Positions 1 to 64,000 of a stretch of DNA of 64,000 nucleotides are shown here, one piece after another. Source of the DNA: a virus; IMG/VR virus record IMGVR_UViG_3300046674_000532. One strand, given 5' to 3'. The position numbers and the translations under genes were made by a program. How positions within the stretch are numbered: position 1 is the first letter of the stretch; each line of letters opens with the position of its first letter. Below the pieces are notes generated by a model, which saw nothing but the letters and a program-made list of their open reading frames with translations, made no database searches and was not told where the DNA came from.

Positions 1-447
1 GCGGACGCGGCCGAGGACCTTGCGGAGTTTGAGGGGGACGAAGCCGACGGCGGCCAGCCAGCCGAGGGAGACGATGCCGGGGATCGGGTTGGCGGCGATG
101 TCGGCGACGCCGAGCATGAGGGCGTCGGATCCTTCGCCGCCGAGGAGGGCGCCCATGGCGAGAGCGACGCCGCTGGTGAGGGTGGAGATGGCCATGGGGG
201 TGCTGTGCGCGCGGAGGATGTCCGCGGGCAGGTGGCGTTCGAGGCCGGGCGGTAGCCGGTTCATGTAGGTGGCGGTGGTGAGGGCGGCCGCGCCGCCGTA
301 GGCGATGGTGGCGAGGAAGGTGGCGCTGGCGTCGAGGAGGGGGATGCCCGCGCCGATGGCGATGGGGGCGGCGCTGGTGGCGATGGCGATGCCGCGTTCG
401 GTGCTGCTGGCGGCCGGCCTGCTGGCGGTGTTCGTGTTGCTCGTCAT
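1..447 (-). CDS. membrane protein, partial (3' end beyond window start)
   Basis: ATG 447 with AAGGAG upstream; frame open to base 1; GC3-rich; MTSNTNTASRPAASSTERGIAIATSAAPIAIGAG... with several hydrophobic segments; absent from ORF track because no stop in window. Confidence 0.6.
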   Translation of the reverse strand, partial: MTSNTNTASRPAASSTERGIAIATSAAPIAIGAGIPLLDASATFLATIAYGGAAALTTATYMNRLPPGLERHLPADILRAHSTPMAISTLTSGVALAMGALLGGEGSDALMLGVADIAANPIPGIVSLGWLAAVGFVPLKLRKVLGRVR

Positions 448-497
448 GGCGGATCTCCTTCGCGGGGCTGCGGGCGGGGTGGGGGGGGGTGGAGGTT

Positions 498-887
498 CTA
501 CTCCTGGGTGAGCCAGTCGTTGTCGACGTCGTGGATGCCGGAGGCCGGGGAGGCGTTGACGGCTTCGTGGATGCCCTGGTGGGTGGCGACGGCTTCGTCG
601 TGGCTGGTCCGGGCGAGGCGGGTGGTGGTGTCGCCGGCGGAGGCGTACCGGATGGCCTGCTCGGACACCCCGGTCATGGTCTTGGCGAGTTGGTGGGTCT
701 CTCCGACGGTCTCGGTGTCGACGCGTTTGGCGGAGATCCCGTCGGCGATCCGGCTGGTGTCGGTGGCTTCCTGCTCGATGAACTGGGCCCATCCGCGGAG
801 GGCTTCGGCGTCGGCGAGGATCTCGTTGCCGAAGTCGGTGACGTCTCGGACGAACTGCTCGTAGCGGGTGTCGGTCATGGGGCTCAC
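498..887 (-). CDS. hypothetical acidic helical protein
   Basis: ORF track 129 aa; GTG start overlaps upstream stop (GTGA); alt ATG 878. Confidence 0.6.
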   Translation of the reverse strand: MSPMTDTRYEQFVRDVTDFGNEILADAEALRGWAQFIEQEATDTSRIADGISAKRVDTETVGETHQLAKTMTGVSEQAIRYASAGDTTTRLARTSHDEAVATHQGIHEAVNASPASGIHDVDNDWLTQE

Positions 888-2707
888 TTCCGGTACCAGT
901 TGAGTTCGGCGGGCTTGGTCAGGGGGCTGTCGCAGACGGCCTTGTAGATGCCGCCGTAGCGGATCTCCACGTTGACGAGGACCACTTGGGTGTTCTCGGC
1001 TGCGCGGACGACGCGCTTGTGGAGTTCCTGGGCTTCGCGGATCTGGATGGTGGCGGCCTCGTGGAGGCGGGTGAGGACGCCGACGAACCGGTCGCCGCCT
1101 TCGCTCTTCAGGTTCTTGGCCGTCTCGAGGAACTTCAGGGCCTTGGCGGCCTGCTGCTCGGCGTGGGCCTGGAGCTGGCGGGTGCCTTCGGCGGCCTTGC
1201 CCATGCTGGTGGCTTTCTCGCCCAGGCGTCGTTCGTACTGTTTGAGGTTGCGGACCTCGCCGCGGGTGAAGGTCCGGCCGCCGTCCAGGGTGATGTGGTC
1301 GGCGGTGACTTCCTTGACCTCGATGGGCTGCGGCCCATCGGGCTGGTGGTCGGTGCTGGACGCGGTCACGGGCTGGTCCTCTGCTGCTCGCTGCTGCTTG
1401 CGGTCGGCGCGTGCCTGATCGAGACGCTCCTTTTCGCGCTGGGCGGCTTCGCTGCGGTCGTGGTGGCCGTCCTTGAAGCCGTCGCGGTAGGCGTTGATGT
1501 GGGCGGTGACCGTGGCGGTACGGGCTCCGTCGCGGTAGCCGGCTTCGCGGGACGGCTGGGTCTTGGGCGGCGTGCCGTTCCGGTTGCCGGTGGTCTTGGA
1601 CCGGTCGGCAGCTTTGTCCTGTCCGGTGGTCTTGGGTGGCGTGGTGCCGTCCTTGGGCGTGCTGGTCTTGCCCTTGGCGTTCGGGGTGTCCTTCTTCGCC
1701 AGGTCGGTCTTCGCGCTGTCGCTGCTGCCCTGCTTGGGTGCGGCGCCTGACTGGCCGCCGCCGGTGTTGCCGGTGCCGGCTGCGTTGTCCTTGCCCGGGG
1801 CGGGCGCGGGAGTCTTCTTCGTGCTGGCGGTGCTGTCGCCGTTCTTGGGCTTCTTGTCCTTGGTCAGGCTGATCCCGGAGGAGTCGCCGCAGGTGGCCGT
1901 CTCCGTCCTGGTCCCGGGCCCCGTCCTGGTCTTGCCCGGGGTCTTCTTGCTGCCGGAGCCGTTGCCGGTGGCCTCGTGGTGTCCTTTGGTGTCCTTCTTC
2001 GGCTTTGGTGTGGCCTCGTTGTTGCCGTGACCGGACGAGCCGCCGGCCCCGCGCCCCGCACCGGAACCGCCCGCCCCGGAGGCGGTACCGCTGCCGGAGC
2101 GGCCGTTGGACTTGGAGCCGCCCGCGCCCCCGCTCCCCGAACTGCCGCCTCCTGACCTGCTGTTCTTCGGCCCGGTGGGCCCGTTGGACTTTGATGAGGA
2201 GTTTCGGGATGACCCGTTGGAGGGGCCGCCACTGTTCTTTGTCTTGGAATCCGTGGACTTACCCGCGGATGTCCCTGAATTCGTGGAGCCGCCCACGAAC
2301 TTTTCGGACCGGTTGACCGTGCGGGATTCCTTCGTCTGGTACGCCTGCGCCTTGGCCTTTTGAATGTCGAGGCGCTTATTCCGGGCGTCGCCGCCTTTCT
2401 TCCACCGTTCGATGGCGGCGAGAGCGAAAGAACGCATGACGCCGGTCTGCTGCTTACTTTCCTTCGCCCCGGCGCCTTCCTGGGTGTCGTTCTGGTAGGT
2501 GGAGCTGGAGGCGCTGGTGTGGGCGGGGTCGATGGTGTCGGGGGTGGTGGCGGCCGGGTCGAGGTTGAAGGAGGCGGAGGTGGGGCGGGCGGGCTCGATG
2601 GGGGCGAGCAGGCTCAGGCCTCCCTTGCCGGGAAGGCTGTTGGGGGTGTCGGTGGCGGACGGGCCGCCCGGGTCGGGGACGGCGGCCGGCGCGATGTCGC
2701 TTGCCAT
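884..2707 (-). CDS. large protein with long G/S/T/K/N/P low-complexity core and coiled-coil C-terminus
   Basis: frame of track ORF 884..2749; ATG 2707 has AAGGA upstream; about 250 aa compositionally biased centre; helical C-terminal third. Confidence 0.6.
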   Translation of the reverse strand: MASDIAPAAVPDPGGPSATDTPNSLPGKGGLSLLAPIEPARPTSASFNLDPAATTPDTIDPAHTSASSSTYQNDTQEGAGAKESKQQTGVMRSFALAAIERWKKGGDARNKRLDIQKAKAQAYQTKESRTVNRSEKFVGGSTNSGTSAGKSTDSKTKNSGGPSNGSSRNSSSKSNGPTGPKNSRSGGGSSGSGGAGGSKSNGRSGSGTASGAGGSGAGRGAGGSSGHGNNEATPKPKKDTKGHHEATGNGSGSKKTPGKTRTGPGTRTETATCGDSSGISLTKDKKPKNGDSTASTKKTPAPAPGKDNAAGTGNTGGGQSGAAPKQGSSDSAKTDLAKKDTPNAKGKTSTPKDGTTPPKTTGQDKAADRSKTTGNRNGTPPKTQPSREAGYRDGARTATVTAHINAYRDGFKDGHHDRSEAAQREKERLDQARADRKQQRAAEDQPVTASSTDHQPDGPQPIEVKEVTADHITLDGGRTFTRGEVRNLKQYERRLGEKATSMGKAAEGTRQLQAHAEQQAAKALKFLETAKNLKSEGGDRFVGVLTRLHEAATIQIREAQELHKRVVRAAENTQVVLVNVEIRYGGIYKAVCDSPLTKPAELNWYRK

Positions 2708-2826
2708 CTCAATCCTTACTGTGAGTAGTTCCTCCCGGACTCCCCCCACTCAGGAGAAGGCGGATCATGCCCGTCCTGGCGTGGGGGGATCTTGCAGTTT
2801 TCCGTCGGGTAGACCGGCGGGAGTAA

Positions 2827-3393
2827 CTACGCTTCGTGACTGCGGGTGCCGCGCTTGACCATGACGACCAGACCGACGACGAGGACGCCACCGACGACGA
2901 AGACGCCGTTGTTGATGCCGCCCGAACTGGCGCTGGAGGACGCCGCGGCCTGCATGTCCGGGTTGCTGGCGTCCGTGTACTGGGTCTGGCAGGCCTCGAC
3001 GATGTCCCGGTAGGACGACTCGAGAGACTTGCCGACCAGGTCCTTGCTGGACGCGACGCAGGCATCGACCTGCTTCTGCCGGACACTGACCGTGCCCGCC
3101 TGGGTCTTGTTGACCTGGGTCTGCAGCTTCAGCTTCTGCAGCTCCAGGAGGTCCTTTTTGTAGGCGATTTCCTGCGCCCTGGCTTCGCTCTCGGCAGCGT
3201 TCGCCGAATACACCTGGTAACCGACCAGCCCGGTGGTGGCGATGGCCGCCGCACCGAGGGCGAGAGCCGCCTTTCCACGCGGCGTGAGACCGGCCTTCGC
3301 ATTCGCCGGACGGGCACCGTACGGATTGGTGTCGACGGTTTCCGGGGTGAATTCCCTGCCCATCATCTGGTCGAATTCGTCGGGGCGGTTCAC
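2827..3393 (-). CDS. two-TM coiled-coil membrane protein
   Basis: frame of track ORF 2827..3729 (its 5' part is P/R-rich shadow); GTG 3393 with GGAGAA RBS right after upstream stop; TM segments ALALGAAAIATTGLVGY and VFVVGGVLVVGLVVMV. Confidence 0.6.
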   Translation of the reverse strand: MNRPDEFDQMMGREFTPETVDTNPYGARPANAKAGLTPRGKAALALGAAAIATTGLVGYQVYSANAAESEARAQEIAYKKDLLELQKLKLQTQVNKTQAGTVSVRQKQVDACVASSKDLVGKSLESSYRDIVEACQTQYTDASNPDMQAAASSSASSGGINNGVFVVGGVLVVGLVVMVKRGTRSHEA

Positions 3394-3395
3394 GG

Positions 3396-3902
3396 TTATT
3401 CTCCGTTCTTTCGTGCCGCGTTCGCGGACAGGGTGATGAGGTGGCTGACCTGCGGGAATGTGCGGCCGGTGTGGTCGTTCCAGGCGTGGAAGGGTTCGTG
3501 GACGCCGTGTTCGCGCAGGGTCTGCTGCATGTAGTCGACGGCCCGCGCCCGGGCGGCGGGGGTGACGTGTCCGGTGTGTTCGAGGAGGGTCTGGGCGCCG
3601 CGGATGCACATCCGGCCGGTGGGGCTGAAGTCGAGGCTGCGGGCCCAGCCGTAGCGTTCCAGGACGGCCAATGTCTGGGCGAGGTGGTCGGAGGGGATGA
3701 GGGGGGTCGGGTTTTGCCACAGCCCCCACGCCTCGGCCAGGTTGCGGACGCCGCGCGGGACGAGCAGGTGCCAGCGCGTCGGCCAGTCCGGGGCGGCCGG
3801 CTGCGGGACCGGGGCGGGCCGGGTGGGGGCAGGCCGTGCGGGCGCCGCGGACGGGGTGGCCGTCCGCGAGGCCTGCGGGATGCGCGTGGGGGCGGTGCTC
3901 AT
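3396..3902 (-). CDS. hypothetical protein, Pro/Ala-rich N-terminus
   Basis: frame of track ORF 3396..3953; ATG 3902 has GGAAGGAA RBS; alt GTG 3953 overlapping upstream stop. Confidence 0.55.
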   Translation of the reverse strand: MSTAPTRIPQASRTATPSAAPARPAPTRPAPVPQPAAPDWPTRWHLLVPRGVRNLAEAWGLWQNPTPLIPSDHLAQTLAVLERYGWARSLDFSPTGRMCIRGAQTLLEHTGHVTPAARARAVDYMQQTLREHGVHEPFHAWNDHTGRTFPQVSHLITLSANAARKNGE

Positions 3903-3949
3903 GCGGAGTGTCGGTTCCTTCCGTGTCGGTGCCGACCGGTGGGTGACGG

Positions 3950-5128
3950 TCACGGGTTGCTACCGGTGACCTTGGTGTGGATCTCCTTGTAGAGGGCCCG
4001 AATGTCGTCGGTCTTGAGCCCGTAGCCGGACTTCCGCCAGGCCTGCTCGAAGGCGTTCTGGGAGGGAGCCGGGCCCGTGCCGCGGAGGTCGAAGTAGAGG
4101 TCGTAGGCGATCCTTCGGCGGTCGGGGTCGCCCTCGTCGTGCCTCTTGTTCGCCTGCGCCTCGCCGGGGTTCGCCTGGGGCGCGCCTTCGGTGGGCCCTG
4201 TGGTGCGCCCTGGTGCGCCCTCGCTGGTCAGAGCGCTTATGTCGTCGGGGCTGGCAGCCAGTGCGCCCTGGGGCCCGGTGGTGGGGCGCAGGGCGCGCAG
4301 GGTGTAGGCCTCGGCCCGGTCCGGGAGGGCTTTGAAGGCGCCCATGCGGTCGATGCGGGTGGTGATCTGCAGTTCGGAGCCGAGCTGGTCGAGGGTGTCG
4401 GTCAGGCCGTGGAAGGAGGCGTCGCCGGCGCGCATGAGGGCCTTCTCGTACTGGCGCTGGCCCATCCACCACGGCTTACCGAGCGTGGCGAGAGCGATGA
4501 CCTTGTCCTGGGCGTTGCGGCGGCTGATGGCCTCGGCGTCGGCGCCGCGGGAGCCGATCCCGAAGCGGGACTCGATCCGCTTGAGGCGGTCGCGCCACAG
4601 GCGGGCGATCATCCCGTCGGACTTGATCTCAATCTTGCCGAGCTTCGCTTCGAGGCCGAGGAGCTTGTGCAGGCCGTAGGCGAGCATCACCGGGCCGACG
4701 ATCCGGACGAGCGCGGTGCCGAGGTCCTCGTGCTCCTGGCGGACGACTTCGATGGCGCCGATCGCCTGGGCGAGGACGAGGACATACGCGGTGCGGGTGG
4801 CGCCCTTGTCGTTGAACGCCCAGGCGTACAGGGACAGGCCCAGGACGATGGCCTCGAGGACGAGGCCGACGGTCATGTTGTACGGCGACTCCATGTGGAG
4901 GCGCTTCTCGGCGAACCGGGCGGAGGTGTTGGTGGACAGGGCCAGGCCGGCGACGACGACCAGGCCCATGCCGAGGAACCCGGTGAGGGTGCGGCGCTTG
5001 TGGCTGTCGGCGCGACCGAACGTCTTGTGGGCGATCCGGTAGCCGAGGAAGAGGATGGGGAGGGCGAGCAGGACGGCCCATGCCTGGACGGGCACCTGCG
5101 CGACCGCGTTCTGCACTTGGGTGAGCAT
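3950..5128 (-). CDS. polytopic membrane protein, DUF2637/Spd-like (plasmid spread-type)
   Basis: ORF track 392 aa; 4-5 N-terminal TM helices then soluble tail; family resemblance from memory only. Confidence 0.5.
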   Translation of the reverse strand: MLTQVQNAVAQVPVQAWAVLLALPILFLGYRIAHKTFGRADSHKRRTLTGFLGMGLVVVAGLALSTNTSARFAEKRLHMESPYNMTVGLVLEAIVLGLSLYAWAFNDKGATRTAYVLVLAQAIGAIEVVRQEHEDLGTALVRIVGPVMLAYGLHKLLGLEAKLGKIEIKSDGMIARLWRDRLKRIESRFGIGSRGADAEAISRRNAQDKVIALATLGKPWWMGQRQYEKALMRAGDASFHGLTDTLDQLGSELQITTRIDRMGAFKALPDRAEAYTLRALRPTTGPQGALAASPDDISALTSEGAPGRTTGPTEGAPQANPGEAQANKRHDEGDPDRRRIAYDLYFDLRGTGPAPSQNAFEQAWRKSGYGLKTDDIRALYKEIHTKVTGSNP

Positions 5129-5146
5129 GGGCGGGTCCTTCCTGGG

Positions 5147-5284
5147 TCAGGCGGCGGGCGTGAGGTCGGCCTGCTGGGGCTGCGGGTGGGCTGCGGGGGC
5201 GGTGATGGCGAAGTACGCCTCGTACTCGTCGTCGTCCCAGCTGGCGGGGTCGCCGTGGCCTTCGCGGAACTCGATGCCGGTCAT
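5147..5284 (-). CDS. small acidic protein (45 aa)
   Basis: below track cutoff; ATG overlaps upstream stop (ATGA); MTGIEFREGHGDPASWDDDEYEAYF...; GC3-rich. Confidence 0.45.
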   Translation of the reverse strand: MTGIEFREGHGDPASWDDDEYEAYFAITAPAAHPQPQQADLTPAA

Positions 5285-5586
5285 CGGGCACCGCCGTGCT
5301 TGCTGTGGTCGGTGGCGTAGGAGCGGAGTCGGTCGAGTTCGGCGGGGCTGGTGTCCTTGGCGCGGATGCTGGCGTCGCAGCCCTTGGCCGGGCAGGTGTA
5401 GAGCACGGTGCGGGAGGCGTCGTCGAAGCGGATGGCGAGCATGAGGCCGACGGCGAGGGTGGACAGGACGGTCGACATGATCGCGGCGATGCCGACGTGG
5501 TGGTTGGCGAGCTGGATGGCGAGGCTGGCGGCCAGGCCGAGGGCAGTGGCGCCGGTGAGGGCGGCGAGGGCGGTGGGCTTCTTCAC
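5281..5586 (-). CDS. small two-TM membrane protein
   Basis: ORF track 101 aa; GTG start with GGAAGGAA RBS; two hydrophobic helices then CPAKGC. Confidence 0.6.
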   Translation of the reverse strand: MKKPTALAALTGATALGLAASLAIQLANHHVGIAAIMSTVLSTLAVGLMLAIRFDDASRTVLYTCPAKGCDASIRAKDTSPAELDRLRSYATDHSKHGGAR

Positions 5587-5635
5587 GTGCGGTTCCTTCC
5601 GTGAGCAGTGCGGGTGGGCGGGCGGTGGTTGGTGG

Positions 5636-5764
5636 TCAGGTGCGGCCGGTGCCGATGCAGGCGGCGCAGATGCCGCCGGGCCAGTTGTCGAACCAGCCGG
5701 AGCAGATGGAGCACTGGCCAGCGTTCGCGACCAGGTGCCACAGGCGGATCAGGTGCTTCTTCAC
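5636..5764 (-). CDS. Cys4 zinc-ribbon-like micro-protein (42 aa)
   Basis: below track cutoff; GTG 5764 with GGAAGGAG RBS; VKKHLIRLWHLVANAGQCSICSGWFDNWPGGICAACIGTGRT. Confidence 0.5.
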   Translation of the reverse strand: MKKHLIRLWHLVANAGQCSICSGWFDNWPGGICAACIGTGRT

Positions 5765-5812
5765 GGGGTGGTGCTCCTTCCGGTGGTGCTGGGCGGGTTG
5801 GTGGGTGGCCGG

Positions 5813-6106
5813 TCAGACCATCAGCCGGTACTCGTCGACGATTTCCGTGGTGTCGGCCAGAAGGCGGCCGGCCCGGTCGAGGAAGACGTCGCGGGCGGTG
5901 TCGCTGGTGGCCTGCTGCGCTTCGGTCAGATGCAGCACGGCGATCTCCAGCTCCTCCGCTCCGTTGATCTGGGCGAAGTTGGTGAGCCGATCAGCCGCGG
6001 TCTTGAGCTGGTCGATGAACTCGCCGGGGGTGGTGGCCGGCGGCTCCTCGGCGACGAAGGCCACGTCTTCGGCATGGAGGCGGATGAGGGAGTCGAAGCT
6101 GGGCAC
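5813..6106 (-). CDS. hypothetical helical protein
   Basis: frame of track ORF 5813..6169; GTG 6106 with GGAAGGAA RBS. Confidence 0.55.
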   Translation of the reverse strand: MPSFDSLIRLHAEDVAFVAEEPPATTPGEFIDQLKTAADRLTNFAQINGAEELEIAVLHLTEAQQATSDTARDVFLDRAGRLLADTTEIVDEYRLMV

Positions 6107-6255
6107 TGGGGGTCGGTTCCTTCCAGTCGTGCGGGACGGGGTGGGTGCTGGTCTGGGCTGGGGTCGCACCTCGTGGATGCGGCCTCGGGACGGGCCAGCG
6201 GGGGTGGGGTCCGGTCGCCGTGTCGGCTTCGGCGGCCGGACCCCGGTGGGGGTGG

Positions 6256-6378
6256 CTACTTGTTCTTGCCGGTGAGGTTGATGCGGACTCGGGGGGCGGG
6301 CTTCGGTGTCTTGGGGTCGGTGGTGGTGTCGCGGCCGTTGATGCGGACGCGGGAGGTCTTCTTGTCGCTGTTGGTCAT
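6256..6378 (-). CDS. basic micro-protein (40 aa) with duplicated RVRIN motif
   Basis: 3' end of track ORF 6256..6858 (rest is R-rich shadow); ATG 6378; MTNSDKKTSRVRINGRDTTTDPKTPKPAPRVRINLTGKNK. Confidence 0.4.
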   Translation of the reverse strand: MTNSDKKTSRVRINGRDTTTDPKTPKPAPRVRINLTGKNK

Positions 6379-6389
6379 GGCCGGGGCTC

Positions 6390-6794
6390 CTAGTCGGTGT
6401 GAATGGCGCCGCTGGCGTTGGCGGCGTGCTGGTGGAGGTGGCGGTCGGACAGGGCGAGGAGGAGGTGTTCCCCCGCCATCTGGGTGTGCTTCTGCGCGTC
6501 GAAGGTGAGGGTGCGGAGGGCGGGGTTGGAGTCGGGGTTCGTGAGCCGGACGACGAGGTGGCCGAGCGCGGTGAGGACGTCCGTACCGTCGGGGGATCCG
6601 GCGAGGGTGACGGCCAGGAGCTGCGTGGCTTCGAGGTTGTGCCGGTCCAGGGCGATCAGCCGAATTCCGTCGAGGATCAGGTCGATGCCGGGGTGAATGC
6701 CGGCCAGGTCCTCCATGACGCCCTCCAGCTCGGCGTCGAGCGGGGGGACGGCGTTGCCTGCGGTGTGCACGTGCGTGCGAGGGACAGTCGTCAT
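6390..6794 (-). CDS. hypothetical protein
   Basis: frame of track ORF 6390..7145; ATG 6794 overlaps upstream stop by 1 nt (TGATG); MTTVPRTHVHTAGNAV... Confidence 0.6.
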   Translation of the reverse strand: MTTVPRTHVHTAGNAVPPLDAELEGVMEDLAGIHPGIDLILDGIRLIALDRHNLEATQLLAVTLAGSPDGTDVLTALGHLVVRLTNPDSNPALRTLTFDAQKHTQMAGEHLLLALSDRHLHQHAANASGAIHTD

Positions 6795-7105
6795 CACGCC
6801 TGCCCGCCGTTCGCGATGTTCTCCAGCGCCTGCAGCATCTCGGTGACGTCGTTCGCATCGACCGGCGGCAGGGATACGGCGGTCAGGCCGGCTTCTTCCA
6901 TGTCGGCCTGGTAGGCGTTCAGGGAGACCATGTCGTCGGTGAGGGCTTCGACGGCCCTCGCGGACAGCAGCGCCTCCCCGACCAGGCGGCCGTCTCCCAG
7001 ACGGAGCGTCATGCGTACGGAAGTCGGGTCGCCTTCGGGGCTCAGCGCAGCAAGCTGGGCGACGAGCTCGATCGCCCGGAGTTCCTCGTTCGACAGCTCG
7101 GCCAT
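6794..7105 (-). CDS. hypothetical acidic protein
   Basis: ORF track 103 aa; start directly abuts upstream stop. Confidence 0.65.
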   Translation of the reverse strand: MAELSNEELRAIELVAQLAALSPEGDPTSVRMTLRLGDGRLVGEALLSARAVEALTDDMVSLNAYQADMEEAGLTAVSLPPVDANDVTEMLQALENIANGGQA

Positions 7106-7444
7106 CTAGGCCACCGCCTTCAGGACGCGGTCCGAGCCGGTCCACACGGCGCCCGTGTAGTGGTCGGTGCCGGTGTGGAGGTCGAGGACGTGGATGGCGA
7201 ACTGGGCGGAACGGCGGCGCAGGATCCGGCGGGCCTCGGACGTGTTGGTGACGACGTCCTGGACCTGGAACATGCCGGCCGCGTTGTCGTAGACGGTGCC
7301 GGGCTCACGCGGGCCGATCTGCTCGGCAACCACGCGGCGCAGGGCCTCGTCGGGGTCGTGGATGGTGGTGTTACTCGGCGCAGCCTGGTGGACGAAGTCA
7401 CCGGGGTGCGGTGCCATAGAAACGGTCGCTGTGCGATCCTTCAT
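7106..7444 (-). CDS. hypothetical protein, first gene of leftward operon
   Basis: frame of track ORF 7106..7954; ATG 7444 with AGGAGG RBS; upstream part of the ORF is low-GC3 non-coding. Confidence 0.6.
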   Translation of the reverse strand: MKDRTATVSMAPHPGDFVHQAAPSNTTIHDPDEALRRVVAEQIGPREPGTVYDNAAGMFQVQDVVTNTSEARRILRRRSAQFAIHVLDLHTGTDHYTGAVWTGSDRVLKAVA

Positions 7445-7661
7445 GAGGATCGACCTCCTGTTGTGGCAGGTAGGGCGGTTCCAAGTTCCTTCGTGGTGTT
7501 GCTGCACCACTCGGGACAGGCGGCCCCGGTCCGGCATTTGCTGGCCGGGGTCGTTTCGTTGTGCTGATACGAGAGTCCCGCACCTCATGGACTTTGTCAA
7601 CAAGGTGCGGCATGATGAGGGAGAAGCGTTGACCAACGAGGAACAGGAGGAGCCCCGCTTG

Positions 7662-7895
7662 ATGACCATTCCGGAGATCGCAGCGGACCGCGGTGTCAGT
7701 CGACAACTGGTCCACCGGATCGCGCAGTCGGACCCGGAGTTCCCTCCCCCCGTGATCGCGCCGGGAAGTACGCGGGCCAAGTACCCGTCCGACAAGGTCG
7801 CCGAGTTCTTCGCCAACCGGACCATCCGGCCAGGCCGGCGTACGGACCTGGAGACCAAGAGACCGGAGAAATCCGATGCGAGCGAGAAGGACTGA
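7662..7895 (+). CDS. small HTH DNA-binding protein (excisionase/MerR-like)
   Basis: frame of track ORF 7296..7895; ATG 7662 after AGGAGG; MTIPEIAADRGVSRQLVHRIAQSDPEFP... HTH pattern; divergent from leftward operon. Confidence 0.6.
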   Translation: MTIPEIAADRGVSRQLVHRIAQSDPEFPPPVIAPGSTRAKYPSDKVAEFFANRTIRPGRRTDLETKRPEKSDASEKD

Positions 7896-8093
7896 CTGGC
7901 CTGCTGCATCGGGTTCTCCTGGAGTCGACGATCTGCCTGACTCCATGCCAGCACTGGTCAGGGGCGCCGAAGTTGAGGCCGCTGTTGGCAACCGTGGCCA
8001 AAGGAATCTGCCAACAGGTCAGGTTCCGACATCGCGCCGCATAAGCGGCATCACGCACTCCCGTTCGGATCGGAGAGGAGGAACACTCGCCGC

Positions 8094-9299
8094 ATGACGA
8101 CCTTCCCGGAGCTGCTTCGCGTCCTGCGTATGGACGCCGGTATGTCGCTGGCCACGCTGGCGAAGCAGGTGCACTACGACCGCACGTCCCTGCATCACTT
8201 CGAGTCCGGCAGACGTCCGGCACCGCTCGAGGTCGCCGAGGCTGCGGACGAAGTGCTGCGCGCGGACGGCCGGCTGGTCGGAGCGTGGACCCGGGAGGAC
8301 GAAGCACGGCGGGAGGCTGCCGCTACGCACAGGGTGCGGGCTGCTGCTCTGGCCATGTCGCGGGATCTGACCGCGCTGGCGGACCTGGACATCTCGGAGT
8401 TGCAGGACGGGGTGGCCGTGACCGCGGTCGACTACCTGGCTTCTCCCCCCGGTCCGATGATGGACCGGGCGCACGTGCTGCGCGGTGAGGCGTTCGAGCG
8501 GATCAGGTCGGGGCATCACCGGCCTGCGGACCGTTCGGACCTGTACGTGGCCGCTGGACGGTTGTCCGGGGTGCTGTCGTACGCGCTGCTCGACATGGGC
8601 GACTCGGAAGAGGCGCTCGAGCACGCCACCGCGGCGGGCCGGTGCGCCGAGTTCGCCGGGGATGCCGAGCTGTCGGCGTGGGTGGCGGGCACGAAGTCGC
8701 TGATCGCCCGGTTCCAGGGCGACTACGGGCACGCGCTCGACTACGTACGCGACGGATACCAGTGGGTGGGGTCCGGGCAGGGAACCGGCGAGGCGCGCCT
8801 GCGCTGCGGTGAGGCCCAGTGCCTGGCCAACCTCGGCGACAGCAGGGCCGCGAACCAGGCCCTGGACGGCGCCGAAGCCGCGCGGGAGCGGATCCGCCGA
8901 CCGGACACCCTGGAGGGCCTGTTCGGGTTCTCGAGGGCGAAACAGTCCTACTACGCCGGGTCTTCACTGATCTGGCTGCAGGGCGGCCACGACGCGGAGC
9001 GTGCAGCGCGGGAAGCCCTCGAGGCGATCGGCCTGTGGCAGTCCGGGCCGGTGGAGGAGCGGTCCCTGGATGACGAGCGCCTCGCGTTTATTTACCTAGC
9101 GACGGCGCGGGTGCAACTCGACGACGTCGAGGGTGCGGCCGAAGCCCTGGCGCCGGTCCTGTCGTTGCCAGTGGAAGACCAGATTTCGTGGATCGTGAAG
9201 CGCATGGATCGTGTGGCGGGGATGCTCAGCGCACCTCGGTATGCGGGGAACCGTACGGCTTCCGAGACTGTCGAGAAGATCAACGCCCTCGCGGCGTGA
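8094..9299 (+). CDS. XRE-family HTH regulator with C-terminal TPR-like helical domain
   Basis: ORF track 401 aa; N-terminal LRVLRMDAGMSLATLAKQVHYDRTSLHHFESGRR is a classic XRE HTH; helical repeat C-terminus. Confidence 0.8.
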   Translation: MTTFPELLRVLRMDAGMSLATLAKQVHYDRTSLHHFESGRRPAPLEVAEAADEVLRADGRLVGAWTREDEARREAAATHRVRAAALAMSRDLTALADLDISELQDGVAVTAVDYLASPPGPMMDRAHVLRGEAFERIRSGHHRPADRSDLYVAAGRLSGVLSYALLDMGDSEEALEHATAAGRCAEFAGDAELSAWVAGTKSLIARFQGDYGHALDYVRDGYQWVGSGQGTGEARLRCGEAQCLANLGDSRAANQALDGAEAARERIRRPDTLEGLFGFSRAKQSYYAGSSLIWLQGGHDAERAAREALEAIGLWQSGPVEERSLDDERLAFIYLATARVQLDDVEGAAEALAPVLSLPVEDQISWIVKRMDRVAGMLSAPRYAGNRTASETVEKINALAA

Positions 9300-9501
9300 C
9301 GGAAGGAGAGTTCCAGGTGCGTAGCCCGCCCTGAACAGCAGAGACGGCCGACCAGGCGTGAGCCTGTCGACCGCCTCCACGCCGGCGTACTGCGAATACG
9401 TCCCGGCTGCACAGATCGCCCACTTGATGGAAGGACCCGTACGTGTCGACCCTAGCGAAAACTTCGAGAACATCGAAGTTCAGGGGCCCCGGTGATAGCC
9501 G

Positions 9502-9762
9502 GTGACCCACCAGAACCCCCCTGTCTTCGTCACCTTCACAACCGGCGCGCAACTGCTCATCGACGAAGGCCTGGTCGAGAGCATCACGCCCGACGGCCTC
9601 AGGTACATCGCCCGCAAGGACGATGCCTGGCCGTTCGGTGACGGACAGGGCCAGCACCCGTACGTGATGGTCGGCAACGCCCGGACCATGGAGACGGGTG
9701 TCTTCCTGGACTTCTTCAAGGCGGGGCCGTCACGCGGCGGCCGCGGGCCGAACAAGTCCTAG
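9502..9762 (+). CDS. hypothetical protein
   Basis: ORF track 86 aa; GTG start; consistently G/C third positions. Confidence 0.55.
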   Translation: MTHQNPPVFVTFTTGAQLLIDEGLVESITPDGLRYIARKDDAWPFGDGQGQHPYVMVGNARTMETGVFLDFFKAGPSRGGRGPNKS

Positions 9763-9985
9763 GTCGCGTCTCCGACCAGCTCAGATCGCAGCCTGAGCCC
9801 GGAAACGCCGAACGGCCGGCTAGAGGTCGCAGCGCCTCATACCGGCCGTCACTAAGCACAACCAGTGGACGCCAATCCGCTGGCAACAAAACACCTCATG
9901 GAGAGGTACCCGCGATGAGCGTACCGGTAGGTACGGGTAACCCGGCAAGTAGCCCCGACGTGATCGTCCGCACGGGGGTGCTGCG

Positions 9986-11002
9986 GTGAGCGTTGAGCAC
10001 ATGGCGATGGTGTTCGCTGCGGACGGCCTGGACGGCAGCGAGAAACTGCTGCTCCTCGCGTACACGAACTACACCGACCCCCACGGGTACTGCTGGCCCG
10101 GTGAAGACCGGCTGGCTGACGACAGCGGGACGTCATTGAGTACGGTGCGCCGCACAAAGAAGAAGCTGATCTCCCGGAACCTGCTGAGGTCGGTGCGCCG
10201 GCAGGAGACGAGCAATCTGGCTCGGGTGAATCTGCCGCTGCTGGCGTCCATGGCGCGACCGCGGAAGGTCTACGACGACAACGAGGTGGAGCGGCTGTCG
10301 TTCGGAAGCGCCGAGCAGCAGGCGCCTGAAGATGCCTCTGACCTGCGGACAGTTCAATCTGACCTGTCGGGCGAGCAGGGCTCTGACCTGCGGACAGTTC
10401 ATTCTGACCTGAGTGACAGGTCAAATTGCTCTGACCGTCAGGTCAATCTGGCAGGTCCGACAGGTCAATCTGACCTGCAATCCATTAGTGATCCATCAGA
10501 GGGAACCATTAGCCGTCCTTCCGTCCAGGAGGCGGAGGCTTCGGAGGAGACGGATGGAGGGACGGACGGTCCAGCGGTCCCCCATCAGATCGGAAGGAAT
10601 TCAGGCGTCGACCTGCTGCTCGCGATCGGCGCGCAACAGCCAGAGTTCCTTCTGACGGGAAAGACGCTCCAGGATCAGGGACGGGCTGTGGCCGGCATGT
10701 TCCTTGAAGGCTGGACACGGGAGCAGCTCCGCCAAGTGATTACAGGTCGTCCTCTGCCGGATCAGATCACAACCACGGTGGGATCTATCGTTGCCAGCCG
10801 GTTGCGCCAGGCCTGCTCTGGACCTGCTCCTGGAAGCATCGGTGGACAAGAGGAACAGCGGCCGCGGAGCGCTCCCGCGGGTCCCCCGGACGGCATCACC
10901 CGGAGCAACTGCGGTGAATGCGGGGCACGCATCCGTCTCATCGGTAAGGCTTTGGATGACGGGCTGTGCCTGCCCTGCCGAGAGGAGATGGCTTCCGTAT
11001 GA
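9986..11002 (+). CDS. HTH replication-organiser-like protein with C-terminal zinc ribbon
   Basis: ORF track 338 aa; N-terminal winged-helix pattern (LLLLAYTNYTDPHGYCWPGEDRLADDSGTSLSTVRRTKKKL); CGECG...CLPC at C-terminus; iteron array inside the gene. Confidence 0.55.
   Translation: MSVEHMAMVFAADGLDGSEKLLLLAYTNYTDPHGYCWPGEDRLADDSGTSLSTVRRTKKKLISRNLLRSVRRQETSNLARVNLPLLASMARPRKVYDDNEVERLSFGSAEQQAPEDASDLRTVQSDLSGEQGSDLRTVHSDLSDRSNCSDRQVNLAGPTGQSDLQSISDPSEGTISRPSVQEAEASEETDGGTDGPAVPHQIGRNSGVDLLLAIGAQQPEFLLTGKTLQDQGRAVAGMFLEGWTREQLRQVITGRPLPDQITTTVGSIVASRLRQACSGPAPGSIGGQEEQRPRSAPAGPPDGITRSNCGECGARIRLIGKALDDGLCLPCREEMASV
10336..10478 (+). repeat. iteron-like array (candidate replication origin) inside the HTH replication gene
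   Basis: 31-bp direct repeat CTCTGACCTGCGGACAGTTCAWTCTGACCTG at 10336 and 10381; heptamer TGACCTG x5 and its complement CAGGTCA x3 within about 140 bp. Confidence 0.6.
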
Positions 11003-11451
11003 CCACAGAGGCCGCAGCAGGTGAGGACCTCCTCAAGGTCGAATACCTGTACGCGATCCAGGCCGAGCACTGGTCCGGCGACGACAGCCGCTTCCACGTT
11101 CCCAAGCAGGTCATCACCTTCCGGATCATTAAGAAGACGCCGAAGCGGATCTACTACATCGCCAGCGAGGGCTGGGAGCCGCGTCGGCGAACCGGTTACG
11201 TCGACCGGCAGCGCATCGAGGCCGAGGGCGAGGTGTATTCCCGGTCGCTGCACTGGTCCGCTCCCGACTTTCACCTCTACCTGGAAGCCCCGGAGTTGGA
11301 GGAATACGCGCCGGCCCCTGATCTGGCCCAGTTGAAGGCCGCTATGCGGGCAGCGCACCCGGACGTGGGGGGATCGGATGAGGCATTCCGGGAAGCCCAC
11401 GAGCGGTACGAGCGGGCCCGGGTGAATGCGAGCAGGAAGAACCGAGCCTGA
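10999..11451 (+). CDS. protein with C-terminal J-domain-like segment (HPD motif)
   Basis: frame of track ORF 10966..11451; ATG 10999 overlaps upstream stop (ATGA); LKAAMRAAHPDVGGSDEAFREAHERYERA resembles DnaJ helix II-HPD-helix III. Confidence 0.5.
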   Translation: MTTEAAAGEDLLKVEYLYAIQAEHWSGDDSRFHVPKQVITFRIIKKTPKRIYYIASEGWEPRRRTGYVDRQRIEAEGEVYSRSLHWSAPDFHLYLEAPELEEYAPAPDLAQLKAAMRAAHPDVGGSDEAFREAHERYERARVNASRKNRA

Positions 11452-11461
11452 CAGGTCGTAG

Positions 11462-11495
11462 CTGTGCCCCCAGCATCTCGGGTCTGGGGGCACAG
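11462..11495. terminator. bidirectional stem-loop between convergent genes
   Basis: perfect 12-bp stem CTGTGCCCCCAG / CTGGGGGCACAG with 10-nt loop. Confidence 0.65.
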
Positions 11496-11507
11496 GCGTT
11501 CGTCCGG

Positions 11508-11738
11508 CTATCCGAGGGGCGCCGAGGCGGTGGACGCAAGGTAATCGCCGGGTCCCGCGTGGTGGCGGCCCTGGTCGTCGACGACGATGACGGGCGGGCA
11601 GGCCGGGCATGAGATGCAGCCAAGGCCGATCCACCGCCAGCCGGCATCCCACAGGCCGGAATGGTCCCGGTCGTCGGGGAGGTTCGCGGTGGTGCCGCAG
11701 TCGTCGGTGGTGCAAGTGACTGTCATCGGCTTGCTCAT
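11508..11738 (-). CDS. Cys-rich hypothetical protein
   Basis: ORF track 76 aa; GC3-rich; GAAAGG upstream of ATG; isolated minus-strand gene. Confidence 0.55.
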   Translation of the reverse strand: MSKPMTVTCTTDDCGTTANLPDDRDHSGLWDAGWRWIGLGCISCPACPPVIVVDDQGRHHAGPGDYLASTASAPLG

Positions 11739-11862
11739 CAGGGGCCTTTCACGTGCCGGATGGCCAGCCTAGTCGCGCTCCTGCGGACCTCGGATCGGAG
11801 GCAACGGTCGGCCGCGGGCGCGGGACGATGGGGATACGCCTCTTAGCCCCGAGGAGCCCCCA

Positions 11863-12288
11863 GTGAGCAGCAGCTACCTCATCCTTTGCCTGTCGCACGA
11901 TCCGGCGACCACGGCATACGAGTCCAGCAGCCCGGAAGCAGCAGCCGAAGCCATCAGGGCGGGCATCGCGGGCCATCCCGACTGCGACCTGCTCATCGAG
12001 CGTGTATCCGGTGGGCCCGTCGAGTACGGATGCCCTCCACCTCCGGCGACGACACGGCCTGCGGGCCAGGTCTGCCATCACAAGGCCACGGAATGGGTCC
12101 ACATCGACTGGCTACGGCTCCTCAGCCGCTCCCAGACGTCTGCCGATCCGAACGTCCAGGAGGCGGTTCGTCAGGGCCGGTTCCCTTGCTGGACCCGAGA
12201 CCGGCTGCATCGACTGCGGTACCCCCTGGGTGTGGCAGGTGGCCCCCGGAACGGTAAGGGATGGACGGGCGGCGATGCCGGTGAGTGA
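11863..12288 (+). CDS. hypothetical protein
   Basis: ORF track 141 aa; GTG start after GAGGAG. Confidence 0.6.
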   Translation: MSSSYLILCLSHDPATTAYESSSPEAAAEAIRAGIAGHPDCDLLIERVSGGPVEYGCPPPPATTRPAGQVCHHKATEWVHIDWLRLLSRSQTSADPNVQEAVRQGRFPCWTRDRLHRLRYPLGVAGGPRNGKGWTGGDAGE

Positions 12289-12571
12289 TGTTCCTGAAGG
12301 CCACCCGATTCCCTGGGATCAGCTTGTGGCCTACGAGCGGGACCAGGGCGGGTACTGGCTCTACCCAGACGGCCGCGACGTGTGCGGGAACGGAAAAGTC
12401 TGGGTTGCCGTGCCCCGGCCGGAGGAGCCCGGCGAACTGCAGCGGTACGTCCGGCAGGTGCAGCATCTGGCGCAGCGCATCAGCAGTCGGGCCGAGGCGA
12501 CAGGGAACACGGCGATGGCCGAGCTCGCTGGAAGACTGACGCGGGCCTGTACAGGGCAGGGCAGTTCGTGA
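12275..12571 (+). CDS. hypothetical protein
   Basis: frame of track ORF 12002..12571; ATG 12275 (MPVSDVPEGHPIPWDQLVAYERDQGGYW...), 14-nt overlap with upstream gene. Confidence 0.55.
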   Translation: MPVSDVPEGHPIPWDQLVAYERDQGGYWLYPDGRDVCGNGKVWVAVPRPEEPGELQRYVRQVQHLAQRISSRAEATGNTAMAELAGRLTRACTGQGSS

Positions 12572-12686
12572 ATGGCCGGCTGGACGGCTGTGCGCGCCGG
12601 CGACTTCCGGATGCTGTAATCCTCGCCCGTTTCCTCGCAACGGGATCCGCTTACCATCGAGAGAACTTGACCGCGGAAGGACTGCT

Positions 12687-13124
12687 GTGGACCTGCAGGA
12701 TGCTTCAGCCGACCAGTTGATGTCCTGGGTGAGCAACGGCATTGAAGCCAAGAAGGCATCTGTGGAGCGCGGCTTGCAGCCGTCGAACTGGCTGTGGCCG
12801 CTCGCCAACGATGCTGATTCAATCCTGCGCCGCTGCGCTGCCGACACCGTCCTGCTGAACCTGCATGCCGGGCGAGGCCACTCCTGCCCCGCGTACGACG
12901 CGGACGGCGATCTGGACGAAAACGCACGGTTCTACGATCATGAGGCGTGCCCGGTTCTCCAGCAGTTGGCTGAGGGTTACGGATGGTCGAGGACCGGCGG
13001 GCAGATCGAGTGTGGTTGGCATCCGCTGGATGGGACAGCGGACTGCGGCTGGGATCAGTCCTGCCCCACGCACGGATCGGGCGGCGTTCAGACGGACGCG
13101 TCGAGAGTGGAGCGCGCGGGCTAG
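12687..13124 (+). CDS. hypothetical protein, DUF6221-like pattern
   Basis: ORF track 145 aa; GTG after GGAAGGA; ILRRCAADTVLLNLH...C...ACPVLQQLAEGYGW resembles a family common in Streptomyces phages (memory only). Confidence 0.45.
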   Translation: MDLQDASADQLMSWVSNGIEAKKASVERGLQPSNWLWPLANDADSILRRCAADTVLLNLHAGRGHSCPAYDADGDLDENARFYDHEACPVLQQLAEGYGWSRTGGQIECGWHPLDGTADCGWDQSCPTHGSGGVQTDASRVERAG

Positions 13125-13285
13125 TCGGCTTCGGTCCAGGGCGGGTCGTGGGGGGTGCAGGTCGTGCCGCACCACCAGCATTCGAAGTCCTCTACCCGGT
13201 ACCGCTGCGTCCACCAGGAGACGACTGGAGTCCCCCACACGACGCATTCGGTGTCGCACCATCCGCAGGTGAACAGGAAGTTCAC
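13121..13285 (-). CDS. Cys-rich zinc-ribbon-like micro-protein (54 aa)
   Basis: 3' end of track ORF 13121..13663; GTG 13285 with AAGGAGG RBS; VNFLFTCGWCDTECVVWG...CWWCGTTC. Confidence 0.5.
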   Translation of the reverse strand: MNFLFTCGWCDTECVVWGTPVVSWWTQRYRVEDFECWWCGTTCTPHDPPWTEAD

Positions 13286-13347
13286 GGCGCCTCCTTGGCG
13301 GTCGCGCGGGTCGTTTCGGTGGTGCTGGGGGAACTCGATCCCGAATA

Positions 13348-13383
13348 GGCATTGCAATGCCATGCCCGTACCGGTACGGTGAT
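13348..13383 (+). promoter_or_regulatory. promoter-operator motif copy 1
   Basis: GGCATTGCAATGCCATGCCCGTACCGGTACGGTGAT; -35 TTGCAA 13352-57, 17-nt spacer, -10 TACGGT 13375-80; perfect palindrome GGCATTGCAATGCC. Confidence 0.65.
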
Positions 13384-13480
13384 GTATGTCCGGCAAGGAA
13401 CCCCAACCGACAACCCGTCCCCTACCCCAAACGATTCCCTCCCGCCCCTCGCCCCCACAAGGAGGAAACACCCCAACCCA

Positions 13481-13513
13481 GCCCGGCCGCCAACCCCCTG
13501 GCGGTCGGGCTTT
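13481..13513 (+). terminator. stem-loop plus TTT in leader downstream of motif copy 1
   Basis: GCCCGGCCGCC / GGCGGTCGGGC (11 bp incl. one G-U) followed by TTTCC; near-identical element at 14382. Confidence 0.5.
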
Positions 13514-13653
13514 CCTACGCAGGGAACAGTCCGCCGAAACAGGCCGACGATGACCCCACACCGATGGCCGGGCCCTTTCCGTTGCCGACCGACTGTCAGT
13601 GCCGCCCGGCACCATAGACGCCAGAACGCCCAACACCGGCTTGGAGGCCAGTA

Positions 13654-14373
13654 GTGGACGCACCCGACTTCTCCACCCTCACTGACGACCAGTACTCCGA
13701 CCTGCTCACCCACCAGGCGCACCCGCGGTTCCGCGACCCGGACGTCTGGAGCACGCTCACCAGCCCCGAGAACATCGAACGGACCCGTTCCATTCTGGTG
13801 CAGATGCACCAGCGGACCGCGAACGCGCTCGGGCGGAAGAAGTCGGAGCGGGAAGCGTTCGAGCAGGAGTGCCGGGCCCGCGGAGCCGCCGGTAAGGCCG
13901 CCTGGTTCGAGAGCCAGCCCGCGTACGAGAACACGCGGCGCAAGATGGCCGGGTTCCACCAGCTTGTTCAGCAGGCTATCTCCGACGTCGGAAAGATTCA
14001 GAAGGATCACAACCGGGCCGGAAGTCACCTGGTCAGCAACGCAGCCCGGGAGACGCTCCGTCAGCTTGCCGTGGCCGTGCAACGGCACCAAGCCCAGCAC
14101 GCGAAGAGCGGCTCGATCGCGGAGCAGCAGGACTACGAGCTGTGGCAGCTCCTGGACCGTCTCACCGTGCCGTGCGGCCCGAACCATGAGCAGACGAGTC
14201 TGCGGACGATGCTCGACTTCTACTGGACGGACGTCACCCCCATCACGGACACGGAGTCCGGGCGGGAGGCTGCCGAGCGGTCCATGCGGAAGGCGCCGGC
14301 CGGACGGTCCTCCTCGTACACGGGCGTACCGCGGGCCCGGCACCTCGGGAACCAGAAGGACCTCGCCAGCTGA
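13654..14373 (+). CDS. hypothetical protein
   Basis: ORF track 239 aa; GTG start with GGAGG RBS. Confidence 0.65.
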   Translation: MDAPDFSTLTDDQYSDLLTHQAHPRFRDPDVWSTLTSPENIERTRSILVQMHQRTANALGRKKSEREAFEQECRARGAAGKAAWFESQPAYENTRRKMAGFHQLVQQAISDVGKIQKDHNRAGSHLVSNAARETLRQLAVAVQRHQAQHAKSGSIAEQQDYELWQLLDRLTVPCGPNHEQTSLRTMLDFYWTDVTPITDTESGREAAERSMRKAPAGRSSSYTGVPRARHLGNQKDLAS

Positions 14374-14381
14374 AGCACCCA

Positions 14382-14414
14382 GCCCGGTCGCTATCCTCCT
14401 GGCGGCCGGGCTTT
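14382..14414 (+). terminator. stem-loop plus TTT, sequence-related to 13481..13513
   Basis: GCCCGGTCGC / GGCGGCCGGGC followed by TTTCGG; shares CCCAGCCCGG...CTGGCGG.CGGGCTTTC with the earlier hairpin. Confidence 0.5.
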
Positions 14415-14461
14415 CGGCGTTCCTGCCCGCGATGTCAGACTCGGCTGGGAAGATGCCCACT

Positions 14462-15772
14462 ATGTCCGCACGCACGACGAAAGCCCTCGAGGCCTGGCAT
14501 GAGCTGAATGATCGCCAGCAGGGCACCCTCGCCGTCATCTACGACCTGGACCAGGCCACCGAGTCCGGCCGCCGGCAGAACGCAGCACAGGGACAGTACG
14601 ACAACCGGCCCGCCCTCGAGTGGCGCAGTATCGACTTCGCACACGAGCCCGCCATGCGGAAAGTGTTCGGCTGGACCATGCTGCAGGAGCGCCTGATGTG
14701 GCGGGGCTGGGACAACCAGGGCAACGGGTCCACCATGGCCGCGCTCGAACGTCGCGGCCTCATCGCCCGCGATGGCCGGCCCACCCGCTTCGGGCGCATG
14801 CACACGGTGCGTCTGACCCGTGAGGGCCGTGCCGCAGCCCAGGCTGGCACCAGCCTCAACCCCGGTGGACCGCGTAAGGCTGCGCTCGGTCATCGGTCCT
14901 GGGAAGTCCTCGCCCTGCTCTGGTCGGCCCACCTCCGCGGGAAGCCGCTGAAGTGGGGGTATTCCACGACCATCGAACGGGCGCTGATCGACAAGCACGT
15001 GCCGCCCCTGGCTCGCAGCGTTCTCGGCGGCTACGAGATCACCGACCGCGGCCGCGACTTCTACCGCGAGCATCATGCCGCCCATACGGCCGCGCACCCC
15101 GATGTCCGAGCACCCCACCCCGACGGCGCTGAGGCCGAACCATGGCCAGCGGAAGCTGACAAGCTGCTCACCCAGCACCGGCAGCTCTATCTCGCCCTGC
15201 TCGACGCGTGGGGGAACGTCTGCAAGGCCCGAAAGGCCGCCGCGGAGGAGTCCGTCGCAGCTCTGCCCAAGGTGTCGGACGCTCTTCCTGACGTGGTCGT
15301 TGCCCAGATGGAGACCCGGCACAAGCTATGGTGCGAAACTGCCCAGCAGCGGGCCGGTCTCACCGCCGAGCATGCCGAAGACCTCAGTGCTCGAGCCGAG
15401 CATGCCGCCCGGGCCTACGCGGTCGCAGCCCTGACCGCCTACCGGGCGGCCGTCACCCAGACCGACCCGCTCGAGACCATGACGCCCCCCGCCCCGGACC
15501 CTGACACGTGGGACGAGCCGCCCCTGCCGACGCCTGCGAAGACCGGCGTCAACGCCATCGACGCCGCAGCGGCGAAACTGCACGCGACCGTTGTGGGCAG
15601 ACCGATCAAACGGCGTGGCCCAGCGCCCACACGGCGCACTCGCCGGGGGAACGTTCGTGTCGCAGAGAAGCCATCCGCAGAGCCCGGAGCAGCCCTGTAC
15701 GCCCTCGCGGAACACTGCCGCGGGCATGTCCAGGACGGCTCTCTGCTGCGCCGCCTGCATCCGGCGGACTGA
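14462..15772 (+). CDS. hypothetical protein (possible winged-helix N-terminus)
   Basis: frame of track ORF 13964..15772 (5' part is R/P-rich shadow); ATG 14462 has GGGAAGA upstream; alt ATG 14432 or 14453. Confidence 0.55.
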   Translation: MSARTTKALEAWHELNDRQQGTLAVIYDLDQATESGRRQNAAQGQYDNRPALEWRSIDFAHEPAMRKVFGWTMLQERLMWRGWDNQGNGSTMAALERRGLIARDGRPTRFGRMHTVRLTREGRAAAQAGTSLNPGGPRKAALGHRSWEVLALLWSAHLRGKPLKWGYSTTIERALIDKHVPPLARSVLGGYEITDRGRDFYREHHAAHTAAHPDVRAPHPDGAEAEPWPAEADKLLTQHRQLYLALLDAWGNVCKARKAAAEESVAALPKVSDALPDVVVAQMETRHKLWCETAQQRAGLTAEHAEDLSARAEHAARAYAVAALTAYRAAVTQTDPLETMTPPAPDPDTWDEPPLPTPAKTGVNAIDAAAAKLHATVVGRPIKRRGPAPTRRTRRGNVRVAEKPSAEPGAALYALAEHCRGHVQDGSLLRRLHPAD

Positions 15773-15866
15773 CACGCCAAGCAGACTTCCATCTTCCCTC
15801 CCCGCTCTGTCAGTGCCCGCTGCCAGACTGGCCGTTGCCGACAACGACCCGAGGGGGAACCTCCGC

Positions 15867-16430
15867 GTGGACACCGAGCAGCAGCCCGCACAGCCCGGGG
15901 AACTCTGCACCTGCGGCCGGCAAGCCGTCACCGTCTACAGCACCGAGCAGTACGGCGACGTCGGGCACTGCGGCATCGACGGCGCCGCCTCCCGGCCCGT
16001 CCTGCCCTGCCCATGGTGCGGCACCAGCGAACCCCACAAGCAGCCGTGGGGCGACCCGACGAAGTGCCCCGACTACCGGCTCCGTGTTGATCGAAGCGAA
16101 GAGGATTCGCCAGTGCCGCAGCCCATGGTCGTGACCCGGAACGCGGACGGCAGCCACAGCCCCGCCTACGACGAAGCCTGGCCCGAGGGCACCCAACTGG
16201 AGTGGCATGCCGGCATCGTCGCCCTGCAGACCGGCCTGCGCATCGAGGTGACCCGGTCGTCGGGCATCCAGACGGGCGTGCCGACCGTTCCGGGCGTCGT
16301 GGCGAAGGAGTCGTACCACCTGTCCCTCCGCGGGCCGAAGACGCTGACGGGCACCGGGCCCATCAGCTTCGACGACGCGTGGTGCTTCCTCGACGGCGTA
16401 GCCGCAGGCGTCCGCGCGATGCAGACCTGA
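15867..16430 (+). CDS. hypothetical protein with N-terminal Cys cluster
   Basis: frame of track ORF 15591..16430; GTG 15867 after GAGGGGGAA. Confidence 0.55.
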   Translation: MDTEQQPAQPGELCTCGRQAVTVYSTEQYGDVGHCGIDGAASRPVLPCPWCGTSEPHKQPWGDPTKCPDYRLRVDRSEEDSPVPQPMVVTRNADGSHSPAYDEAWPEGTQLEWHAGIVALQTGLRIEVTRSSGIQTGVPTVPGVVAKESYHLSLRGPKTLTGTGPISFDDAWCFLDGVAAGVRAMQT

Positions 16431-16535
16431 CCGCAGGGAACGGTGTCAGCGCTGGCTGTCAGACTGGCCGGGCATTGCTCCAAAGCGCCCCCACGACCCG
16501 CTTCTTGACCGGTGAGGGGAAACGCTGGTCGACCG

Positions 16536-16562
16536 CCCCCAGCCCGTGGACGGGTCTGGGGG
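16536..16562. terminator. stem-loop between convergent genes
   Basis: CCCCCAGCCCG / CGGGTCTGGGGG, about 11 bp with one mismatch. Confidence 0.45.
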
Positions 16563-16567
16563 CGTCT

Positions 16568-16834
16568 TCATGCCCGGCCTGGCCGCCGTGGCGCCTTGGC
16601 GTTCTGTTCGTGGCCCGGCCAGTCCGGGTCGTCCTCGGCCGTCGGCAACTCCCGGTGGCCCTCGCTCCACGCATTGACCCACCCGCAGTGGCCACAGGCG
16701 TATCTACCGTTTACCCCGGCGAGCTGGCTGCCGCACTGGCGGCAGTCTGTGGAGGTGATCTCCTGGCCCTCCAGGAACGCGGCTGCGGCGGCCGCCGTCT
16801 CGGGCGCGGTGCGGCTGCTCTGGTCCGTGGTCAC
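16568..16834 (-). CDS. zinc-ribbon protein
   Basis: ORF track 88 aa; CRQCG...CGHCG. Confidence 0.55.
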   Translation of the reverse strand: MTTDQSSRTAPETAAAAAAFLEGQEITSTDCRQCGSQLAGVNGRYACGHCGWVNAWSEGHRELPTAEDDPDWPGHEQNAKAPRRPGRA

Positions 16835-16956
16835 CCGGCCGACCCTACCGGTGGTGCCGGCGCGGGTGCGTGTCCGGAGATGGGGCCGCAGTTGGGGCAG
16901 GCCCAGGAGCCGTTACCGCCTTGCTGTGCCTGCGCTCCGCAGTTCGGGCAGTTCAT
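16831..16956 (-). CDS. zinc-ribbon micro-protein (41 aa)
   Basis: 3' part of track ORF 16831..17058; ATG 16956; MNCPNCGAQAQQGGNGSWACPNCG; stop overlaps next start. Confidence 0.45.
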   Translation of the reverse strand: MNCPNCGAQAQQGGNGSWACPNCGPISGHAPAPAPPVGSAG

Positions 16957-17064
16957 TGATTCACCGTCCCGGTGTGGGTGGGTGTTGCCGGCCCTGTCCA
17001 GGGTGCCCGTGCGGGCGGGTGTCGGGTAGAGGGCGTACGCACAGGTTCCACCCCCCACTGTTCA

Positions 17065-17099
17065 GGCATTGCATTGCCATGCCTGAACAGGTACACTGA
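17065..17099 (+). promoter_or_regulatory. promoter-operator motif copy 2
   Basis: GGCATTGCATTGCCATGCCTGAACAGGTACACTGA; -35 TTGCAT, 17-nt spacer, -10 TACACT 17092-97; 40 nt upstream of GTG 17137. Confidence 0.65.
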
Positions 17100-17136
17100 A
17101 ATTACCGCACCACACCCGCCACCCAGGGGGCCACCC

Positions 17137-17691
17137 GTGCCGACAAACGCGACCCACACCGTGACCCGCGAACCCAAACACCCCGGCTACGACACCCTTG
17201 GCGACGCCAACAACTGGGGAGAAGAGTTCTACCTCCTCACCAACGGCGAACCCATCGGCGGAACCTACTGGTGCCCACCCGGCCCGAACATCGAAGCCGG
17301 CAAACAGTGGGTGTCCTACGGCCCCGCCGGATACTCCTTCAGCCACACCACCCGCGAAGACGCCGAACAGGTCCAACTCGCGGCCGCCGGCATCACCGCC
17401 ACCACCCCCACCGAGACCGTGTCCACCCCGGCCCCGGAACTCCCCGAAACAAAGCCCCTCCCTATGACGTGGGACCAAGCCCTCACCGAAGCCAAGGAGA
17501 AAGGCGTCAGCCGCTGCAGCGACCCCGCCCTCATGGCCTCCTTCTGCGACGGCTCCATCCAGCACCTGGCCGGCGCCGTATCCCCCCAGCTCGTCTGGGA
17601 GGGAGCCCAGAAGAAGGGCCTGTCGGCGAAGGAACTCGGACGCTTGTGCAGTACGGACGTGATGGCCGTCTCCGACCTCATGTGGATCTGA
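17137..17691 (+). CDS. hypothetical protein
   Basis: frame of track ORF 16972..17691; GTG 17137 after CAGGGGG. Confidence 0.6.
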   Translation: MPTNATHTVTREPKHPGYDTLGDANNWGEEFYLLTNGEPIGGTYWCPPGPNIEAGKQWVSYGPAGYSFSHTTREDAEQVQLAAAGITATTPTETVSTPAPELPETKPLPMTWDQALTEAKEKGVSRCSDPALMASFCDGSIQHLAGAVSPQLVWEGAQKKGLSAKELGRLCSTDVMAVSDLMWI

Positions 17692-17700
17692 ATTCCAACC

Positions 17701-17728
17701 GTTGCCCTCGCCTCCGGGCGGGGGCAAC
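17701..17728 (+). terminator. GC-rich stem-loop
   Basis: GTTGCCCTCGCC tccg GGCGGGGGCAAC, 12-bp stem with one G-U. Confidence 0.55.
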
Positions 17729-17787
17729 GTGCGCCCGGAACCGGGCCACCCTCACGTACACCACCCCAGCAACAGCAAGGACCCAGC

Positions 17788-18441
17788 ATGGCCAGCCGCA
17801 TCACCTACCGAGGCCGCGTCTGCAAGGTGCTCGCCGCCCGAGGCAAGCCCTACCACCGCAAAATGGTCATCAACGGCTACACCATCAACCACGGCTGGCA
17901 GGGCAACGACGACCAGGCCATCAACTGGTTCCGGACGGTCATCGACCTGATGGACGCCGCCGGCGGGCCCGGCAACAGCGCCGAACGCCTCCACTACACC
18001 GCCCCGCACTGGTGGGAGCCCGGCACCTTCGACGTCAACCCCAACGGCGACGCCACCCAGCCCGGCGGCGTCTGCCTCTGCTCCCGGTGCGTCATCGCCG
18101 ACGTCGACGGCGGCAAAGCCCGCTTCGCGCCCCTCCACCCCGACGCCTGCCAGCACTGCCACCAGCGCGCCGACGGCCACGACGACGACGTCCACCTGGA
18201 ATGGCACCGCTACACCGAACCCACCGAGCAGCAGCGGACCGGTCGGCAGGCCACCGTCGACGAGTTCCAGCAGGACGACGACCCCGACGAAACCATGTGC
18301 GACGCGATCTATCACCGCACGATCCGCGGCTACCTCAGCCCGCCGCGCTGCCTGTGCTTCGCCGACCACCGCGACGCCAACAACCCCGACTTCCACGAAG
18401 ACGCCCGCGGCTTCCGCTGGGCCCGCACCATCCCCGCCTGA
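17788..18441 (+). CDS. Cys/His-rich hypothetical protein
   Basis: ORF track 217 aa; AAGGA upstream of ATG. Confidence 0.65.
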   Translation: MASRITYRGRVCKVLAARGKPYHRKMVINGYTINHGWQGNDDQAINWFRTVIDLMDAAGGPGNSAERLHYTAPHWWEPGTFDVNPNGDATQPGGVCLCSRCVIADVDGGKARFAPLHPDACQHCHQRADGHDDDVHLEWHRYTEPTEQQRTGRQATVDEFQQDDDPDETMCDAIYHRTIRGYLSPPRCLCFADHRDANNPDFHEDARGFRWARTIPA

Positions 18442-18447
18442 CCCCCG

Positions 18448-18471
18448 GCCCCCGCCCACCCGGGCGGGGGC
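18448..18471 (+). terminator. GC-rich stem-loop
   Basis: GCCCCCGCCC accc GGGCGGGGGC, perfect 10-bp stem; right arm shares CCGGGCGGGGGCAA with 17701 hairpin. Confidence 0.55.
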
Positions 18472-18534
18472 AAGCCCACGCCCAAACCGGGCCACGCTAG
18501 AACACCCAGCCTCCACGCCCCTGGGAGCAGCCCC

Positions 18535-18936
18535 ATGACCGGCCCAACCCCGCCCTACCTGATCCCCGTCCGCCGGTCCGCCGTCCCCGGATACGGCATG
18601 CAGGGCCTGTGCCCGCAATGCCGCGACTGGACCGGCATCTGGCCGCACGACCACCCCCACGGCGCGGGCCGCCTCGACAACCACGCCACCGAGAAGGGCT
18701 CGTACTGCCCGATGTCCCGAACGGTCATCACCAACGAGGCCGCCATCGCACGCGACAGCCAGCTCAACCCCCAAGAACAGGCCGCGTACAACGCCACCGC
18801 GAAACGTCTGCACGGCTGCCGAGGCCCGCGCCTCGACGAAAACTGCTGGCACCCCGCCTGCCACCAGGCCGTCGCGAAGGGTCTCGTCTGGACGCTCGAC
18901 GGCTGGAAGCCGGCCACCCGCATCGCCCTGTTCTGA
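18535..18936 (+). CDS. Cys-rich hypothetical protein
   Basis: ORF track 133 aa. Confidence 0.6.
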   Translation: MTGPTPPYLIPVRRSAVPGYGMQGLCPQCRDWTGIWPHDHPHGAGRLDNHATEKGSYCPMSRTVITNEAAIARDSQLNPQEQAAYNATAKRLHGCRGPRLDENCWHPACHQAVAKGLVWTLDGWKPATRIALF

Positions 18937-18956
18937 CACCCGGGAGGACCCGACCC

Positions 18957-19496
18957 ATGACCGACCCCACTCCGCAGCCCACCATCCGCGAACAGCTACT
19001 GAACGCCCTGGACTTCTCCTACTGCCAGGGCCTCGGCTACGGCACGCCGGAGGAACTCGTGGCCGCCTACGACGCGACGCTGCTCCCGCCCACCGACGAG
19101 GCCGCGCTCCGTGACCGCATCGCCGCAGCCATCGACGGCGTCTTCACCCGCTGGCAGACCGGCCTCGGCAACCAGCGCCCGCAGGACGCCATCCGCGACG
19201 CGGTGCTGGCCGTGCTGACCGCGCCCACTGACCGGGCCGCGATCCTGCGGGAAGCCGCCGACTGGTTCGACCGGTACGACGTGGACTCCGCGCGGGAGCT
19301 GCGCCGCCTGGCCCACGAGGCGCAGCAGCCCGAGACACAAGCGCTCCGGATGCCGCGCTGCCCCCGCTGCATCCACGACGAGCGCACGCGCGCCGTCCTC
19401 CAGCAGTCAGCGATGGAGCTGTACCCACCGGACCACGACCCCAACTGCCCGCACCACCAGCCTGCCGCCGTAGCCCAGCCCGACGGGGAGGCCTGA
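18957..19496 (+). CDS. hypothetical protein
   Basis: frame of track ORF 18609..19496; ATG 18957 after GGGAGGA. Confidence 0.6.
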   Translation: MTDPTPQPTIREQLLNALDFSYCQGLGYGTPEELVAAYDATLLPPTDEAALRDRIAAAIDGVFTRWQTGLGNQRPQDAIRDAVLAVLTAPTDRAAILREAADWFDRYDVDSARELRRLAHEAQQPETQALRMPRCPRCIHDERTRAVLQQSAMELYPPDHDPNCPHHQPAAVAQPDGEA

Positions 19497-19499
19497 CCC

Positions 19500-19670
19500 A
19501 TGGCCACACGTAGTGGAGGCTTCACCGGGATCAGCCTGGCGGGCCGGTGGGAATGCGGCGGCTGCGGCGCGTCCGGCGACGGCTGGTACGACGAGGACGA
19601 CGGCCTCGTCCTGAACGACGAGAACGGCCAGCCCTTCGCCCCCGACGAGCACGAGTGTGGGGAGGGCTGA
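19500..19670 (+). CDS. acidic Cys-containing micro-protein (56 aa)
   Basis: below track cutoff; MATRSGGFTGISLAGRWECGGCGASGDGWYDEDD...; GC3-rich; 3 nt after upstream stop. Confidence 0.45.
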   Translation: MATRSGGFTGISLAGRWECGGCGASGDGWYDEDDGLVLNDENGQPFAPDEHECGEG

Positions 19671-19672
19671 CC

Positions 19673-19960
19673 GTGGCCGCCGTAGCCCTGCCGATCCCCG
19701 TCGTCGTGACCCGCCACCAGTGCCCGTTCTGCGGGATCACCCGGGCGAAGCGGTCCGCAATGGTCGCGCACATCGCCCGCTGCTGGCACAACCCGGCCGC
19801 CCGCGCCTGCAAGACGTGCGTGCACTACACGCCACCCGAGGATGGACCGTACCCGCAGCACCCCGACTGGCCCGAGGACTGCTCGGCCGGGCAGCTCATC
19901 GGCGACCTACCCAACAGCAACTGCCCGAGCTGGCAGTCCGGCACGGAGGCCACCTCATGA
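19673..19960 (+). CDS. Cys-rich (zinc-finger-like) protein
   Basis: frame of track ORF 19547..19960; GTG 19673; CPFCG...H..ARCWH...CKTC. Confidence 0.55.
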   Translation: MAAVALPIPVVVTRHQCPFCGITRAKRSAMVAHIARCWHNPAARACKTCVHYTPPEDGPYPQHPDWPEDCSAGQLIGDLPNSNCPSWQSGTEATS

Positions 19961-20271
19961 TCTGGCTCGTCGTCGCGGCCGCGGTCCTGGCCGGCTACGG
20001 CATCGGCCGCTACCGGCCCGGCCACCGCGCCTCCAACTGGGCGTACTGGAGGCAGTACGACCGGACCATCCGCCGCCACAGCACCCGCTGGTGGGCCCGG
20101 TGGGCCGTCCTGTCCGCGGAGAACATCGGCTGGCTGACCACCCACCCCATCCGCGGCTGGCACGCCTGGCAGCACCGCAACGACCCGCCCCGCAGCCCCG
20201 CACCCACCTTCGACCCCGCCTGGGCCGCCAAACGCCGCGCAGCCGCGGCCGCCGAGAAAGAGGGCGCCTGA
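19957..20271 (+). CDS. membrane-anchored Trp/Arg-rich protein
   Basis: frame of track ORF 19657..20271; ATG 19957 (ATGA overlap); N-terminal TM MIWLVVAAAVLAGYGIG. Confidence 0.55.
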   Translation: MIWLVVAAAVLAGYGIGRYRPGHRASNWAYWRQYDRTIRRHSTRWWARWAVLSAENIGWLTTHPIRGWHAWQHRNDPPRSPAPTFDPAWAAKRRAAAAAEKEGA

Positions 20272-20390
20272 TGGCCGACGTCCTCACCGGCCTCGGCCTG
20301 GGCGGCTTCATCATCGCCGTCACGTTCCTCGCGACCGTCGACTGGATCCACCCCGGCCCGCACACCGCCCCCGAAAGGACCCGCCCGTGA
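20271..20390 (+). CDS. single-TM micro-protein (39 aa)
   Basis: 3' end of track ORF 19842..20390; ATG 20271 overlaps upstream stop; MADVLTGLGLGGFIIAVTFLATVDW. Confidence 0.4.
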   Translation: MADVLTGLGLGGFIIAVTFLATVDWIHPGPHTAPERTRP

Positions 20391-20989
20391 CCAACCCGGA
20401 CGACCCGGCATGGCGGTGGGAGTTCCGCGGCGAAGACTTCGTGTACGCCCGCCTCGCCGAAGCCCAGACCGCCGCCGAACATCTGCCCGCCAGCGAAGCC
20501 CGCGAGACGGAACTCAACCGGATCGACTCCCTCTACCTCATCGCCAGCCAGCACAACATCTGGATCGACGCCCGCGGCCGATCCCACGCCGCCTGCCTCA
20601 CCTGCGGCGGTGCCGCAGGCGTCCCCTGCACCACCATGTGCGGCCTCGCCCGCCTCTGGCGCACCCACCCCGACTACGTGCCGGCCTGGAACCAGACCAT
20701 CGACAACCCCCGCCACCGGGGCAGCATCTACGCCGACTACGTGAAGCGCACCACGATCTGCCAGGAACGCAAAACCGAACTCGACGCCTTCTACGACCGC
20801 TTCGACCTCGAGCAGGCCGACGGCGGAGAGCGGTGGCGGTGCAAGGCGTGCGGTGCCCACGGCGAGACGTGGAAGCCGATACCTGGCGCCTACGACTACC
20901 CCCACGCGATCGGCACCGCGAAGCACCGGCACCCCGCCTGTGACCAGTCCGCCCTCGAGAACAAGGAGCCCACCACGTGCGAGCCCTGA
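20387..20989 (+). CDS. Cys-rich hypothetical protein
   Basis: ORF track 200 aa; GTG overlaps upstream stop. Confidence 0.6.
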   Translation: MTNPDDPAWRWEFRGEDFVYARLAEAQTAAEHLPASEARETELNRIDSLYLIASQHNIWIDARGRSHAACLTCGGAAGVPCTTMCGLARLWRTHPDYVPAWNQTIDNPRHRGSIYADYVKRTTICQERKTELDAFYDRFDLEQADGGERWRCKACGAHGETWKPIPGAYDYPHAIGTAKHRHPACDQSALENKEPTTCEP

Positions 20990-21387
20990 CCGTGAAGTTC
21001 CCGTGGAGTGCGGCCATCGCGCACGGGGAGAAGCGCATCGAGAACCGCCGCAAGCCGATCCCACCGAAGCACCTCGGGACGACCATCCTCATCCACGCCG
21101 GCGCCGCCGAAGACGAGAACGCCCTCCCCGCCGACACGATCCGGGACTGGCCCCGGCACTTCTCCGCGATCGTCGCCGTCGCCACCCTCGCCGACTGCCA
21201 CCAGGCTGCCAAGCCGCGCTGCTGCGCCCCGTGGGGATTCCCCGACACCTGGCACTGGGTCCTCGATGACGTCCAGGCCATCCCGCACCCGCCCCGACCG
21301 GTCCGCGGCCAACTGGGCCTGTGGACCGTACCCGACGACGTCCTGGCCGCCGTACAGCGGAAGGTCCAGCTGGAGGTTGCACCGTGA
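20977..21387 (+). CDS. ASCH-domain-like protein
   Basis: ORF track 136 aa; MRALTVKFPWSAAIAHGEKRIENRRKPIP...GQLGLW matches the ASCH beta-barrel pattern. Confidence 0.65.
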   Translation: MRALTVKFPWSAAIAHGEKRIENRRKPIPPKHLGTTILIHAGAAEDENALPADTIRDWPRHFSAIVAVATLADCHQAAKPRCCAPWGFPDTWHWVLDDVQAIPHPPRPVRGQLGLWTVPDDVLAAVQRKVQLEVAP

Positions 21388-22316
21388 GCGGGAAGAACGA
21401 GGCACGGGAGCTGCTCCTCGACCTGATCGGCGCGGCAGACGCCGCGAACCAAGGAACCACCCCCGAGCAGGCCGTCGACGACGCCATCCACGAGGCGCTC
21501 CTCAACCAGCCTGCGCTGCGTACCTGCCTGGTTCCTGGCTGCCTCCGCCAGTACGACGCCATCACCACCATGACCGGCGAGACCCCGCCACGGCCCGAAT
21601 GGTCCGGGAAGGGATGGGCCACGCTCGGGTCCGGCAGCATCTTCCCCGCAGGCGGTCACATCTGCCCCGACCACAAGCCGTTGGTCACCGACCACTTCCC
21701 CCGCCGCCTGAAGCTCCCCAGCGACCGCTGGAGCGTCGATTGCGCGTGCGGCTGGACACCAGCACCGCAGACCTGGCACGGCGTCCTCCGCGCCCTGTGG
21801 GAGCAGCATCTGCTCACCGTGGACGGGAAGCTGCCCCCGGCGCCGCCGCTCACGGACCCTGAGCACCGGATCCCCCTTGCCGAGCACACCGAAGCGACGC
21901 TGGCCGAGCTGTACGACCGGCTGTGGGACGCCGAAGCGGACCAGCAGGAGACCCGCGACGTCGCCCGCGCCTGCATGGTCACCTACACGGTCGCCGTCCC
22001 CGCCCTCCTGGGCGTCAAGACATCCCTCGAAGCCCTCCGCACCCGCATCACCCTCGACTCCCGCGACTGGACCGCCGACAAAGTCGATGCCCTGCTCTAC
22101 GCCGTCCTCGTCGGAGCGAACTGCGAGGACGACACCCCCGGGCACGTCCACAACGACATCGACTGCGCCAGCGACCAGGGCCTGTGGGACCTCGCGAAGC
22201 AGCACGACATCCCCACCGACCAGACCATCCAGGCCAGCCACCACCGCTGGTGGGTCGCCAACGCCATCAAGGCCGCCACCCAGATCGAGGACGCCAACAA
22301 GCCGAAGGAGAGCTGA
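21384..22316 (+). CDS. hypothetical protein
   Basis: frame of track ORF 21321..22316; GTG 21384 (GTGA overlap). Confidence 0.6.
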   Translation: MSGKNEARELLLDLIGAADAANQGTTPEQAVDDAIHEALLNQPALRTCLVPGCLRQYDAITTMTGETPPRPEWSGKGWATLGSGSIFPAGGHICPDHKPLVTDHFPRRLKLPSDRWSVDCACGWTPAPQTWHGVLRALWEQHLLTVDGKLPPAPPLTDPEHRIPLAEHTEATLAELYDRLWDAEADQQETRDVARACMVTYTVAVPALLGVKTSLEALRTRITLDSRDWTADKVDALLYAVLVGANCEDDTPGHVHNDIDCASDQGLWDLAKQHDIPTDQTIQASHHRWWVANAIKAATQIEDANKPKES

Positions 22317-22318
22317 CC

Positions 22319-22696
22319 GTGCCCGAACAGCCCTGCCCGTTCTGCGAGATCAACACCGGTCGCGCGCCCGCCAAGTTCGTGGCCGAGTGGTCCGACGCAA
22401 TCGCGATCGTCCCGCACAACCCCGTGGTCGTCGGACACACCCTGATCATTCCCAAGACCCACGTCACCGACTTCGCGGACGACCCCGAGGTAACCGGAGC
22501 GACCGTGCGACGGGCAGCGCAACTCTGCCGCGACCTCGACCTGGTCCACGCCAACCTCATCACCAGCAAGGGCGTGCACGCCACGCAGTCCGTGTTCCAC
22601 CTTCACGTTCACCTCGTTCCTCGAGCGGCGAACGACGGCCTGGCCCTGCCCTGGTACAGCGGCCGCAGCAGCAAGACCACGGAGGGAACCCGATGA
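22319..22696 (+). CDS. HIT-family (histidine triad) nucleotide hydrolase/transferase
   Basis: frame of track ORF 21923..22696; GTG 22319; CPFC zinc motif and HLHVHLVP histidine triad. Confidence 0.8.
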   Translation: MPEQPCPFCEINTGRAPAKFVAEWSDAIAIVPHNPVVVGHTLIIPKTHVTDFADDPEVTGATVRRAAQLCRDLDLVHANLITSKGVHATQSVFHLHVHLVPRAANDGLALPWYSGRSSKTTEGTR

Positions 22697-23259
22697 CCGA
22701 CCACGAAAGCGTGCTCAGCGCGCAGGACCCCGAGAATGTCGCCATCACCGCCAACACGATCCAGGACTCCCTGCTGTCGATCCCGGTGGGCAACAGCCAG
22801 CCCCTCGTCACCATCCATCCGGACGGCCGGCTCGAGTTCGGCGACGACTACCAGCCCGACGAGGCCGCGCAACTCTTCTGGCAGGCCGTGCAACGCTTCG
22901 CCCCCACACAGATGGAGCAGCAGTTCGGCAAGCCCCTCGCGGCCCGCATCGACGCCGAACTGGCCGCCGGGGAGCGCGCGCAGCAGTGGGTGGAGGCCCT
23001 CACCGAGGCCGTCGTCCTGTGGCGAAACCGGCCGGGCGGCGACGTCGGCCTCGCCATCGCCCTCTCCGGCATCCTCGACACGGACAAGCCCGACCCGCCC
23101 GCCGCGACCGCACTGGTGCGGGTGCTGAAGGAGTGCGACCGCATCGAGCGCGCGGTGAAGAGCAGGCCGACCAGCCCGGACTTCGACGGCGCGTACCTGG
23201 CCTGCCTGCGCCGCATCCGCCAGGCCGCTGGCGTCCTGCCCGCCGACGAGGAGGACTGA
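22693..23259 (+). CDS. hypothetical protein
   Basis: frame of track ORF 21877..23259; ATG 22693 (ATGA overlap). Confidence 0.6.
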   Translation: MTDHESVLSAQDPENVAITANTIQDSLLSIPVGNSQPLVTIHPDGRLEFGDDYQPDEAAQLFWQAVQRFAPTQMEQQFGKPLAARIDAELAAGERAQQWVEALTEAVVLWRNRPGGDVGLAIALSGILDTDKPDPPAATALVRVLKECDRIERAVKSRPTSPDFDGAYLACLRRIRQAAGVLPADEED

Positions 23260-23260
23260 C

Positions 23261-24046
23261 GTGGTGATGATCAATGGGCGGGAGTACTGGAGCACCCGCA
23301 CCCCGACCAAGACCGGCTTCGCCGTCGCCTTCCCCCGCACAAACCCACGCCGCGCCGAGCCCGCAACCACAGCCCAACGACGCCGAGACGACCGCATCGC
23401 CGACCGGATGCAGGATGAGCGGATCGTCACCCTGGAGGCAGGCACGCTGGTGGTCTTCCAGCGGTCCGCGTATCGCGTGGTGGAGGTCCGGGAGATCCCG
23501 CCGGACCTGTGGGGCGAGAAGTGGGACCAGGCCTTCGAGAAGGAACTGGGCCGATGGGACTCCTGGAAGCTGGACGCCCACCCGTTGGACAAGCGCCCGT
23601 GGGGCGACCGGCCCACAGCGGAGACGTGGCGGGACAGGCCCGTCAGCGTCGTCCTGCGACCCGACCCTGACGGTCAGGCCGCCGTCTCCACCGTGACGCT
23701 CGCCTGGGGCGCCCCGGAGGCCTGCGACACCGTGTCCACGGAGGCGCTGTCGTCGACGCCGTGGTCGGGGGACAGGGCGAACTTGTACGCGAGCGCGGGC
23801 AGTGACTCCGCCCCGAACAGGCTCTTCAGCCGCTCGAGGTGCCGGGTCAGTGTCCGCACCCCGAACCCGAGCCGGGACGCGGTCGCGGTCTGGGGGCGGC
23901 CGGCGACCATGTCCCGCAGTATCTCCCGGTCCAGCCGTGTCGTCCGCACCTCGCACGCCGCGACGGGCGCCGTATCCGGTATGCGGGGCTCCCCCGACCA
24001 AGGGCGGGCCTGGTGCCAGATGTCGGCGTACACGCGGGCCATGTAG
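23261..24046 (+). CDS. hypothetical protein; last about 370 nt lie antisense to the LuxR-type gene
   Basis: ORF track 261 aa; starts 2 nt after upstream stop; N-terminal 135 aa look like a normal W/K/E/F-containing protein; no stop before 24046. Confidence 0.5.
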   Translation: MVMINGREYWSTRTPTKTGFAVAFPRTNPRRAEPATTAQRRRDDRIADRMQDERIVTLEAGTLVVFQRSAYRVVEVREIPPDLWGEKWDQAFEKELGRWDSWKLDAHPLDKRPWGDRPTAETWRDRPVSVVLRPDPDGQAAVSTVTLAWGAPEACDTVSTEALSSTPWSGDRANLYASAGSDSAPNRLFSRSRCRVSVRTPNPSRDAVAVWGRPATMSRSISRSSRVVRTSHAATGAVSGMRGSPDQGRAWCQMSAYTRAM

Positions 24047-24777
24047 GCGACGACCGCCCGGTCCGTGACATGCCACGCCGCATGAGCAGCGGAGCCTTCG
24101 ACCACATAGTCGGAGATGAATGCGTGCCGCCGGTCCACGATGATGATCCGCTCAAAGGGTGCGAGGAGCGTCCGGTACTCGGCTCCCTCCGCGGCCATCG
24201 TCCGCGCCCACTCCTGCGTCACCTCATCGTCCCGGACGGTGTCCCGGTACAGGGTCTGGCACCGGATCCCGCGCCGTAAAGCGTCGGTGTCCCGGCGGAC
24301 CGCGGTCAGCATGTTGGCCCGCGAGCGGGGGCCGTTGGGCTGCGCCGACAGGATCTCCGAACGTGCCGCACCGACCACGTCCTGGATCCGGGCGTTGACC
24401 GTCTCCGGATCGGGAAGGAACTGCGCACCGCCGGAGGAACGTTCCGCCGACCTTTCGAACTCCACCGACAACTGGTCCTGCACCGCCGGGAGTGCGGCGA
24501 TCTGCGCCAGCCTCGATGCGGCGGCCGCCAACTGCGCCGCCGTGTGCCGGGCCATCGCCGGCCCCGGCTCCAACGCCACCCACACCTCAGGATGATCCGC
24601 ATCCCGGACCACCAGACCCAGCGCCTGGAGCTTCGCCAACTCCGGGCCCCGGCCCCACTCCTCGCCCCCCAGCCCCTCACACCGGGCGATCCGCCCATAC
24701 AGGCGCACCTCGGCACCCGTCAGAAACGAATCCAGCCCCTCCATGCCTGTCTGGGCAGGCGTGTTGCCCGATCTCAT
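23674..24777 (-). CDS. LuxR-family transcriptional regulator with about 290-aa N-terminal sensor/winged-helix region
   Basis: frame of track ORF 23674..24831; C-terminal LDREILRDMVAGRPQTATASRLGFGVRTLTRHLERLKSLFG is a LuxR/GerE HTH; ATG 24777 (GGGGGA upstream) preferred, alt 24744 or 24831. Confidence 0.7.
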   Translation of the reverse strand: MRSGNTPAQTGMEGLDSFLTGAEVRLYGRIARCEGLGGEEWGRGPELAKLQALGLVVRDADHPEVWVALEPGPAMARHTAAQLAAAASRLAQIAALPAVQDQLSVEFERSAERSSGGAQFLPDPETVNARIQDVVGAARSEILSAQPNGPRSRANMLTAVRRDTDALRRGIRCQTLYRDTVRDDEVTQEWARTMAAEGAEYRTLLAPFERIIIVDRRHAFISDYVVEGSAAHAAWHVTDRAVVAYMARVYADIWHQARPWSGEPRIPDTAPVAACEVRTTRLDREILRDMVAGRPQTATASRLGFGVRTLTRHLERLKSLFGAESLPALAYKFALSPDHGVDDSASVDTVSQASGAPQASVTVETAA

Positions 24778-25033
24778 CCTTGAATGTCCCCCGACAGTCG
24801 TGGCGTATGAGCGCCAGGCGTGTATACGCAAGCCCTGATGGTTGAGAGTTGTAACTCCGATACGAAAGGCTACCTGCGGGGCGCCCCCCTGACGCCCGTA
24901 CGACAGATCCTTCCCTCACACCCCATGCGTCTACTGCCAGAACCGCATCCGGTATGGGGATCGCAGCAGGATCCGGAGCACGGCACCCAGGGACGGCGCC
25001 CCAAAACCTTCCCAGCGTTGAAGGGACACGACC

Positions 25034-25279
25034 GTGAAGCCTCGCCCACGCTCTCGCCGTCTGCGCCGCGCCCTCGCCGGCCTCACCCTTACCCTCACCC
25101 TCGCCGCAGGCGCCGTCCTCACCGGCGGCAGCATCCTCACCCCAGCCTCCGGCACCGCCTGGGGTGCCCCCGGCACCGACGACACCGCCTGGGGAACCCC
25201 GCCCACCGACGAACCCGACCCGGGCACCGGCGACGACGGCAGCCCGGCCATCACCCCCTTCGACACCGCCTGGGGCTGA
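25034..25279 (+). CDS. secreted small protein with three (D/G)TAWG repeats
   Basis: ORF track 81 aa; GTG with GAAGGGA RBS; basic n-region RSRRLRRAL plus hydrophobic core LTLTLTLAAGAVL plus PASG; TAWG at predicted mature N-terminus, internally, and as the last 4 residues; exact DNA 12-mer CACCGCCTGGGG x3. Confidence 0.6.
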   Translation: MKPRPRSRRLRRALAGLTLTLTLAAGAVLTGGSILTPASGTAWGAPGTDDTAWGTPPTDEPDPGTGDDGSPAITPFDTAWG

Positions 25280-25302
25280 CCGACCCGGCCCCCGCACGGA
25301 CC

Positions 25303-25336
25303 GGCCCGGCAGCGCGCCCCCAGCGCCTGCCGGGCC
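25303..25336 (+). terminator. stem-loop after the secreted-peptide gene
   Basis: GGCCCGGCAG / CTGCCGGGCC perfect 10-bp stem, 14-nt loop, followed by TTCGT. Confidence 0.6.
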
Positions 25337-25386
25337 TTCGTAGTACCCGGGGGAACGTCAGCCGGATTCTGCGGCAGCGTAGAGAC

Positions 25387-25830
25387 ATGGCCCCTTCCCC
25401 CAGCCCCAAGCGCCCCGCCGAGGAATCCAACCTCGTCGCCCACGCACGCCGCGAACTCCGCATCATCGGCGAAGACTCCGACACCATCACCGGCCTGTGC
25501 CGCGTCATCCGCGCCTTCGCCGACATGGGGCACTCCGGGAGCAGCGCCCACTTCGCCAGCCTCTACCTCGACAAGCTCCTGCGCTACCAGCCGCTCTCCG
25601 AACTCACCGACGACCCCGCCGAGTGGATCGACCGGCACGCCGAGGGCTTGACGCCCACTCCGCTCTGGCAGTCCCACCGGAACCCAGAAGCCTTCTCCTC
25701 CAACGGCGGCAAGACGTACTACCTGCTCTCCGAGCAGGAAGCGGCTGGGAACATCGCCACGACGCCTCTTCACCGCTCCAAGTCCGCAGACCTTCCTGCC
25801 GAGTCGGACGAGCCGGCGGACGACGTCTGA
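25387..25830 (+). CDS. hypothetical protein
   Basis: frame of track ORF 24820..25830; ATG 25387; MAPSPSPKRPAEESNLVAHARRELRIIGED... Confidence 0.6.
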   Translation: MAPSPSPKRPAEESNLVAHARRELRIIGEDSDTITGLCRVIRAFADMGHSGSSAHFASLYLDKLLRYQPLSELTDDPAEWIDRHAEGLTPTPLWQSHRNPEAFSSNGGKTYYLLSEQEAAGNIATTPLHRSKSADLPAESDEPADDV

Positions 25831-26072
25831 TGGCCAGCGAGACGGTCACCTTGCCCATCGCCGAGTTCAACGTCAGCGGCCCTGCCCTGTTCTACCTATG
25901 CACACAGGAATACGACGGCGGTCAGACCATTCGACGCGTCGACCTCAGCGCTGCTGAAGGCATCCGCGAGCGCGCCATATGCCGGGCCCTCCTCCACCAC
26001 GCCCTGGCTCTCCTGGACGCCACCGAACCCGCACGCCGAGCGCCCGTCGGCGTCGAAGACCGGAGGCACTGA
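25830..26072 (+). CDS. hypothetical protein
   Basis: frame of track ORF 25497..26072; ATG 25830 overlaps upstream stop. Confidence 0.55.
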   Translation: MASETVTLPIAEFNVSGPALFYLCTQEYDGGQTIRRVDLSAAEGIRERAICRALLHHALALLDATEPARRAPVGVEDRRH

Positions 26073-26509
26073 TGGCCAAGCATCCGAACAGCGAACGCCG
26101 CGAAGCTGTCTGCGCCTGGCTCACTGCCAACGGCATCAACCCAAAGCACGTCCCCGCCGACGCCGACATGATCATCAGCGAAGGCACCGGCGGTCGCTTC
26201 CTGTGCTGCGAAGTATTCGACCTCACCACCGACGGCCACCGCCAGGTCGATGAACACGGCACCGGTGTCGCCGTCACGGTCATCGCCATGCCCATGAAGG
26301 TCGAACCTCCCTCGTGGTGGAAGCCGTACGAGAAACCCACCCGCGACCAGCTCCTGGACGTCGTAGAACAGATCCGGAAACTCGCCCCAGCGTTCGAGTA
26401 CGAAGCCACCGCTGTCGGCCTGGCAGAACCCGCCCGTGAAGTACTGCGGGACGCGTCACGCCGCATTCGGACCGTCCTGAACACCTTGCCCGAGAAGGGG
26501 CCACTCTGA
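26072..26509 (+). CDS. hypothetical protein
   Basis: frame of track ORF 25979..26509; ATG 26072 overlaps upstream stop. Confidence 0.6.
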   Translation: MAKHPNSERREAVCAWLTANGINPKHVPADADMIISEGTGGRFLCCEVFDLTTDGHRQVDEHGTGVAVTVIAMPMKVEPPSWWKPYEKPTRDQLLDVVEQIRKLAPAFEYEATAVGLAEPAREVLRDASRRIRTVLNTLPEKGPL

Positions 26510-26616
26510 TGGATCCCGGCGTGAGCGATCCCTGGGTTCCGGACCGCGGGCCTGTCGGCGGCAGCCCCCATACCTGCATGTACCAGACCAACCCCGAACC
26601 CGGCTGCGGCACATAA
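26509..26616 (+). CDS. possible micro-protein (35 aa)
   Basis: TGATG overlap with upstream gene; MDPGVSDPWVPDRGPVGGSPHTCMYQTNPEPGCGT; weak support. Confidence 0.3.
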   Translation: MDPGVSDPWVPDRGPVGGSPHTCMYQTNPEPGCGT

Positions 26617-26693
26617 AGAAAGGGGCCCGCCGCTCCGTAGAACGACGAGCCCCACTTCCTGGCGCCCCCTCATGTGGACGATCACCGTACGCC

Positions 26694-27347
26694 TCACTGC
26701 CGGTACGGCGGAAGAACCTGCGCCACCCGCGACGCCAGCGCCTTCTTCGCCGCCCTGGACCGGGCCGTCGGCGCCCCCCTCAGCACCGGTACGAGCACCT
26801 CAGAACCCAGCACGTGCACCAGTCCGGCCCGGCCCGCCACACTGGCCTGCAACCGACCGCCCGCCACCGGAGACCCGTACACCACCAGGACCGGCCACAC
26901 CGCCCCCTCCGGCAGCCCCAACAGCTTGGCCACCGTCCCCGCATACCGGGCCACCTTCTCCACCTCCCCATGCCGGTCCTCGCCACCGCAGTGAACCCGG
27001 CCGGCCACCACACGGGTCGGCCATGACCGACGCCACGCCTTCGTGTCCAGCACCACGACCGCGGTCCCGCACGGGGAGACGAGGACGTGGTCCAGGTTCG
27101 CGCGTCCGTGGCCCGGTAATCGCCGGTCGTGGAGGACCCGCCAGCCGTGCCAGCGCAGCCGACGTAACCGGCGGGCCGTCTCCCGCTCCGCCTTGGCGCC
27201 GCGGTCCCAGCGGGCCGCCACAGCGTCCGCACGCACCGCATCCGGGTTCATCCCCGCCCAGGCCGTGACACGCCGCCACAGGCCCCGCCGGGCGCGCGCA
27301 CGGATCGCCGCAGCCTCCCGCGCCGCCGACCCACCAGCCGCCGTCAC
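26694..27347 (-). CDS. NERD-domain nuclease-like protein
   Basis: frame of track ORF 26694..27461; GTG 27347 (GTGA overlap); AERETARRLRRLRWHGWRVLHDRRLPGHGRANLDHVLVSPCGTAVVVLDTKAW matches the NERD pattern. Confidence 0.7.
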   Translation of the reverse strand: MTAAGGSAAREAAAIRARARRGLWRRVTAWAGMNPDAVRADAVAARWDRGAKAERETARRLRRLRWHGWRVLHDRRLPGHGRANLDHVLVSPCGTAVVVLDTKAWRRSWPTRVVAGRVHCGGEDRHGEVEKVARYAGTVAKLLGLPEGAVWPVLVVYGSPVAGGRLQASVAGRAGLVHVLGSEVLVPVLRGAPTARSRAAKKALASRVAQVLPPYRQ

Positions 27348-27640
27348 TGGCCCGTCCCCGTCTGCTTCAGCCAAGCCCCCAGAGACGCGTGCAGCTCGGC
27401 CACCTGCGCCCGCGAGAGCAGCGCATCCTCCGAGTGGATCGACAACCGCAGCCACGGCCACGGCACCCCGTCCTCCGGCTGGTCGTCGCGGCCGTCCCGG
27501 GTGACGTGCGACGGGATCTTCGCCACCTGCACGGACCAGCCTTCGTCCCGCTGGTCGTCCTCGTGCGGAAGGACGTGAGACCCCTGGTATGCGTACGGAG
27601 GATCGTCCTCGAGGTCGAAGACCGTTGCCCAGATACTCAC
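27344..27640 (-). CDS. acidic hypothetical protein (98 aa)
   Basis: 3' end of track ORF 27344..28306; GTG 27640 after GGTGGAGAG; VSIWATVFDLEDDPPYAYQGSHVLPHEDDQRDEGW... Confidence 0.55.
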   Translation of the reverse strand: MSIWATVFDLEDDPPYAYQGSHVLPHEDDQRDEGWSVQVAKIPSHVTRDGRDDQPEDGVPWPWLRLSIHSEDALLSRAQVAELHASLGAWLKQTGTGQ

Positions 27641-27780
27641 CGGCTCTCCACCAGTTCCTCGACTACGGCGTCCGTCTGCAGGAGGGACGGCAGGCGAGCC
27701 TCTGCGCGCCGACACAGGATGCCGAACCGCACCACGGCGGCGACGGCTACGACAGCAAGGGCGATCCACAACATCAGCAT
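27637..27780 (-). CDS. single-TM micro-protein (47 aa)
   Basis: below track cutoff; overlaps both neighbours; MLMLWIALAVVAVAAVVRFGILCRRAEARLPS... Confidence 0.45.
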   Translation of the reverse strand: MLMLWIALAVVAVAAVVRFGILCRRAEARLPSLLQTDAVVEELVESR

Positions 27781-28484
27781 CCCGGCGCCCCCTTCCGCGC
27801 CAGCCACTCACCGCAGTACGCCTGCGCCAGCTTGTCCGCGCTGCCTCCCGGAATCGTGCCGCCGAGCACGATGCCCAACGCCCCCTGCAGGCCGAGGATC
27901 TCGCCCCGCACGTTCTCCACCACAGACTGCCGGGCCTCCGGATCCGCCTGCAGAGCCGTGAGGCGTTCCATCCGCCGGTAGATTTCCGTGCAGATGTTGT
28001 TCGCGGCCACGTTCGCCTGACTGTCCCGCGCCCGGTCCATGGCCTCGAGCAGCCGGTCCGCGTAGTCCGTGGCCACGCCGTGCGGGGAGCAGAAGTCCCG
28101 CATCTCACCGGCGAACTTGCGGGCCGCCTCCATCTCCGCCCGGAGCAGCTTGTTCTCCCCGCACAGCAGGTCGATGTTCGGGCCAGCCACCTCGGCGACC
28201 TTCTCGTCTGTGAGCAGCCGAAGCCGCTCCTGCAGCCGGTCCGCACGCTCCCCGTTCTCGATCGCCCGGTCCGCGTACTGCGCTGCCAGCCGCACCGCAT
28301 GACCATCTGACTCGCTGGCGGCCACCAGCACCTTCATTCGCTCCATCTCACGGTCCCGAACGGCGAGGATGGCGTCGGCGTGACGCTGATAGTCGTGCGG
28401 CTCGAGGTGCTCGTACTGGAATCCGTCTGCTTCAGCGCAGGCCTTCCGGATCTGTTCGCGGAGTTCTGCCTGGGCGTCGCTCAT
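27774..28484 (-). CDS. coiled-coil protein (236 aa)
   Basis: frame of track ORF 27774..28736; ATG 28484 after AAGGAGCAGC; helical E/R/A-rich. Confidence 0.6.
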   Translation of the reverse strand: MSDAQAELREQIRKACAEADGFQYEHLEPHDYQRHADAILAVRDREMERMKVLVAASESDGHAVRLAAQYADRAIENGERADRLQERLRLLTDEKVAEVAGPNIDLLCGENKLLRAEMEAARKFAGEMRDFCSPHGVATDYADRLLEAMDRARDSQANVAANNICTEIYRRMERLTALQADPEARQSVVENVRGEILGLQGALGIVLGGTIPGGSADKLAQAYCGEWLARKGAPGC

Positions 28485-28678
28485 GCTGCTCCTTCGATGG
28501 GGGTGGGGTTCCAGGTGTCGGGTCCGGGGATGGTCTGGACGCGGCGGCCGCGGTGTCGGGTGGGCCAGATACGGCCGACCGGTTTGCCGCTCTTGGGGCA
28601 GTCGCCGTGCCGGTAGAGGCGGCCGTTCCCTGCGAGGCCGACCTGGCGGTGGCAGCCGGGGCAGGGGATACGGATCAC
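28481..28678 (-). CDS. small Cys/His zinc-binding-like protein
   Basis: ORF track 65 aa; MIRIPCPGCHRQVGLAGNGRLYRHGDCPKSGKP; overlaps both neighbours. Confidence 0.55.
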   Translation of the reverse strand: MIRIPCPGCHRQVGLAGNGRLYRHGDCPKSGKPVGRIWPTRHRGRRVQTIPGPDTWNPTPIEGAA

Positions 28679-28911
28679 GGGGCGGCCTTCCGGTGCCGGG
28701 CGGCCGCCGTACGCTGCCGGCGGACCTGTCGGCCACGGAGGACGCCCTCAGCCATGTCGGATATCAGGCCGGCCACCACGACCAGGGCGACGACCACCAG
28801 CGGAGGCATGTCGGTGCGCCCGGTGAACGCGTACCAGCAGGCCCCGAACGCGGTGCCGGCGGCGATGTAGAGGAGGGTGCACAGGATGGCGGGGAGGTAT
28901 CGGCGGGACAT
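28675..28911 (-). CDS. two-TM membrane protein
   Basis: ORF track 78 aa; two hydrophobic helices then basic tail. Confidence 0.6.
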   Translation of the reverse strand: MSRRYLPAILCTLLYIAAGTAFGACWYAFTGRTDMPPLVVVALVVVAGLISDMAEGVLRGRQVRRQRTAAARHRKAAP

Positions 28912-29013
28912 GAGCCCTCCACAGGGCGTGATGTGACAGTGGGTAGTTGTCCGCCCGTAGGCAGTGCCGAATGTGTCCGATTACAGGCCGGATTCGGGCG
29001 CAGAGAGTAAACG

Positions 29014-29577
29014 TCAGTCGTAGTCGTGGCCGACGTCAGTCAGGTCTCGGTAGCTGGGGTACCGCTGACGCAGGCTGATCACGTGGCTGGCGAGCGGCTC
29101 CTCGTAGCGGAACAACTCAGTGCCAGGCACGCGCAGGGCGCTGAACTGGATGTGTCGCTGATTCTCTTCGGAGCGGTCCCCAGGCTCAGCAACCAGAAGT
29201 CGGACACGGCCAGTCGCAGACAAGGATCGGAAGCGCCCGCTGGCGGTCCGGGTCGTTCCGATCTTGATGTAATCCGGGTTCTGCCGTGTGGTCACGTAGT
29301 AGACGCAGCCGAGCACCTCTGCATCGCCCGGATCGGCACTGCTCTGCTGAGGAGACAGCTTGACCCGCTTCGTGACCCTGGGCCCGCTCTGCTTCTTCGA
29401 CCTGGTGACAACGCCCTTGCTGGTCCACGTGGTCGGCTGTCCGCCAGCGTCGACGTAGGTGGCGAAATGCTCTCGCAGTTCGTCCCTGTGCTCGCGGCAC
29501 AACGGAACCCCGGCGATGTATTGGCAGGCCTGCGTGAAGCAAGCTGTCGACGCGCACCGGGTGAAGCCCATCATCAA
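29014..29577 (-). CDS. GIY-YIG/T5orf172-type nuclease-like protein with N-terminal Cys cluster
   Basis: ORF track 187 aa; VYYVTTRQNPDYIKIGTTRTASGRFRSL...E..RHIQFSALRVPGTELF resembles the T5orf172 domain. Confidence 0.6.
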   Translation of the reverse strand: MMMGFTRCASTACFTQACQYIAGVPLCREHRDELREHFATYVDAGGQPTTWTSKGVVTRSKKQSGPRVTKRVKLSPQQSSADPGDAEVLGCVYYVTTRQNPDYIKIGTTRTASGRFRSLSATGRVRLLVAEPGDRSEENQRHIQFSALRVPGTELFRYEEPLASHVISLRQRYPSYRDLTDVGHDYD

Positions 29578-29948
29578 GAACGCACCCCCTCTACCTGCCC
29601 TTGGTCGCCGTAACCTCGGTTCGCCCCCGGCGGGATCTGCACTTCATCCAGCGGAACCAGGCCCAACTTGATCCCCACCGAAGCTGCCTGCGCCCGGTCG
29701 TTGACTCGCAGCTTCCGCAGGATCGACTTCACCCGGCTCTTCACCGTCTCCTCGCCGATCAGCAGCTCACTGGCGATGGCCCGGTTCGTGTTGCCGTTCG
29801 CGACGAGGACGAGGACCTGGCGCTCCCGCCGGGTCAGGTACGTGCGGGGCTCCACGGTGAGGGACTTCGGGTACTCCCGGACCAGCGGGATAGGCCGGAA
29901 GGGCCCGCCACCCGAAGGCGACGGGCCCACCTGCACCGGCGCGGTCAC
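29574..29948 (-). CDS. small LuxR/GerE-type HTH regulator
   Basis: frame of track ORF 29574..30359; GTG 29948 (GTGA overlap); LTRRERQVLVLVANGNTNRAIASELLIGEETVKSRVKSILRKLRVNDRAQAA. Confidence 0.8.
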   Translation of the reverse strand: MTAPVQVGPSPSGGGPFRPIPLVREYPKSLTVEPRTYLTRRERQVLVLVANGNTNRAIASELLIGEETVKSRVKSILRKLRVNDRAQAASVGIKLGLVPLDEVQIPPGANRGYGDQGQVEGVRS

Positions 29949-30142
29949 TTCGCGCTCTCCCTGGCGGCGTCCCGGTAGGCGGCGATCAGTCGCTCGATCG
30001 CGTCGACGTGCTCGCCCGCCTCGTCCTGGTCTCCCTGCTGGGTCAGGCGGATCGCGTGACACATGCTGTAGGCCATGCCGCGCAGGTAGTGGACCGGACG
30101 GGCCGTGGCCGGCAGTACCTCGGTCTCGGGTGTGGCGGTCAT
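29945..30142 (-). CDS. hypothetical protein (65 aa)
   Basis: 3' part of track ORF 29945..30232; ATG 30142 after GAGGAGG. Confidence 0.55.
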   Translation of the reverse strand: MTATPETEVLPATARPVHYLRGMAYSMCHAIRLTQQGDQDEAGEHVDAIERLIAAYRDAARESAK

Positions 30143-30156
30143 GCGGTGGTACCTCC

Positions 30157-30693
30157 TCATGCGGGCAGGTAGAAGATGTGGACGGCCTGGTCGTCGGTCT
30201 GCTCGGCGTCCCAGGAGACGAGCCACGGGCACTCGGCGTCCTCGGGCTCCCAGTCGAAGACCGCCCAGTAGGCGCGGATGTCGTCGAAGTCGACCCAGTC
30301 GAGGTCGATGCTGCCCATCTCGTCGAGGTAGGCACGGGCCGCGGCGATGGCCTTCTCACGCTGGTCGGTGAGGACGATCAGGGCCCCGTCTTCACCGATC
30401 GAGCAGAGCGGTACGCCCTCCCACACGCCTTCCATGTCGTCGACGGTGGGAGTGAACCGGCCCATCGGCAGCTCGGGTACGGGGACGACGTCCTCGAGGT
30501 AGCACAGGCCTTCGTAGTCGGGCCGTGCGAACAGGTTGCTGCGGGCGCCGTCCAGGCGGATGCGGAGACTGGCCGGGTCGTCGGTGATCGAGGTGATGAT
30601 GCCGGGGTAGCGGGTGCCCGGGTCCCGGAAGTAGGCGAACTCGACTCGGCGGCCGACGACCGCCAGGTCCTCGAGGGTGGTGGTGCTCATCAT
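30157..30693 (-). CDS. acidic hypothetical protein
   Basis: ORF track 178 aa. Confidence 0.65.
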   Translation of the reverse strand: MMSTTTLEDLAVVGRRVEFAYFRDPGTRYPGIITSITDDPASLRIRLDGARSNLFARPDYEGLCYLEDVVPVPELPMGRFTPTVDDMEGVWEGVPLCSIGEDGALIVLTDQREKAIAAARAYLDEMGSIDLDWVDFDDIRAYWAVFDWEPEDAECPWLVSWDAEQTDDQAVHIFYLPA

Positions 30694-31157
30694 GCGGTGG
30701 CCCCCGCATCAGTGGTGAGGGGAGCGACCCGGATTCCGGCCGCCTCCTCGAGCTCCTCGGCCAGCGACCGCCGCGGGCGCGCCGCCCGCTCGGCGTCCTC
30801 GGCCGCCTGGAGGGCCTTCTGCTGCCGGATCTCCCGATCGGACGCCGCCCGGTACACGGGGGCCGGCGACAGCCGTACCAGCGTGTCCTTGCCGTGGTCC
30901 AGCAGGTGCCAGGAGCCGCGTTCCTCCACCCACTCGAAGTCCGGGGTGCTGGTCGGCTCCTCGTCCTCGTCGTCCGGGTCCGGGTGCCCGTACTCCTCGC
31001 CCTTGTAGGCGTGGGCTCCGTGCTTCTTCGCGAGGTCCAGATCCACGTAGTGGGCGTTGCCGTCCCACGTGTCGTAGCCCTCCCACCATGCCTGCCAGAG
31101 GATGAGGGCGACGGCCAGGCGGGGAACGGTGTCCGGTTCGCTGGTCTGTGCGGTCAT
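30690..31157 (-). CDS. acidic hypothetical protein
   Basis: frame of track ORF 30690..31217; ATG 31157. Confidence 0.6.
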   Translation of the reverse strand: MTAQTSEPDTVPRLAVALILWQAWWEGYDTWDGNAHYVDLDLAKKHGAHAYKGEEYGHPDPDDEDEEPTSTPDFEWVEERGSWHLLDHGKDTLVRLSPAPVYRAASDREIRQQKALQAAEDAERAARPRRSLAEELEEAAGIRVAPLTTDAGATA

Positions 31158-31254
31158 GCGGTGGGGTGTCCTTTCGTGAGGGCGGTGTGCAGGTGGTGGA
31201 GGGCACGGCCGGCGCACTGCCAGACGGCCAGCGGATACAGCAGGAACGCACCCA

Positions 31255-32124
31255 TCAGCGGCTGTACTGCTCGGAGCCGTGGTTGACGTGCCCGGTGCCG
31301 TTGCAGGTGTTGCAGGCGGCCACGGATGCGTTGCGGACGATGGACAGCCAGAACTCGACCTGCTCGTGCCAGTCGTCCACCGCCATCGCGTAGTTCGGGG
31401 CGGAGATCGACGCCGGGACCGGTAGGCGTAGCGTGCGGGAGACGAGTTCGGGAACGTTCCGGCCGGACTTCAGCGGCTTACTCGTGCGTCGGCTGAGGTC
31501 GGCCTGCCACCGCGTCTTCGGCTTCTCGAACGGCACCCGCACCGTGACCGTGAGGCCCGTGTAGTTGTCGTAGTTGTCGAAGCAGTACTGGACGCCCGGC
31601 ATCTTCTTGATGGCCGCCTGTACGTGGTCCCGGAAGCCGGTGATACGGCCAGGAAACAGATGGAGGTACTCGGGTCGGGACCCGAGGACGTGCGGCAGGT
31701 CGGCCTGCCACGGCAGCTCATCCGCGGCCGGAGGCTCCCGGCCCTCGAGGACCATGACCGGGCCGTCGTAGACGTGCTCGAGAGCGGGCTGCTCTGCGGT
31801 GACGGAGGTGTACAGCTCCCACAGGGTGTCGCTCTCTCCCCGGTCGGCCCGCTCGCGCCACTCCTCGACGGTCAGGGTCAGCGGGTAGCGGCGGGACTCC
31901 GCGGCCGGGTCGGTCAGCTTGTGGCCGGTGGTCTTCGGGGCGGGCTGCGCGGTCGCGGTCAGCAGGGTCGCCTCGGCGTCGGACGCCCACCAGCCGCCAT
32001 GGAGCGCGGTCATGGGCTGGCCGTCGGCGAACACTCCGGTCAGGCTGTGGCCGGCCAACGCGTCGGGCTTGGGCAGGTGGTAGGCGAAGCGGCCGTCGGG
32101 GAGCTTAAGCGCGTACACGGTCAC
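31255..32124 (-). CDS. hypothetical protein
   Basis: ORF track 289 aa; GTG start. Confidence 0.65.
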   Translation of the reverse strand: MTVYALKLPDGRFAYHLPKPDALAGHSLTGVFADGQPMTALHGGWWASDAEATLLTATAQPAPKTTGHKLTDPAAESRRYPLTLTVEEWRERADRGESDTLWELYTSVTAEQPALEHVYDGPVMVLEGREPPAADELPWQADLPHVLGSRPEYLHLFPGRITGFRDHVQAAIKKMPGVQYCFDNYDNYTGLTVTVRVPFEKPKTRWQADLSRRTSKPLKSGRNVPELVSRTLRLPVPASISAPNYAMAVDDWHEQVEFWLSIVRNASVAACNTCNGTGHVNHGSEQYSR

Positions 32125-32294
32125 AGGTGGTGCCTCTCGAACAGGACTGGATATGGGGAGGGCCGCCCACCGCGGGCTGCGAGTCTGGGTGGGCGGCCCG
32201 CATGTGGTGGGGGGATCGGGGTCCCGCCCCAGGAGTTGGGGGTGGGACGGGACCCCTGTGGCCTCCGAGGGGGACGGAGGCCGGGGTGGGTGGT

Positions 32295-32729
32295 CTAGTA
32301 CCAGTGGCCGGCGTCGTTCCGGCGGTTCACCCAGCTCTGTGTGAACGGCTCCGTGGAGCCCTCCGGGTTGGGGTACCGGTAGACGGCGTGGTGGCGGTAG
32401 GTCGCCACGACCGTGGCCCTGGTCGGCTCGCTGCCCTGAAGACTGTGCAAGCTGATCTCGTCACCGACGCGCAGGCCAAGGAAGTCGGTCACCGGGTTTA
32501 TGGCGTGGTTCTTCCGCCACCAGGCCCAGCCCTTGGGGCTCCGAGGGGCTTCTGGGAGCGGCTCGAAGTCGTTTCCGGGCCGGTAGTCGTAGATGTACGA
32601 CGGGTTGAGGGCGTACGCGGTGAGGCTCAGGGTGGGGCTGTAGAGGTGGCCGCGGTCGAAGGCGGCGGGGACAGCCGAGTCGGGCAGGACGGTGAGGTCC
32701 TCCGTGGGCGTTGCGGTCATGGTGTCCAC
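32295..32729 (-). CDS. hypothetical protein
   Basis: ORF track 144 aa; GTG start with AGGAG RBS. Confidence 0.65.
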   Translation of the reverse strand: MDTMTATPTEDLTVLPDSAVPAAFDRGHLYSPTLSLTAYALNPSYIYDYRPGNDFEPLPEAPRSPKGWAWWRKNHAINPVTDFLGLRVGDEISLHSLQGSEPTRATVVATYRHHAVYRYPNPEGSTEPFTQSWVNRRNDAGHWY

Positions 32730-32737
32730 GGGTGCTC

Positions 32738-32851
32738 CTACTGGCCGTAGTGGTCGGACTGGTCGTCGGGCGCGCCGTCGTGGGAGGCGCAGCCGGGGTA
32801 GTGGATGCCGGCCGCGATCTCTTCCGGACGGGCGCCGCAGTCGCAGTTCAC
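32738..32851 (-). CDS. Cys-containing micro-protein (37 aa)
   Basis: below track cutoff; GTG 32851 just after upstream stop; VNCDCGARPEEIAAGIHYPGCASHDG... Confidence 0.4.
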   Translation of the reverse strand: MNCDCGARPEEIAAGIHYPGCASHDGAPDDQSDHYGQ

Positions 32852-32852
32852 G

Positions 32853-33464
32853 TCAGGCGGCCTGGGCGTACATGCGGCTGGCCATCTGGGCGAAGAACCG
32901 CTCGCCCTCGGCGACGTTGCTGATCTCGGCGTCGATCATTTCGGCGATGAGGCCGACGAACTGGTGCGGGGTCATCGAGTTGATGTGGGAGACGAGGACC
33001 GCATCGGCGCGGTAGCCGTCGATGTGCTTCTCCCAGGACCGGAGTGCGGCAGACGCGGTCTCGAAGATGGCCTCGCTGTCGGCGTTCCGCATGCCCGGGT
33101 TGTAGCTGGCCTCGGCGATCAGGTCCATGACGTCGCGGTGTCCGTCCTTCAGCCACTTCTTGCTGTTGAAGCGGCGGGTGCTGACTCCGATGCGGAGGTA
33201 GGAGCGCATTTCGCGGGCGAAGATCTGGCCCTTGGTGGAGCGGGCGGTCAGCTTGGCGGCCTTCTCGGCCTTGCGCTCGGCGGCCAGCAGGTTGTCGGTG
33301 GCGGCCTGGGCGGTGTCGCCATGGCCTTCGAGCTGGCCGCGGGTGGCGCGCCAGGTGACGTCGGGGCGTAGGCGGAGGCTGATGTCCGAGGCGGTCCAGG
33401 TCATGAAGCCTGCGGCGGTGAGGGTGGTCTCGGTGCCGTGGATGCTGATGGCCTCGGTGTTCAT
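32853..33464 (-). CDS. hypothetical protein, first gene downstream of motif copy 3
   Basis: frame of track ORF 32853..33521; ATG 33464 after GGGGGAG. Confidence 0.6.
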   Translation of the reverse strand: MNTEAISIHGTETTLTAAGFMTWTASDISLRLRPDVTWRATRGQLEGHGDTAQAATDNLLAAERKAEKAAKLTARSTKGQIFAREMRSYLRIGVSTRRFNSKKWLKDGHRDVMDLIAEASYNPGMRNADSEAIFETASAALRSWEKHIDGYRADAVLVSHINSMTPHQFVGLIAEMIDAEISNVAEGERFFAQMASRMYAQAA

Positions 33465-33498
33465 GGCTCCCCCTACGGGTGGTGTCTTGGTGCGATGT

Positions 33499-33535
33499 AT
33501 CCACCGTACCGTGCCAGGCATTGCACTGCAATGCC
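33499..33535 (-). promoter_or_regulatory. promoter-operator motif copy 3
   Basis: minus-strand reading GGCATTGCAGTGCAATGCCTGGCACGGTACGGTGGAT; -35 TTGCAG (33526-31), 17-nt spacer, -10 TACGGT (33503-08); 39 nt upstream of ATG 33464. Confidence 0.65.
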
Positions 33536-33604
33536 TGACGCTGAACCGGGCACAGAAAAGGGGCCCAACCCGAAGGCCAGACCCCTACGCCACACCCCAC
33601 AAGA

Positions 33605-34132
33605 TCAGAAAGGCGGCTCGTCCGAATACCCGCCATCCCCCGCACCCGCCCAAACCGACTGCCCGCCCTGCTGCGCCGCCGCACCCGACGTCGCCCACGA
33701 ATCCTCACGCCCCTCCCGCGACGACTCCTGACGCGCCTGCGCGTACGCCTGCTTACCGGCACCGCTCGAGCCGGCCTTCGTCACCTTCGCCGTCGCCATC
33801 TTCAGCGACACAGCCACCTCGTCGGCCTCCAGCTCGTAGACCGTCCGCTTCACGCCCTCACGGTCCTCGTACGACCGCTGCGACAGCCGCCCCTGGATGA
33901 CGACCCGGCAGCCTTTCACCACCGACTCGGCCACGTGCTCGGCCTGCTGCCTCCACACCGACACCGGCAAGAACAGGGTCTGCCCGTCCACCCAGGCCTG
34001 CTTCTCCCGGTCATAGGTCCGCGGTGTCGACGCCACCGTGAACTTCGCAACGCCCGCGCCAGACGGCGTAAAACGCAGCTCAGGATCCGATGTCGCATTG
34101 CCAATCACCGTGATGACGGTTTCCCCACTCAT
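33605..34132 (-). CDS. ssb: single-stranded DNA-binding protein
   Basis: frame of track ORF 33605..34309; ATG 34132; OB-fold pattern [27 protein letters not shown]..., Gly/Gln-rich linker and acidic DEPPF tip. Confidence 0.9.
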
Positions 34133-35058
34133 GCCGCTTCCTCCATCTGGTTCTTCGTCAGGGTTCGTTCCCGCGGTACGTACACGCGCCGCCACACGCG
34201 CCGGCCGTCGGCGGCCGCGCGCTCCTTGATGCGCTCCCAGGTCCGCTCCGCGGCGTCCGGGTTCATGTCCAGGCGGGCAGCTATCTCCGCGGTGGTGTCG
34301 TTGGTCCACTCGAACAGGTGGGTCAGGACTTCCCGCCGGGCAGCCCGGTCGAGGATCACGGCCTCACCCATCAGCCAGCGCGCCGCCAGGTTCCCGCCCT
34401 CCGAGACGATCGGGTCGGCAGCATCCGTCTGAGGGACAGCCTGCGGGTCGTCGATCGTGTCGTCGTCCCACGCAAGCGGCCCATCCCAGCCCTGCCGTTG
34501 TGCGGCACGCCGAGTCCGGTCCGCCACCCATTCCTTGACCCCCTGGTCACACGGGTCAGCGTTCCACCAGGCCCCGTACACGTCCCTCACGGCGCGGGCT
34601 ATGCGGGCGGTCACCTTCTCGCTGATCACGGCCTTCTGGAAGTAGCGGGAGGGGATCCCTGCCTTCCGTGCGATGGCAACCAGGTTGAAGCCGCGTACCT
34701 GGAGCGCCTGGAGACGGCGCCGGGTTCCGGTCGGATCGATGCGGGCCGCGTCAGGGAAGTTGTCCAACTTGGGCCAGTAGGCGAGGAGGAGTTCCGCGGT
34801 CTCCGTATGAAACTTCTCGCTCGGCCCCCCTCCTTCCTGTGAACCCCACAGGAGATGGTCCAGGTAGTGGGCGCAGAGACCGAAGTGCTTCTCCAGGGCC
34901 CGGACCGGCATGCCAGCAGCACGTATCCGGTTGACATGGTCGCGTACGGGCTGCGCAGGCACGAACGGCTGCCACTCGCCCGCAGCGATGAGCTGTTCCC
35001 GGCGGCTCCGCCAGCGTGACCTTGCGACCTTCTGCGCGTAGGACGTCGTGGTGCTCAT
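34129..35058 (-). CDS. hypothetical protein, possible DNA-binding
   Basis: 3' 309 aa of track ORF 34129..36195; ATG 35058 (ATGA overlap); remainder of that ORF is shadow over other genes. Confidence 0.55.
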
Positions 35059-35732
35059 GCCGCCACCGCCAGCTCCGCCGCCTGCTCTGCGGCGCCCTGG
35101 ACGTTCCACGCGCGGACGGCCTTGCCCAGGTAGTCCTCGCACACCTGCAAATAGGCGGCGATGTCCCGGTTCCCGACGCCCATCTCCCGCAGCTGGGTGA
35201 CGACGTCCCGGGATTCGTCCCGCACGATCTCCCACAGGGCCCGGGTGTCGCCGTTGCCGCGGCGGGGCAGGATGCCGCCCTTGCCACCCGCCCACCACAC
35301 CGCCAGACGGACGGTGACCGGCAACGCCAGGACGTCGTACTTCTGCAGCTCCACGACCATCTGCGCCGGCGTCAGACCGCGCTGCCGGAGCGGCATCATC
35401 CGCGACGACCACTCCGGGGACGCCAGCACCCGGGCCTGCCGCAGATCCGGATCCGCACCCAGGAGCGCCTCCACGCGCAGCGCACGCCGCTGCACCGTCG
35501 TCAGACCGCCGACGACACCCCACAGCATGTAACTGGACTGCTCGTACTCGAGCGCGTCGGACAGGCACGTCGTCCTCACCGGGCAGCCACGGCAGATCCC
35601 CTGAACGCGCTTCTGCGTGCCGGGACTGTCGGAGAACATGGTCTCGGTGTCGACTCCCTGGCAGCCGGAGGAGTCCCGCCAGTCGATGCTGCGCGCGGCG
35701 CGTTTCCTGGCGTGGCGGGTCGGGGTGTTCAT
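35055..35732 (-). CDS. WhiB-like Fe-S transcription factor domain fused to about 150-aa C-terminal extension
   Basis: ORF track 225 aa; C-x(n)-C-x2-C-x5-C pattern: SSGCQGVD...ICRGCPVRTTCLSDAL. Confidence 0.7.
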   Translation of the reverse strand: MNTPTRHARKRAARSIDWRDSSGCQGVDTETMFSDSPGTQKRVQGICRGCPVRTTCLSDALEYEQSSYMLWGVVGGLTTVQRRALRVEALLGADPDLRQARVLASPEWSSRMMPLRQRGLTPAQMVVELQKYDVLALPVTVRLAVWWAGGKGGILPRRGNGDTRALWEIVRDESRDVVTQLREMGVGNRDIAAYLQVCEDYLGKAVRAWNVQGAAEQAAELAVAA

Positions 35733-36331
35733 GAGGTGGCTCCGGGAAGGGTCGGCCAGACCGCCTTTTCGATGGCGGCCCGGTGGGTTTTGGGCATGTC
35801 AGTGATCGGGTGGCCGATCCAGTCGCGGCCGGCGGCCATGAGGACGACGGCGTCGGCGGCGTTGTCGTCGCCTCCGGTGGTCCAGGCGGGGAAGCGTCGG
35901 GAGACCTGGTCGATGACGGCTCCCTTGGCGGCGGTGCCCTTGCCGGTGGCGTAGAGAGCGCGCTGGTTGGGGGACAGCAGGCCGACCGGGATGCTGCGTC
36001 GGGTGAGGCGGTTGTAGAGCTGCCACCAGAGCCAGCCGCGTTCGTGGGCGCCTCCTCCGCTGCGGGAGACGGCGGGGAGTTCCATGACGACGAGGTCGGG
36101 GCTGTCGATGGCGGCCAGGATGTTCTCGAGGAGGTTCTGCAGCTCGGTGAGGCGTTGCGGGTGTGGGAGTTGGGTGATGCCGGGGTCCTTGGCACGCTGC
36201 TTCTTGTAGCCGATGACTTCGCACCAGCCGCGGGTGGAGGCGAGGCCTGTGGCGGTGAGGCTGGGGTCGAGGCCGATGACGTGGGGGCCGGGGAGGGTGG
36301 TGGTGAGGGGGGCGGGGGCGGTGATGGTCAC
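35729..36331 (-). CDS. RuvC-like Holliday junction resolvase
   Basis: frame of track ORF 35729..36421; GTG 36331 after GGAGATC; VIGLDPSLTATGLA, VVMELPA, DDNAADAVVL acidic catalytic pattern. Confidence 0.7.
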   Translation of the reverse strand: MTITAPAPLTTTLPGPHVIGLDPSLTATGLASTRGWCEVIGYKKQRAKDPGITQLPHPQRLTELQNLLENILAAIDSPDLVVMELPAVSRSGGGAHERGWLWWQLYNRLTRRSIPVGLLSPNQRALYATGKGTAAKGAVIDQVSRRFPAWTTGGDDNAADAVVLMAAGRDWIGHPITDMPKTHRAAIEKAVWPTLPGATS

Positions 36332-36537
36332 TGGGTGATCTCCTGGAGGGGTTGTCCGTGGCGCAGGTAGGTGGCGTGGCCGGGGCGGTGGCCGAGGTGG
36401 TGGAGGCCGCAGAATTCGCATTCGTACGGTCGGAGTCGGGGGCCGCCGATGCGTCGTATTTGGCGGGCTCGGCGTCGGGCGGTGGCGCGGTCGTAGAACC
36501 GGCTTTTACCGAGGCAGGCGACTTCGTACTCGGTCAC
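36328..36537 (-). CDS. small basic protein
   Basis: ORF track 69 aa; overlaps both neighbours. Confidence 0.55.
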   Translation of the reverse strand: MTEYEVACLGKSRFYDRATARRRARQIRRIGGPRLRPYECEFCGLHHLGHRPGHATYLRHGQPLQEITQ

Positions 36538-37547
36538 CCGGCGGGCACCGGGAAGGCGTCGTGGGTGCGCCCGTCGAGTTCGCGGCCGGCGTTCTTCTTG
36601 CCGACGCGGGCGAGTTCGATGCGGTGGCCGAGGTCATCGACCGGATCTCCAGCGAGGAGGGTGCCCTTGCTGGTGGCGCCGATGACGAGGTAGCCGGTGG
36701 GCGCGTACTCGCCCCACTGCTTGAAGAAGAACGGCACGTCTGCTTCGGCGCACTGGTCGCGCAGTGCCGTGGCCCACTGGGGTGCCATGGGGCGGGCGCT
36801 GCGGCCGGACTCGCCGCCGACGATGACCCAGTCGATGCCGTGGAACTTCTTGCAGCAGTCGCCCGCGTGGACGTAGGAGGTGTTCAGGCCGTGGCCTCGT
36901 TCGCTGCCCATGGTCCGGACGGCATGCTTGAGGTCGACGGGGCCGAGGAGCGGTTCACAGGACAGGAAGCGAACGGCGGCCGGGGTGTCCAGGAGTGCGG
37001 GGATGCGGAGGTCGGCTCGCTTCTGGTCCTCGACGCTGACGCCCAACCAGACGTTCCGGAGCGGCTTGGCGAAGTCACTCCACCACTGCGAGGTCTTCTG
37101 CTCCCGCTCGTACCGCGGCATCGGCGTCGCCTCGTCGTTGACGAGCACGGCCTGGGCCGCCTCGCATGCCAGGCGAAAGTCGCTGCTGTTGAGCAGGGCC
37201 CGCATGCGTCCGTGGCGCTTCGTCAGCACCTGGTACGTGTGCTGGGGGGTGAGCGCCATGACGGCGAAAACGCTGGCGATGTACTCGGTCGGAATGTCCT
37301 TGTGGAACAGGTCGGACATCGAGTTGACGAAGACGCGCTTCGGCTTCCGCCACCGCAGCGGAAGGGTCAGTCGTTCGGGGCGGAGGGTGACATCGAAGCC
37401 GGTCTCGAAGTGGTGGCCGGGGGTGCCGCGCCAGCGTTCGGCGAAGGTCTCGGCGTAGCAGTTGTCGCAGCCGGACGAGACTTTCTCGCAGCCGGTGACG
37501 ACGTTCCAGGTGGCGTCCGTCCATTCGATCTTGCTGGTGTCAGCCAT
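36534..37547 (-). CDS. phage Gp37/Gp68 family protein (DUF5131)
   Basis: ORF track 337 aa; signature N-terminus KIEWTDATWNVVTGCEKVSSGCDNCYAE. Confidence 0.85.
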   Translation of the reverse strand: MADTSKIEWTDATWNVVTGCEKVSSGCDNCYAETFAERWRGTPGHHFETGFDVTLRPERLTLPLRWRKPKRVFVNSMSDLFHKDIPTEYIASVFAVMALTPQHTYQVLTKRHGRMRALLNSSDFRLACEAAQAVLVNDEATPMPRYEREQKTSQWWSDFAKPLRNVWLGVSVEDQKRADLRIPALLDTPAAVRFLSCEPLLGPVDLKHAVRTMGSERGHGLNTSYVHAGDCCKKFHGIDWVIVGGESGRSARPMAPQWATALRDQCAEADVPFFFKQWGEYAPTGYLVIGATSKGTLLAGDPVDDLGHRIELARVGKKNAGRELDGRTHDAFPVPAG

Positions 37548-37764
37548 GGGTCTTCTCCGGGGAGGGTTCAGGGAGTCCGAGGGTCTGGGCGAGGGAGCGG
37601 CGGGCGTTGTGGTCGTTGGCGGGGTTGTTGATCCAGCGGGATACGAGGGCGAGGCGTGCTCGGAGGATGGCGAGGTCGTTCTCGGCGCGGGCGAGCAGGT
37701 CGGGGTGCCTGGCCTGGAGTTGGCCAGCGAGGGTGGCGACGTAGGCCGGGTCTGCGGCGCTCAC
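37540..37764 (-). CDS. hypothetical protein
   Basis: ORF track 74 aa. Confidence 0.55.
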   Translation of the reverse strand: MSAADPAYVATLAGQLQARHPDLLARAENDLAILRARLALVSRWINNPANDHNARRSLAQTLGLPEPSPEKTHG

Positions 37765-38348
37765 GGCTCCGGGTGCTCCTTCGCGGTCTCCTTGTCGGCG
37801 GTCCGGGCGGCGAGGCCATCGGCGATGGCGGCGAGGGGCAGGGGCTGGGTGGAGGTGGTGGTCTTCTTCGCGGCCTGGAGGGCTTCGGCGGCGGTCTGCT
37901 TGGGCGTGTAGTGGCGGGCGTGGCAGTGGGTGGCGCGGGCGGCGGCCATGCGGAGGTCGGCGGGGGTGTGGATGGGGTCGGCGTGGTGGGCGCCCTGGTT
38001 GCAGGGGGTGAAGGCGTGGAAGGGGGCGGCGGACTGGTCGTCGGGCGTGTAGGCGAGGACGGCGCCGGAGGGGAAGGCACGGGCTGCGGTGCCGTCGGGG
38101 CGCTGCTGCCAGTCGCGTACGAGCCCGTGGGGCAGGCCGTGAACTTTGGCGGCGTGGTAGGCGGCGAGTTGGAGTTCGGTGATGAACTCGGTGGTGCGGA
38201 CGGGGAGCGGGGGCGTCGGCTTGACGAGGGAGAGGGCGGCCGCGGTCTTGCGCGGGGCGCGGGTGCGCTTGGCGGTCGGTTTCTTGGCCTGGGTCTTCTT
38301 CGCTGCGGTCTTGGCGGGGGTGCTGCTGGTGCGTGCCCTGGTGGTCAT
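37761..38348 (-). CDS. protein with Lys/Ala/Thr-rich basic N-terminal tail
   Basis: ORF track 195 aa; MTTRARTSSTPAKTAAKKTQAKKPTAKRTRAPRKTAA... Confidence 0.6.
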   Translation of the reverse strand: MTTRARTSSTPAKTAAKKTQAKKPTAKRTRAPRKTAAALSLVKPTPPLPVRTTEFITELQLAAYHAAKVHGLPHGLVRDWQQRPDGTAARAFPSGAVLAYTPDDQSAAPFHAFTPCNQGAHHADPIHTPADLRMAAARATHCHARHYTPKQTAAEALQAAKKTTTSTQPLPLAAIADGLAARTADKETAKEHPEP

Positions 38349-38473
38349 GCCTGTTCTCCGTCCTGCGGATGCTGGTGCTGTTCGGTGGTGCTCCGGTGGT
38401 TGTGCTGGTGGTGGGTGATGAGGAGTGCGAAGGCGGTGAGGACGGCGGCGGCGATGCCGTCCGGCCAGGTCAC
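38345..38473 (-). CDS. single-TM His/Gln-rich micro-protein (42 aa)
   Basis: 3' end of track ORF 38345..38800; GTG 38473 (GTGA overlap); VTWPDGIAAAVLTAFALLITHHQHNH... Confidence 0.4.
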   Translation of the reverse strand: MTWPDGIAAAVLTAFALLITHHQHNHRSTTEQHQHPQDGEQA

Positions 38474-39165
38474 TGCGTGGATTCCTTGGCCGGCGTGAGG
38501 GTGAGCGGCCGCAGTTTGGTGCGGTTGGCGACGAGGTTCTTGAACCCGGTGGTGTCCTGCGGGGTGTAGTCGTCGGCGTAGGTGGCGGTGGTGTAGCCGC
38601 CCCAGGTGTCGCCGCGCATGAGGGGGGAGGGGTTGGTGGTCCAGGTGTTGGGGTGGGTGAGGCCGAAGGAGTGGCCGAGTTCGTGGGAGATGACCTTGCG
38701 GCGGTAGATCTCGTGCTGGCCGTTGACGATCTGGGTGGTCCAGTTGCCGAGGGCGATGCTGGCGCGGGAGCCGTCGGCGGCGCCGGTGGCGGTGTGGCAC
38801 TGGGATGCGTTGGACCTGGTCACGGTGGACGTCAGCCGCATGATGATGGTGTGGCTGGTCGGGCAGGCCGTGGCGCCCTTGGAGATGGTGGTGGTGACGG
38901 TGACCGTCAGGCCGGTGGCTGCCTTCACGTGGGCGGCGGTCAGCTTCGCGTACGCGGTGAGCTTCGTCCGGGATGTGCTGTCGTAGAAGACGATCGTCCA
39001 GGGCTTGCTGTCGAGGTAGCGGACGCCGTTGCCGTCGCCGATGTTCCAGCCGGTTCCCTCGTAGACCTGGTAGAGGCCCGCGCCGTGGGCACGCCCGGGG
39101 GCGGCAACCACGGCGGAGGCGGCCAGGGTGAGGGCGAACGCCGCGCTGGCTATTCGGGTTCTCAT
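38470..39165 (-). CDS. secreted zinc metalloprotease (metzincin-type HExxHxxGxxH)
   Basis: frame of track ORF 38470..39195; ATG 39165; signal peptide MRTRIASAAFALTLAASAVVAAPGRAHG; HELGHSFGLTH motif. Confidence 0.7.
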   Translation of the reverse strand: MRTRIASAAFALTLAASAVVAAPGRAHGAGLYQVYEGTGWNIGDGNGVRYLDSKPWTIVFYDSTSRTKLTAYAKLTAAHVKAATGLTVTVTTTISKGATACPTSHTIIMRLTSTVTRSNASQCHTATGAADGSRASIALGNWTTQIVNGQHEIYRRKVISHELGHSFGLTHPNTWTTNPSPLMRGDTWGGYTTATYADDYTPQDTTGFKNLVANRTKLRPLTLTPAKESTQ

Positions 39166-39458
39166 GCGGGTCGTCCGTTCTTCCGGGCCCACCACTTCTG
39201 GGCCTTGTCGGTCTGGGTGGTCTTGTCGGCGAGGTGGGACTGCATGACCTCCAGGGCGGCGCGTCCGTAGCCGGCGGCGTACATCCGTTCCGGGAGGGTG
39301 GAGGTGGGGGTGATGAAGTCGAGGGCGAGGGTGGCGTTGACTCGGACGGTGTCGGGCTGGTGGTGCTGGGCGTCGTCGTAGGCGTCGGCGCGGCCGCGGG
39401 CGAAGTCGGGGTTGGTGGAGAACGGGGGCGGTCCGGGGGCGATGTCGGTGATCGTCAT
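39162..39458 (-). CDS. hypothetical protein
   Basis: ORF track 98 aa. Confidence 0.6.
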   Translation of the reverse strand: MTITDIAPGPPPFSTNPDFARGRADAYDDAQHHQPDTVRVNATLALDFITPTSTLPERMYAAGYGRAALEVMQSHLADKTTQTDKAQKWWARKNGRPA

Positions 39459-39496
39459 GGCGGTGGGGATCCGTTTCGTGTCAGGGGGCGGTGGGG

Positions 39497-39820
39497 TCAG
39501 GCGACGGATTCGGTGATGTCCGGGTGGATGGGCTCTTCGGTGAGGGCCAGGGCGTGGACCAGGACCGGGGTGCGGGAGCCGTCGGAGCGGGGCTCGGTGT
39601 GGGTGCGCAGCGTCCAGAGGGTGACGCCGAGGCTGGCGCGTTCGCGGGTGATGTAGCCGCCGCAGGCGGTCAGCCAGGCCTGCAGGTGCTGGATGTCGTC
39701 GGTGAAGATGTGGGCGGCGTCGTTGCGGGCGATGAGGCGGCCGATGGGCAGGCCGTGCAGGTCGGCGGTGACGAGGGCCGCTGTGGTGGGGTCTGTGCTG
39801 GTGCGTGCGGTGGTGGCCAT
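39497..39820 (-). CDS. hypothetical protein
   Basis: frame of track ORF 39497..40273; ATG 39820 after GGGGAGC. Confidence 0.6.
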   Translation of the reverse strand: MATTARTSTDPTTAALVTADLHGLPIGRLIARNDAAHIFTDDIQHLQAWLTACGGYITRERASLGVTLWTLRTHTEPRSDGSRTPVLVHALALTEEPIHPDITESVA

Positions 39821-39912
39821 GTGGTGCTCCCCTGCTGGCGGTTCGGTGGTGGTTGTGGTCCCGCCCGGCCGGGGCCTTGTGGTCATCCGCGGCCGGGCGG
39901 GGAATCTGTGGG

Positions 39913-40278
39913 TCAGTCGAGGTCCGGGGCGGGGTGCCGGTCGGCGCACAGGGGGCATTGGCGGATCGGCAGGTTGAAGCCGTTGGACTCTTCGATGGTT
40001 CGGGCGTCGGGGTCGGCGTTGTCGAAGACGGCCGGGCAGACGCAGGTGCACTTGCAGGGGAGGACTTCGCCGCCGTACTCGATGTGGAGGCCGGCGAGCG
40101 CGGCGACGCCGAGCATCAGGGAGTTGTATTCGCCTGCGTCGCTGGTGTCGTCGGCGCGCTGGAGGAGCTGGTCGAGGCGGTTCTGCTGGGTGGCGGTGAG
40201 GTCGCGGTAGTCGACGCTGGTGGGCGTCTTTCGGGCGTGCGTCATCAGGGCCACGGGGTCTCCTGGGGTGCAAGTCAC
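39913..40278 (-). CDS. Cys-rich hypothetical protein, first gene downstream of motif copy 4
   Basis: ORF track 121 aa; GTG 40278, alt ATG 40245. Confidence 0.55.
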   Translation of the reverse strand: MTCTPGDPVALMTHARKTPTSVDYRDLTATQQNRLDQLLQRADDTSDAGEYNSLMLGVAALAGLHIEYGGEVLPCKCTCVCPAVFDNADPDARTIEESNGFNLPIRQCPLCADRHPAPDLD

Positions 40279-40320
40279 GTCGTCAGACCGGGTTTTGGGT
40301 GGTCTGTCGTTGTCGGCTTA

Positions 40321-40356
40321 ATCACCGTACCCGTTCAGGCATGGCAGTGCAATGCC
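40321..40356 (-). promoter_or_regulatory. promoter-operator motif copy 4
   Basis: minus-strand reading GGCATTGCACTGCCATGCCTGAACGGGTACGGTGAT; -35 TTGCAC (40347-52), 17-nt spacer, -10 TACGGT (40324-29). Confidence 0.65.
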
Positions 40357-40434
40357 CACGCTGTGCGGGCATGAGAAAGGCCCCGCCCCGGAAGTTCGGG
40401 TGCAGGGCCTGTGGGGGTGCGGACAGTGGGCCGG

Positions 40435-40662
40435 TCAGTCCGGGTACAGCTCGGCATGGACGTCGAGGAGGTCGCTCCACGACGCGTAGTCGGTCCGGCC
40501 GCACCGGATGATTTCCACGGGATCCGGCTTGTGGGCCAGGGCGTGCTTCTTCAGGGTCCGCGGGGCGACCGGGCGGCCCGTCTCCTCGAGGAGGTCACAG
40601 GCCTCGCGGAGGCTGACGAGGTCCGACGTGGCGGCGTAGGGACTCGGGTTGGCGATGGCCAT
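40435..40662 (-). CDS. small HTH protein (excisionase/AlpA-like)
   Basis: ORF track 75 aa; SDLVSLREACDLLEETGRPVAPRTLKKH pattern. Confidence 0.5.
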   Translation of the reverse strand: MAIANPSPYAATSDLVSLREACDLLEETGRPVAPRTLKKHALAHKPDPVEIIRCGRTDYASWSDLLDVHAELYPD

Positions 40663-40788
40663 GGCGGTGCTCCCATGTACGGCGGGCCATCGTTCGCAGC
40701 TCCGGCGGCCGGACGGGGTGGACCTTGCGGGTCCAGTTGTGATGAAACCGTGTGCAGGTGTTGGAGTGCTAGACCCGCGTACCCCCGA

Positions 40789-41349
40789 TTAGGTTGCACG
40801 CACCTGGCGAGAATTTTTTTGTCCTACAACGTGGTGGTAGGCGAGCTGTGCGAGCGTCCAGGCGTTGGTCATACCGTCCTCGTCGCGGCACCGGGTGTGG
40901 GTGCATACCGCGCGCTCCCGGCCGTGGTCCCACCTCAGACCGAACGTGCGGCAGGCGGGGCAGCGGTGGGGCGGGATGACGCCGGTGTCGCCCATGGTGA
41001 TGGCGAACTCCAGGGCCTGGCGGAACACGACGGTGGCGCGGCGCTGCACCTGGGCGTCCGTGGCGTTCTCGGTGTTGGCGATGTACCAGTCGTAGACGGC
41101 GTCGATCTGGCTGGGCCGCGGTTCGGCGGCCGGGTTCACGGCCTCCACGTGGTGTACGACCTCGTTGACGGAGTCGGTGATCTGGTCGACGACGCGGAGG
41201 TTCACGGGGGCGCCGCCGTCCGTGCGGGTGCCTCGGGGTTCGGAGCTGATGTAGGAGTGGCCGTCGGGTCCGGTGACAGGGCGCTGCAGGAAGTGCTGGT
41301 GCATCTGCCGCAGGCGGGTTGCTGCAATGTTCTCGTGTCCGTTGCCCAT
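40789..41349 (-). CDS. hypothetical protein with Cys cluster; A/T-ending codons at 3' end
   Basis: frame of track ORF 40789..41532; ATG 41349; last codons GTT GTA GGA CAA AAA AAT TCT are atypical for this DNA. Confidence 0.55.
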   Translation of the reverse strand: MGNGHENIAATRLRQMHQHFLQRPVTGPDGHSYISSEPRGTRTDGGAPVNLRVVDQITDSVNEVVHHVEAVNPAAEPRPSQIDAVYDWYIANTENATDAQVQRRATVVFRQALEFAITMGDTGVIPPHRCPACRTFGLRWDHGRERAVCTHTRCRDEDGMTNAWTLAQLAYHHVVGQKNSRQVRAT

Positions 41350-41602
41350 GGTGACCCCGTCCCGTAGGGCGGCCCCGGGGGAGCGCGGGACGTCCATGCA
41401 TGGCGGGGCGCGCGCCGGGGGCCGGAAGTGCGAACTCCGGGTGATTCCGGACGCCCCACTATGGCACGTGGGTGGCTGGAGTTGAACAGATCGTCGCAGT
41501 TGATCAACGCTGTGTGGTGGGCGGTTGCACAACGGCCCACGTCAACGGGCATGATCCGCCCGGCTCTTATCAACACAACGTCTTACAAGGGTCGCTTTGT
41601 CG

Positions 41603-42004
41603 TCATTCCTCGGCGATGATCTCGGGTGCCTGACGCATCCCCTGGAACAGTTCGCCGAGCTTTCCCCGCTGCGCCTCGTCGATGATTCCCTCCGCGTGCG
41701 CGCCCTCGAGCATCCCCGTCACGATCTGCAGGGTGGTGTCGTAGGCGCGGGCGGTCCGGACGTCGGTCAGGGACAGCCGGTGCGCGTTGAACGTGATCTC
41801 GACGTGCTCGGCCAAATCGTGCATCGTGCGGGCACTGCTCTGGTGGGCGCTGTTCGCGTGGGAGTTGTTCACGTCCCGATGCCACCGCCCCCCGGGGCCA
41901 GTCCCGCTGCTCCTGCTCCCGCCGTGCTTCCTGAAGTCAATTACGGCCGCCTCGCCCTGCCCGTTCACTGCGGGCGTGGGGCGAACCGGTTCTGCTGCGG
42001 ACAT
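41603..42004 (-). CDS. hypothetical protein
   Basis: ORF track 133 aa. Confidence 0.55.
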   Translation of the reverse strand: MSAAEPVRPTPAVNGQGEAAVIDFRKHGGSRSSGTGPGGRWHRDVNNSHANSAHQSSARTMHDLAEHVEITFNAHRLSLTDVRTARAYDTTLQIVTGMLEGAHAEGIIDEAQRGKLGELFQGMRQAPEIIAEE

Positions 42005-42176
42005 GGGGCGTCTCCGCTCCTCCGGCAGATATCGGGAAGGGTCTCGTGCAGCACGGCCTTGGGCCGCGCCCCGTCCCGCGTCACGGCTGCCAGTCCGAAC
42101 CGCGGGAAGCCCACTGTGGCACCACTACCGGCGTGGCGGGTAGGACAGATGCAGATTTCACCGATCATTGCGGCGC

Positions 42177-42277
42177 GACGTGTACAGATCCGGCCTGATC
42201 ACTCACGGGCCGCCACCGTTCCGGCCATTCCGGCGAGTTGACGTGTAAGGCCCCGCCAGGGGGTGGGGTGACGTGTT
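42177..42277 (+). repeat. three GACGTGT(A/T) direct repeats in a non-coding stretch
   Basis: GACGTGTA at 42177 and 42240, GACGTGTT at 42270; also TTCCGGC x2 at about 42219-42235. Confidence 0.3.
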
Positions 42278-42665
42278 TTGCCGACAACGACTCCCGCAGG
42301 CCGGCGGGGCCTCGAGACCTCACGGGCATGCCCGCCAGATGACGGTGATTGTAGTCGCGCTATGTGCACGAAGGGGAGTGGCTTGCCCCGGCGGAAATCC
42401 CGCCTGGGGCATGACGGTACAAGGTGGGGCTGGTGCCGGGCTGGGGTGGCTGGCCGCCCTGACCGAGGTGAGGCACTGGAGGGCTGCGATCCACACAGGC
42501 CCTGCCCGGCCGGGCGGCCGGCCCTCCCAACGCGTGGGGGGTCGGCGCACCCTAGCCAACCTGCAGTGATTGCCTGAGGCAAGAGATTGGTAAGAGGCTC
42601 ACACGATCGACGGACGAAAAACCCCGACAACACTCGCAAACACGACCGAATTTTGTCGGTGTACA

Positions 42666-42707
42666 CCGCTGGCCCCGCTCCGGATGTAACCGGAACGGGG
42701 CCAGCGG
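42666..42707. terminator. strong stem-loop downstream of parB
   Basis: CCGCTGGCCCCGCTCCGG atgtaa CCGGAACGGGGCCAGCGG, 18-bp stem with one mismatch; 18 nt beyond the parB stop. Confidence 0.65.
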
Positions 42708-42724
42708 TCTGTCTTCCCGGCGGG

Positions 42725-43828
42725 CTATACCGAGGGAACCTCCAGTCCAGCGCTGTCCGCGTACTCGTTCATCACACGCAGCGCCTTCACAAACGCACCC
42801 GTCGGCATCTTCCGGATGAGGTGCTGTGCAACGAAGTTCCCGTCGTCGTAGGGCAGGGTCCGCGGCGCAGGGTCCCCGCCGTCCTCGGCCTGCTGGACGG
42901 TCCGCGGTTCAGGGATCGGCTGCTCCGCCAGCACCACCGCGGGCGCATGGAGGTCCGGTGCGGTCTCCGGGACCGGAGCAGGGCCCGGCATCGGATCGGC
43001 ACCTGCTGGCTTGGACTTGGAGACGTCCGGAATTATCACGCCGTGATATTCGGCGGGCCCGGCCGAGCGTTCCGGCGCCGGGTATGGCGCGGGTTGCGGC
43101 GAAGCCGACCGGGCGGCCGCCTGGCTTTGAGCGGCTTCGGCGCGCGCGTCGGCCTTCTCAACCTGCTCCTGCGGGGTCAGCTTCCCGAGGTTGCGGACGT
43201 GCTCCACCCTGCGTGCACCGGTGACGAGGTCCTTCTGCAGCTCGGGGGTGAGCTTCAGCAGGGACAGCTTGGTGGAGAGCGTGGCCTGCGGGATCCCGAG
43301 CCGTTTCGCGGCCTTGAGCTGGGACCCGTAGTGGTCCACCAACTGCTTGAGCGCGTGGGCCTCCTCGAGGTCCGTCATGTCGTCGCGGTGGTAATTCGCG
43401 ATGAACGCGGCCTCGAGGAGGGTCTCGTCGGTGGCCAGCCGCGAGTTGTCGACCCTGACCGGGATGGTGGCCAGTCCGACGCGGCGGGAGGCCTCGAGGC
43501 GTCGGTGGCCGTCGATGACGACGTACTGGGCTCCGTCGTCGATGTCGTCGGCGCGGGCGGCCCGGTCACGGAGATAGGCCTCTGTCGTTCCGACGACGAT
43601 GGGCAGGATGATGCCGACCTGGCGGACGGACTCCACGGTCTCGTCGAGGTTGCGGAGGTGGTTGCGCGGGTTGTCGGGGTTGTCGCTGATCAGCGTGACG
43701 GGCAGTTCGGTGATGGCCGCGGTCGCTGCCGCGTCCCCTCCTATGGCGCTGTTGATGGCGTCGCGCCGTGGGCTGCGCCGGGCCGCGGCGAAGGCGGGCG
43801 CCGGGCCGAGGGTGTCGGCCTTGCTCAT
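42725..43828 (-). CDS. parB: ParB/Spo0J-type partition protein
   Basis: ORF track 367 aa; LISDNPDNPRNHL, VVIDGHRRLEASRRVGLATIPV and the HTH region are canonical ParB boxes; start overlaps parA stop. Confidence 0.9.
   Translation of the reverse strand: MSKADTLGPAPAFAAARRSPRRDAINSAIGGDAAATAAITELPVTLISDNPDNPRNHLRNLDETVESVRQVGIILPIVVGTTEAYLRDRAARADDIDDGAQYVVIDGHRRLEASRRVGLATIPVRVDNSRLATDETLLEAAFIANYHRDDMTDLEEAHALKQLVDHYGSQLKAAKRLGIPQATLSTKLSLLKLTPELQKDLVTGARRVEHVRNLGKLTPQEQVEKADARAEAAQSQAAARSASPQPAPYPAPERSAGPAEYHGVIIPDVSKSKPAGADPMPGPAPVPETAPDLHAPAVVLAEQPIPEPRTVQQAEDGGDPAPRTLPYDDGNFVAQHLIRKMPTGAFVKALRVMNEYADSAGLEVPSV
43031..43050. repeat. parS-like palindrome copy 1 (inside parB 3' region)
   Basis: AATTATCACGCCGTGATATT; core TATCACGSCGTGATA. 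Confidence 0.55.
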
Positions 43829-44988
43829 CGGGTGGCCCCCTTCGCGACCTGCCGCATGGCCTCCGCCTGGTCGGACAGGGGTGCGTACGACAGCAGCGGC
43901 ATCCGCTTGCGGACCGCTTCCCGCTGTTCCTTCAGATCACCGATGACGGCCAGGACTCTCGGGTCACCGATGGCCTTCCAGCTATCCAGGGAGGAGGTGG
44001 CGACGTAACCGCGGCGCGAGTCGTACAAATTGACGACCAGGCCGAGGTAGTCGACGTCCAGGCTGAGGTCTTCGCACAGGGCTTCGATCTGCTGGTCGAG
44101 CATGCTGTACGCGGTGGCGGAGGAGTCCTCGGCGAGGACGGGAATGATGACGCCGGACTTGCCCTTGGCCTCGTTGCGGCGGCGGCGCGCGTAGTAGAGG
44201 GCGGCGTCCATGGCGATGCCGAGGCTGGGCGGGCAGTCCACGACGATGACGTCGTAGTCGGCCTCGAGGGGACGAAGTGCCATCTCCAGGGCGACTTCCT
44301 TCTGGAAGCCTCGCTTGTTCGCGGACAGGACGGCGATCCTCGAGTCGAGGAGGAATCCGTCGAAGCAGGCGGGCAGTACGTGCAGTCGCTTCTCGAACCG
44401 CGGATCGTCTATGACCACGACCAGGTCGCGGAGGTCTCCCTTGTCCTCGCCGCACATGTGGGAGACGAGGCTGTCGTGGTCGGGTGCGATCTGCAGGACA
44501 CCGAGTTGCTCGCTGAGGTGGCCTTGCGGGTCGTAGTCGACGAGCAGGACGCGCTTGCCCTGCTCGGCGTACGCCTGGGCGACGCCGGCGGAGATGGCGG
44601 TCTTGCCGACGCCGCCCTTCTGGTTGCAGACGACCTTGCGTTCGGCTTCTTCGTCCTGGGCGCCGTGCTGCGGGGAAGGGTTGGCGTCCAGCCACATCCG
44701 GACCGACTGCGCGAGGCCCTGGGTGTAGGAGACGGAGCGTTCGGTGCAGGCGTCCTTGAACGCGTCGTACTGGCCGGACGGGAGCCATGTGGAGAACGAG
44801 CGGGCGCCGGCCGTGTCGATGTCCGGGCTGATGCCGGGTTCGGCGCGCCATTGGGCGATGCCCGCGGTGACGGCGTCCTGGATGTCCAGGCCGAGCTCGG
44901 CGGCGCGGACCTTGAGTGCTTGTTGGAGCGCCGAGGGCAGCTTCGACGCTACCTTTTCCCGGTCTCCTTGGAGATATGGAGAGGCCAT
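43825..44988 (-). CDS. parA: ParA partition ATPase with about 125-aa N-terminal extension
   Basis: ORF track 387 aa; deviant Walker A VVCNQKGGVGKTA, LLVDYDPQGH. Confidence 0.9.
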   Translation of the reverse strand: MASPYLQGDREKVASKLPSALQQALKVRAAELGLDIQDAVTAGIAQWRAEPGISPDIDTAGARSFSTWLPSGQYDAFKDACTERSVSYTQGLAQSVRMWLDANPSPQHGAQDEEAERKVVCNQKGGVGKTAISAGVAQAYAEQGKRVLLVDYDPQGHLSEQLGVLQIAPDHDSLVSHMCGEDKGDLRDLVVVIDDPRFEKRLHVLPACFDGFLLDSRIAVLSANKRGFQKEVALEMALRPLEADYDVIVVDCPPSLGIAMDAALYYARRRRNEAKGKSGVIIPVLAEDSSATAYSMLDQQIEALCEDLSLDVDYLGLVVNLYDSRRGYVATSSLDSWKAIGDPRVLAVIGDLKEQREAVRKRMPLLSYAPLSDQAEAMRQVAKGATR

Positions 44989-45073
44989 GGCGTCACCTTA
45001 CTGACTCTCCTGTCGCTCCTGTCACCCGGTTCGCCGTTCCTGACACGGTTTCATCCTTCCGGTGAGGTACCGG

Positions 45074-45095
45074 GATTATCACGGCGTGATAATTC
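45074..45095. repeat. parS-like palindrome copy 2
   Basis: GATTATCACGGCGTGATAATTC, upstream of parA. Confidence 0.55.
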
Positions 45096-45130
45096 GCCGG
45101 GGTCCAAGACGATCCGGCGCCGGGAAGCCG

Positions 45131-45152
45131 TGATTATCACGCCGTGATATTT
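45131..45152. repeat. parS-like palindrome copy 3
   Basis: TGATTATCACGCCGTGATATTT, 57 bp from copy 2. Confidence 0.55.
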
Positions 45153-45268
45153 GCCGGGTCCTCGAGGACGTCGTCCTCGTCGCCCTGGTCGTACGGTCCG
45201 TCGACGTACACCGGCTCCCGGAACAGGTCCTCGTACGCCGGCTTCCGCGGTGTGGCGGTCTGTGTCAT
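45137..45268 (-). CDS. acidic micro-protein (43 aa)
   Basis: 3' end of track ORF 45137..45598; ATG 45268 (ATGA overlap) after GGGAGC; its 3' end overlaps palindrome copy 3. Confidence 0.4.
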   Translation of the reverse strand: MTQTATPRKPAYEDLFREPVYVDGPYDQGDEDDVLEDPANITA

Positions 45269-45507
45269 CCCAGGCTCCCGGCGGCCGCCCCGAGGTGGGC
45301 GTGCATGTGGTGGTCGAGCATCTTGCGTTCCACGGCGGCCAGGTAGCGGTCGCGGGCCTCCTGCGGCGGCAGGTCGGCGTGCTCGAGATGGAAGTCGAGG
45401 GTGACGCCCCAGCAGGCCTGGCCCATGGTGTGGAAGTCGCCGTGGAGGAGGCACATGGTGGGGGCCGCCTGGCCGGTGGTCTGTGCGGGTGCTGCGGGTG
45501 TGGTCAA
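45265..45507 (-). CDS. His-rich hypothetical protein (80 aa)
   Basis: frame of track ORF 45265..46104; TTG 45507 after GGAGAA, alt ATG 45456. Confidence 0.45.
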   Translation of the reverse strand: MTTPAAPAQTTGQAAPTMCLLHGDFHTMGQACWGVTLDFHLEHADLPPQEARDRYLAAVERKMLDHHMHAHLGAAAGSLG

Positions 45508-45521
45508 GGGTGGTTCTCCGT

Positions 45522-46568
45522 TCAGGCGGACGTGGGTGCGCTGTAGCCGTAGCGGGCCCGGTCGCGTACGCACCGTGCGGCGATTTCCTCGGCTGCAACC
45601 TGCGGCCAGTTCGGGGTGTCGGTGGTGAGGTGCTGGACGGGCTGACTGCCGCCGAACCAGGAGTCGCCGGCCCGGTAGGGGATGCCGGGCTTGCAGTCCC
45701 AGTCCAGGGTCCAGTGCTCGCGGCGCCGGCCGCGTTGGCGTCCGATGGACCAGCACTCGAGGCGGACGGTCACCTCGTAGGCCTCGCCGTCCGGCATCCG
45801 AACGGTGGCAGGCGCCTTCGCCGTGACGGACACCTGCCGGTTGGTGACCTTGCCGAGCAGGTAGTGGCGGGGGTCGATGGGGATGCTGCCGCGCCACCAC
45901 CACGGGTCGTCCTTGGAGGAGCTGTCGCGGGGCGCCCACAGCTTCCAGTTGAGGCGGCCGCGATGGAGGTCGACGCCGGTGACCCTGGACTCGGTGGACA
46001 GGTCCCGGTTGCCGTTGAAGCGGCGTTGGATGAACCGGCCGTGGTCTTCGGTGTGGACGTAGATGGCGCCGAGCGGGCCAAGGGAGATGCTGGCGGCTAG
46101 GCACTGCTCGCTGCTACCGGAACCGACCTTGAGTTGAGCGCTGACGAAGTTGGACCGTCCGATGATGACCTGGGCGCCGACCGCGCTTTCCGGGTTCATC
46201 GACCAGTCACCGGGCAAGCGGATTCCCGCGTCGTGGCCGAGGCGGATGAGTTGCTTGCGCACGGTCGGGGACATCGGCTGTGTGGGATTAAACGGGCCGG
46301 TGTAGCGCTGTCCCAGATGCCACTGGTCAGGGTCCAGCCAGCCCTGGGGCTCGGGACGAATGCCACACTGTCCGCAGTTGATCCAGCGGGCCCGGCGTTC
46401 CTCTTCGGGACCGTACTTCGAGTCGTATCCGTCGACTACCGGCCGGTGACCGATCAGGCGGCACAGCAGGATGACGCGGGGCAGGCCGGAGAGGAAGAAG
46501 CCGCGGTTCATCAGGACCCAGCGGTCGGCGGAACGGTCCTTGCTGTAGTCGACGGTGAACCAGTGCAT
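45522..46568 (-). CDS. Trp-rich hypothetical protein, no recognisable domain
   Basis: ORF track 348 aa; mixed composition, GC3-rich. Confidence 0.65.
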   Translation of the reverse strand: MHWFTVDYSKDRSADRWVLMNRGFFLSGLPRVILLCRLIGHRPVVDGYDSKYGPEEERRARWINCGQCGIRPEPQGWLDPDQWHLGQRYTGPFNPTQPMSPTVRKQLIRLGHDAGIRLPGDWSMNPESAVGAQVIIGRSNFVSAQLKVGSGSSEQCLAASISLGPLGAIYVHTEDHGRFIQRRFNGNRDLSTESRVTGVDLHRGRLNWKLWAPRDSSSKDDPWWWRGSIPIDPRHYLLGKVTNRQVSVTAKAPATVRMPDGEAYEVTVRLECWSIGRQRGRRREHWTLDWDCKPGIPYRAGDSWFGGSQPVQHLTTDTPNWPQVAAEEIAARCVRDRARYGYSAPTSA

Positions 46569-46640
46569 AACGTCTCCCGGGGGGCGGTTTGGTTTACCGC
46601 GGTAAACCGTCTCGCAGATCCGGCGAACCCTTCCCTCCGC

Positions 46641-47087
46641 TCAGGCGGTGATCCGGTGGATCGGGATGCCGGCCTTCTTCGCCCGGCGCATGCAGTCCGC
46701 AGTGCCGGACGACTTGCCCACCTGCGCGGCGACGAGCAGCAGGGGGAGTTCGTCGATGATGGCCTGGTTGCGGCGGTGGCCGGCGACCGGACAGTACGTT
46801 CGACCGCCTGCCTTGGCGCGGCGGTGTCCGGGCTGGCATTCCGGTCCGCAGGGTCCTTCCCAGTCCGCGGGGCGCCGGCGGCGTGGGACGTGGTGGCGGA
46901 TGGCCCAGGCGTCGCCCATGGCGTCGGCCCCGTCCTGGCAGTCGCCGTGGATGAGTTCGATGCCGCTGTATCCGACCTCGAGAGCCTCGTGCCAGACGAG
47001 GAGCAGGGTGGTCTCGAGCAGGCCCGGGTCGGGCCATGTGCGGCTGCCGGTGAGGCCGATCAGAGCGAGTTGTGGGGGCGCGTTCAT
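46641..47087 (-). CDS. DUF2493-like (SLOG superfamily) protein
   Basis: frame of track ORF 46641..47501; ATG 47087 (ATGA overlap); LIGLTGSRTWPDPGLL...LIHGDCQDGADAMGDAWA pattern. Confidence 0.55.
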   Translation of the reverse strand: MNAPPQLALIGLTGSRTWPDPGLLETTLLLVWHEALEVGYSGIELIHGDCQDGADAMGDAWAIRHHVPRRRRPADWEGPCGPECQPGHRRAKAGGRTYCPVAGHRRNQAIIDELPLLLVAAQVGKSSGTADCMRRAKKAGIPIHRITA

Positions 47088-48238
47088 GCGGTGGCTCCGG
47101 CCAGGCGGTGGGCGTTGTCGTAGAGCATCCGTCCGTACAGGGCGACCGCGGCGGCCTCGCCGGCCATGACCGCGTAGTCGACGACCAGGCGGGGGTGCCG
47201 ACGGCCTAGGTCCCTCAGCTCCTGGATCTCCCCGTCCGACAGGGGCACTTCCTCGACGTCGGGCAGGACCTCGCCGTCCGGTTCCTGGCCGCGGACCACA
47301 GCGGCGGCAGCAGCGAAGGCAGCGTTCGGTGCAGTCGCGGCAGCCTCCTCGGCCTCCTGGACGGCACGGCGCGCCTGCTGGGCGGTTTCCTCGGCGAGGA
47401 CGGACTGGATGAACTCGGCGGGCTTCGCGGGCTTCCACCGGCCGACCATTCCGATCAGCTCTGCGGCGATCCGCTGGGCGTCCCAGCCGCGGTCCGTCCA
47501 CGGGCGCAGGACGAACTCGAGGCGGCGCAGCGGCACCCGCTGGGTCCAGTTGACGAGGGCGCGCACCAGCCGAATGGTGCGCATCGCCCGTTCGACGTCG
47601 CCCGCGGTGCGGCGGTGCCCGTTCTTGCTGCTGGCCTGGTGGGGGATGAATCGTTCGCGCCCCGCCTGCGGGGTGTAGTTACAACCACTCTCTACCTTCA
47701 GCTTTCCCTCTTCCTCTACCCAGGTAAGGGAAGGGGGCGCACAGGCCTCGGAACTGGGGTTGTCCACAGGCGGGTTATCCACAGGGCGGTCCTGGCCCCG
47801 CTGGTCGATGACGATCCGCGCCGTGTACCCGGAGCCGACGACCGTGTGCCCCATCGCGTGGTCGTACATGGGGGGGATGACGGCGGCGTACACGGTGGCG
47901 GTGGCGGCGTACCCGCCCATGCCGAGTGCCCGGCGGATGTTGGCCCGGGTTCCGTGCTGTACCCAGGCGAGCGCGCCCAGCTCCCGCAGGACGGCGATGT
48001 GCCGCTTGACGGTGGCCTTGTCGACGCCGAGGCGGTGCGCGGTCTCGAGCATGCAGTACCGGCCGTGCCCGGTGTCGTAGTCCATCCGCAGGGCGAGGTC
48101 CTCGGCGACCTTCTGCGTGGTGGCGTTCGCGCGGCCGTGGAGGCCGGCTGCGATCAGCCACGCGACCGCGCGAAGCCACCGTCGCGGGCCCGTTCGGCGC
48201 GAGGCAGTGCACGCCACCTCTTGGGCGGCGCCGCGCAC
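47084..48238 (-). CDS. winged-helix replication-initiator-like protein
   Basis: frame of track ORF 47084..48589; start uncertain (GTG 48238 or 48217); TAHRLGVDKATVKRHIAVLRELGALAWV wHTH; architecture like actinomycete plasmid Rep proteins (memory only). Confidence 0.45.
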   Translation of the reverse strand: MRGAAQEVACTASRRTGPRRWLRAVAWLIAAGLHGRANATTQKVAEDLALRMDYDTGHGRYCMLETAHRLGVDKATVKRHIAVLRELGALAWVQHGTRANIRRALGMGGYAATATVYAAVIPPMYDHAMGHTVVGSGYTARIVIDQRGQDRPVDNPPVDNPSSEACAPPSLTWVEEEGKLKVESGCNYTPQAGRERFIPHQASSKNGHRRTAGDVERAMRTIRLVRALVNWTQRVPLRRLEFVLRPWTDRGWDAQRIAAELIGMVGRWKPAKPAEFIQSVLAEETAQQARRAVQEAEEAAATAPNAAFAAAAAVVRGQEPDGEVLPDVEEVPLSDGEIQELRDLGRRHPRLVVDYAVMAGEAAAVALYGRMLYDNAHRLAGATA

Positions 48239-48658
48239 GGGGTGGGCCCGACCTGCACTGTATTCGATCAGGTGTTCGGTTTCGAGGGTGGTGGTGTGCG
48301 TGTCTCGTGTGGGCTGGGGGCACTGGGTGCCGCCCAACCGGGGGGAGATAAGCCGCGAATCGCCCGACGAGGGGACCCTGAGCTGACAAGAGGGTGCCGA
48401 GTGCTGCACTATGTACCTGCCGTCCTGCGGACATGCAAAAGCCCGCTCGGTGGTGAAGGTGGTTCTGGGATGAACCTGAAGGTCGCTCGAATCTCGGGCC
48501 GGTCGCCAAACCGGATCTGAAGTTCGGGCCTTAGCTCCGAGGGCCAACTCGGAGCAGTTGCACGAAGGCCGCGCACGGTGCGCCAACACCAGCGGCCAGC
48601 GGTAGAGGAAGCGCCCCCGCCAAGGGGCACCGGACCTCCCGCTCAGGAAGTTCCTAGG

Positions 48659-49102
48659 TCACTCGTTCTCCTTCACTGGTCGGATCTTGTTCGTCCGTCG
48701 GGCCTCCAACTTGGAAACGCCGTAACGGACTTCATCGGCACGATCGCAGGCGGCCAGGATGGACATCGCCAGTTCGCGAGCCGTGGTGGTGGGGACAGCC
48801 ATGAAGTCTTCCGCGACCATGGCGTCCGGTGTGGAGATGAAGACACAGTCGGCGTCGTCGGGGAGGTCCGTCGCTCGGACCAACCAGCCGTCCCGCTCCC
48901 GCCGGTAGAAGTGGTCGTAGACCTTCCTGGGCATCGGGGCGGACACTGACCACTCACGTCCCGGCATGGGGTGAGGGCGCTGGTGGACAACGCTGGGTCG
49001 GGGCTTCTCCGCGGTGTGGGCCAGGGCAAGGATCTCTGAAAGCTGCTGGCGCAGGTCTCCGAGAGTCACCTCAGCGGCCGACTGCTCGGCCGGGCTGCTC
49101 AT
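48659..49102 (-). CDS. hypothetical protein
   Basis: frame of track ORF 48659..49177; ATG 49102. Confidence 0.55.
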   Translation of the reverse strand: MSSPAEQSAAEVTLGDLRQQLSEILALAHTAEKPRPSVVHQRPHPMPGREWSVSAPMPRKVYDHFYRRERDGWLVRATDLPDDADCVFISTPDAMVAEDFMAVPTTTARELAMSILAACDRADEVRYGVSKLEARRTNKIRPVKENE

Positions 49103-49430
49103 GCTGCTGAGGGGGTAGTGGTGACAGGGCCCGATCGCGCCAGCGGTGTGATGTTCACGCCGGGATCGCGGGTCCACCTGTCTACGGGGTCACGGCCCCG
49201 GGTACTCTGCTCCATGTCGGCACCTTCGTCGCTGTTGAGTGTCGGCCCGGCCCCGCACCGGTTGTTGACGCAACCGGGATACTGCGGGGCCGTTCCAATG
49301 TCTTGGGCGCCCTGTCCGTCCAGACCACGTTCTGACTGGACGTCTGGGGCTAGGCGCAGCCTATCGGTTGGGCGTGTCATCTGTCCCCTGCCTCCCCATA
49401 CGTGTCGTCTGTACGACCAATCACACCGGC

Positions 49431-49910
49431 TCAGTGCTCCCGAGCGTCCTCGTCGTCCGCCGGGTGCCACTCCGGGGCACGCTCCGCGACCTGCCGGGAC
49501 CGGCCCGCCATCCCACCCATCGCCCGGAACCCCGCCTGCGCCAACTCGCCCTGCAACCGGGCCAGCCGGTCCCGGTTGAAGCGGGGCGCCGCCATCAACT
49601 GCCCGGCCCGCACCCCCACCACCAGCGCCCGGTCCCAGATCTCCTGCACGTCCGCCGGATCCATCCCCGGGAACAAGTCCCGCGGCAGTTTCCGCGGCGT
49701 TCCCGCCGTGTCCAACTGGGCGGCCGCGATCAGCCCGGCCAGATGCTGGCCCGTCGATGCGGCCCGCCCCGCCAGGACGAGGTCGCACATCGCGTCCTGG
49801 CCGACGTCGGCCGACCACCCGGCCTTGACGACCCCGCCAGCGGCCGGACCGCCCACGGCCCCCGTCCCGATGGAGGCGGGCAGGGAGGTGGAGTCAGGGG
49901 TGTTGCTCAT
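49431..49910 (-). CDS. hypothetical protein
   Basis: frame of track ORF 49431..50198; ATG 49910 (ATGA overlap) after GGAGGC. Confidence 0.6.
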   Translation of the reverse strand: MSNTPDSTSLPASIGTGAVGGPAAGGVVKAGWSADVGQDAMCDLVLAGRAASTGQHLAGLIAAAQLDTAGTPRKLPRDLFPGMDPADVQEIWDRALVVGVRAGQLMAAPRFNRDRLARLQGELAQAGFRAMGGMAGRSRQVAERAPEWHPADDEDAREH

Positions 49911-50833
49911 GCTGCAGCCTCCAGCGGCGTAGCGGGGAACAGGGAACACACATCGGCGACCTGGGCCAGGTCGGCTTCCATCTCGGCGAGCAGCAGATCC
50001 AACTGCCCGGGTACCTCCACGAACCGCTCCCGCAACGACAGCCGGCGCACCCGCTCCGTACGCCGCCCCGGCACACGCTGCTCGCCCTCGTCGACGTCGG
50101 CGACCGGCAGCCGGGCCAGGAGCCGCTCGAACTCCACCGCCCACAACAGCAACTGCCCGTTCGCCTCCACGGTGTGCGTCTTCACCCCCGACGGACACGC
50201 CAGCACCGACCCGTCATCCGCCACCACCAGGCCAGCGTCGACCAGGCCACGCTCCACCGCCGCGGCGAGCAGCTCCATCCGCGACGCCTCACGCGACAGG
50301 CCCATCAGCGTGACAATCGCCGACCGCTGCCAACCCGCCGTCCGCACATCCATCCGCGCCGCCGCAGCCACCCGATACGGATCCGCGTGCCCGGCCAGCG
50401 CAGCCAGAACGGCCAGCTTCTGCTCCGTCCGCAACTTCGCGTCCGCGGCCGCACCCATCACCTCGTGACGGTGCCGGATGAACGCCGTGTGCCGCTCCGT
50501 CTGCGTCTCCGCGCCCCACACCCCGTGCGGCTCCGCCAACCGCGCCACATCCCCGTCCATCACCACGGTGTTGGCGTACGCGGCGCACTGCACCATCACC
50601 GGACAGTCCAGACACACTTCGACCGCCGCGGCCTCCCGCGCCCGGCGTACCGGCTGCCTCTCCCCACCATCCACATCCGGAGCGAAATGCGCCCCCAGCG
50701 GCAGGTCCAGGTTCCCCGCCATCCGCGACGGCAGCACCGGATCCGGCGCACACCCCCGATACCGGAACCGCGGATGCGTCTCCCACGCCGCACGCGCCAC
50801 CGCCACACTCACCTGCTCACCGGTGCCCGTCAT
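49907..50833 (-). CDS. WhiB-like Cys-cluster domain fused to about 200-aa C-terminal region
   Basis: ORF track 308 aa; YRGCAPD...VCLDCPVMVQCAAYA. Confidence 0.55.
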   Translation of the reverse strand: MTGTGEQVSVAVARAAWETHPRFRYRGCAPDPVLPSRMAGNLDLPLGAHFAPDVDGGERQPVRRAREAAAVEVCLDCPVMVQCAAYANTVVMDGDVARLAEPHGVWGAETQTERHTAFIRHRHEVMGAAADAKLRTEQKLAVLAALAGHADPYRVAAAARMDVRTAGWQRSAIVTLMGLSREASRMELLAAAVERGLVDAGLVVADDGSVLACPSGVKTHTVEANGQLLLWAVEFERLLARLPVADVDEGEQRVPGRRTERVRRLSLRERFVEVPGQLDLLLAEMEADLAQVADVCSLFPATPLEAAA

Positions 50834-51132
50834 GCCGGACCCCCTTCCGAACTCGGATCACCCGAACCACTCGAACGCGCCTGCGCGGCCAACGCCGCAT
50901 CCACCACCCGATCCGCCTCCGCCAGCACCGCCCGCTGAGCCAGCACGGCATTCATCCGGGCGCGGAACTCCTCGAGGTCCCGGTCCCGGCAGCCCTCCGT
51001 CAGCCGGGCCGCGGCCTTCTCCCGGTCCAGCAGCCGGTACAGGCGCCGCAGCCGGCGCACTGTGCAGATGGCGACGGCCGCCGCGGCGAGTGCCGCGACG
51101 GCCAGAACAATCAGTAGAAACACGGCACTCAC
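50830..51132 (-). CDS. N-terminally anchored coiled-coil membrane protein
   Basis: ORF track 100 aa; TM VFLLIVLAVAALAAAAVAI. Confidence 0.6.
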   Translation of the reverse strand: MSAVFLLIVLAVAALAAAAVAICTVRRLRRLYRLLDREKAAARLTEGCRDRDLEEFRARMNAVLAQRAVLAEADRVVDAALAAQARSSGSGDPSSEGGPA

Positions 51133-51168
51133 CTTTCTCCAGGGAAGGGGACGGCCACCGGACCCCGG

Positions 51169-51462
51169 TCAGGGCCGGTACCAGGCGTTCGTCTTCACCA
51201 CGCTGTCCAGCGCCCGCAGGCCTGCCAGCTCGGCCGCATCCGCCCGCGCCCCGACCTCCGCGTCCGCCACCGCCTCGAGCGCCTCCGCATCACGGACCGC
51301 CTGCTCGGCCGTCGACCGCCGCCGCCACGCCCGCAGCTCCACCACGTTGTCCGGCACACTCGGACGGCGCTTCTCCCACCACAAGGCCACCGGCACCCCG
51401 AGCAGGGCCAAGAGCAGGATCGCCGGAATCACCCAGCGCTGGGCGTCAGAGAAAGGGGGCAT
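51169..51462 (-). CDS. N-terminally anchored membrane protein
   Basis: ORF track 97 aa; TM WVIPAILLLALLGVPVALWW. Confidence 0.6.
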   Translation of the reverse strand: MPPFSDAQRWVIPAILLLALLGVPVALWWEKRRPSVPDNVVELRAWRRRSTAEQAVRDAEALEAVADAEVGARADAAELAGLRALDSVVKTNAWYRP

Positions 51463-51536
51463 GACGGAACTCCGTTCGGCGACAGCCGGGATGAGGTGGG
51501 TGGTGGTGCGGCGGCCCGCCGGAGCGGGCCGGATGG

Positions 51537-52167
51537 TCAGGCGGCGGAAATGACCTCGTCCGCGCCATTCATCGGGATACCGAACCCGGCAGCGACAACA
51601 TGCTGGAGGACAACCGGAGTACGGGAGAAACAGGCAACAGGCGGGACGGCGGTCAGTTCTCTTCTTGATCCGGCTTGGGGGCCAGCCGAGATACAGCCGA
51701 AAGGGATATGCAGGACCTCGTGCGAGGAGTCGTTCCCTCTACTGGGCAGCTCGTCCTTCGGTACGGGGCGGTGATCACTGCTCGCCGCCCTCGGCGCCTG
51801 CGGCCAGGAGGCCGGCAAGGCTCTGGAGGTGGGCGGCCGGGCCGAGGTCGGTGTAGAAGGAGCCTGCGGGCAGCGGGGGCAACTGCGCGGGCACGGCCTG
51901 GTGCACGAGCGGCTGGTCCGCCAGACCGAGCCCCTTACCGGCGCGCGACCACGCCTGGCACGGCGGAGACCAGATCTGCTTCTTCGACCGCCCCTTGAAT
52001 GGAGCGGTCGGGTACTGGGCGACGTCGCACTGGATAGTCAGGTGGCCCGCCGCCGCGCGGGTCTTGCACGCTGCGGTGTCCCACTCCAGCCCCACATCGC
52101 GAAGGCCAAGCAGCCGCAGCCCTTCCGACCAGCCACCAGGCCCTGCGAACCCGTCGAGGATCGTCAT
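51537..52167 (-). pseudogene. DNA (cytosine-5) methyltransferase remnant
   Basis: ORF 51775..52167 carries motif I (DGFAGPGGWSEG) and motif IV (SPPCQAWS) then loses similarity and stops at 130 aa; no ENV or TRD motifs; region 51590-51780 has lower GC; whole span too short for an intact enzyme. Confidence 0.6.
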
Positions 52168-53123
52168 CAGGCGGCGCTCCTCTCTGCGGCGTTGGCCTGG
52201 GCGGCCTGTTCCTTCAACTGGGCGATGCGGCGCGTCAGGAGGTCCTCAACGCGCACGTCCATCTCGCCGACCTTCACCGTCTCGTCCAGAAGGCCGTGCT
52301 TCCTGGCGTCGGCAAGGTTCTGCTCGCACGACAGACGGTTCTTCCACCCGGCGTTGATTTTCTCCTTGAGGCCTTCCAGCGTGGTCCCCGCAGCCTGCTC
52401 CTGCCGGTGCACGTCCTCCCGCTGCTCTTCCGTAGGACTGGCAGGCACGGCATCTACCGCTTCCTGCTTCGCGGCCGCTACATCCGGCTCGGCCTCCACC
52501 TTGTCGTCCTTGAACTCGGCCTCCTTCGGCGCCTTCCAGTACGGAAGCGACGACTGCACCACCGGGGACAGACGGCCCTTGTTGTACAGGGACAGGCCGA
52601 ACTGATCACCCAGGTTGGTGGCCGCCCGCTTCAAGGCCTGCGAGTCGGCGGTCTTCAGCGCCAGGTCGTGAGCATCGGCCCGGGACGGCTGGTTCGTGGC
52701 GTCCCCGGTGGCGATGCCGTGCCAGTGGCCCAGCTCGATCCCGTCCACCTTCACCGACAGGCGAACCGCGACGCGGTAGATGACCGTCCACGCATCGAAG
52801 GGGTTCCCGTACGGGCGACCGTTCTTGTCCTTCTTCTGGTGGTCCGGGATGCAGGTCTCGGCGATCAGCGTCGACTCCAGCAGGTCGGTGTCGTGCCCGC
52901 CGAACCCGAAGATGCGGATCAGGTAGCGCCGAATGTCCCAGGCCTCCATGTGCGCGAAGCCCTTGCCGTCCGAACCCACCCGGTCCGGGTCAACGGGGCG
53001 CAGCAGCTGGGCGATCTGGAGGTCGGACAGGGTGCCCAGGCGGCGGGCCGGGGCCTGGTTTTGGGTGTGCGAGGTGGGGCCCTCCGCCGTCGTGCTGGCG
53101 AGGGCCTCGGTGGCCGGGGCCAT
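52167..53123 (-). CDS. Rad52/Rad22-family single-strand annealing protein
   Basis: ORF track 318 aa; HMEAWDIRRYLIRIFGFGG and ADSQALKRAATNLGDQFGLSLYNKG are family signatures. Confidence 0.7.
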   Translation of the reverse strand: MAPATEALASTTAEGPTSHTQNQAPARRLGTLSDLQIAQLLRPVDPDRVGSDGKGFAHMEAWDIRRYLIRIFGFGGHDTDLLESTLIAETCIPDHQKKDKNGRPYGNPFDAWTVIYRVAVRLSVKVDGIELGHWHGIATGDATNQPSRADAHDLALKTADSQALKRAATNLGDQFGLSLYNKGRLSPVVQSSLPYWKAPKEAEFKDDKVEAEPDVAAAKQEAVDAVPASPTEEQREDVHRQEQAAGTTLEGLKEKINAGWKNRLSCEQNLADARKHGLLDETVKVGEMDVRVEDLLTRRIAQLKEQAAQANAAERSAA

Positions 53124-53206
53124 GAGGTCTCTCCTATGAGGTTGTGCGAAGTACGGGGCGCGGGGCCCGGCTGGTGTCGGCGTCCAGGCCGACCCCGCGC
53201 AGACGG

Positions 53207-54028
53207 CTATGCGGCGGGCTCGCCGAGGCGGTCCTTCAGGATCGCCACCGCGATCGAACCGGGGAACATCTTGTAATCCAGGGCCTCAGATACCCGCGGC
53301 TCCACGTCACGGAGCTGCTCGAGCAGGTCGGCGTTCACCCGGACCGGCAGCCACGTCGCATCGTCCAGCGACCGGCTACCCGGCGCCGCCTTCGACGGAC
53401 GCGGCGGCAGCCACTCCCCGCCGGCCAGCGAACGGATCCCGTCCTCCAGAACCTTCTGCAGCGCCACGCCCTGACGGCCGGACTCGGCAATGAGGTGCTG
53501 CTCCAGGGGCTTCAGGACCCGCAGCTTCAGCATCTCCACACCGACCGGACTGTCGACGCCCAGCTCCTCCGTCATCCACAGCAGAGCGATACCGCCCTCC
53601 GTGATGGGATAGCCGGCCTCCTCCGACAGCGACGCCAGCCGCTCCTGCACCTGCGCCCGCAGGTCCGCGTCGATGTTGACGGTCATCACCGCGCGGCCGG
53701 GGCGCCGTTCACCCTTCAGCCAGCGCTTCGTCTTACGCTGCGGCGGCAGCCACCTGCCCTCCAGCACCAGTCGGTAGCCGTCCTCGACCACATCGGTCAG
53801 CAGCACACCCAGCTCGTCCGCAGCCGCCCTCAGGGCGTCCCGCATATCCGTGTTCGTGGTGATGGTCAGCGGCGACTTGCCGGGCCCGTCAGCGGGAGCG
53901 GCGTCACGCAGCAGCGTCCACCCGCCCCGCACCAGGACCGCCCGGACATCGGCAGCCGAGTCGGGATGGCCGGCGTCCTCCAGACGCTGGGCGGCGAGGG
54001 TCAGACGGTCGTGGATGGGACGGGCCAC
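53207..54028 (-). CDS. hypothetical protein with internal duplication
   Basis: frame of track ORF 53207..54199; GTG 54028 after GAGAGGA; two similar halves (VEDGYRLVLEGRWLPPQRK...NIDADLRAQVQERL vs LEDGIRSLAGGEWLPPRPS...RVNADLLEQLRDV). Confidence 0.55.
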   Translation of the reverse strand: MARPIHDRLTLAAQRLEDAGHPDSAADVRAVLVRGGWTLLRDAAPADGPGKSPLTITTNTDMRDALRAAADELGVLLTDVVEDGYRLVLEGRWLPPQRKTKRWLKGERRPGRAVMTVNIDADLRAQVQERLASLSEEAGYPITEGGIALLWMTEELGVDSPVGVEMLKLRVLKPLEQHLIAESGRQGVALQKVLEDGIRSLAGGEWLPPRPSKAAPGSRSLDDATWLPVRVNADLLEQLRDVEPRVSEALDYKMFPGSIAVAILKDRLGEPAA

Positions 54029-54117
54029 GTGGAGCGGTCCTCTCGGATGGCACCTCCCCGGCTCCTTGCGGGCCGGCGGGTGCGTGGGGGCGTTGGCCAC
54101 GCCAGTTTCCTCCAAAC

Positions 54118-54137
54118 GGCAGTTCAATGCCATGCCC
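54118..54137 (+). promoter_or_regulatory. degenerate copy 5 of the palindrome (operator-like only)
   Basis: GGCAGTTCAATGCCATGCCC aligns to the 5' half of the motif; no credible -10 follows. Confidence 0.4.
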
Positions 54138-54189
54138 GGAGGCTCTGGCAGTGGGGCGGCACCCCAACAACCCCAACGATACTGCCACA

Positions 54190-54225
54190 GGCATTGCAAT
54201 GCAATGCCTCACGGGTCTATGGTGG
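54190..54225 (+). promoter_or_regulatory. promoter-operator motif copy 6
   Basis: GGCATTGCAATGCAATGCCTCACGGGTCTATGGTGG; -35 TTGCAA 54194-99, 18-nt spacer, -10 TATGGT 54218-23; 31 nt upstream of GTG 54254. Confidence 0.6.
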
Positions 54226-54253
54226 AACCAACACCACGAACCAGGGGGCCACC

Positions 54254-54703
54254 GTGCGGAATACCAAGAACCAGACCACCACCCGCACGCTCACCGACCT
54301 CCTCCGCGCCGCCGGCCGCCAGCACGCCGTCACCATCACCTACCTCAAGCCCGGCGAGACCGAGCCCACCGTCCGCACCATCGAGATCCACGAGATCCGC
54401 ACCACCGCCGTGAAGATCAAGAAGACCGGCAAGGTCACCGGCGGAGGCCTCGTCATCATCGCCATGTGCCGACTCCGCGGAGAGGGAAGGGAATTCCACC
54501 TCTCCGGCATCCTCGCCTACACGCTCCACCGCATCCCCTACGTCCTCAAGCGCCCCGCCAACACCACCTACCAGCCCGCCGCCCCCCAGCCCACCGACGA
54601 CGCGGACGCCCTCTTCTTCCACGAGCTCGCCCGCGACCAGGACGACGCCGACTACCGTCCCCGCGTCAAGCTCACCCAGGCCGACACCGACCTCGCCGCC
54701 TGA
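54254..54703 (+). CDS. WYL-domain-like protein
   Basis: frame of track ORF 53144..54703; GTG 54254 after CAGGGGG; VTITYLKPGETEPTVRTIEIHEI...LVIIAMCRLRGEGREFHLSGI resembles a WYL fold. Confidence 0.45.
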   Translation: MRNTKNQTTTRTLTDLLRAAGRQHAVTITYLKPGETEPTVRTIEIHEIRTTAVKIKKTGKVTGGGLVIIAMCRLRGEGREFHLSGILAYTLHRIPYVLKRPANTTYQPAAPQPTDDADALFFHELARDQDDADYRPRVKLTQADTDLAA

Positions 54704-54713
54704 AAGGCACCCC

Positions 54714-54989
54714 GTGATTACCTACTTCACTGCGCCTGGCACGCTCGCCGAAGCCCTGCATGTACTGGCGGAACGGATGGAACGTGTCGAGGAGCGCATC
54801 GGGCACGTCGCGCTGGCCAACATGATGAGCGCCGTACTCGACGGCCCCGGGCATACCGCCTGGACACCGACCGAACACCCGGAGCTGGCCCGGAAGATGC
54901 AGGACGCCATCGTCCCGGACGGCTTCCTGAGCCCGGTTCCGACGGCCGGGCAGGTGCGGCAGGCCGCCGACGCCGCCCGCAGTTCCTGA
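54714..54989 (+). CDS. hypothetical protein
   Basis: ORF track 91 aa; GTG start. Confidence 0.55.
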   Translation: MITYFTAPGTLAEALHVLAERMERVEERIGHVALANMMSAVLDGPGHTAWTPTEHPELARKMQDAIVPDGFLSPVPTAGQVRQAADAARSS

Positions 54990-55003
54990 CCCCGGACATG
55001 ACG

Positions 55004-55036
55004 AAGGCCACCACCCTCAAGGGGGTTGGTGGCCTT
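55004..55036 (+). terminator. stem-loop followed by T-run
   Basis: AAGGCCACCACCC tcaa GGGGGTTGGTGGCCTT then TCC. Confidence 0.6.
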
Positions 55037-55115
55037 TCCATACGGATCACGCACGCGCAGCGTAGCGGATCTATGTGCACGCACGCCAGACCTGTTCAGG
55101 GATGACACTGGGGAC

Positions 55116-55313
55116 ATGGCCACGAACCGTCAGGAAGCGCTGATCGAGGAGCCGTCGGGACGCCGGCGCGTGTGGTGCCGGGGTGTCGGCTGCGGCCGTG
55201 AACTGACAGATCAGGTGTCACGCACGAGAGGCTTCGGCGAGGAGTGCGACCCCGAGCCCCGAACCCGGCCGCGGACGTTCGTCATCGACCAGGATCCGAT
55301 CCCCGGGACGTAA
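55116..55313 (+). CDS. small zinc-finger-like protein (DUF6011-like pattern)
   Basis: frame of track ORF 55026..55313; ATG 55116; VWCRGVGCGRELTDQVSRTRGFGEEC. Confidence 0.45.
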   Translation: MATNRQEALIEEPSGRRRVWCRGVGCGRELTDQVSRTRGFGEECDPEPRTRPRTFVIDQDPIPGT

Positions 55314-55315
55314 TG

Positions 55316-55355
55316 GCCGCGGGCCCGTCGCCGATGGGGAGCGCGGGCCCGCGGC
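55316..55355 (+). terminator. perfect 12-bp stem-loop
   Basis: GCCGCGGGCCCG / CGGGCCCGCGGC with 16-nt loop, 3 nt after the stop. Confidence 0.6.
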
Positions 55356-55586
55356 AGGGGGCGGGAGCTTCACCTGGGGGGATCTGCTCGACCGCCGTGC
55401 GGGAACGGTACGCCCGCCCCGGTTGGTACGTACAGCCTTCAACAGAAATATCTACGGCCCGGGTCACCGGCCGCCCCCGGGGCGCTCCGGAGGAGAGCGG
55501 GGGCAGCGGATGCGCCGTTCCGGCATAGCGTGATCCCAGGGACTTGGTAGGGGATGCCGACCCATCCTCACCCCCTCCGACCAGGA

Positions 55587-55705
55587 CTTTACGAACCCTC
55601 CGAACCCCCACCCACCAGGAGAGGCCGCGCACGCCCCGCCCCGCACCCCCGGCCGAACCGCAACCACCACCGCACCAGGGTGGACGGTCCTGAGGGTTTG
55701 TAAAG
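55587..55705. repeat. 14-bp imperfect inverted repeat pair upstream of the degenerate recombinase gene
   Basis: CTTTACGAACCCTC (55587-600) and GAGGGTTTGTAAAG (55692-705), 13 of 14 complementary, locally A/T-richer. Confidence 0.35.
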
Positions 55706-55733
55706 ATTGATCTATGTCGTGGCGGGCGCCACT

Positions 55734-56591
55734 ATGGACCCCATGGACCCCCGCGCCCTGCTCGACGCCTGGCTCACCTCAGGACTGCTCCGCCAGTCCA
55801 CCGTCGGCCGCTACCAGCCGCAGGTCGACCAGTGGCTCACCTGGTGCGAGGCGAATGGTGTCCACCCCTACACCGCCGGCCTGCGCGAAGTCGCCGCCTT
55901 CTGCGGCCAGCGCCTCGCCCCCCACCTCGACGGACGGCCCTTCAACGGACCCGACGACCTCGCCCGCCTCGCCCAGGAGGCCCCCGACGTCGCCGGCACC
56001 CACGACGGCTACATCACCGCCATCACCGGCTACTACACCGCCGCCCACACCCGCGGCCTCATCCCCGGCATCCCCGACCTCACCGAGCTCCGCGCCGGCA
56101 TCGACCGCGACCCCGGCGCCCCCCAGAAGCTGAACCCCCGAGAACGCGCCGTCCTCCTCTACTGCATCGGCATGTGGAACCAGACCAACGCCCGCCACTA
56201 CCGGCGCGACCGCCTCATCGCCTACCTCCTCCTCGAAGGCATGCGGCCCGGCGAGATCGTCCGACTCGACTCCCGCCACCTCTACCCCCAGCCCGACGGC
56301 ACCACCGAAGTCCGCGCCCCCGACTACGACTTCGAAGCCCTCGGCCCCCAGTTCGTCCTCGACCCCATCACCGGCGCCGCCCTCCAGGACTACCTCCCCC
56401 ACCGGCCCCGCCCCGCCGAAGGCGTCCACGCCCTCATCCTCGGCCAAGGCGGACGCCCCGTCGTCTCCCGCTACCCCAACATGCTGATCCGGCAGATCGC
56501 CGCCCTCCACCCGATCCTCGCCCAACGCCAGCCACCCGTCACCGCCGACGCCGTCGCCCACACCGGCCTCTGGGACATCCCCGAAACCTGA
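55734..56591 (+). CDS. tyrosine-recombinase-like protein, C-terminally truncated/degenerate
   Basis: frame of track ORF 55707..56591; SAM-like N-domain and LLEGMRPGEI (Arg I box) present; HxxR box reads DAVAHT; protein ends before the His/Trp and Tyr nucleophile region. Confidence 0.55.
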   Translation: MDPMDPRALLDAWLTSGLLRQSTVGRYQPQVDQWLTWCEANGVHPYTAGLREVAAFCGQRLAPHLDGRPFNGPDDLARLAQEAPDVAGTHDGYITAITGYYTAAHTRGLIPGIPDLTELRAGIDRDPGAPQKLNPRERAVLLYCIGMWNQTNARHYRRDRLIAYLLLEGMRPGEIVRLDSRHLYPQPDGTTEVRAPDYDFEALGPQFVLDPITGAALQDYLPHRPRPAEGVHALILGQGGRPVVSRYPNMLIRQIAALHPILAQRQPPVTADAVAHTGLWDIPET

Positions 56592-56743
56592 CCCCAGTAG
56601 CGCTGTAGAAACTGCGGGGCCGATGTCGGGGGTGGCTTGTACGGTCTTTCTGACCAGGAACAACGTCCGATCAGGTGGATCACTTCCGAATGACGGGTTA
56701 TGTCCTTGGTGAGGGCGCACCGTGCGCCCGCCGAAGGAGCCCC

Positions 56744-56938
56744 ATGGACCGGACACCCTTTGCTCTTGCAGTGGCCAGCCTGATCCTGCAAGCCCTAACT
56801 TTCCTCAGCCCACCCAGCCCCGCCCCCATCCGGACCGAGGTCACCGTGACCCTCCAGGTGCCAGCCACCGCCCCCACCTGCATCTGGGCCACCCCACCAG
56901 GCGGCTATTCCGGCCCGGTGCGCGTCACGTCCTGGTGA
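56744..56938 (+). CDS. small membrane/secreted protein (64 aa)
   Basis: frame of track ORF 56675..56938; ATG 56744 with GAAGGAG RBS; N-terminal hydrophobic FALAVASLILQALTFL. Confidence 0.5.
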   Translation: MDRTPFALAVASLILQALTFLSPPSPAPIRTEVTVTLQVPATAPTCIWATPPGGYSGPVRVTSW

Positions 56939-56989
56939 GGCCTGTCAAACTCGGCGGCGCGCGGAAGCCCGTACTGGCAGGATCGCCCC

Positions 56990-57958
56990 ATGCTCATTTC
57001 GCCCCGCCCGGGCACCGACCGGGACAACCTCCTCCAGACCCTGCGGTCCGTGCACACCAGCGCCTCCAACGAGCACGGCCGCGGCTACGACAACGCCTAC
57101 AAGCGGCTGCTGGGATATCTGGAGTGGGCGATGGGCGCAGCCCGGCTGCTGCGCAACCAGATCAGCACCGAGGACCTGCACGCCTTGGTACTGACGAAGG
57201 GCCACGACACCCTGCTGAACGGCATCGGCGACCTCGAGGGTTCACGACGGGAACGCCTGGTGAACCTGCTTGTCGACCAAGAACTCGCCGAGCGCACCGA
57301 GGCACTCGAGGCCACAGTCAACCTGCTCCAATCACTGAGGCACCGCTGGCCAGGACACGAACGGTTCGTTGTCGCCGACCCCAGCTTCTACATCCAGAAC
57401 GAGATCAAGCTGGCCGACGTCGACCTGCACCAGGTGCTCGGCATCCGGGAAGAGGCCTTCATCCGGCTGCTGTTCCCCATCGTGGTGGTCGACGAGCTCG
57501 ACGGGCTGAAGGACGCGGGCAAGCCGCGGCCCCGGTGGAGGGCAGCCCACACACTCGGCCTCCTCGACGGGGTCCTGAACGGCGACACCGAAGGTGTTCT
57601 GCACCCCGGAACCTACGACCCCAGCAACGGGGAGACCCTGGGTAAAGTCATCGTGGAAATCGTCCTCGATCCTCCCGGGCATGTCCGCCTACCGCTGGCC
57701 GACGACGAGATCGTCGACCGGGCGGTCGTCCTCCAAGCCCTCGGCGGCCGCGACGTACGTCTGCTGACGTGCGACACCAGCCAGCACACCCGCGGCTGCG
57801 CGGCCGGCCTGCAGGTGACGAAGGTCGCGACGAAAGACCCCGGCCCCGAGCCCGACTGGGAGGCCGAGGGCAAGCCGGGGACCGGCGTACGGGCGCAGCG
57901 CCGCGCCAGGCAGGAAGCCAGGAACGGCAGTTCCGCCGAGGCGCCCGCGAACTCATGA
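56990..57958 (+). CDS. PIN-domain nuclease-like protein with N-terminal helical domain
   Basis: ORF track 322 aa; acidic PIN residues in VVADPSFY, VVVDELDGLK, ADDEIVDRA, LLTCDTS; DELDGLK resembles YlaK/PhoH-associated PIN domains. Confidence 0.6.
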   Translation: MLISPRPGTDRDNLLQTLRSVHTSASNEHGRGYDNAYKRLLGYLEWAMGAARLLRNQISTEDLHALVLTKGHDTLLNGIGDLEGSRRERLVNLLVDQELAERTEALEATVNLLQSLRHRWPGHERFVVADPSFYIQNEIKLADVDLHQVLGIREEAFIRLLFPIVVVDELDGLKDAGKPRPRWRAAHTLGLLDGVLNGDTEGVLHPGTYDPSNGETLGKVIVEIVLDPPGHVRLPLADDEIVDRAVVLQALGGRDVRLLTCDTSQHTRGCAAGLQVTKVATKDPGPEPDWEAEGKPGTGVRAQRRARQEARNGSSAEAPANS

Positions 57959-59101
57959 CCCGGCAGGCCCGGCCTCCTTGACGGCTGCCTTCCCGATCTG
58001 CGCGAGCGGGTTGTTCTCGCCCTGGGCGTCGTCCTCGTCTACGTAGCCGATCAGCGCTTTGGACTGGTCGTCCCAGCCGCCGTGCCGGCCGATCTGCACG
58101 ATGTCGACGCCCGCGGTCCGGGCCGACTTCACGAAGCCGCGGCGGGAGGAGTGGGAGCGCCACCGGCCCGGCAGCCCGGTCCGCTCGATGGACCGCTGGA
58201 TGACGTCGGAGGCGGCCTCGGTCGTCAGCCGTCCGTCCTCGGCGCCGATAGGCTCACCGCCACGCTGCATCTCCGGGTTGAGGTAGCCCCAGCGGTCCAT
58301 GCGCAGGAACAGGGGGCCCACGGTGTGTCCGTTGTCGGCGAGGGCGGCAACCAGGGCGCGGACCGCGCGGACGGCGCACAGGTCGGGTTCGGGGTCGAGC
58401 GGAATGTCGGGGGTCTGCCACATCTTGCGCTTCTTGCGGTAGACGCGGACCTGCAGACCGCCGTCGGGGAGATCGGTGAAGCTGTCCGGCCAGTTCAGCG
58501 GCACGAGTTCGCTGCCGCGCGAGGCCAGCGCGTGACCGAGCAGCATCAGGGCGGCGTCCCGCTTCCCTGCCAGGGTGGTGCGGTCCAGCTCACCGAGCGC
58601 GGTGCGCAGGACGGTCCGGTCGGCGGGGCTCGCCTTCTGCGGGCGGGCGGCCGGGTCCTGGGCGAGGGCGAGCTGCTCGCGGTAGCCGGCCACGACCTTC
58701 CGGGCGCCCATGGTGTCCGGGGGCCGGTACCCGGCGGCCCGGTGGGAGGAGCGGATGGACGCGATGACGCGGTCCATCGTGTTCGGTCCGTACGGGCGTC
58801 CGGTGCGCGGCCGCGGAGTGCGCTTCAGGTAGGAGAGGTACTCGGTGACGGTCTGCGGCGCAGCCGGCAGCGGGCGGCGGCCGACGGACAGGCACCATGC
58901 GGTGAAGCGGTCCATGTCGCCCTTGTACGCCTTGGTGGTCTCCTCCGGGATTCCGGCCTTGACATCCTGCTGGGCTTCCTCGGACAGCCAGGCGTCCGGG
59001 TCCTCTTCCGTCAACGGGACGGCGGGGGCCCGGTCTTCGGGGATGGCGGGCAGCCGGTCGTCGACCAGCTCCGCGTCGACCACCTCGTCGCGCATGCTCA
59101 C
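57953..59101 (-). CDS. tyrosine recombinase/integrase, Cre-like
   Basis: ORF track 382 aa; ASRGSEL (Arg I), SHSSRRGF (HxxR), HGGW, IGYVDE (Tyr); N-terminal KAYKGDMDRFTAWC...VTEYLSYL. Confidence 0.8.
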   Translation of the reverse strand: MSMRDEVVDAELVDDRLPAIPEDRAPAVPLTEEDPDAWLSEEAQQDVKAGIPEETTKAYKGDMDRFTAWCLSVGRRPLPAAPQTVTEYLSYLKRTPRPRTGRPYGPNTMDRVIASIRSSHRAAGYRPPDTMGARKVVAGYREQLALAQDPAARPQKASPADRTVLRTALGELDRTTLAGKRDAALMLLGHALASRGSELVPLNWPDSFTDLPDGGLQVRVYRKKRKMWQTPDIPLDPEPDLCAVRAVRALVAALADNGHTVGPLFLRMDRWGYLNPEMQRGGEPIGAEDGRLTTEAASDVIQRSIERTGLPGRWRSHSSRRGFVKSARTAGVDIVQIGRHGGWDDQSKALIGYVDEDDAQGENNPLAQIGKAAVKEAGPAGS

Positions 59102-59493
59102 GGCCGCCAGTTCTCCTTGTAGTCCTGGTGCGTGGCGTACTCCAGCGCGTGCAGTTTGATGACGTCCATGTAAGCGACGGTGGCCACCTGGGAGTTGTCG
59201 TGGTCCCAGTTCATCTCCTTGCCGCGGAGGGTCTGGCCCAGTGCGGCTTCGAACATGTCCAGGGTGGCTTCGATCGCGTCCAGGTGAGCTTTGAAGCGTC
59301 CCAAGGGGACGAGGGCTGTCGTGCCGCCGCCGGTGCCGATCTGGTGCTGTGCCCCTGTGATGACCGGACAGTGCACGGCGTCCAGCGTGCTACGGTCGTC
59401 GGCGATGCGTTTCCGGAGGAAGGTGGTGAGGTCGTCCACCGCGGGTGGGCCGGACGCGGCAATGACGCGGTGGGCGATTTCGGCCTCGTTCAC
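59098..59493 (-). CDS. hypothetical protein, DUF6221-like pattern
   Basis: frame of track ORF 59098..59559; GTG 59493 after GGGGAGA; TTFLRKRIADDRSTLD...LHALEYATHQDYKENWRP. Confidence 0.45.
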   Translation of the reverse strand: MNEAEIAHRVIAASGPPAVDDLTTFLRKRIADDRSTLDAVHCPVITGAQHQIGTGGGTTALVPLGRFKAHLDAIEATLDMFEAALGQTLRGKEMNWDHDNSQVATVAYMDVIKLHALEYATHQDYKENWRP

Positions 59494-59604
59494 GGGTGTC
59501 TCCCCTGCCTCGGATGATCGCTCTACAGAAGGAACATTACTTGGAGCCAGCGTGCGCATTGCCTCCGAAACAGCGATACCCCCGCACGGTGGCGGGGGTA
59601 TCGG

Positions 59605-59916
59605 CTAGGCGTTCCGAGTGATGCCGTACGGATCCCACGTCGGCTGGAAGTCGGAGTGCGTTGCCCACCGGCGAGCCACCAGCGCCAGGTAGTGGAACGG
59701 CATGGACGGGTCGTCGCCGTGCGAAAGTTCCGACTGTGCGACGCCCTTGATGTAGACGGCGAGGTCGAGAAGCGACTGGAAGGCCCTGCCTTCTTCCGAG
59801 TCGTACCGTGCAGCGTCGCGTAGCGGACCAACCCGGGCCTGGATGAAAGCGACGAGGGCGTCGATGTCTTCCTGCGAACGAGGCGGTTCAGGCGTGTACT
59901 CGGTCTGATCGGTCAC
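59605..59916 (-). CDS. hypothetical protein
   Basis: ORF track 103 aa. Confidence 0.6.
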   Translation of the reverse strand: MTDQTEYTPEPPRSQEDIDALVAFIQARVGPLRDAARYDSEEGRAFQSLLDLAVYIKGVAQSELSHGDDPSMPFHYLALVARRWATHSDFQPTWDPYGITRNA

Positions 59917-59960
59917 GGCATGTGAGCTTATCGGGAACCAGAGCGCGTGATCCCGGCGCC

Positions 59961-60002
59961 GAACTACTAGTCCGGGACGAAATGGGAGACCAGTAGTAGT
60001 TC
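59961..60002. repeat. 9-bp inverted repeat in a lower-GC intergenic region
   Basis: GAACTACTA (59961-69) and TAGTAGTTC (59994-60002). Confidence 0.3.
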
Positions 60003-60038
60003 TGGGAGATGACTGACCGTTTCGATCAGTTCGATTTT

Positions 60039-60077
60039 TCGTCAGGAACGATCCTAAGCGCGGACCGTTCCTGACGA
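60039..60077. terminator. perfect 12-bp stem-loop after the GvpU-like gene
   Basis: TCGTCAGGAACG / CGTTCCTGACGA, 15-nt loop; the T-run lies on the plus-strand 5' side, so directionality is unclear. Confidence 0.5.
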
Positions 60078-60093
60078 CCTGCTCCTTCGACGT

Positions 60094-60519
60094 TCAGGAC
60101 GGACGTCCCATCGTCCAGCCCTGAACTTCCTGAACCCGGACCCGCCACAACGGCGACTCCATGCCCTGAACGACGTCACCGTCCAACGTCCCCCGGTAGT
60201 TCGTGACCACCCGCGCGTTCTTCAGGTGTGCGAAGTACAGCGGGTCCTCGTCCCCCCGGGGACCGGTCTCCTCGCTGACGCTCTTCAGGAACTTGCCCAC
60301 CAGGTCGGCGCCGTCGCCGACCTCCGCCATCCACCTCTCGAAGGCGGCCACCCACTGGTCATGACCGATCAGGTCACCGCACACCAGCGTTCCCCCGACC
60401 AGGAGGCTGACCGAAATGGAAGCCTGCTTTTGGTCCTCCAAGTCCAGGAACTCCAACAGCGCGTCAAAGTAGAGGTCCCGGTACGCGCCCACGGCCGGCT
60501 GAGAGGTCTTTTCACTCAT
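60094..60519 (-). CDS. GvpU-like protein
   Basis: ORF track 141 aa; ISVSLLVGGTLVCGDLIGHDQW and LYFAHLKNARVV...WRVRVQEVQGW resemble the gas-vesicle accessory protein GvpU (memory only). Confidence 0.4.
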   Translation of the reverse strand: MSEKTSQPAVGAYRDLYFDALLEFLDLEDQKQASISVSLLVGGTLVCGDLIGHDQWVAAFERWMAEVGDGADLVGKFLKSVSEETGPRGDEDPLYFAHLKNARVVTNYRGTLDGDVVQGMESPLWRVRVQEVQGWTMGRPS

Positions 60520-60615
60520 TGTGCTTCCCCGCTGTGCAGAGTCCCGGCGGGCCCTGTGCCCCCAGCCGACTCGGATGCATCAACGGTATCCCGCCCCACT
60601 GACAACGCGGCGTAG

Positions 60616-60774
60616 CTACTTCTTCGCCTGCAGCGCGAGGACGGGGGCGTGGCAGAGGACGCAGAGCGGGCTCGCCTTCTCGCCGTACCTTCGGGTGGGG
60701 TGGCCGCAGCCCGCGCACGGGCCGACCTGGGCGGGCGCGCACGTGGGCATAGGCGGAGCGGGAGGACTGGTCAT
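60616..60774 (-). CDS. Cys-rich micro-protein (52 aa)
   Basis: below track cutoff; MTSPPAPPMPTCAPAQVGPCAGCGHPTRRYGEKASPLCVLCHAP... Confidence 0.4.
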   Translation of the reverse strand: MTSPPAPPMPTCAPAQVGPCAGCGHPTRRYGEKASPLCVLCHAPVLALQAKK

Positions 60775-60790
60775 GCCGGGATCATCTCAC

Positions 60791-61069
60791 TCACCGGTCC
60801 TCGATCTTCAGATAGATCGACCGCTCAGCGATCAGCCCGCTGGTGGTGGTGATCTGGCAGACCACCGCGCTGACGTCACCGAGCGCCCCGCCTGATACCC
60901 GCTGGGTGACGACAGAACCGTTCACCACCGGTGCCCCGACAGCCGTGAGCCCATCATTCGCAACGACCGTTGCTTCGCTGATGGTGTCGCCTACTTCCGC
61001 GAGCCAGAGCGTCCAGTCCCAGGTGTAGTCCAGCAGCTCGGAGGGGTCTTTGGCGAAGGTGGTGGACAT
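60791..61069 (-). CDS. phage fibre-tail adaptor-like protein
   Basis: ORF track 92 aa; KDPSELLDYTWDWTLWLAEVGDTISEATV matches the adaptor family pattern (memory only). Confidence 0.5.
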   Translation of the reverse strand: MSTTFAKDPSELLDYTWDWTLWLAEVGDTISEATVVANDGLTAVGAPVVNGSVVTQRVSGGALGDVSAVVCQITTTSGLIAERSIYLKIEDR

Positions 61070-61071
61070 GC

Positions 61072-62322
61072 CTACCTCACTGTCAGGGTGCGGTGCTCGG
61101 CGGGGACGACCATCCGTCGGCGCTCGGCGGGGACGGCGACCAGCCGGTCCTCGGCGGGGATCTGGACGGTGCGCTGGGGACTGGGCACGACGGTGCTTTG
61201 CCTGGCGATCGGGCGTGCCGTGGAGACGTCGATGGCCGGCGTCAGGGTGGCGGTCTTGAAGCCGGTGAGCGGTAGCGCCGTCTCGATCACGCTGGCGGTG
61301 GACAGCGTCACGACCGGGGCGGCCGGGGTGAGCGGTTGCGCTGCCTCGACCTCGCCGGCAATCCCGAGAGCGGCTGTCTTTTCCCCGGCGACGGGCTGGG
61401 CGGTGCTCTCCTCCGTGGCGGGCGGGAGGGCGGCGCTCTTGGCGCCGGTGAGGTCCTGCGCCGATGCGGCTTCGACCGCGGTGGGGAGCGCGAGCGACCG
61501 GGTGCCCGTGAGTGCTTGCCCGGCCTCGGTGGCTGTGGCAGTGCTGAGTTCGCTCGTCTTGCTGCCGGTCGGGATCTGCGCCGTCTCCACGACGGTGGCC
61601 ACGCCCAGCGTTGCCGTCTTGACGCCAGTGAGGGGCTGGGCCGTCTCCAGTACAGAACCTGGGCCAAGCGTTGCCGTCTTGGTGCCGGTGAGGGCCTGGG
61701 CCGTCTCCACCGCAGCGCCTGCGCTGAGGCTGGTGGTCTTCGCCCCGGTGAGCGCTTGGGCGGCTTCGGATGCGCTGGCCAGCGTGAGGGAACTGGTCGT
61801 TCCCGTGGTCACGTCGGCTGCGGAGAAATCATCGAAGCGGAGCGCGGACACGGACTCGGCTCGGATACCGACGCTCGTTCCGGTGGCCACGTTGGTGTCC
61901 GTGACGCTGACCCTCTGGACACCGTTGACAAAGCCCTTGATCGTCGTGCCGACGACCTGGAGCTTGGCGACGTCGCCCGAGACGGCCGCTGCGGCGTAGC
62001 TGCCGATGCTGATGAACGAGCCGCCGACGACCGCGAACAAGGTCCAGTTCGAGCCGTCATTACGCCACAAATAGCCGCTCGTGATGTTGCTGTTGCCTCT
62101 GCACCATATGCCGTGGCTGACTGCTGCGGTGACAGCGATCGTCGTCTGCACGTAGTGGTCGTTGCTGGCCATCGCTCCGGCGGCGCGGAGGATGATGGTG
62201 CCGCCGGCCGAGCCCGAAGACAGTCGGTTGGAGACGATCGACCAGTCCCCCGACACCTCGACCCAGCCGGCGCCCAGGCTGGAGCTGTCCGACCGGTTGA
62301 AGTCGTCGGTGAAGGTGGTCAC
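61072..62322 (-). CDS. tail fibre/receptor-binding-like protein with lectin-like N-domain and tandem 20-aa repeats
   Basis: ORF track 416 aa; N-terminal 170 aa beta-rich (DDFNRSDSSSLGAGWVEVSGDWSI...); about 9 repeats of ETAQALTGTKTATLGxxxxx. Confidence 0.55.
   Translation of the reverse strand: MTTFTDDFNRSDSSSLGAGWVEVSGDWSIVSNRLSSGSAGGTIILRAAGAMASNDHYVQTTIAVTAAVSHGIWCRGNSNITSGYLWRNDGSNWTLFAVVGGSFISIGSYAAAAVSGDVAKLQVVGTTIKGFVNGVQRVSVTDTNVATGTSVGIRAESVSALRFDDFSAADVTTGTTSSLTLASASEAAQALTGAKTTSLSAGAAVETAQALTGTKTATLGPGSVLETAQPLTGVKTATLGVATVVETAQIPTGSKTSELSTATATEAGQALTGTRSLALPTAVEAASAQDLTGAKSAALPPATEESTAQPVAGEKTAALGIAGEVEAAQPLTPAAPVVTLSTASVIETALPLTGFKTATLTPAIDVSTARPIARQSTVVPSPQRTVQIPAEDRLVAVPAERRRMVVPAEHRTLTVR
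61207..61770 (-). repeat. in-frame tandem repeat (about 60-nt unit, about 9 copies) in the tail-fibre gene
   Basis: protein residues about 185-372: SEAAQALTGAKTTSLSAGAAV / ETAQALTGTKTATLGPGSVL / ETAQPLTGVKTATLGVATVV ... Confidence 0.7.
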
Positions 62323-62325
62323 GGG

Positions 62326-62775
62326 CTATGCCGCCGAGGTGACCCGCGCGAAGTCCGCGACCGTCAGGGTGAAGTTGTTGCCGTCCGGGGTGAGGGTCAC
62401 GTCGTGGAGGCTCAGCGGCACGATGCTGGAGTCGGTCCCCGTGGTCGTGTCCGGGTCGAAGCAGATCAGCAGCTTCGAGATCGCGTTGCCCGAGGCCGCG
62501 GTCCACGTCTGGTCGGCGAAGTCCAGGGCGAGCCGGTCATTCGTGTCGTCGACGGTGGCAGTGCAGGCGGTAACCGTCTTCCTGCCCATGGTCGTCTGCT
62601 CGTTGGTGGTGCCGGACAGGAACGCTGCGAGGTCGTCTTTGTCGCGCAGGACCGAGTCCGTTTCCAGGCCCGAGGTTTCGATGGGGACGAGGATGAGTGC
62701 GGCGTTTCCGACGCCGACCTGTTCGGCGTACCGCTTCAGGTAGCCGAGCGCGATGTTCAGGACGATGTTGGCCAT
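62326..62775 (-). CDS. hypothetical virion-module protein
   Basis: frame of track ORF 62326..62931; ATG 62775 after GGAGTGA; MANIVLNIALGYLKRYAEQVG... Confidence 0.55.
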   Translation of the reverse strand: MANIVLNIALGYLKRYAEQVGVGNAALILVPIETSGLETDSVLRDKDDLAAFLSGTTNEQTTMGRKTVTACTATVDDTNDRLALDFADQTWTAASGNAISKLLICFDPDTTTGTDSSIVPLSLHDVTLTPDGNNFTLTVADFARVTSAA

Positions 62776-62807
62776 GGTCACTCCAGTTCTTGCGGGTCGA
62801 TGCGGCG

Positions 62808-63131
62808 TTACGGGCTTGGGGCCGAGGAGGTCGACGGGGTCGGGGTGGGAACGGTGGCGCAGATCTTGTCGGCGGCCGTACGGACGGCGCCGGACAGCTT
62901 CGCCTGGGCGTCGTCGCGCATTACCGCCCACAGGGCGCAGGTGAGTTGCTGCTGGTCGGTGCGCTGGGCGAGGCCGGTGGTCTGCCCGGATCGCAGGGTG
63001 GCGAGGCGGTCCTGGGCGCGGGAGTTCTGCCAGATCAGTAGGACGGCCAGGATGAGCATGGTGGCCAGCACGACAGCGATGACGGGGGTGGTGTCATGCC
63101 GGGGGCGGCGCAGGGGAATCGGTGCGGCCAC
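62808..63131 (-). CDS. N-terminally anchored membrane protein
   Basis: ORF track 107 aa; TM PVIAVVLATMLILAVLLIW. Confidence 0.6.
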   Translation of the reverse strand: MAAPIPLRRPRHDTTPVIAVVLATMLILAVLLIWQNSRAQDRLATLRSGQTTGLAQRTDQQQLTCALWAVMRDDAQAKLSGAVRTAADKICATVPTPTPSTSSAPSP

Positions 63132-63146
63132 GATGGCCTCCTCTCT

Positions 63147-63776
63147 TCAGGGGGCTATCAGGCCGAGGAGGCCGGACAGCAGGGACGTGTCGGTCGGGGT
63201 GGGGGATGCGGTCGGGGTGGGGCTGGTCGTGGGGGTGCGGCGGCAGACGAGGGTGTCGGGGTCGTCCGGGGCCGGTTGGAGGGTGTAGCCGTCGGGGCAG
63301 GTCTGGCCGTCCTTGCCGTCGGCGCCGTTGGATCCGTCCTGTCCGCTGGTGCCGTCGGTTCCCTTCGCGCCGTCTTGTCCTGCCGCTCCGGAGGAGCCGG
63401 CGGCGCCCGGCTGCCCGGTGGGGCCGGGTGAGCCGTCCGGTCCCGGAGCCCCAGCGGGTCCGGGCGGGCCGGGCACGGTGGACGTCGGCCCGGGGGAACC
63501 GGTGTCGCCCTTCTCGCCCGGTTCACCGGGAAGGCCCGGGGATCCGGTGGCGTCCTGGCCGGGCTTGCCGGACGGTCCGGCGACGGGGTCGCCGCCCAGT
63601 TCGCGTACCTGCGCTGCGAGGGCGTCACGGTCCTTGCGCGCTTCGTGGAGCGAGGCGGACAGGTCCCGCATCGTGACGACGATCCACCCCAGCACAGTGA
63701 TCAGTAAGGCGACGCCGACTACCCAGACCACGTCGGTACGCCGTTTGCGGCGCCTGGACGCCGGACTCTCCCTCAC
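63147..63776 (-). CDS. membrane-anchored collagen-like (Gly-X-Y) repeat protein
   Basis: ORF track 209 aa; TM VVWVVGVALLITVLGWIVV; about 90 aa of GxY triplets (GPSGKPGQDATGSPGLPGEPGEKGDTGSPG...) at about 63297-63581. Confidence 0.7.
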   Translation of the reverse strand: MRESPASRRRKRRTDVVWVVGVALLITVLGWIVVTMRDLSASLHEARKDRDALAAQVRELGGDPVAGPSGKPGQDATGSPGLPGEPGEKGDTGSPGPTSTVPGPPGPAGAPGPDGSPGPTGQPGAAGSSGAAGQDGAKGTDGTSGQDGSNGADGKDGQTCPDGYTLQPAPDDPDTLVCRRTPTTSPTPTASPTPTDTSLLSGLLGLIAP

Positions 63777-64000
63777 GATGACCCCTTACTGGCCAGGTAG
63801 ACCTGCAGAAGTAGGAGCAGGAGGGGGGCGACGAGAGCGGTCAGCATGAGCCGTTTGTCGCCTGCTCTACGGGTTTCCAACTCGCGCTGCTCTGTCTGCT
63901 TCTGCTGCGCTTCCCGCTCCCGGGCCTGCTCGATCGCGGCGATCCGAGCGACAGCGGCGGCGTGGCGGTCGTCCTGCGCCTGCTGCTGGAGGGCGAGCAG
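63773..64000 (-). CDS. membrane protein, partial (5' end beyond window end)
   Basis: frame open from window edge to TGA 63773-75 overlapping next GTG (GTGA); ...EQAREREAQQKQTEQRELETRRAGDKRLMLTALVAPLLLLLLQVYLASKGSS. Confidence 0.5.
   Translation of the reverse strand: MLALQQQAQDDRHAAAVARIAAIEQAREREAQQKQTEQRELETRRAGDKRLMLTALVAPLLLLLLQVYLASKGSS

Follow-up and report, generated by a model that had tools for sequence, protein, structure and literature searches.

Dispersed promoter-operators and a candidate ribbon-helix-helix repressor in a Streptomyces phage-plasmid

A single element-encoded repressor, most likely the product of gene g093, probably acts on all copies of a promoter-operator motif that is dispersed over a pZL12/pSLE1-type phage-plasmid, an extrachromosomal prophage of Streptomyces. 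The copies lie in the 64-kb stretch of DNA analysed here (the window), and about 30 kb of the element lie beyond it. Members of the pZL12/pSLE1 class are Streptomyces replicons of ~85-100 kb with phage structural genes, ParA/ParB and synteny with both plasmids, pSLE1 being itself syntenic with pZL12 (PMC4487206). The element falls into this class: its matches are exclusively to Streptomyces plasmids of 85-105 kb, including pSLE1 and the records of strains W9 and W75, ParA and ParB are both encoded within the window, and CP108843.1, which is collinear with the window, has terminase, capsid, tail, lysin and ParA genes. A nucleotide comparison of the window with a phage collection gave no similar record.

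The six copies of the motif were recovered at the coordinates and on the strands originally assigned to them (Table 1). Five of them (copies 1 to 4 and O1) are strong matches to a 19-bp palindrome, GGCATTGCA-N-TGC(A/C)ATGCC, and the sixth (O2) is degenerate. When the window was scanned with GGCATTGCANTGCMATGCC, allowing up to three mismatches, 12 strand matches at 6 sites were obtained against 0.13 +/- 0.44 by chance (100 shuffles), while the looser pattern GCAT-N9-ATGC returned the five strong sites only (0.49 expected). The original prediction was right about the symmetry but not about its extent, because the 14-bp palindrome it described is perfect in copy 1 only, and the spacer that it took to be conserved as such is the right half-site of the palindrome; the true symmetry is hence 9-N-9. 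The central position varies (A, T, G, C and A across the five strong copies), the palindrome reaches 21 bp once the flanking A/T is counted, and the 8-9 nt between it and the -10 are not conserved.

Each strong copy pairs this operator-like palindrome with promoter hexamers and points into the operon that it heads, as had been proposed. All five possess a -35 of the form TTGCAN, a spacer of 17 nt (18 nt at O1) and a -10 of TACGGT, TACACT or TATGGT, summarized as TA(C/T)(G/A)(G/C)T. Both the hexamers and the spacing agree with the housekeeping (HrdB) consensus of Streptomyces. A strict scan for E. coli-consensus promoters in 13000-18000 and 33300-40700, around copies 1-4, found none, as expected in DNA of 69% GC. 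Start codons follow 30-45 nt past the -10, or 273 nt at copy 1, and the distance at copy 4 becomes 69 nt if a better start at 40254 is taken. Terminator-like hairpins stand immediately before operators 3 and 4, and the units are therefore likely to be insulated from one another.

Table 1. Operators, promoters, genes and hairpins in the window, with the counterparts of copies 1-4 in CP108843.1
Feature	Position	Strand	Details	Counterpart in CP108843.1
Operator copy 1, GGCATTGCAATGCCATGCC	13348..13366	+	-35 13352-13357, -10 TACGGT 13375-13380; rightward promoter	L001 41675, beside homolog of small ORF 13121..13285
Hairpin	13480..13511	+	13-bp stem then CUUUCC; dG -31.9, z -4.5
Operon 1	13654..16430	+	three genes, functions not assigned; own gene call
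Operator copy 2	17065..17083	+	-35 17069-17074, -10 TACACT 17092-17097	L001 43776, syntenic
Operon 2	17137..23259	+	~13 tightly packed genes, functions not assigned
Operon 3	26694..33464	-	~16 genes incl. LuxR/GerE-type protein 29574..29948
Operator copy 3	33517..33535	-	perfect palindrome; -35 33526-33531, -10 TACGGT 33503-33508	L002 11232, just past SSB gene
Terminator-like hairpin + T-run	33559..33586	-	closes upstream operon, just before operator 3
Operon 4	33605..40254	-	DUF5131, WhiB-like, SSB and others
SSB	33605..34132	-	operon 4
WhiB-like protein g065	35055..35732	-	operon 4
DUF5131 (phage Gp37/Gp68)	36534..37547	-	operon 4
Operator copy 4	40338..40356	-	-35 40347-40352, -10 TACGGT 40324-40329	L002 19938, syntenic
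Terminator-like hairpin	40378..40410	-	CCUUUCUC follows; located right before operator 4; z -3.4
C5-methylase-like fragment	51775..52167	-	leftward operon
Rad52/Rad22-family recombinase	52167..53123	-	next after g093 in leftward operon
g093, candidate repressor	53207..54100	-	297 aa; start revised to GTG at 54100
Operator O2 (copy 5)	54118..54136	-	variant without -35 TTG; g093 5' leader
O1 leftward promoter	-35 54199-54204, -10 54176-54181	-	-10 TATCGT
Operator O1 (copy 6)	54190..54208	both	perfect palindrome; common to two back-to-back promoters
O1 rightward promoter	-35 54194-54199, -10 54218-54223	+	-10 TATGGT
Rightward operon from O1	54254..57958	+
g094, small WYL-domain protein	54254..54703	+	first gene of rightward O1 operon

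All five positions have a syntenic counterpart in CP108843.1 with the palindrome and -10 conserved, and O2 is present there as well. Protein identity between this plasmid and the window is 30-80%, and the flanks of the sites have diverged while the palindromes are kept; the motif is thus a symmetric site on core promoter elements that is conserved independently of its surroundings. Other relatives have changed the palindrome as a set. Contig 3300046660_000510 carries TTGTATTGCG(C/T)(G/A)CG(C/T)AATAGA at the sites that correspond to copies 1, 2, 3, 4 and O1, and contig 3300046492_000458 has a palindrome of TTGTATTGCG type at all four recovered positions (1-4). At least eight operator types were distinguished among ~25 elements. 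Such concerted changes support the original proposal that one element-encoded factor coordinates the copies.

A dedicated sigma factor or an activator was named as an alternative in the original prediction, but that the factor is of this kind and switches the operons on together now appears very improbable. The -10 region TAYGGTGGA is admittedly more uniform than a generic promoter requires, and the regulated operons encode WhiB-like and GerE/sigma-region-4-like proteins. However, TTG, spacing and -10 TAnnGT(GG) all persist in the switched contigs, so that what stays constant across elements is an ordinary housekeeping promoter while the palindrome is exchanged wholesale, and this behaviour is that of a repressor and its operators rather than of a dedicated sigma factor. 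Moreover, the palindrome extends from about -39 to -21 (centred near -30) and takes in the -35 together with the first half of the spacer, O2 is without the TTG and is situated beyond a predicted start site, and no sigma factor gene was found. Repression is favoured because of the position of the site, the palindrome swaps and the occurrence of an operator without a promoter.

O2 had been described as a degenerate copy of the motif, and we interpret it not as a decayed promoter but as a second operator, in which the TTG of the -35 is replaced, within the 5' leader of g093. It stands 5 nt before the g093 ribosome-binding site GGAGG (54109-54113), and in relatives it is conserved at 72-79 bp from O1 and is of the same type as its own O1 in every relative examined. 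The predicted leftward promoter of g093 is on the opposite strand of O1, and a leftward -10 (TACTGT) is kept in pSLE1, CP108843.1 and the relatives L123 and L142. Since this promoter shares O1, and O2 lies in the leader of the gene, we propose that g093 is negatively autoregulated. A recombinase gene follows the g093 homolog in the nine relatives with the downstream gene annotated or compared, and the pattern of this operon resembles a homeostatic plasmid autoregulator more closely than a classical lysogeny repressor, so that g093 may serve either dosage control or immunity.

An AlphaFold2 model of g093 (pLDDT 83) combines a disordered, basic N-terminal tail with a helical domain and four beta-alpha-alpha units in tandem (strands at 75-83, 136-144, 188-196 and 248-256), which would place the protein in the ribbon-helix-helix (RHH; Arc/MetJ/CopG) superfamily. 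The best Foldseek matches are F-plasmid relaxosome chains of ~105-120 residues (probability 1.0, E = 0.03, TM-score 0.53-0.63 on target), which we take for TraY, a protein with RHH units in tandem; AvtR is a further match, and sequence identity to the TraY/AvtR-type matches is 16-20%. A profile search retrieved the VapB26 antitoxin (E = 0.011), also an RHH protein, and by E-value (0.01-0.03) these structural and profile matches are weak. A Pfam search of g093 and its 33 homologs assigned no family, including any curated RHH model.

What singles out g093 is its covariation with the operators. Compared with a contig of different palindrome (type B; the palindrome of the window being type A), g093 is only 25% identical, while its neighbours g094, Rad52, g015 and g075 reach 72%, 58%, 94% and 77%, respectively. 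Against the type A plasmid CP108843.1, g093 has 40% identity, and both g094 and g015 are without a homolog. It is thus the only neighbour that diverges with operator type, although this covariation of operator and putative DNA-binding protein is confounded by linkage: part of it reflects linkage and phylogeny, not proof of contact, because the operator and g093 are inherited together as neighbours.

It is unlikely, therefore, given this pattern, that the operators are bound instead by another regulator of the element, such as an XRE-TPR, WYL, WhiB-like, LuxR-type or small HTH-like protein, or by one whose gene lies beyond the window. Several DNA-binding candidates are present in the window, part of the element is outside it, and g024, g063, g064 and g065 likewise come out closer to the same-type than to the type B relative when the two genomes are compared. 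The three regulators suggested earlier that could be compared all fail to follow the palindrome: the XRE-TPR protein g015 (8094..9299) and the WYL protein g094 show the identities to type B elements given above and no counterpart in CP108843.1, and 40435..40662 does not correlate with palindrome type. The fourth, 7662..7895, has no Pfam match and is outside the neighbourhood of every copy. The WhiB-like g065 has a counterpart of 69% identity in a plasmid whose operator is not of type A, whereas the match in a type A plasmid is confined to the WhiB domain, and neither the LuxR-type proteins nor g017, g028 and g076 correlate with operator type. A pair of operators borders g093 in each relative, and no rival candidate has this consistently. 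Non-transcriptional palindromes (centromere-like partition sites, replication iterons or recombination sites) or sites for a host factor hardly come into consideration, for although the palindromes are dispersed on a plasmid encoding ParA and ParB, the strong copies all keep a fixed register and orientation relative to a -35/-10 pair at an operon head, ParB is of the HTH type with its gene 10 kb from the nearest copy, and operator type shifts with an element gene between close relatives, which a host factor would not explain.

With g093, a protein not annotated before, as the preferred repressor, each copy would represent a housekeeping-type promoter (TTGCAN, 17-18 nt, TAYGGT) under an operator of 19-21 bp, and the protein bound to every operator would block RNA polymerase. 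At least six transcription units (~28 kb) may be placed under common control in this way, including the SSB, Rad52-type recombinase, DUF5131 and WhiB-like genes. The four RHH units of g093 could make up two modules about one helical turn apart, each of which reads the DNA of one half-site, while most relatives have two units and hence would need to dimerize. g093 itself would be transcribed leftward from the promoter that shares O1 with the rightward one.

Circuits of this kind are familiar, although here it would operate in a little-studied group of elements. Arc and Mnt of the P22 immI region are RHH repressors that bind a symmetric operator of ~21 bp through two beta-sheet modules one turn apart; they are negatively autoregulated, and the Arc operator is inside divergent, overlapping promoters, as O1 is here, with the autoregulation proposed for g093 as a further likeness. 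The Arc and Mnt chains are small, with a single RHH unit each, and form tetramers, whereas g093 has four RHH units per chain (two in most relatives) plus a helical domain towards the N-terminus and a basic tail, and no sequence relationship between them is detectable; furthermore, immI is one locus, while one operator type here occupies five dispersed operon starts. TraY and AvtR, the best structural matches, have two RHH units fused per chain as a pseudo-dimer, but TraY is a relaxosome accessory at oriT and g093 a candidate multi-operon repressor with four units. In P1, the C1 repressor, which is not an RHH protein, binds scattered asymmetric 17-mer operators over early replication and recombination promoters. 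Our element is likewise an extrachromosomal prophage with many scattered promoter-overlapping operators and, as proposed, one repressor, but its sites are symmetric, its candidate is RHH, and host and lineage are unrelated.

In phage phiC31, conserved inverted repeats (CIRs) are found where early transcription units begin, in many cases immediately behind a terminator. The host genus Streptomyces, the inverted repeats at unit starts and the terminators before operators 3 and 4 are in common with it; the phiC31 repressor, however, is a helix-turn-helix protein with several isoforms and the phage integrates, in contrast to the RHH candidate and extrachromosomal state found here. The likeness to stoperators drawn in the original prediction is loose. 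Those of Cluster A mycobacteriophages are asymmetric and 13 bp long, number 20-30 per genome, lie mostly off promoters and stop elongation in one orientation, whereas the window has 5-6 symmetric 19-mers in 64 kb, every strong copy on a -35; what is shared is a repeated single type of repressor site in an actinophage and its diversification into groups (immunity groups in Cluster A). Omega (pSM19035), ParG (TP228) and CopG are RHH autoregulators that coordinate plasmid operons via promoter-overlapping repeated sites, and some also bind centromeres. Their sites are arrays of 7-8-bp repeats or short pseudo-palindromes, unlike the 19-bp palindromes here, where partition belongs to a separate ParA/HTH-ParB pair.

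A broader reading, which we hold tentatively, is that g093 represents a co-diversifying family. The pZL12-type phage-plasmids may encode undescribed single-chain tandem-RHH repressors, with two or four units and without a Pfam model, whose basic N-terminal tail is conserved and whose operators form part of the -35 region of every early operon. The perfect palindrome of O1 may mirror the -35, so that two back-to-back promoters are driven off one operator, the TTG-less O2 would act as a decoy in the repressor leader that tunes autoregulation, and the divergently encoded WYL-domain protein could be a signal-sensing partner (e.g. for DNA damage) that lifts repression. Operator and RHH beta-strand may have diversified jointly into many specificity groups, and if so, elements that are otherwise alike could belong to different immunity or incompatibility types according to these groups. 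In favour of g093 as the binding protein, its first RHH beta-strand has the sequence PL(T/S)x in nine of the eleven elements with GCATTGC...GCAATGC operators (VALS and ALSLT in the other two) and (G/A)L(W/F)M in the five elements with CCATTGCGCA..CAAG operators, and it differs from both in all other operator types. The homolog L177 pairs a CATTGC-arm operator with AVQM, indicating that the residue-to-base code is not a simple one.

Downstream of copy 1, a hairpin is situated in the 273-nt leader between the promoter and the GTG at 13654, and is possibly a terminator, an attenuator or the end of an RNA of ~125 nt. The genes that follow in operon 1 received no function from Pfam or PHROG. Two relatives (L171 and L120) have a hairpin at the equivalent place with a different stem sequence.

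All six copies of the promoter-plus-palindrome motif were found, on inspection of the sequence, exactly at the positions of the original prediction. Allowing up to three mismatches, a search for GGCATTGCANTGCMATGCC finds six sites with 12 strand matches in all, against a chance level of 0.13 (mean of 100 dinucleotide-preserving shuffles), and the looser GCAT-N9-ATGC occurs at the five strong sites only (0.49 expected). When the copies are aligned, their symmetry proves to be a 19-bp palindrome, GGCATTGCA-N-TGC(A/C)ATGCC, with a free central base (A, T, G, C and A across five copies), whereas the 14-bp palindrome first proposed is perfect in copy 1 only. A -35-like TTGCAN takes up palindrome positions 5-10 and is separated by 17 nt (18 nt at 54190) from a -10-like TACGGT, TACACT or TATGGT; the palindromic site covers about -39 to -21 of the promoters. 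The spacer had also been described as conserved, which is true of the right half-site but not of the 8-9 nt between palindrome and -10, which vary freely. The promoters carrying these palindromes look strong by themselves; an E. coli-style scanner detected none of them in the regions of copies 1-4, a result that is uninformative at the 69% G+C of the window.

Megablast with the window gave no match in the phage collection, and its weak and patchy matches are only to 85-105 kb Streptomyces plasmids, including pSLE1 and the records of strains W9 and W75. pSLE1 has been described as a syntenic homolog of the plasmid-phage pZL12 (PMC4487206). Another of these plasmids, CP108843.1, has terminase, capsid, tail and lysin genes as well as those of ParA and DnaB. 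Our own codon-usage method called about 110 genes in the window, which is collinear with 28.5-90.4 kb of CP108843.1 (tblastn; protein identity 30-80%), and the exact product of one of these genes is encoded on metagenome contigs from JGI that reach 97 kb; hence the window represents some two thirds of a pZL12-type phage-plasmid and mainly covers the non-structural part. Scans for Rfam families and tRNAs gave no matches in the window.

The expected conservation in syntenic relatives was observed in CP108843.1, which has the same palindrome and -10 at five of five syntenic intergenic positions, in DNA too diverged around the copies for megablast. The same operator type (type A) is also present in pSLE1 of Streptomyces leeuwenhoekii, several IMG/VR contigs and one S. 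chiangmaiensis contig. In more distant relatives, the matching positions still hold a promoter with TTG, equal spacing and a -10 TAnnGT(GG), but the palindrome differs. In contig 3300046660_000510 (type B), the positions equivalent to copies 1, 2, 3, 4 and 6 all carry TTGTATTGCG(C/T)(G/A)CG(C/T)AATAGA, as do the four positions recovered in 3300046492_000458; an operator of a type other than that of the window is, for example, TATTGCGCGCGCAATA. At least eight operator sequences emerged when about 25 elements were compared in the stretch that separates the homologs of 53207..54100 (g093) and 54254..54703. Moreover, every element collected has a second site matching its own operator type just before the RBS of the minus-strand gene, usually with TTG altered to TGG.

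Since the palindrome is swapped between relatives while the promoter is kept, these comparisons fit an element-encoded repressor with cognate, diversified operators, as in heteroimmune phages. A host factor could also bind the palindromes, but it would not change between sister elements. The dedicated sigma factor of the original prediction fares no better, as it would predict the reverse, conserved recognition elements.

Matches of the 43-nt motif to plasmids (blastn) were mostly chance, from Ralstonia, and an 18-mer scan over 185,579 reference genomes gave, among the matches listed, mostly an unrelated Nodosilinea/Leptolyngbya cyanobacterial repeat and one useful Streptomyces contig. The palindrome GGCATTGCANTGCAATGC (18-19 bp) is highly repeated in these cyanobacterial genomes (L004-L122), with no evident relation to the element. 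The Streptomyces contig (L120; S. chiangmaiensis draft genome, NZ_BAAAYZ010000148.1, 112001-120000) has a type-A promoter/operator and homologs of three window genes, which indicates another family member, either plasmid or integrated as it may be.

Judged from the sequences, the mosaicism of the family separates the candidate regulators. Compared with type-B 3300046660_000510, identity is 72% for the WYL protein, 58% for the Rad52-type recombinase, 94% for the XRE-TPR protein and 77% for the first gene of operon 4, but only 25% for g093, which is kept at 40% in the same-type CP108843.1. The WYL and XRE-TPR proteins have no homolog in CP108843.1, so that neither follows the operator type as the originally proposed regulators should; nor does another of these, the small HTH-like protein at 40435. 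A related-loci search with the g093 alignment returned same-type relatives only. Other candidates were rejected: the WhiB-like protein is 69% identical in a different-operator plasmid and reduced to the WhiB domain in a type-A plasmid, the two LuxR-type proteins and the small HTH-like protein at 9502 are uncorrelated with operator type, and the two zinc-ribbon-like ORFs were set aside on comparative evidence.

The start of g093 was revised to a GTG at 54100 (in frame, RBS GGAGG eight nt upstream, N-terminus conserved), and six homologs cover the full 297-aa form. Because the palindrome of copy 6 is perfect, TTGCA is present on both strands, and with a minus-strand -10 (TATCGT in the window, TACTGT in relatives) this copy forms one operator (O1) for two back-to-back promoters. 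The predicted leftward transcript, with its start expected near 54170, crosses the degenerate copy at 54118 (O2) before g093. O2 lacks a -35, lies downstream of a predicted start site, and is conserved: four relatives (pSLE1, CP108843.1, L123 and L142) have a variant site at a distance of 72-79 bp from the main copy. DNA looping between O1 and O2 was rejected, since with this variable spacing helical phasing is not conserved.

Pfam has no family for g093 or its 33 homologs. An AlphaFold2 model (24 homologs, pLDDT 83) predicts a disordered basic tail (1-26), three helices and four beta-alpha-alpha units of ribbon-helix-helix (RHH) pattern. In the PDB, Foldseek matched the model best to chains of about 105-120 residues from the F-plasmid relaxosome (probability 1.0, E = 0.03, target TM-score 0.53-0.63); the output names the complex only, and we take the chains to be TraY, a tandem-RHH protein. 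AvtR, also tandem-RHH, is among the matches, and a profile search of PDB sequences led to the VapB26 antitoxin (E = 0.011), an RHH protein. The number of RHH units is two in most relatives (182-202 aa) and four in g093 and some others. In Arc, Mnt and CopG, paired RHH units put a two-stranded sheet into one major groove, and two modules contact sub-sites about one turn apart; by analogy, the 9-N-9 operator would match two such modules.

The first beta-strand varies with the operator. It reads PL(T/S)x in 9 of the 11 elements with GCATTGC...GCAATGC operators (VALS and ALSLT in the other two) and (G/A)L(W/F)M in the five with CCATTGCGCA..CAAG, and every other operator type, known from one element each, has a different strand. 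One homolog (L177) does not fit a simple strand-to-operator code. The first ~25 residues, MANAPTRPPxRPRSxRRPPRGPR, are kept across all operator types (L126, L123, L130 and others), and it is the DNA-reading part that varies.

The position of the site within strong-looking promoters, the placement of O2 and the element's own operators before g093 point to repression with negative autoregulation by this candidate repressor, whose binding, sign of effect and inducing signal we infer. Bound at the dispersed operators, g093 would repress the early operons and its own gene. A recombinase follows the g093 homolog in the nine relatives whose downstream gene is annotated or was compared; hence the circuit, instead of being the only lysogeny switch, may serve in the plasmid state as a homeostatic brake on early functions. 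The switch role may fall to the separate module near 8 kb (XRE-TPR or GntR). The XRE-TPR protein (HTH_31) there, in a module at 7587-9762, is divergent from a leftward block (498-7444), and is replaced by a GntR regulator in CP108843.1; the region has the appearance of a second regulatory module, exchangeable on its own.

The logic of a single repressor that acts through scattered operators overlapping promoters is classical, shared with the P1 C1 regulon, P22 Arc/Mnt and plasmid RHH regulators such as omega, and therefore no conceptual surprise. The terminator-operator-promoter layout recalls phiC31; the originally suggested likeness to stoperators is not borne out. The literature searched gave no account of the operators or of the g093 protein in pZL12-type elements. 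With dozens of 85-100 kb plasmids in public genomes, phage-plasmids are common in Streptomyces, and their regulation is little studied. The present regulon map comprises five operators and at least six transcription units, names a candidate repressor from a family without annotation, and offers a natural series of at least eight operator/protein specificity pairs, making testable the RHH beta-strand reading of DNA, the determinants of immunity or incompatibility, and the genes silenced in the plasmid state. Streptomyces engineering could also make use of the promoter/operator cassettes, whose specificities are orthogonal, as compact regulatory parts.

Operator copies, transcription units and other features of the window
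Feature	Site	Unit, gene or region	Strand	Remarks
Copy 1	13348	13654..16430	+	273-nt leader
Copy 2	17065	17137..23259	+	
Copy 3	33517	33464..26694	-	
Copy 4	40338	40254..33605	-	DUF5131, WhiB-like protein, SSB
Copy 6, rightward	54190	54254..57958	+	first gene a small WYL-domain protein
g093		53207..54100	-	candidate repressor
WYL protein		54254..54703		
XRE-TPR protein		8094..9299		
Small HTH-like protein		40435..40662		
Small HTH-like protein		9502..9762		
LuxR-type protein		29574..29948		
LuxR-type protein		23674..24744		
WhiB-like protein		35055..35732	-	
Zinc-ribbon-like ORF		13121..13285	-	
Zinc-ribbon-like ORF		16568..16834	-	
Methylase-like product		51775..52167	-	130 aa
Leader of promoter 1		13381..13653		C-rich
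Leader hairpin		13480..13511		dG -31.9, z -4.5

Each copy in the table stands at the head of an operon. Copies 3 and 4 come directly after terminator-like hairpins with T-runs, so these units are insulated from read-through. PHROGs assigned 20 regulated genes to families of unknown function only. The WYL protein, with a partial domain (Pfam E = 1.6e-5), is divergent from g093 in most relatives, is replaced by an unrelated gene in CP108843.1 and the S. seoulensis plasmid, and could be a sensor or antirepressor. The WhiB-domain protein carries a C-terminal extension of ~130 residues with a helix-turn-helix-like look; some relatives have the WhiB domain alone. The Cys-rich zinc-ribbon-like ORFs (CxxC...CxxC), divergent from and just upstream of promoters 1 and 2, rank with the best-conserved products, at 72-75% identity to CP108843.1. 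The match of the methylase-like product to the C5 cytosine DNA methylase model is confined to the model's first 85 positions; the gene may be truncated or wrongly called. At 9800-13100 the coding signal is weak and relatives have few homologs, so that this stretch, between the regulatory module and operon 1, is apparently variable. In the promoter 1 leader, a Shine-Dalgarno-like AAGGAGG (13461-13467) is followed by no start codon, and a very stable hairpin is followed by CUUUCC. L120 and L171 have a hairpin at equal distance with a different stem sequence, and the hairpin could be an attenuator or part of a small RNA of ~125 nt.

Follow-up and report, generated by a model that had tools for sequence, protein, structure and literature searches.

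The described systems closest to the locus considered here are arbitrium (AimR-AimP-AimX) of the Bacillus SPbeta-like phages and the RRNPP systems generally, in which a small secreted propeptide is read by a DNA-binding partner in the cytoplasm. To our knowledge, peptide quorum sensing through cytoplasmic receptors, together with its use by phages in choosing lysis or dormancy, has so far been confined to Firmicutes and to receptors of the TPR fold. Signalling in the Actinomycetota typically relies on enzymatically made small molecules, gamma-butyrolactones among them, propeptide signals being the province of the Bacillota (PMC10075063). In a window of 64,000 nucleotides (the whole stretch of DNA analysed) from a ~90-kb Streptomyces phage-plasmid, a small gene with three TAWG repeats and a divergent regulator gene lie side by side, and, on sequence comparison, this conserved pair has the look of a gene-encoded peptide signalling system, the first for actinobacteria. 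The literature searched held neither a Streptomyces arbitrium-like system nor a TrmB-LuxR peptide receptor, and DTAWG was not found in it as a signalling motif, the four matches being beta-lactamase peptides and an acronym. The best reading is that of a self-contained two-gene cassette, a peptide signal with its cytoplasmic receptor, which would work on the lines of arbitrium or Rap-Phr but in another phylum and through a receptor of another fold; the probability of this reading is put at roughly 55%.

The likenesses to arbitrium and RRNPP are several: a temperate mobile element as carrier, a small adjoining gene for a propeptide (here of predicted export) with a conserved short peptide that in most loci stands at its extreme C-terminus, a putatively cytoplasmic DNA-binding partner, a peptide that varies between related elements, and one operator-like site beside a non-coding RNA element. 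The differences are equally plain, since the putative receptor here has no TPR domain and is instead TrmB/PLD-like with an HTH of LuxR type, the host is actinobacterial, the two genes diverge, the RNA element precedes the peptide ORF, and the precursor is multi-copy. In this last respect the locus resembles the Bacillus Rap-Phr precursors that carry several mature pentapeptide copies, for which a repeat model is said to have been put forward, and its mixed Ala/Gly relatives look like transitional forms in the diversification of signal variants. Rap receptors, which belong to the TPR proteins, act mostly through protein-protein interaction, whereas the regulator here is a one-component DNA-binding protein of different fold. 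With the archaeal sugar-sensing TrmB and TrmBL2 it shares, by fold, an N-terminal winged helix, a long dimerisation helix and a PLD-like domain; unlike them, it has a LuxR/GerE HTH in place of the C-terminal sugar-binding barrel, its proposed ligand is a peptide and not a sugar, and its family is bacterial and partly phage-borne. With LuxR, TraR, RhlR and the LuxR solos it shares a C-terminal four-helix GerE-type HTH and a palindromic site upstream of a divergent promoter, yet it lacks an N-terminal autoinducer-binding domain and its putative signal is encoded by a gene rather than made by a synthase. The Streptomyces loci ramR-ramCSAB and amfR-amfS likewise set a LuxR-type HTH regulator beside a small gene for a peptide precursor. 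SapB, however, requires the RamC lanthionine synthetase and the RamAB exporters, and RamR is a response regulator; here no such enzyme or exporter genes are nearby and the regulator is TrmB-like.

Propeptide gene and divergent regulator

The two genes and the repeats are laid out as follows.

23674..24744, minus strand: regulator gene, 356 aa, with likely ATG at 24744; the longest ORF extends to a TTG at 24831
25034..25279, plus strand: propeptide gene, 81 aa, signal peptide followed by an acidic Pro-rich region with three pentapeptide copies
25151..25165, plus strand: pentapeptide copy 1, GTAWG (G40-G44), directly after the small-residue site PASG
25181..25195, plus strand: pentapeptide copy 2, DTAWG (D50-G54), followed by TPP
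25262..25276, plus strand: pentapeptide copy 3, DTAWG (D77-G81), at the extreme C-terminus with the stop codon next

The small gene, which begins with GTG and whose 81-aa product in the ORF list is MKPRPRSRRLRRALAGLTLTLTLAAGAVLTGGSILTPASGTAWGAPGTDDTAWGTPPTDEPDPGTGDDGSPAITPFDTAWG, was called independently by the JGI gene caller, confirming the ORF with signal-peptide features and repeats described in the first-pass annotation. It is preceded by a purine-rich, RBS-like GAAGGGA (25020-25026). With a basic n-region ahead of a ~20-residue hydrophobic core, features that recur in ~75 related loci, the product is a candidate exported propeptide; the n-region reads SRRLRRAL in the window protein, contains RR in many relatives and has a single Arg in several (RLARVL, RLCRVL). 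The identity of the three repeats at the DNA level, also noted at first pass, was borne out: the 12-mer CACCGCCTGGGG occurs in exactly three copies in the 64 kb (at 25153, 25183 and 25264) against 0.06 expected, a count that none of 100 shuffles reached. The internal and terminal copies encode DTAWG as had been read, while the first is GTAWG; in relatives this first copy is D-T-x-W-G, often behind an A-x-A signal-peptidase-like site. The C-terminal copy (copy 3 here) is the only one found in every family member. Among 22 propeptide homologues the motifs alone are invariant, the mean column identity being 46% and the linkers differing in both sequence and length, and the codons of the invariant motif vary synonymously (mean GC3 0.83). 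Pfam, PHROGs and NCBIfam returned no match for the propeptide.

The divergent regulator ORF is likewise present (23674..24831, minus strand), although the 256-bp gap reported with it assumes an ATG at 24777; the likely start at 24744 gives 289 bp between the two genes, and the database protein P0023 is 100% identical over 356 aa to the product of that start. Its layout begins with a TrmB-like winged helix, continues through a long coiled-coil helix into a PLD-like domain and ends in a LuxR/GerE-type HTH. The AF2 model (pLDDT 78) matched TrmBL2 (5bpd, E 9e-11), TrmB (3qph, 5.5e-9) and the TrmB sugar-binding domain (2f5t, E 1.7e-5) in Foldseek, and its PLD-like fold matched Nuc (1byr, E 1.4e-7) as well as NucT and Zucchini; it is these proteins, and no TPR fold, that the model resembles. 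The TrmB/PLD-like fold accounts for the N-terminal 260 residues, and residues 276-340 form a helical LuxR-type HTH where TrmB has its sugar-binding barrel. The earlier assignment to the LuxR family thus holds for the C-terminal HTH, as seen with the family profile only (RhlR/NarL/FixJ HTH, E 4e-5 to 2e-4, positions 269-325), and fails for the remainder, which is not that of a classical LuxR. PF00196 is precomputed for several relatives, and some are annotated TrmB by their source. For the regulator alone, Pfam gave no LuxR match at E <= 0.01 and no TPR match, PHROGs and NCBIfam gave nothing useful, and no autoinducer-binding domain was found, there being no Pfam match and only a weak, HTH-limited one to TIGR03541 (residues 298-343, E 0.046). 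The catalytic HKD motif, HxK(x)4D, is not conserved in the family alignment, where the conserved stretch is H-A-A-W-H-V-T-D without Lys; as judged from that alignment, the PLD-like domain is catalytically dead. In TrmB the PLD-like subdomain reportedly holds most of the sugar contacts. Given the modelled fold, the PLD-like domain is a plausible ligand domain, and the regulator is proposed to be a cytoplasmic peptide receptor. That it carries two DNA-binding domains counts against the signalling reading.

Intergenic palindromes, leader RNA and downstream hairpin

The non-coding DNA around the propeptide gene contains four further elements.

24802..24830, no strand assigned: tandem palindromes, 2 x 14 bp (GGCG-N6-CGCC, one base, GGCG-N6-CGCA), between the divergent genes; inverted repeat I8
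24842..24867, plus strand: promoter-like blocks upstream of the leader, TTGAGA (24842-24847) and TACGAAA (24861-24867)
24878..25002, plus strand: structured leader RNA upstream of the peptide ORF, with conserved blocks and compensatory changes
25303..25336, plus strand: G+C-rich, terminator-like hairpin, 10-nt arms perfectly complementary, -40.2 kcal/mol, z = -3.8

The tandem palindromes, whose family consensus is TGCG-N6-CGCA twice, are kept in ~50 loci and are a candidate operator for the regulator. In favour of the signalling reading, the site has a single match within the 64-kb window, and its half-sites shift with the regulator clade, being GGCG/CGCC in the window's own clade and TGCG/CGCA elsewhere. 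The neighbouring blocks are conserved when 51 intergenic regions are aligned (family consensus GTTGA ... TACGGCA) and presumably form the promoter; a scan for the sigma-70 consensus found no match.

Between these blocks and the peptide ORF, the leader is closed by pairing of GGGGCG (24878-24883) with CGCCCC (24997-25002), and within it a helix P2 joins GAUCCU (24906-24911) to AGGAUC (24968-24973). A hairpin with a variable stem presents the conserved loop CUACUGCCAG (24931-24940), and AUCGCAGC (24960-24967) is an invariant bulge. The sequence blocks of the leader are 80-100% conserved, even though the regulators at those loci are only 40-60% identical. The P1 pairs are invariant in RNAalifold, and P2 shows compensatory changes of A-U, G-C, C-G and U-A types on anchored extraction. 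On the MAFFT alignment RNAalifold reported invariant pairs only and missed the variable stem because its arms were misaligned; the stem was consequently tested by folding each sequence and swapping arms. All of the 38 sequences fold into the hairpin, with 34 distinct arms among them, and a cognate arm gives a more stable fold than a swapped one (-10.7 vs -7.9 kcal/mol, p = 7e-8). No Rfam family matched the leader, which is a candidate for a new structured RNA in its own right. As a pattern for searching the whole collection, ACTGCCAG-N10-40-TCGCAGC proved far too unspecific, with 120 unrelated matches, and was dropped.

Beyond the peptide gene, the strong terminator claimed at first pass is upheld as a hairpin by its arms and fold energy; a consensus scan for terminators did not call it, because it has no T-run. 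The hairpin likely makes the peptide gene a stand-alone transcription unit, and a comparable stable structure (z < -2) lies 3' of the peptide gene in 31/47 loci.

Conservation of the pair and variation of the pentapeptide

Whether the two genes travel together was answered by their relatives. Among the 56 unique Streptomyces-clade regulators with enough upstream DNA, 51 phage-plasmid loci have a divergent small secreted D-x-x-W-x gene beside the regulator, and an adjoining ORF of this kind is present at 24/27 chromosomal Kitasatospora-like relatives and at three of the five more distant regulators sampled (P0122, P0127, P0140), so that the co-inheritance proposed at first pass is borne out. 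The paired ORFs have one to four D-x-x-W-x copies, usually at the protein end. The regulators fall into at least 313 clusters. Two distant family members have no such peptide, and the regulator family as a whole is therefore not tied to peptides, which counts against signalling. Gene order is divergent on the phage-plasmids and convergent on Kitasatospora chromosomes, where the pair stands beside dnaK-grpE-dnaJ-hspR and where a 208-aa protein and paralogous regulators are further neighbours. The pair occurs on Streptomyces chromosomes as well, again outside phage contexts. No modifying enzyme or other conserved partner was found near it, in favour of the signalling reading. The gene downstream of the peptide gene is variable, and a link between Tad3 (anti-defence) and the peptide-regulator module was rejected because Tad3 follows in only 10/47 loci. 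The alternative raised at the outset, an unrelated moron or a surface protein, is a poor fit to a pair that persists on chromosomes, with the short motif alone conserved and the downstream gene variable.

The pentapeptide itself differs by locus (DTAWG, DTTWG, DTGWG, DTWWG, DTIWN and others), and in 50 of 64 multi-copy precursors all copies are identical. Once three regex artefacts were removed, ~11 mixed precursors were left, mostly Ala/Gly (e.g. L021, L023, L054 and L081). Variation between loci with sameness within a precursor is what would be expected of signalling variants evolving by repeat duplication, and would look like a set of pherotypes. In most loci the last copy is the protein end, with the stop codon next, and in Kitasatospora-like precursors the first copy sits behind an ASA site; single-copy precursors also exist. 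Two observations weigh against the signalling reading: 7-10 residues follow the last copy in L043 and L048 (one residue in L083 and L237), so a simple C-terminal-peptide rule is not valid everywhere, and DTAWG is common to regulators that share just 40-60% identity, which would allow only coarse discrimination between elements.

Variation in one helix of the regulator tracks the third, variable residue of the peptide.

24214..24234, minus strand: codons for regulator residues 155-161 (NMLTAVR; 367-aa numbering), the N-terminal part of helix 153-168 in the PLD-like domain

Mutual information with peptide residue 3 is highest at positions 158, 155 and 159, which are candidate specificity positions tracking that residue. 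Position 158 also came first in a sister-pair test, having changed in 10/14 different-peptide vs 2/19 same-peptide pairs (uncorrected p = 5e-4, lost on correction for ~350 columns), and different-peptide pairs are themselves more diverged than same-peptide pairs (0.31 vs 0.20), which tells against the association. All 16 DTTWG regulators have Arg158-Ser159, as does the DSTWG one, and so does P0127, which is phylogenetically remote and has DSTW as its partner, so that this pair of residues goes with Thr in two separate lineages; similarly, Lys158 accompanies Trp in two separate clades. Against this, the Trp lineage L060/L076 has Ala/Gly rather than Lys at 158, and the Gly-class regulator L070 resembles the Ala class. 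With the pentapeptide varying by locus and these positions following it, co-variation joins co-inheritance in support of the peptide-signalling module suggested by the first-pass annotation, of which secretion, processing and binding would be the working steps.

Proposed circuit and competing explanations

From export, processing and import through binding to the sense of the regulation and its biological effect, the circuit is a reconstruction from sequence. The 81-aa product would be exported via its signal peptide, and its disordered mature part cut to release the short peptide D-T-A-W-G. One cut would suffice for the C-terminal copy and one for the copy beside the signal-peptidase site, the internal copy needing two, so that one precursor could yield up to three signal molecules. 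The peptide would build up with the density of element-carrying cells and re-enter them, presumably by way of a host BldK/Opp-type oligopeptide permease, systems that Streptomyces possesses. Inside the cell it may bind the PLD-like domain of the divergent regulator, where residues ~155-159 would read its third residue. The regulator is expected to bind the tandem palindromes at 24802-24830 between the genes, and ligand binding would alter transcription of the regulator's own gene as well as of the structured leader and propeptide, which would share a transcript. Propeptide expression may be gated by the leader RNA, or that RNA may serve as the downstream effector. Against the signalling reading, the locus has no linked protease, transporter or permease.

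The first competing explanation, judged unlikely, is that the peptide is a secreted effector and no ligand, the regulator controlling only transcription of the peptide gene. Such an effector might be a multivalent short-motif decoy for a host surface or extracellular target, blocking adsorption of competing phages or a host process, with motif variation as the trace of an arms race. A signal peptide followed by a disordered, acidic, Pro-rich region with repeated short motifs would suit this role, as would the position in an accessory region beside the anti-defence gene Tad3; divergent regulator-target pairs are common, and DTAWG is retained across quite diverged regulators. An effector of this kind is harder to reconcile with the chromosomal pairs of Kitasatospora and Streptomyces and with single-copy precursors, which imply that multivalency is not required, and it does not predict that residues 155/158/159 should track a peptide residue, independent lineages included.

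Less probable still is a peptide sensed by a host membrane sensor or receptor encoded elsewhere, the adjoining regulator merely setting the amount of signal. The anatomy would be the same as under the signalling reading, the locus lacks a linked import system, and the PLD-like domain could bind some other small molecule, as TrmB binds sugars. However, the contexts examined have neither a sensor kinase nor a membrane receptor conserved beside the pair, and the co-variation of regulator and peptide argues for direct recognition. That the small ORF encodes a multi-core RiPP precursor (with modified Trp, for example) for an antibiotic or morphogen under a pathway-specific regulator, as ramR/ramS for SapB, is very improbable: a single precursor with several short cores and an invariant Trp, next to a LuxR-type regulator, would fit, but the neighbour Pfam families in four contexts and the chromosomal neighbours include no conserved modifying enzyme, dedicated protease or exporter, and the N-terminus is an ordinary export signal, not a leader for a modifying enzyme.

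If the peptide-receptor reading is true, peptide communication would have arisen independently in a second phylum and peptide-binding regulators would gain a new fold. Orthogonal peptide-regulator pairs (DTAWG, DTTWG, DTGWG, DTWWG and others) would then be tools for antibiotic-producing Streptomyces, and the sensing of host or lysogen density by actinophages would be directly testable with synthetic pentapeptides. A broader claim is tentative and sits somewhat below even odds: that loci of this kind form a new class of communication by gene-encoded peptides, without an earlier example in Actinomycetota or their phages, with a TrmB/PLD-like receptor bearing a LuxR-type HTH and not a TPR fold, precursors of one to four D-x-x-W-x copies, specificity set by residues 155-159, and an undescribed riboswitch-like RNA that starts the regulated transcript and is maybe itself an effector.

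Elsewhere in this high-GC window, many of the long ORFs were wrong-frame artefacts, and genes were consequently called by GC3. A small ORF that follows the HTH+TPR gene (8094-9299) was considered as a second propeptide and rejected, having no signal peptide. Megablast of the region matched no phage record; its sole short match, in the Tad3 gene, was to a linear Streptomyces californicus plasmid.

The propeptide and its repeated pentapeptide

Features of the divergent gene pair in the window
23674..24744, minus strand: regulator gene, start probably ATG 24744
24802-24830: two tandem 14-bp palindromes, consensus TGCG-N6-CGCA
about 24878 to 25002, plus strand: unannotated structured RNA 5' of the propeptide ORF, with conservation across about 50 loci
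25034..25279, plus strand: propeptide ORF, 81 residues, GTG start
25303-25312 and 25327-25336: perfectly pairing arms of a hairpin downstream of the propeptide gene

The anatomy that the first-pass annotation had read from the 81-residue protein is borne out: a basic N-terminus (KPRPRSRRLRR) gives way to a hydrophobic segment about 20 residues long and a small-residue PASG site, after which an acidic, Pro-rich tail holds GTAWG, DTAWG and a terminal DTAWG directly before the stop codon. The 12-mer CACCGCCTGGGG, reported there in three copies, does occur three times in 64 kb, every time within this ORF, against an expectation of 0.06, and that count was reached in 0 of 100 shuffles. A candidate for the ribosome-binding site claimed for the gene, an RBS-like GAAGGGA, lies 8 nt 5' of the GTG. 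The strong terminator proposed at 25303-25336 stands only as a stable hairpin (region fold -40.2 kcal/mol, z = -3.8); it has no T-run, and a consensus terminator scan consequently made no call there. Independent JGI gene calls on identical metagenome contigs give the same 81-aa gene with a 356-aa divergent regulator. Given the probable ATG start, as in the 100% identical database protein P0023, the intergenic region measures 289 bp instead of the 256 bp first stated.

Searching with the propeptide sequence brought up 22 homologues, 68-86 aa long, whose sources are Streptomyces or metagenomes; none carries an annotation. In their alignment (mean column identity 46%) invariance is confined to the three DTAWG blocks, the linkers between them differ in sequence and length, and DTAWG-stop is the C-terminus of every protein. 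Synonymous codons alternate within the motif for Ala (GCC/GCA/GCG), Gly (GGC/GGA/GGT/GGG) and Thr (ACC/ACG/ACA), so the motif is conserved at the protein level; mean GC3 of the propeptide ORFs is 0.83. Across loci, variation falls on positions 2, 3 and 5 of the pentapeptide; its Asp (rarely Glu) and its Trp do not change.

Pentapeptide types by unique loci
DTAWG: 19
DTTWG: 16, plus the frameshifted L006
DTIWN: 6
DTGWG: 5
DTWWG: 5
DSTWG, DSTW, DLIWT, DISWT, D/EHQWT, DWEWQ, DSAWP and others: 1-2 each

Of 64 multi-copy precursors, 50 have one core common to all their copies. The other 14 were scored as mixed, three of them through regex artefacts: L026 and L105, both with DDTWWG, and L019, whose copies differ at residue 4 only; the remaining cases mostly hold Ala and Gly versions together (L021, L023, L054, L081) and are placed where the Ala and Gly types alternate in the regulator tree. 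The last copy lies at the protein end in most loci, and in Kitasatospora precursors a canonical ASA signal-peptidase site is followed at once by the first copy. Such a pattern is expected if the short motif is the functional unit set free from a carrier, and it resembles Phr and AimP precursors. Two Kitasatospora precursors (L043, 6091-6327, and L048, 1120-1398, both minus strand) carry DSGWP or DSAWP repeats and continue for 7-10 residues past the last copy, leaving the motif internal. In L006 (Streptomyces sp. NPDC046862, about 4449-4700, minus strand) two DTTWG copies precede a loss of frame, with the terminal DTTWG-stop in another frame; either a frameshift or a fault in the assembly accounts for this.

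Conserved pairing with a composite regulator

Related loci were gathered via the regulator and not via the peptide (46 loci from species-representative genomes, 16 from viral contigs and 43 from metagenomes), and Streptomyces-clade pairing was counted over the 56 unique regulators whose upstream DNA extends for 650 nt or more. A divergent small ORF with a signal peptide and 1-4 D-x-x-W-x copies accompanies 51 of them. The exceptions are L017 and a chromosomal subclade (L007-L010), which has neither peptide gene nor leader RNA at the locus and carries a 290-aa XRE-type HTH gene (about 3650-4550, minus strand) upstream of the regulator in place of the peptide gene. Among more distant chromosomal Kitasatospora regulators (about 30% identity) the peptide gene is found in 24 of 27, convergent and immediately downstream; this pair immediately follows dnaK-grpE-dnaJ-hspR, with two or three paralogous regulators close by. 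The family extends to 313 representative clusters at E <= 1e-30 in a profile search. Of five further distant regulators sampled, three have a peptide gene, namely P0122 (Streptomyces chromosome; ...ADTAWISP...LLDTAW-stop), P0127 (four copies of DSTW) and P0140 (...PLDTYWGI-stop), and two, which lie on ParB/recombinase/integrase elements, have none. The co-occurrence in relatives that the first-pass annotation had looked to is thus present, and adjacency kept through rearrangement and a phage-plasmid/chromosome move argues strongly for a joint function of the two genes. On three Kitasatospora chromosomes (L028, L035, L037; about 4900-9300 per locus) the genes after the pair encode a conserved 188-208-aa protein and one to three tandem regulator paralogues, which have no peptides of their own.

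A Pfam search with the window regulator alone gave no match. The family profile places a LuxR/GerE HTH at positions 269-325 (matches to RhlR, NarL and FixJ, E 4e-5 to 2e-4), so that the earlier LuxR-family assignment fits this domain but not the TrmB/PLD-like N-terminal part. In the AlphaFold2 model (30 homologues, pLDDT 78), the first 260 or so residues match TrmBL2 (5bpd, E 9e-11), TrmB (3qph) and PLD-fold nucleases (1byr, 6ehi); in domain terms, a winged helix is joined through a long helix to a PLD-like domain that lacks the HKD catalytic motif. Given this fold together with the LuxR/GerE HTH, the model presents a one-component regulator with a second DNA-binding domain where TrmB has its sugar-binding barrel, and a ligand site would most naturally be sought in the PLD-like domain.

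In its apparent mode of action the system parallels arbitrium, Rap-Phr and other RRNPP systems, yet it falls outside RRNPP, since their TPR receptor feature was sought in this regulator and is absent. The HTH is shared with LuxR-type regulators whereas their autoinducer domain is missing, and the fold is that of TrmB without its sugar barrel. No comparable system was found in the literature; Actinomycetota typically signal by enzyme-made small molecules, and propeptide signals belong to Bacillota (2023 survey, PMC10075063). From its sequence the pair is classed as a putative mobile-element peptide communication cassette, new in receptor architecture, phylum, multi-copy precursors and associated structured RNA.

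Intergenic region and regulator-peptide co-variation

The intergenic DNA is conserved above both flanking proteins and has promoter-like conserved blocks on both strands. Its tandem palindrome, the sole such site in the window, has GGCG/CGCC half-sites in the window's own clade and is a likely operator, as its layout suits a dimeric HTH protein. In the leader RNA the outer helix, formed by GGGGCG and CGCCCC, is invariant. Compensatory changes of several types occur in helix P2 (AUCCU paired to AGGAU), among them replacements by G-C, C-G and U-A; G-U pairs are present too, and these fix the strand. One hairpin keeps its loop CUACUGCCAG on a stem that differs in 34 of 38 sequences, and cognate arms fold better than swapped ones (-10.7 vs -7.9 kcal/mol, p = 7e-8). 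Both this loop and a bulge, UCGCAGC, are invariant, and the complementarity of the loop's CUGC to the bulge suggests a pseudoknot. Rfam holds no matching family. The RNA could serve as a riboswitch-like leader or as a small RNA, and may gate propeptide expression or, like aimX in arbitrium, itself be an output.

Mutual information with peptide residue 3, the variable third residue of the pentapeptide, was highest over 42 Streptomyces-clade pairs for regulator columns 158, 155 and 159 (367-aa numbering), which all belong to the first part of helix 153-168 of the PLD-like domain; co-variation, a check also proposed at first pass, is seen in relatives.

Regulator residues by peptide type
DTTWG, 16 regulators: Arg158 and Ser159 in 16/16, Gln155 in 15/16
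DTAWG, 17 regulators: Leu155 in 14/17, position 158 mostly hydrophobic, Ala159 in 17/17
DTWWG lineage within the DTTWG clade (L060, L076): 155, 158 and 159 all changed
DTWWG (L019/L026) and DTWWT (L102), separate clades: Lys158

Position 158 also ranked first among about 350 columns in a nearest-pair comparison, being changed in 10 of 14 different-peptide pairs vs 2 of 19 same-peptide pairs (uncorrected p = 5e-4, lost on multiple-test correction, the pair classes differing in divergence). A later prediction was borne out: P0127, far outside the DTTWG clade in the tree and paired with DSTW, has Arg158-Ser159, and P0122, paired with DTAW, has Ile158-Ala159. Direct recognition of the peptide by the regulator is suggested by these patterns.

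We put at roughly 0.55 the probability that the peptide is a signal with this cognate cytoplasmic receptor, and infer each step from export to operator. The propeptide would be exported and its D-T-A-W-G units released; the peptide would accumulate with density, enter via a host oligopeptide permease and bind the PLD-like domain, altering occupancy of the tandem palindromes, which would control the leader-propeptide transcript and the regulator's own expression. A secreted effector or decoy under the regulator's control is unlikely, being weakened by the pair's occurrence on chromosomes, by single-copy precursors and by the co-variation itself. It is more doubtful still that the signal is sensed by some other receptor, as none is linked to the locus, and a modified-peptide precursor is very improbable with no maturation genes near the pair.

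The element carrying the pair

From its genes the window looks like part of a phage-plasmid-like element.

Genes of the element
25387-25830, plus strand: Tad3 homologue (type I Thoeris inhibitor, PF25185; E 1.6e-30), directly 3' of the propeptide gene
42725-44988, minus strand: ParB-like and ParA-like partition genes
57953-59101, minus strand: tyrosine integrase
61072-62322, minus strand: virion structural protein

Tad3 directly follows the peptide gene in only 10 of 47 related loci and is thus a neighbour outside the module. Regulator relatives lie mostly on 85-97 kb contigs, many recorded as viral in IMG/VR, and a linear Streptomyces californicus plasmid of 85 kb gave one weak DNA match. Elsewhere in the window, a 401-aa protein (8094-9299, plus strand) joins an XRE-type HTH (HTH_31, E 1e-12) to TPR repeats in an architecture recalling RRNPP receptors, and is followed by an 86-aa ORF (9502-9762) without a signal peptide. 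Left of the module there is a HIT-family protein (22319-22696, plus strand; PF01230 in the precomputed annotation of an identical contig), and right of it a NERD-domain protein (26694-27221, minus strand; E 8e-14).
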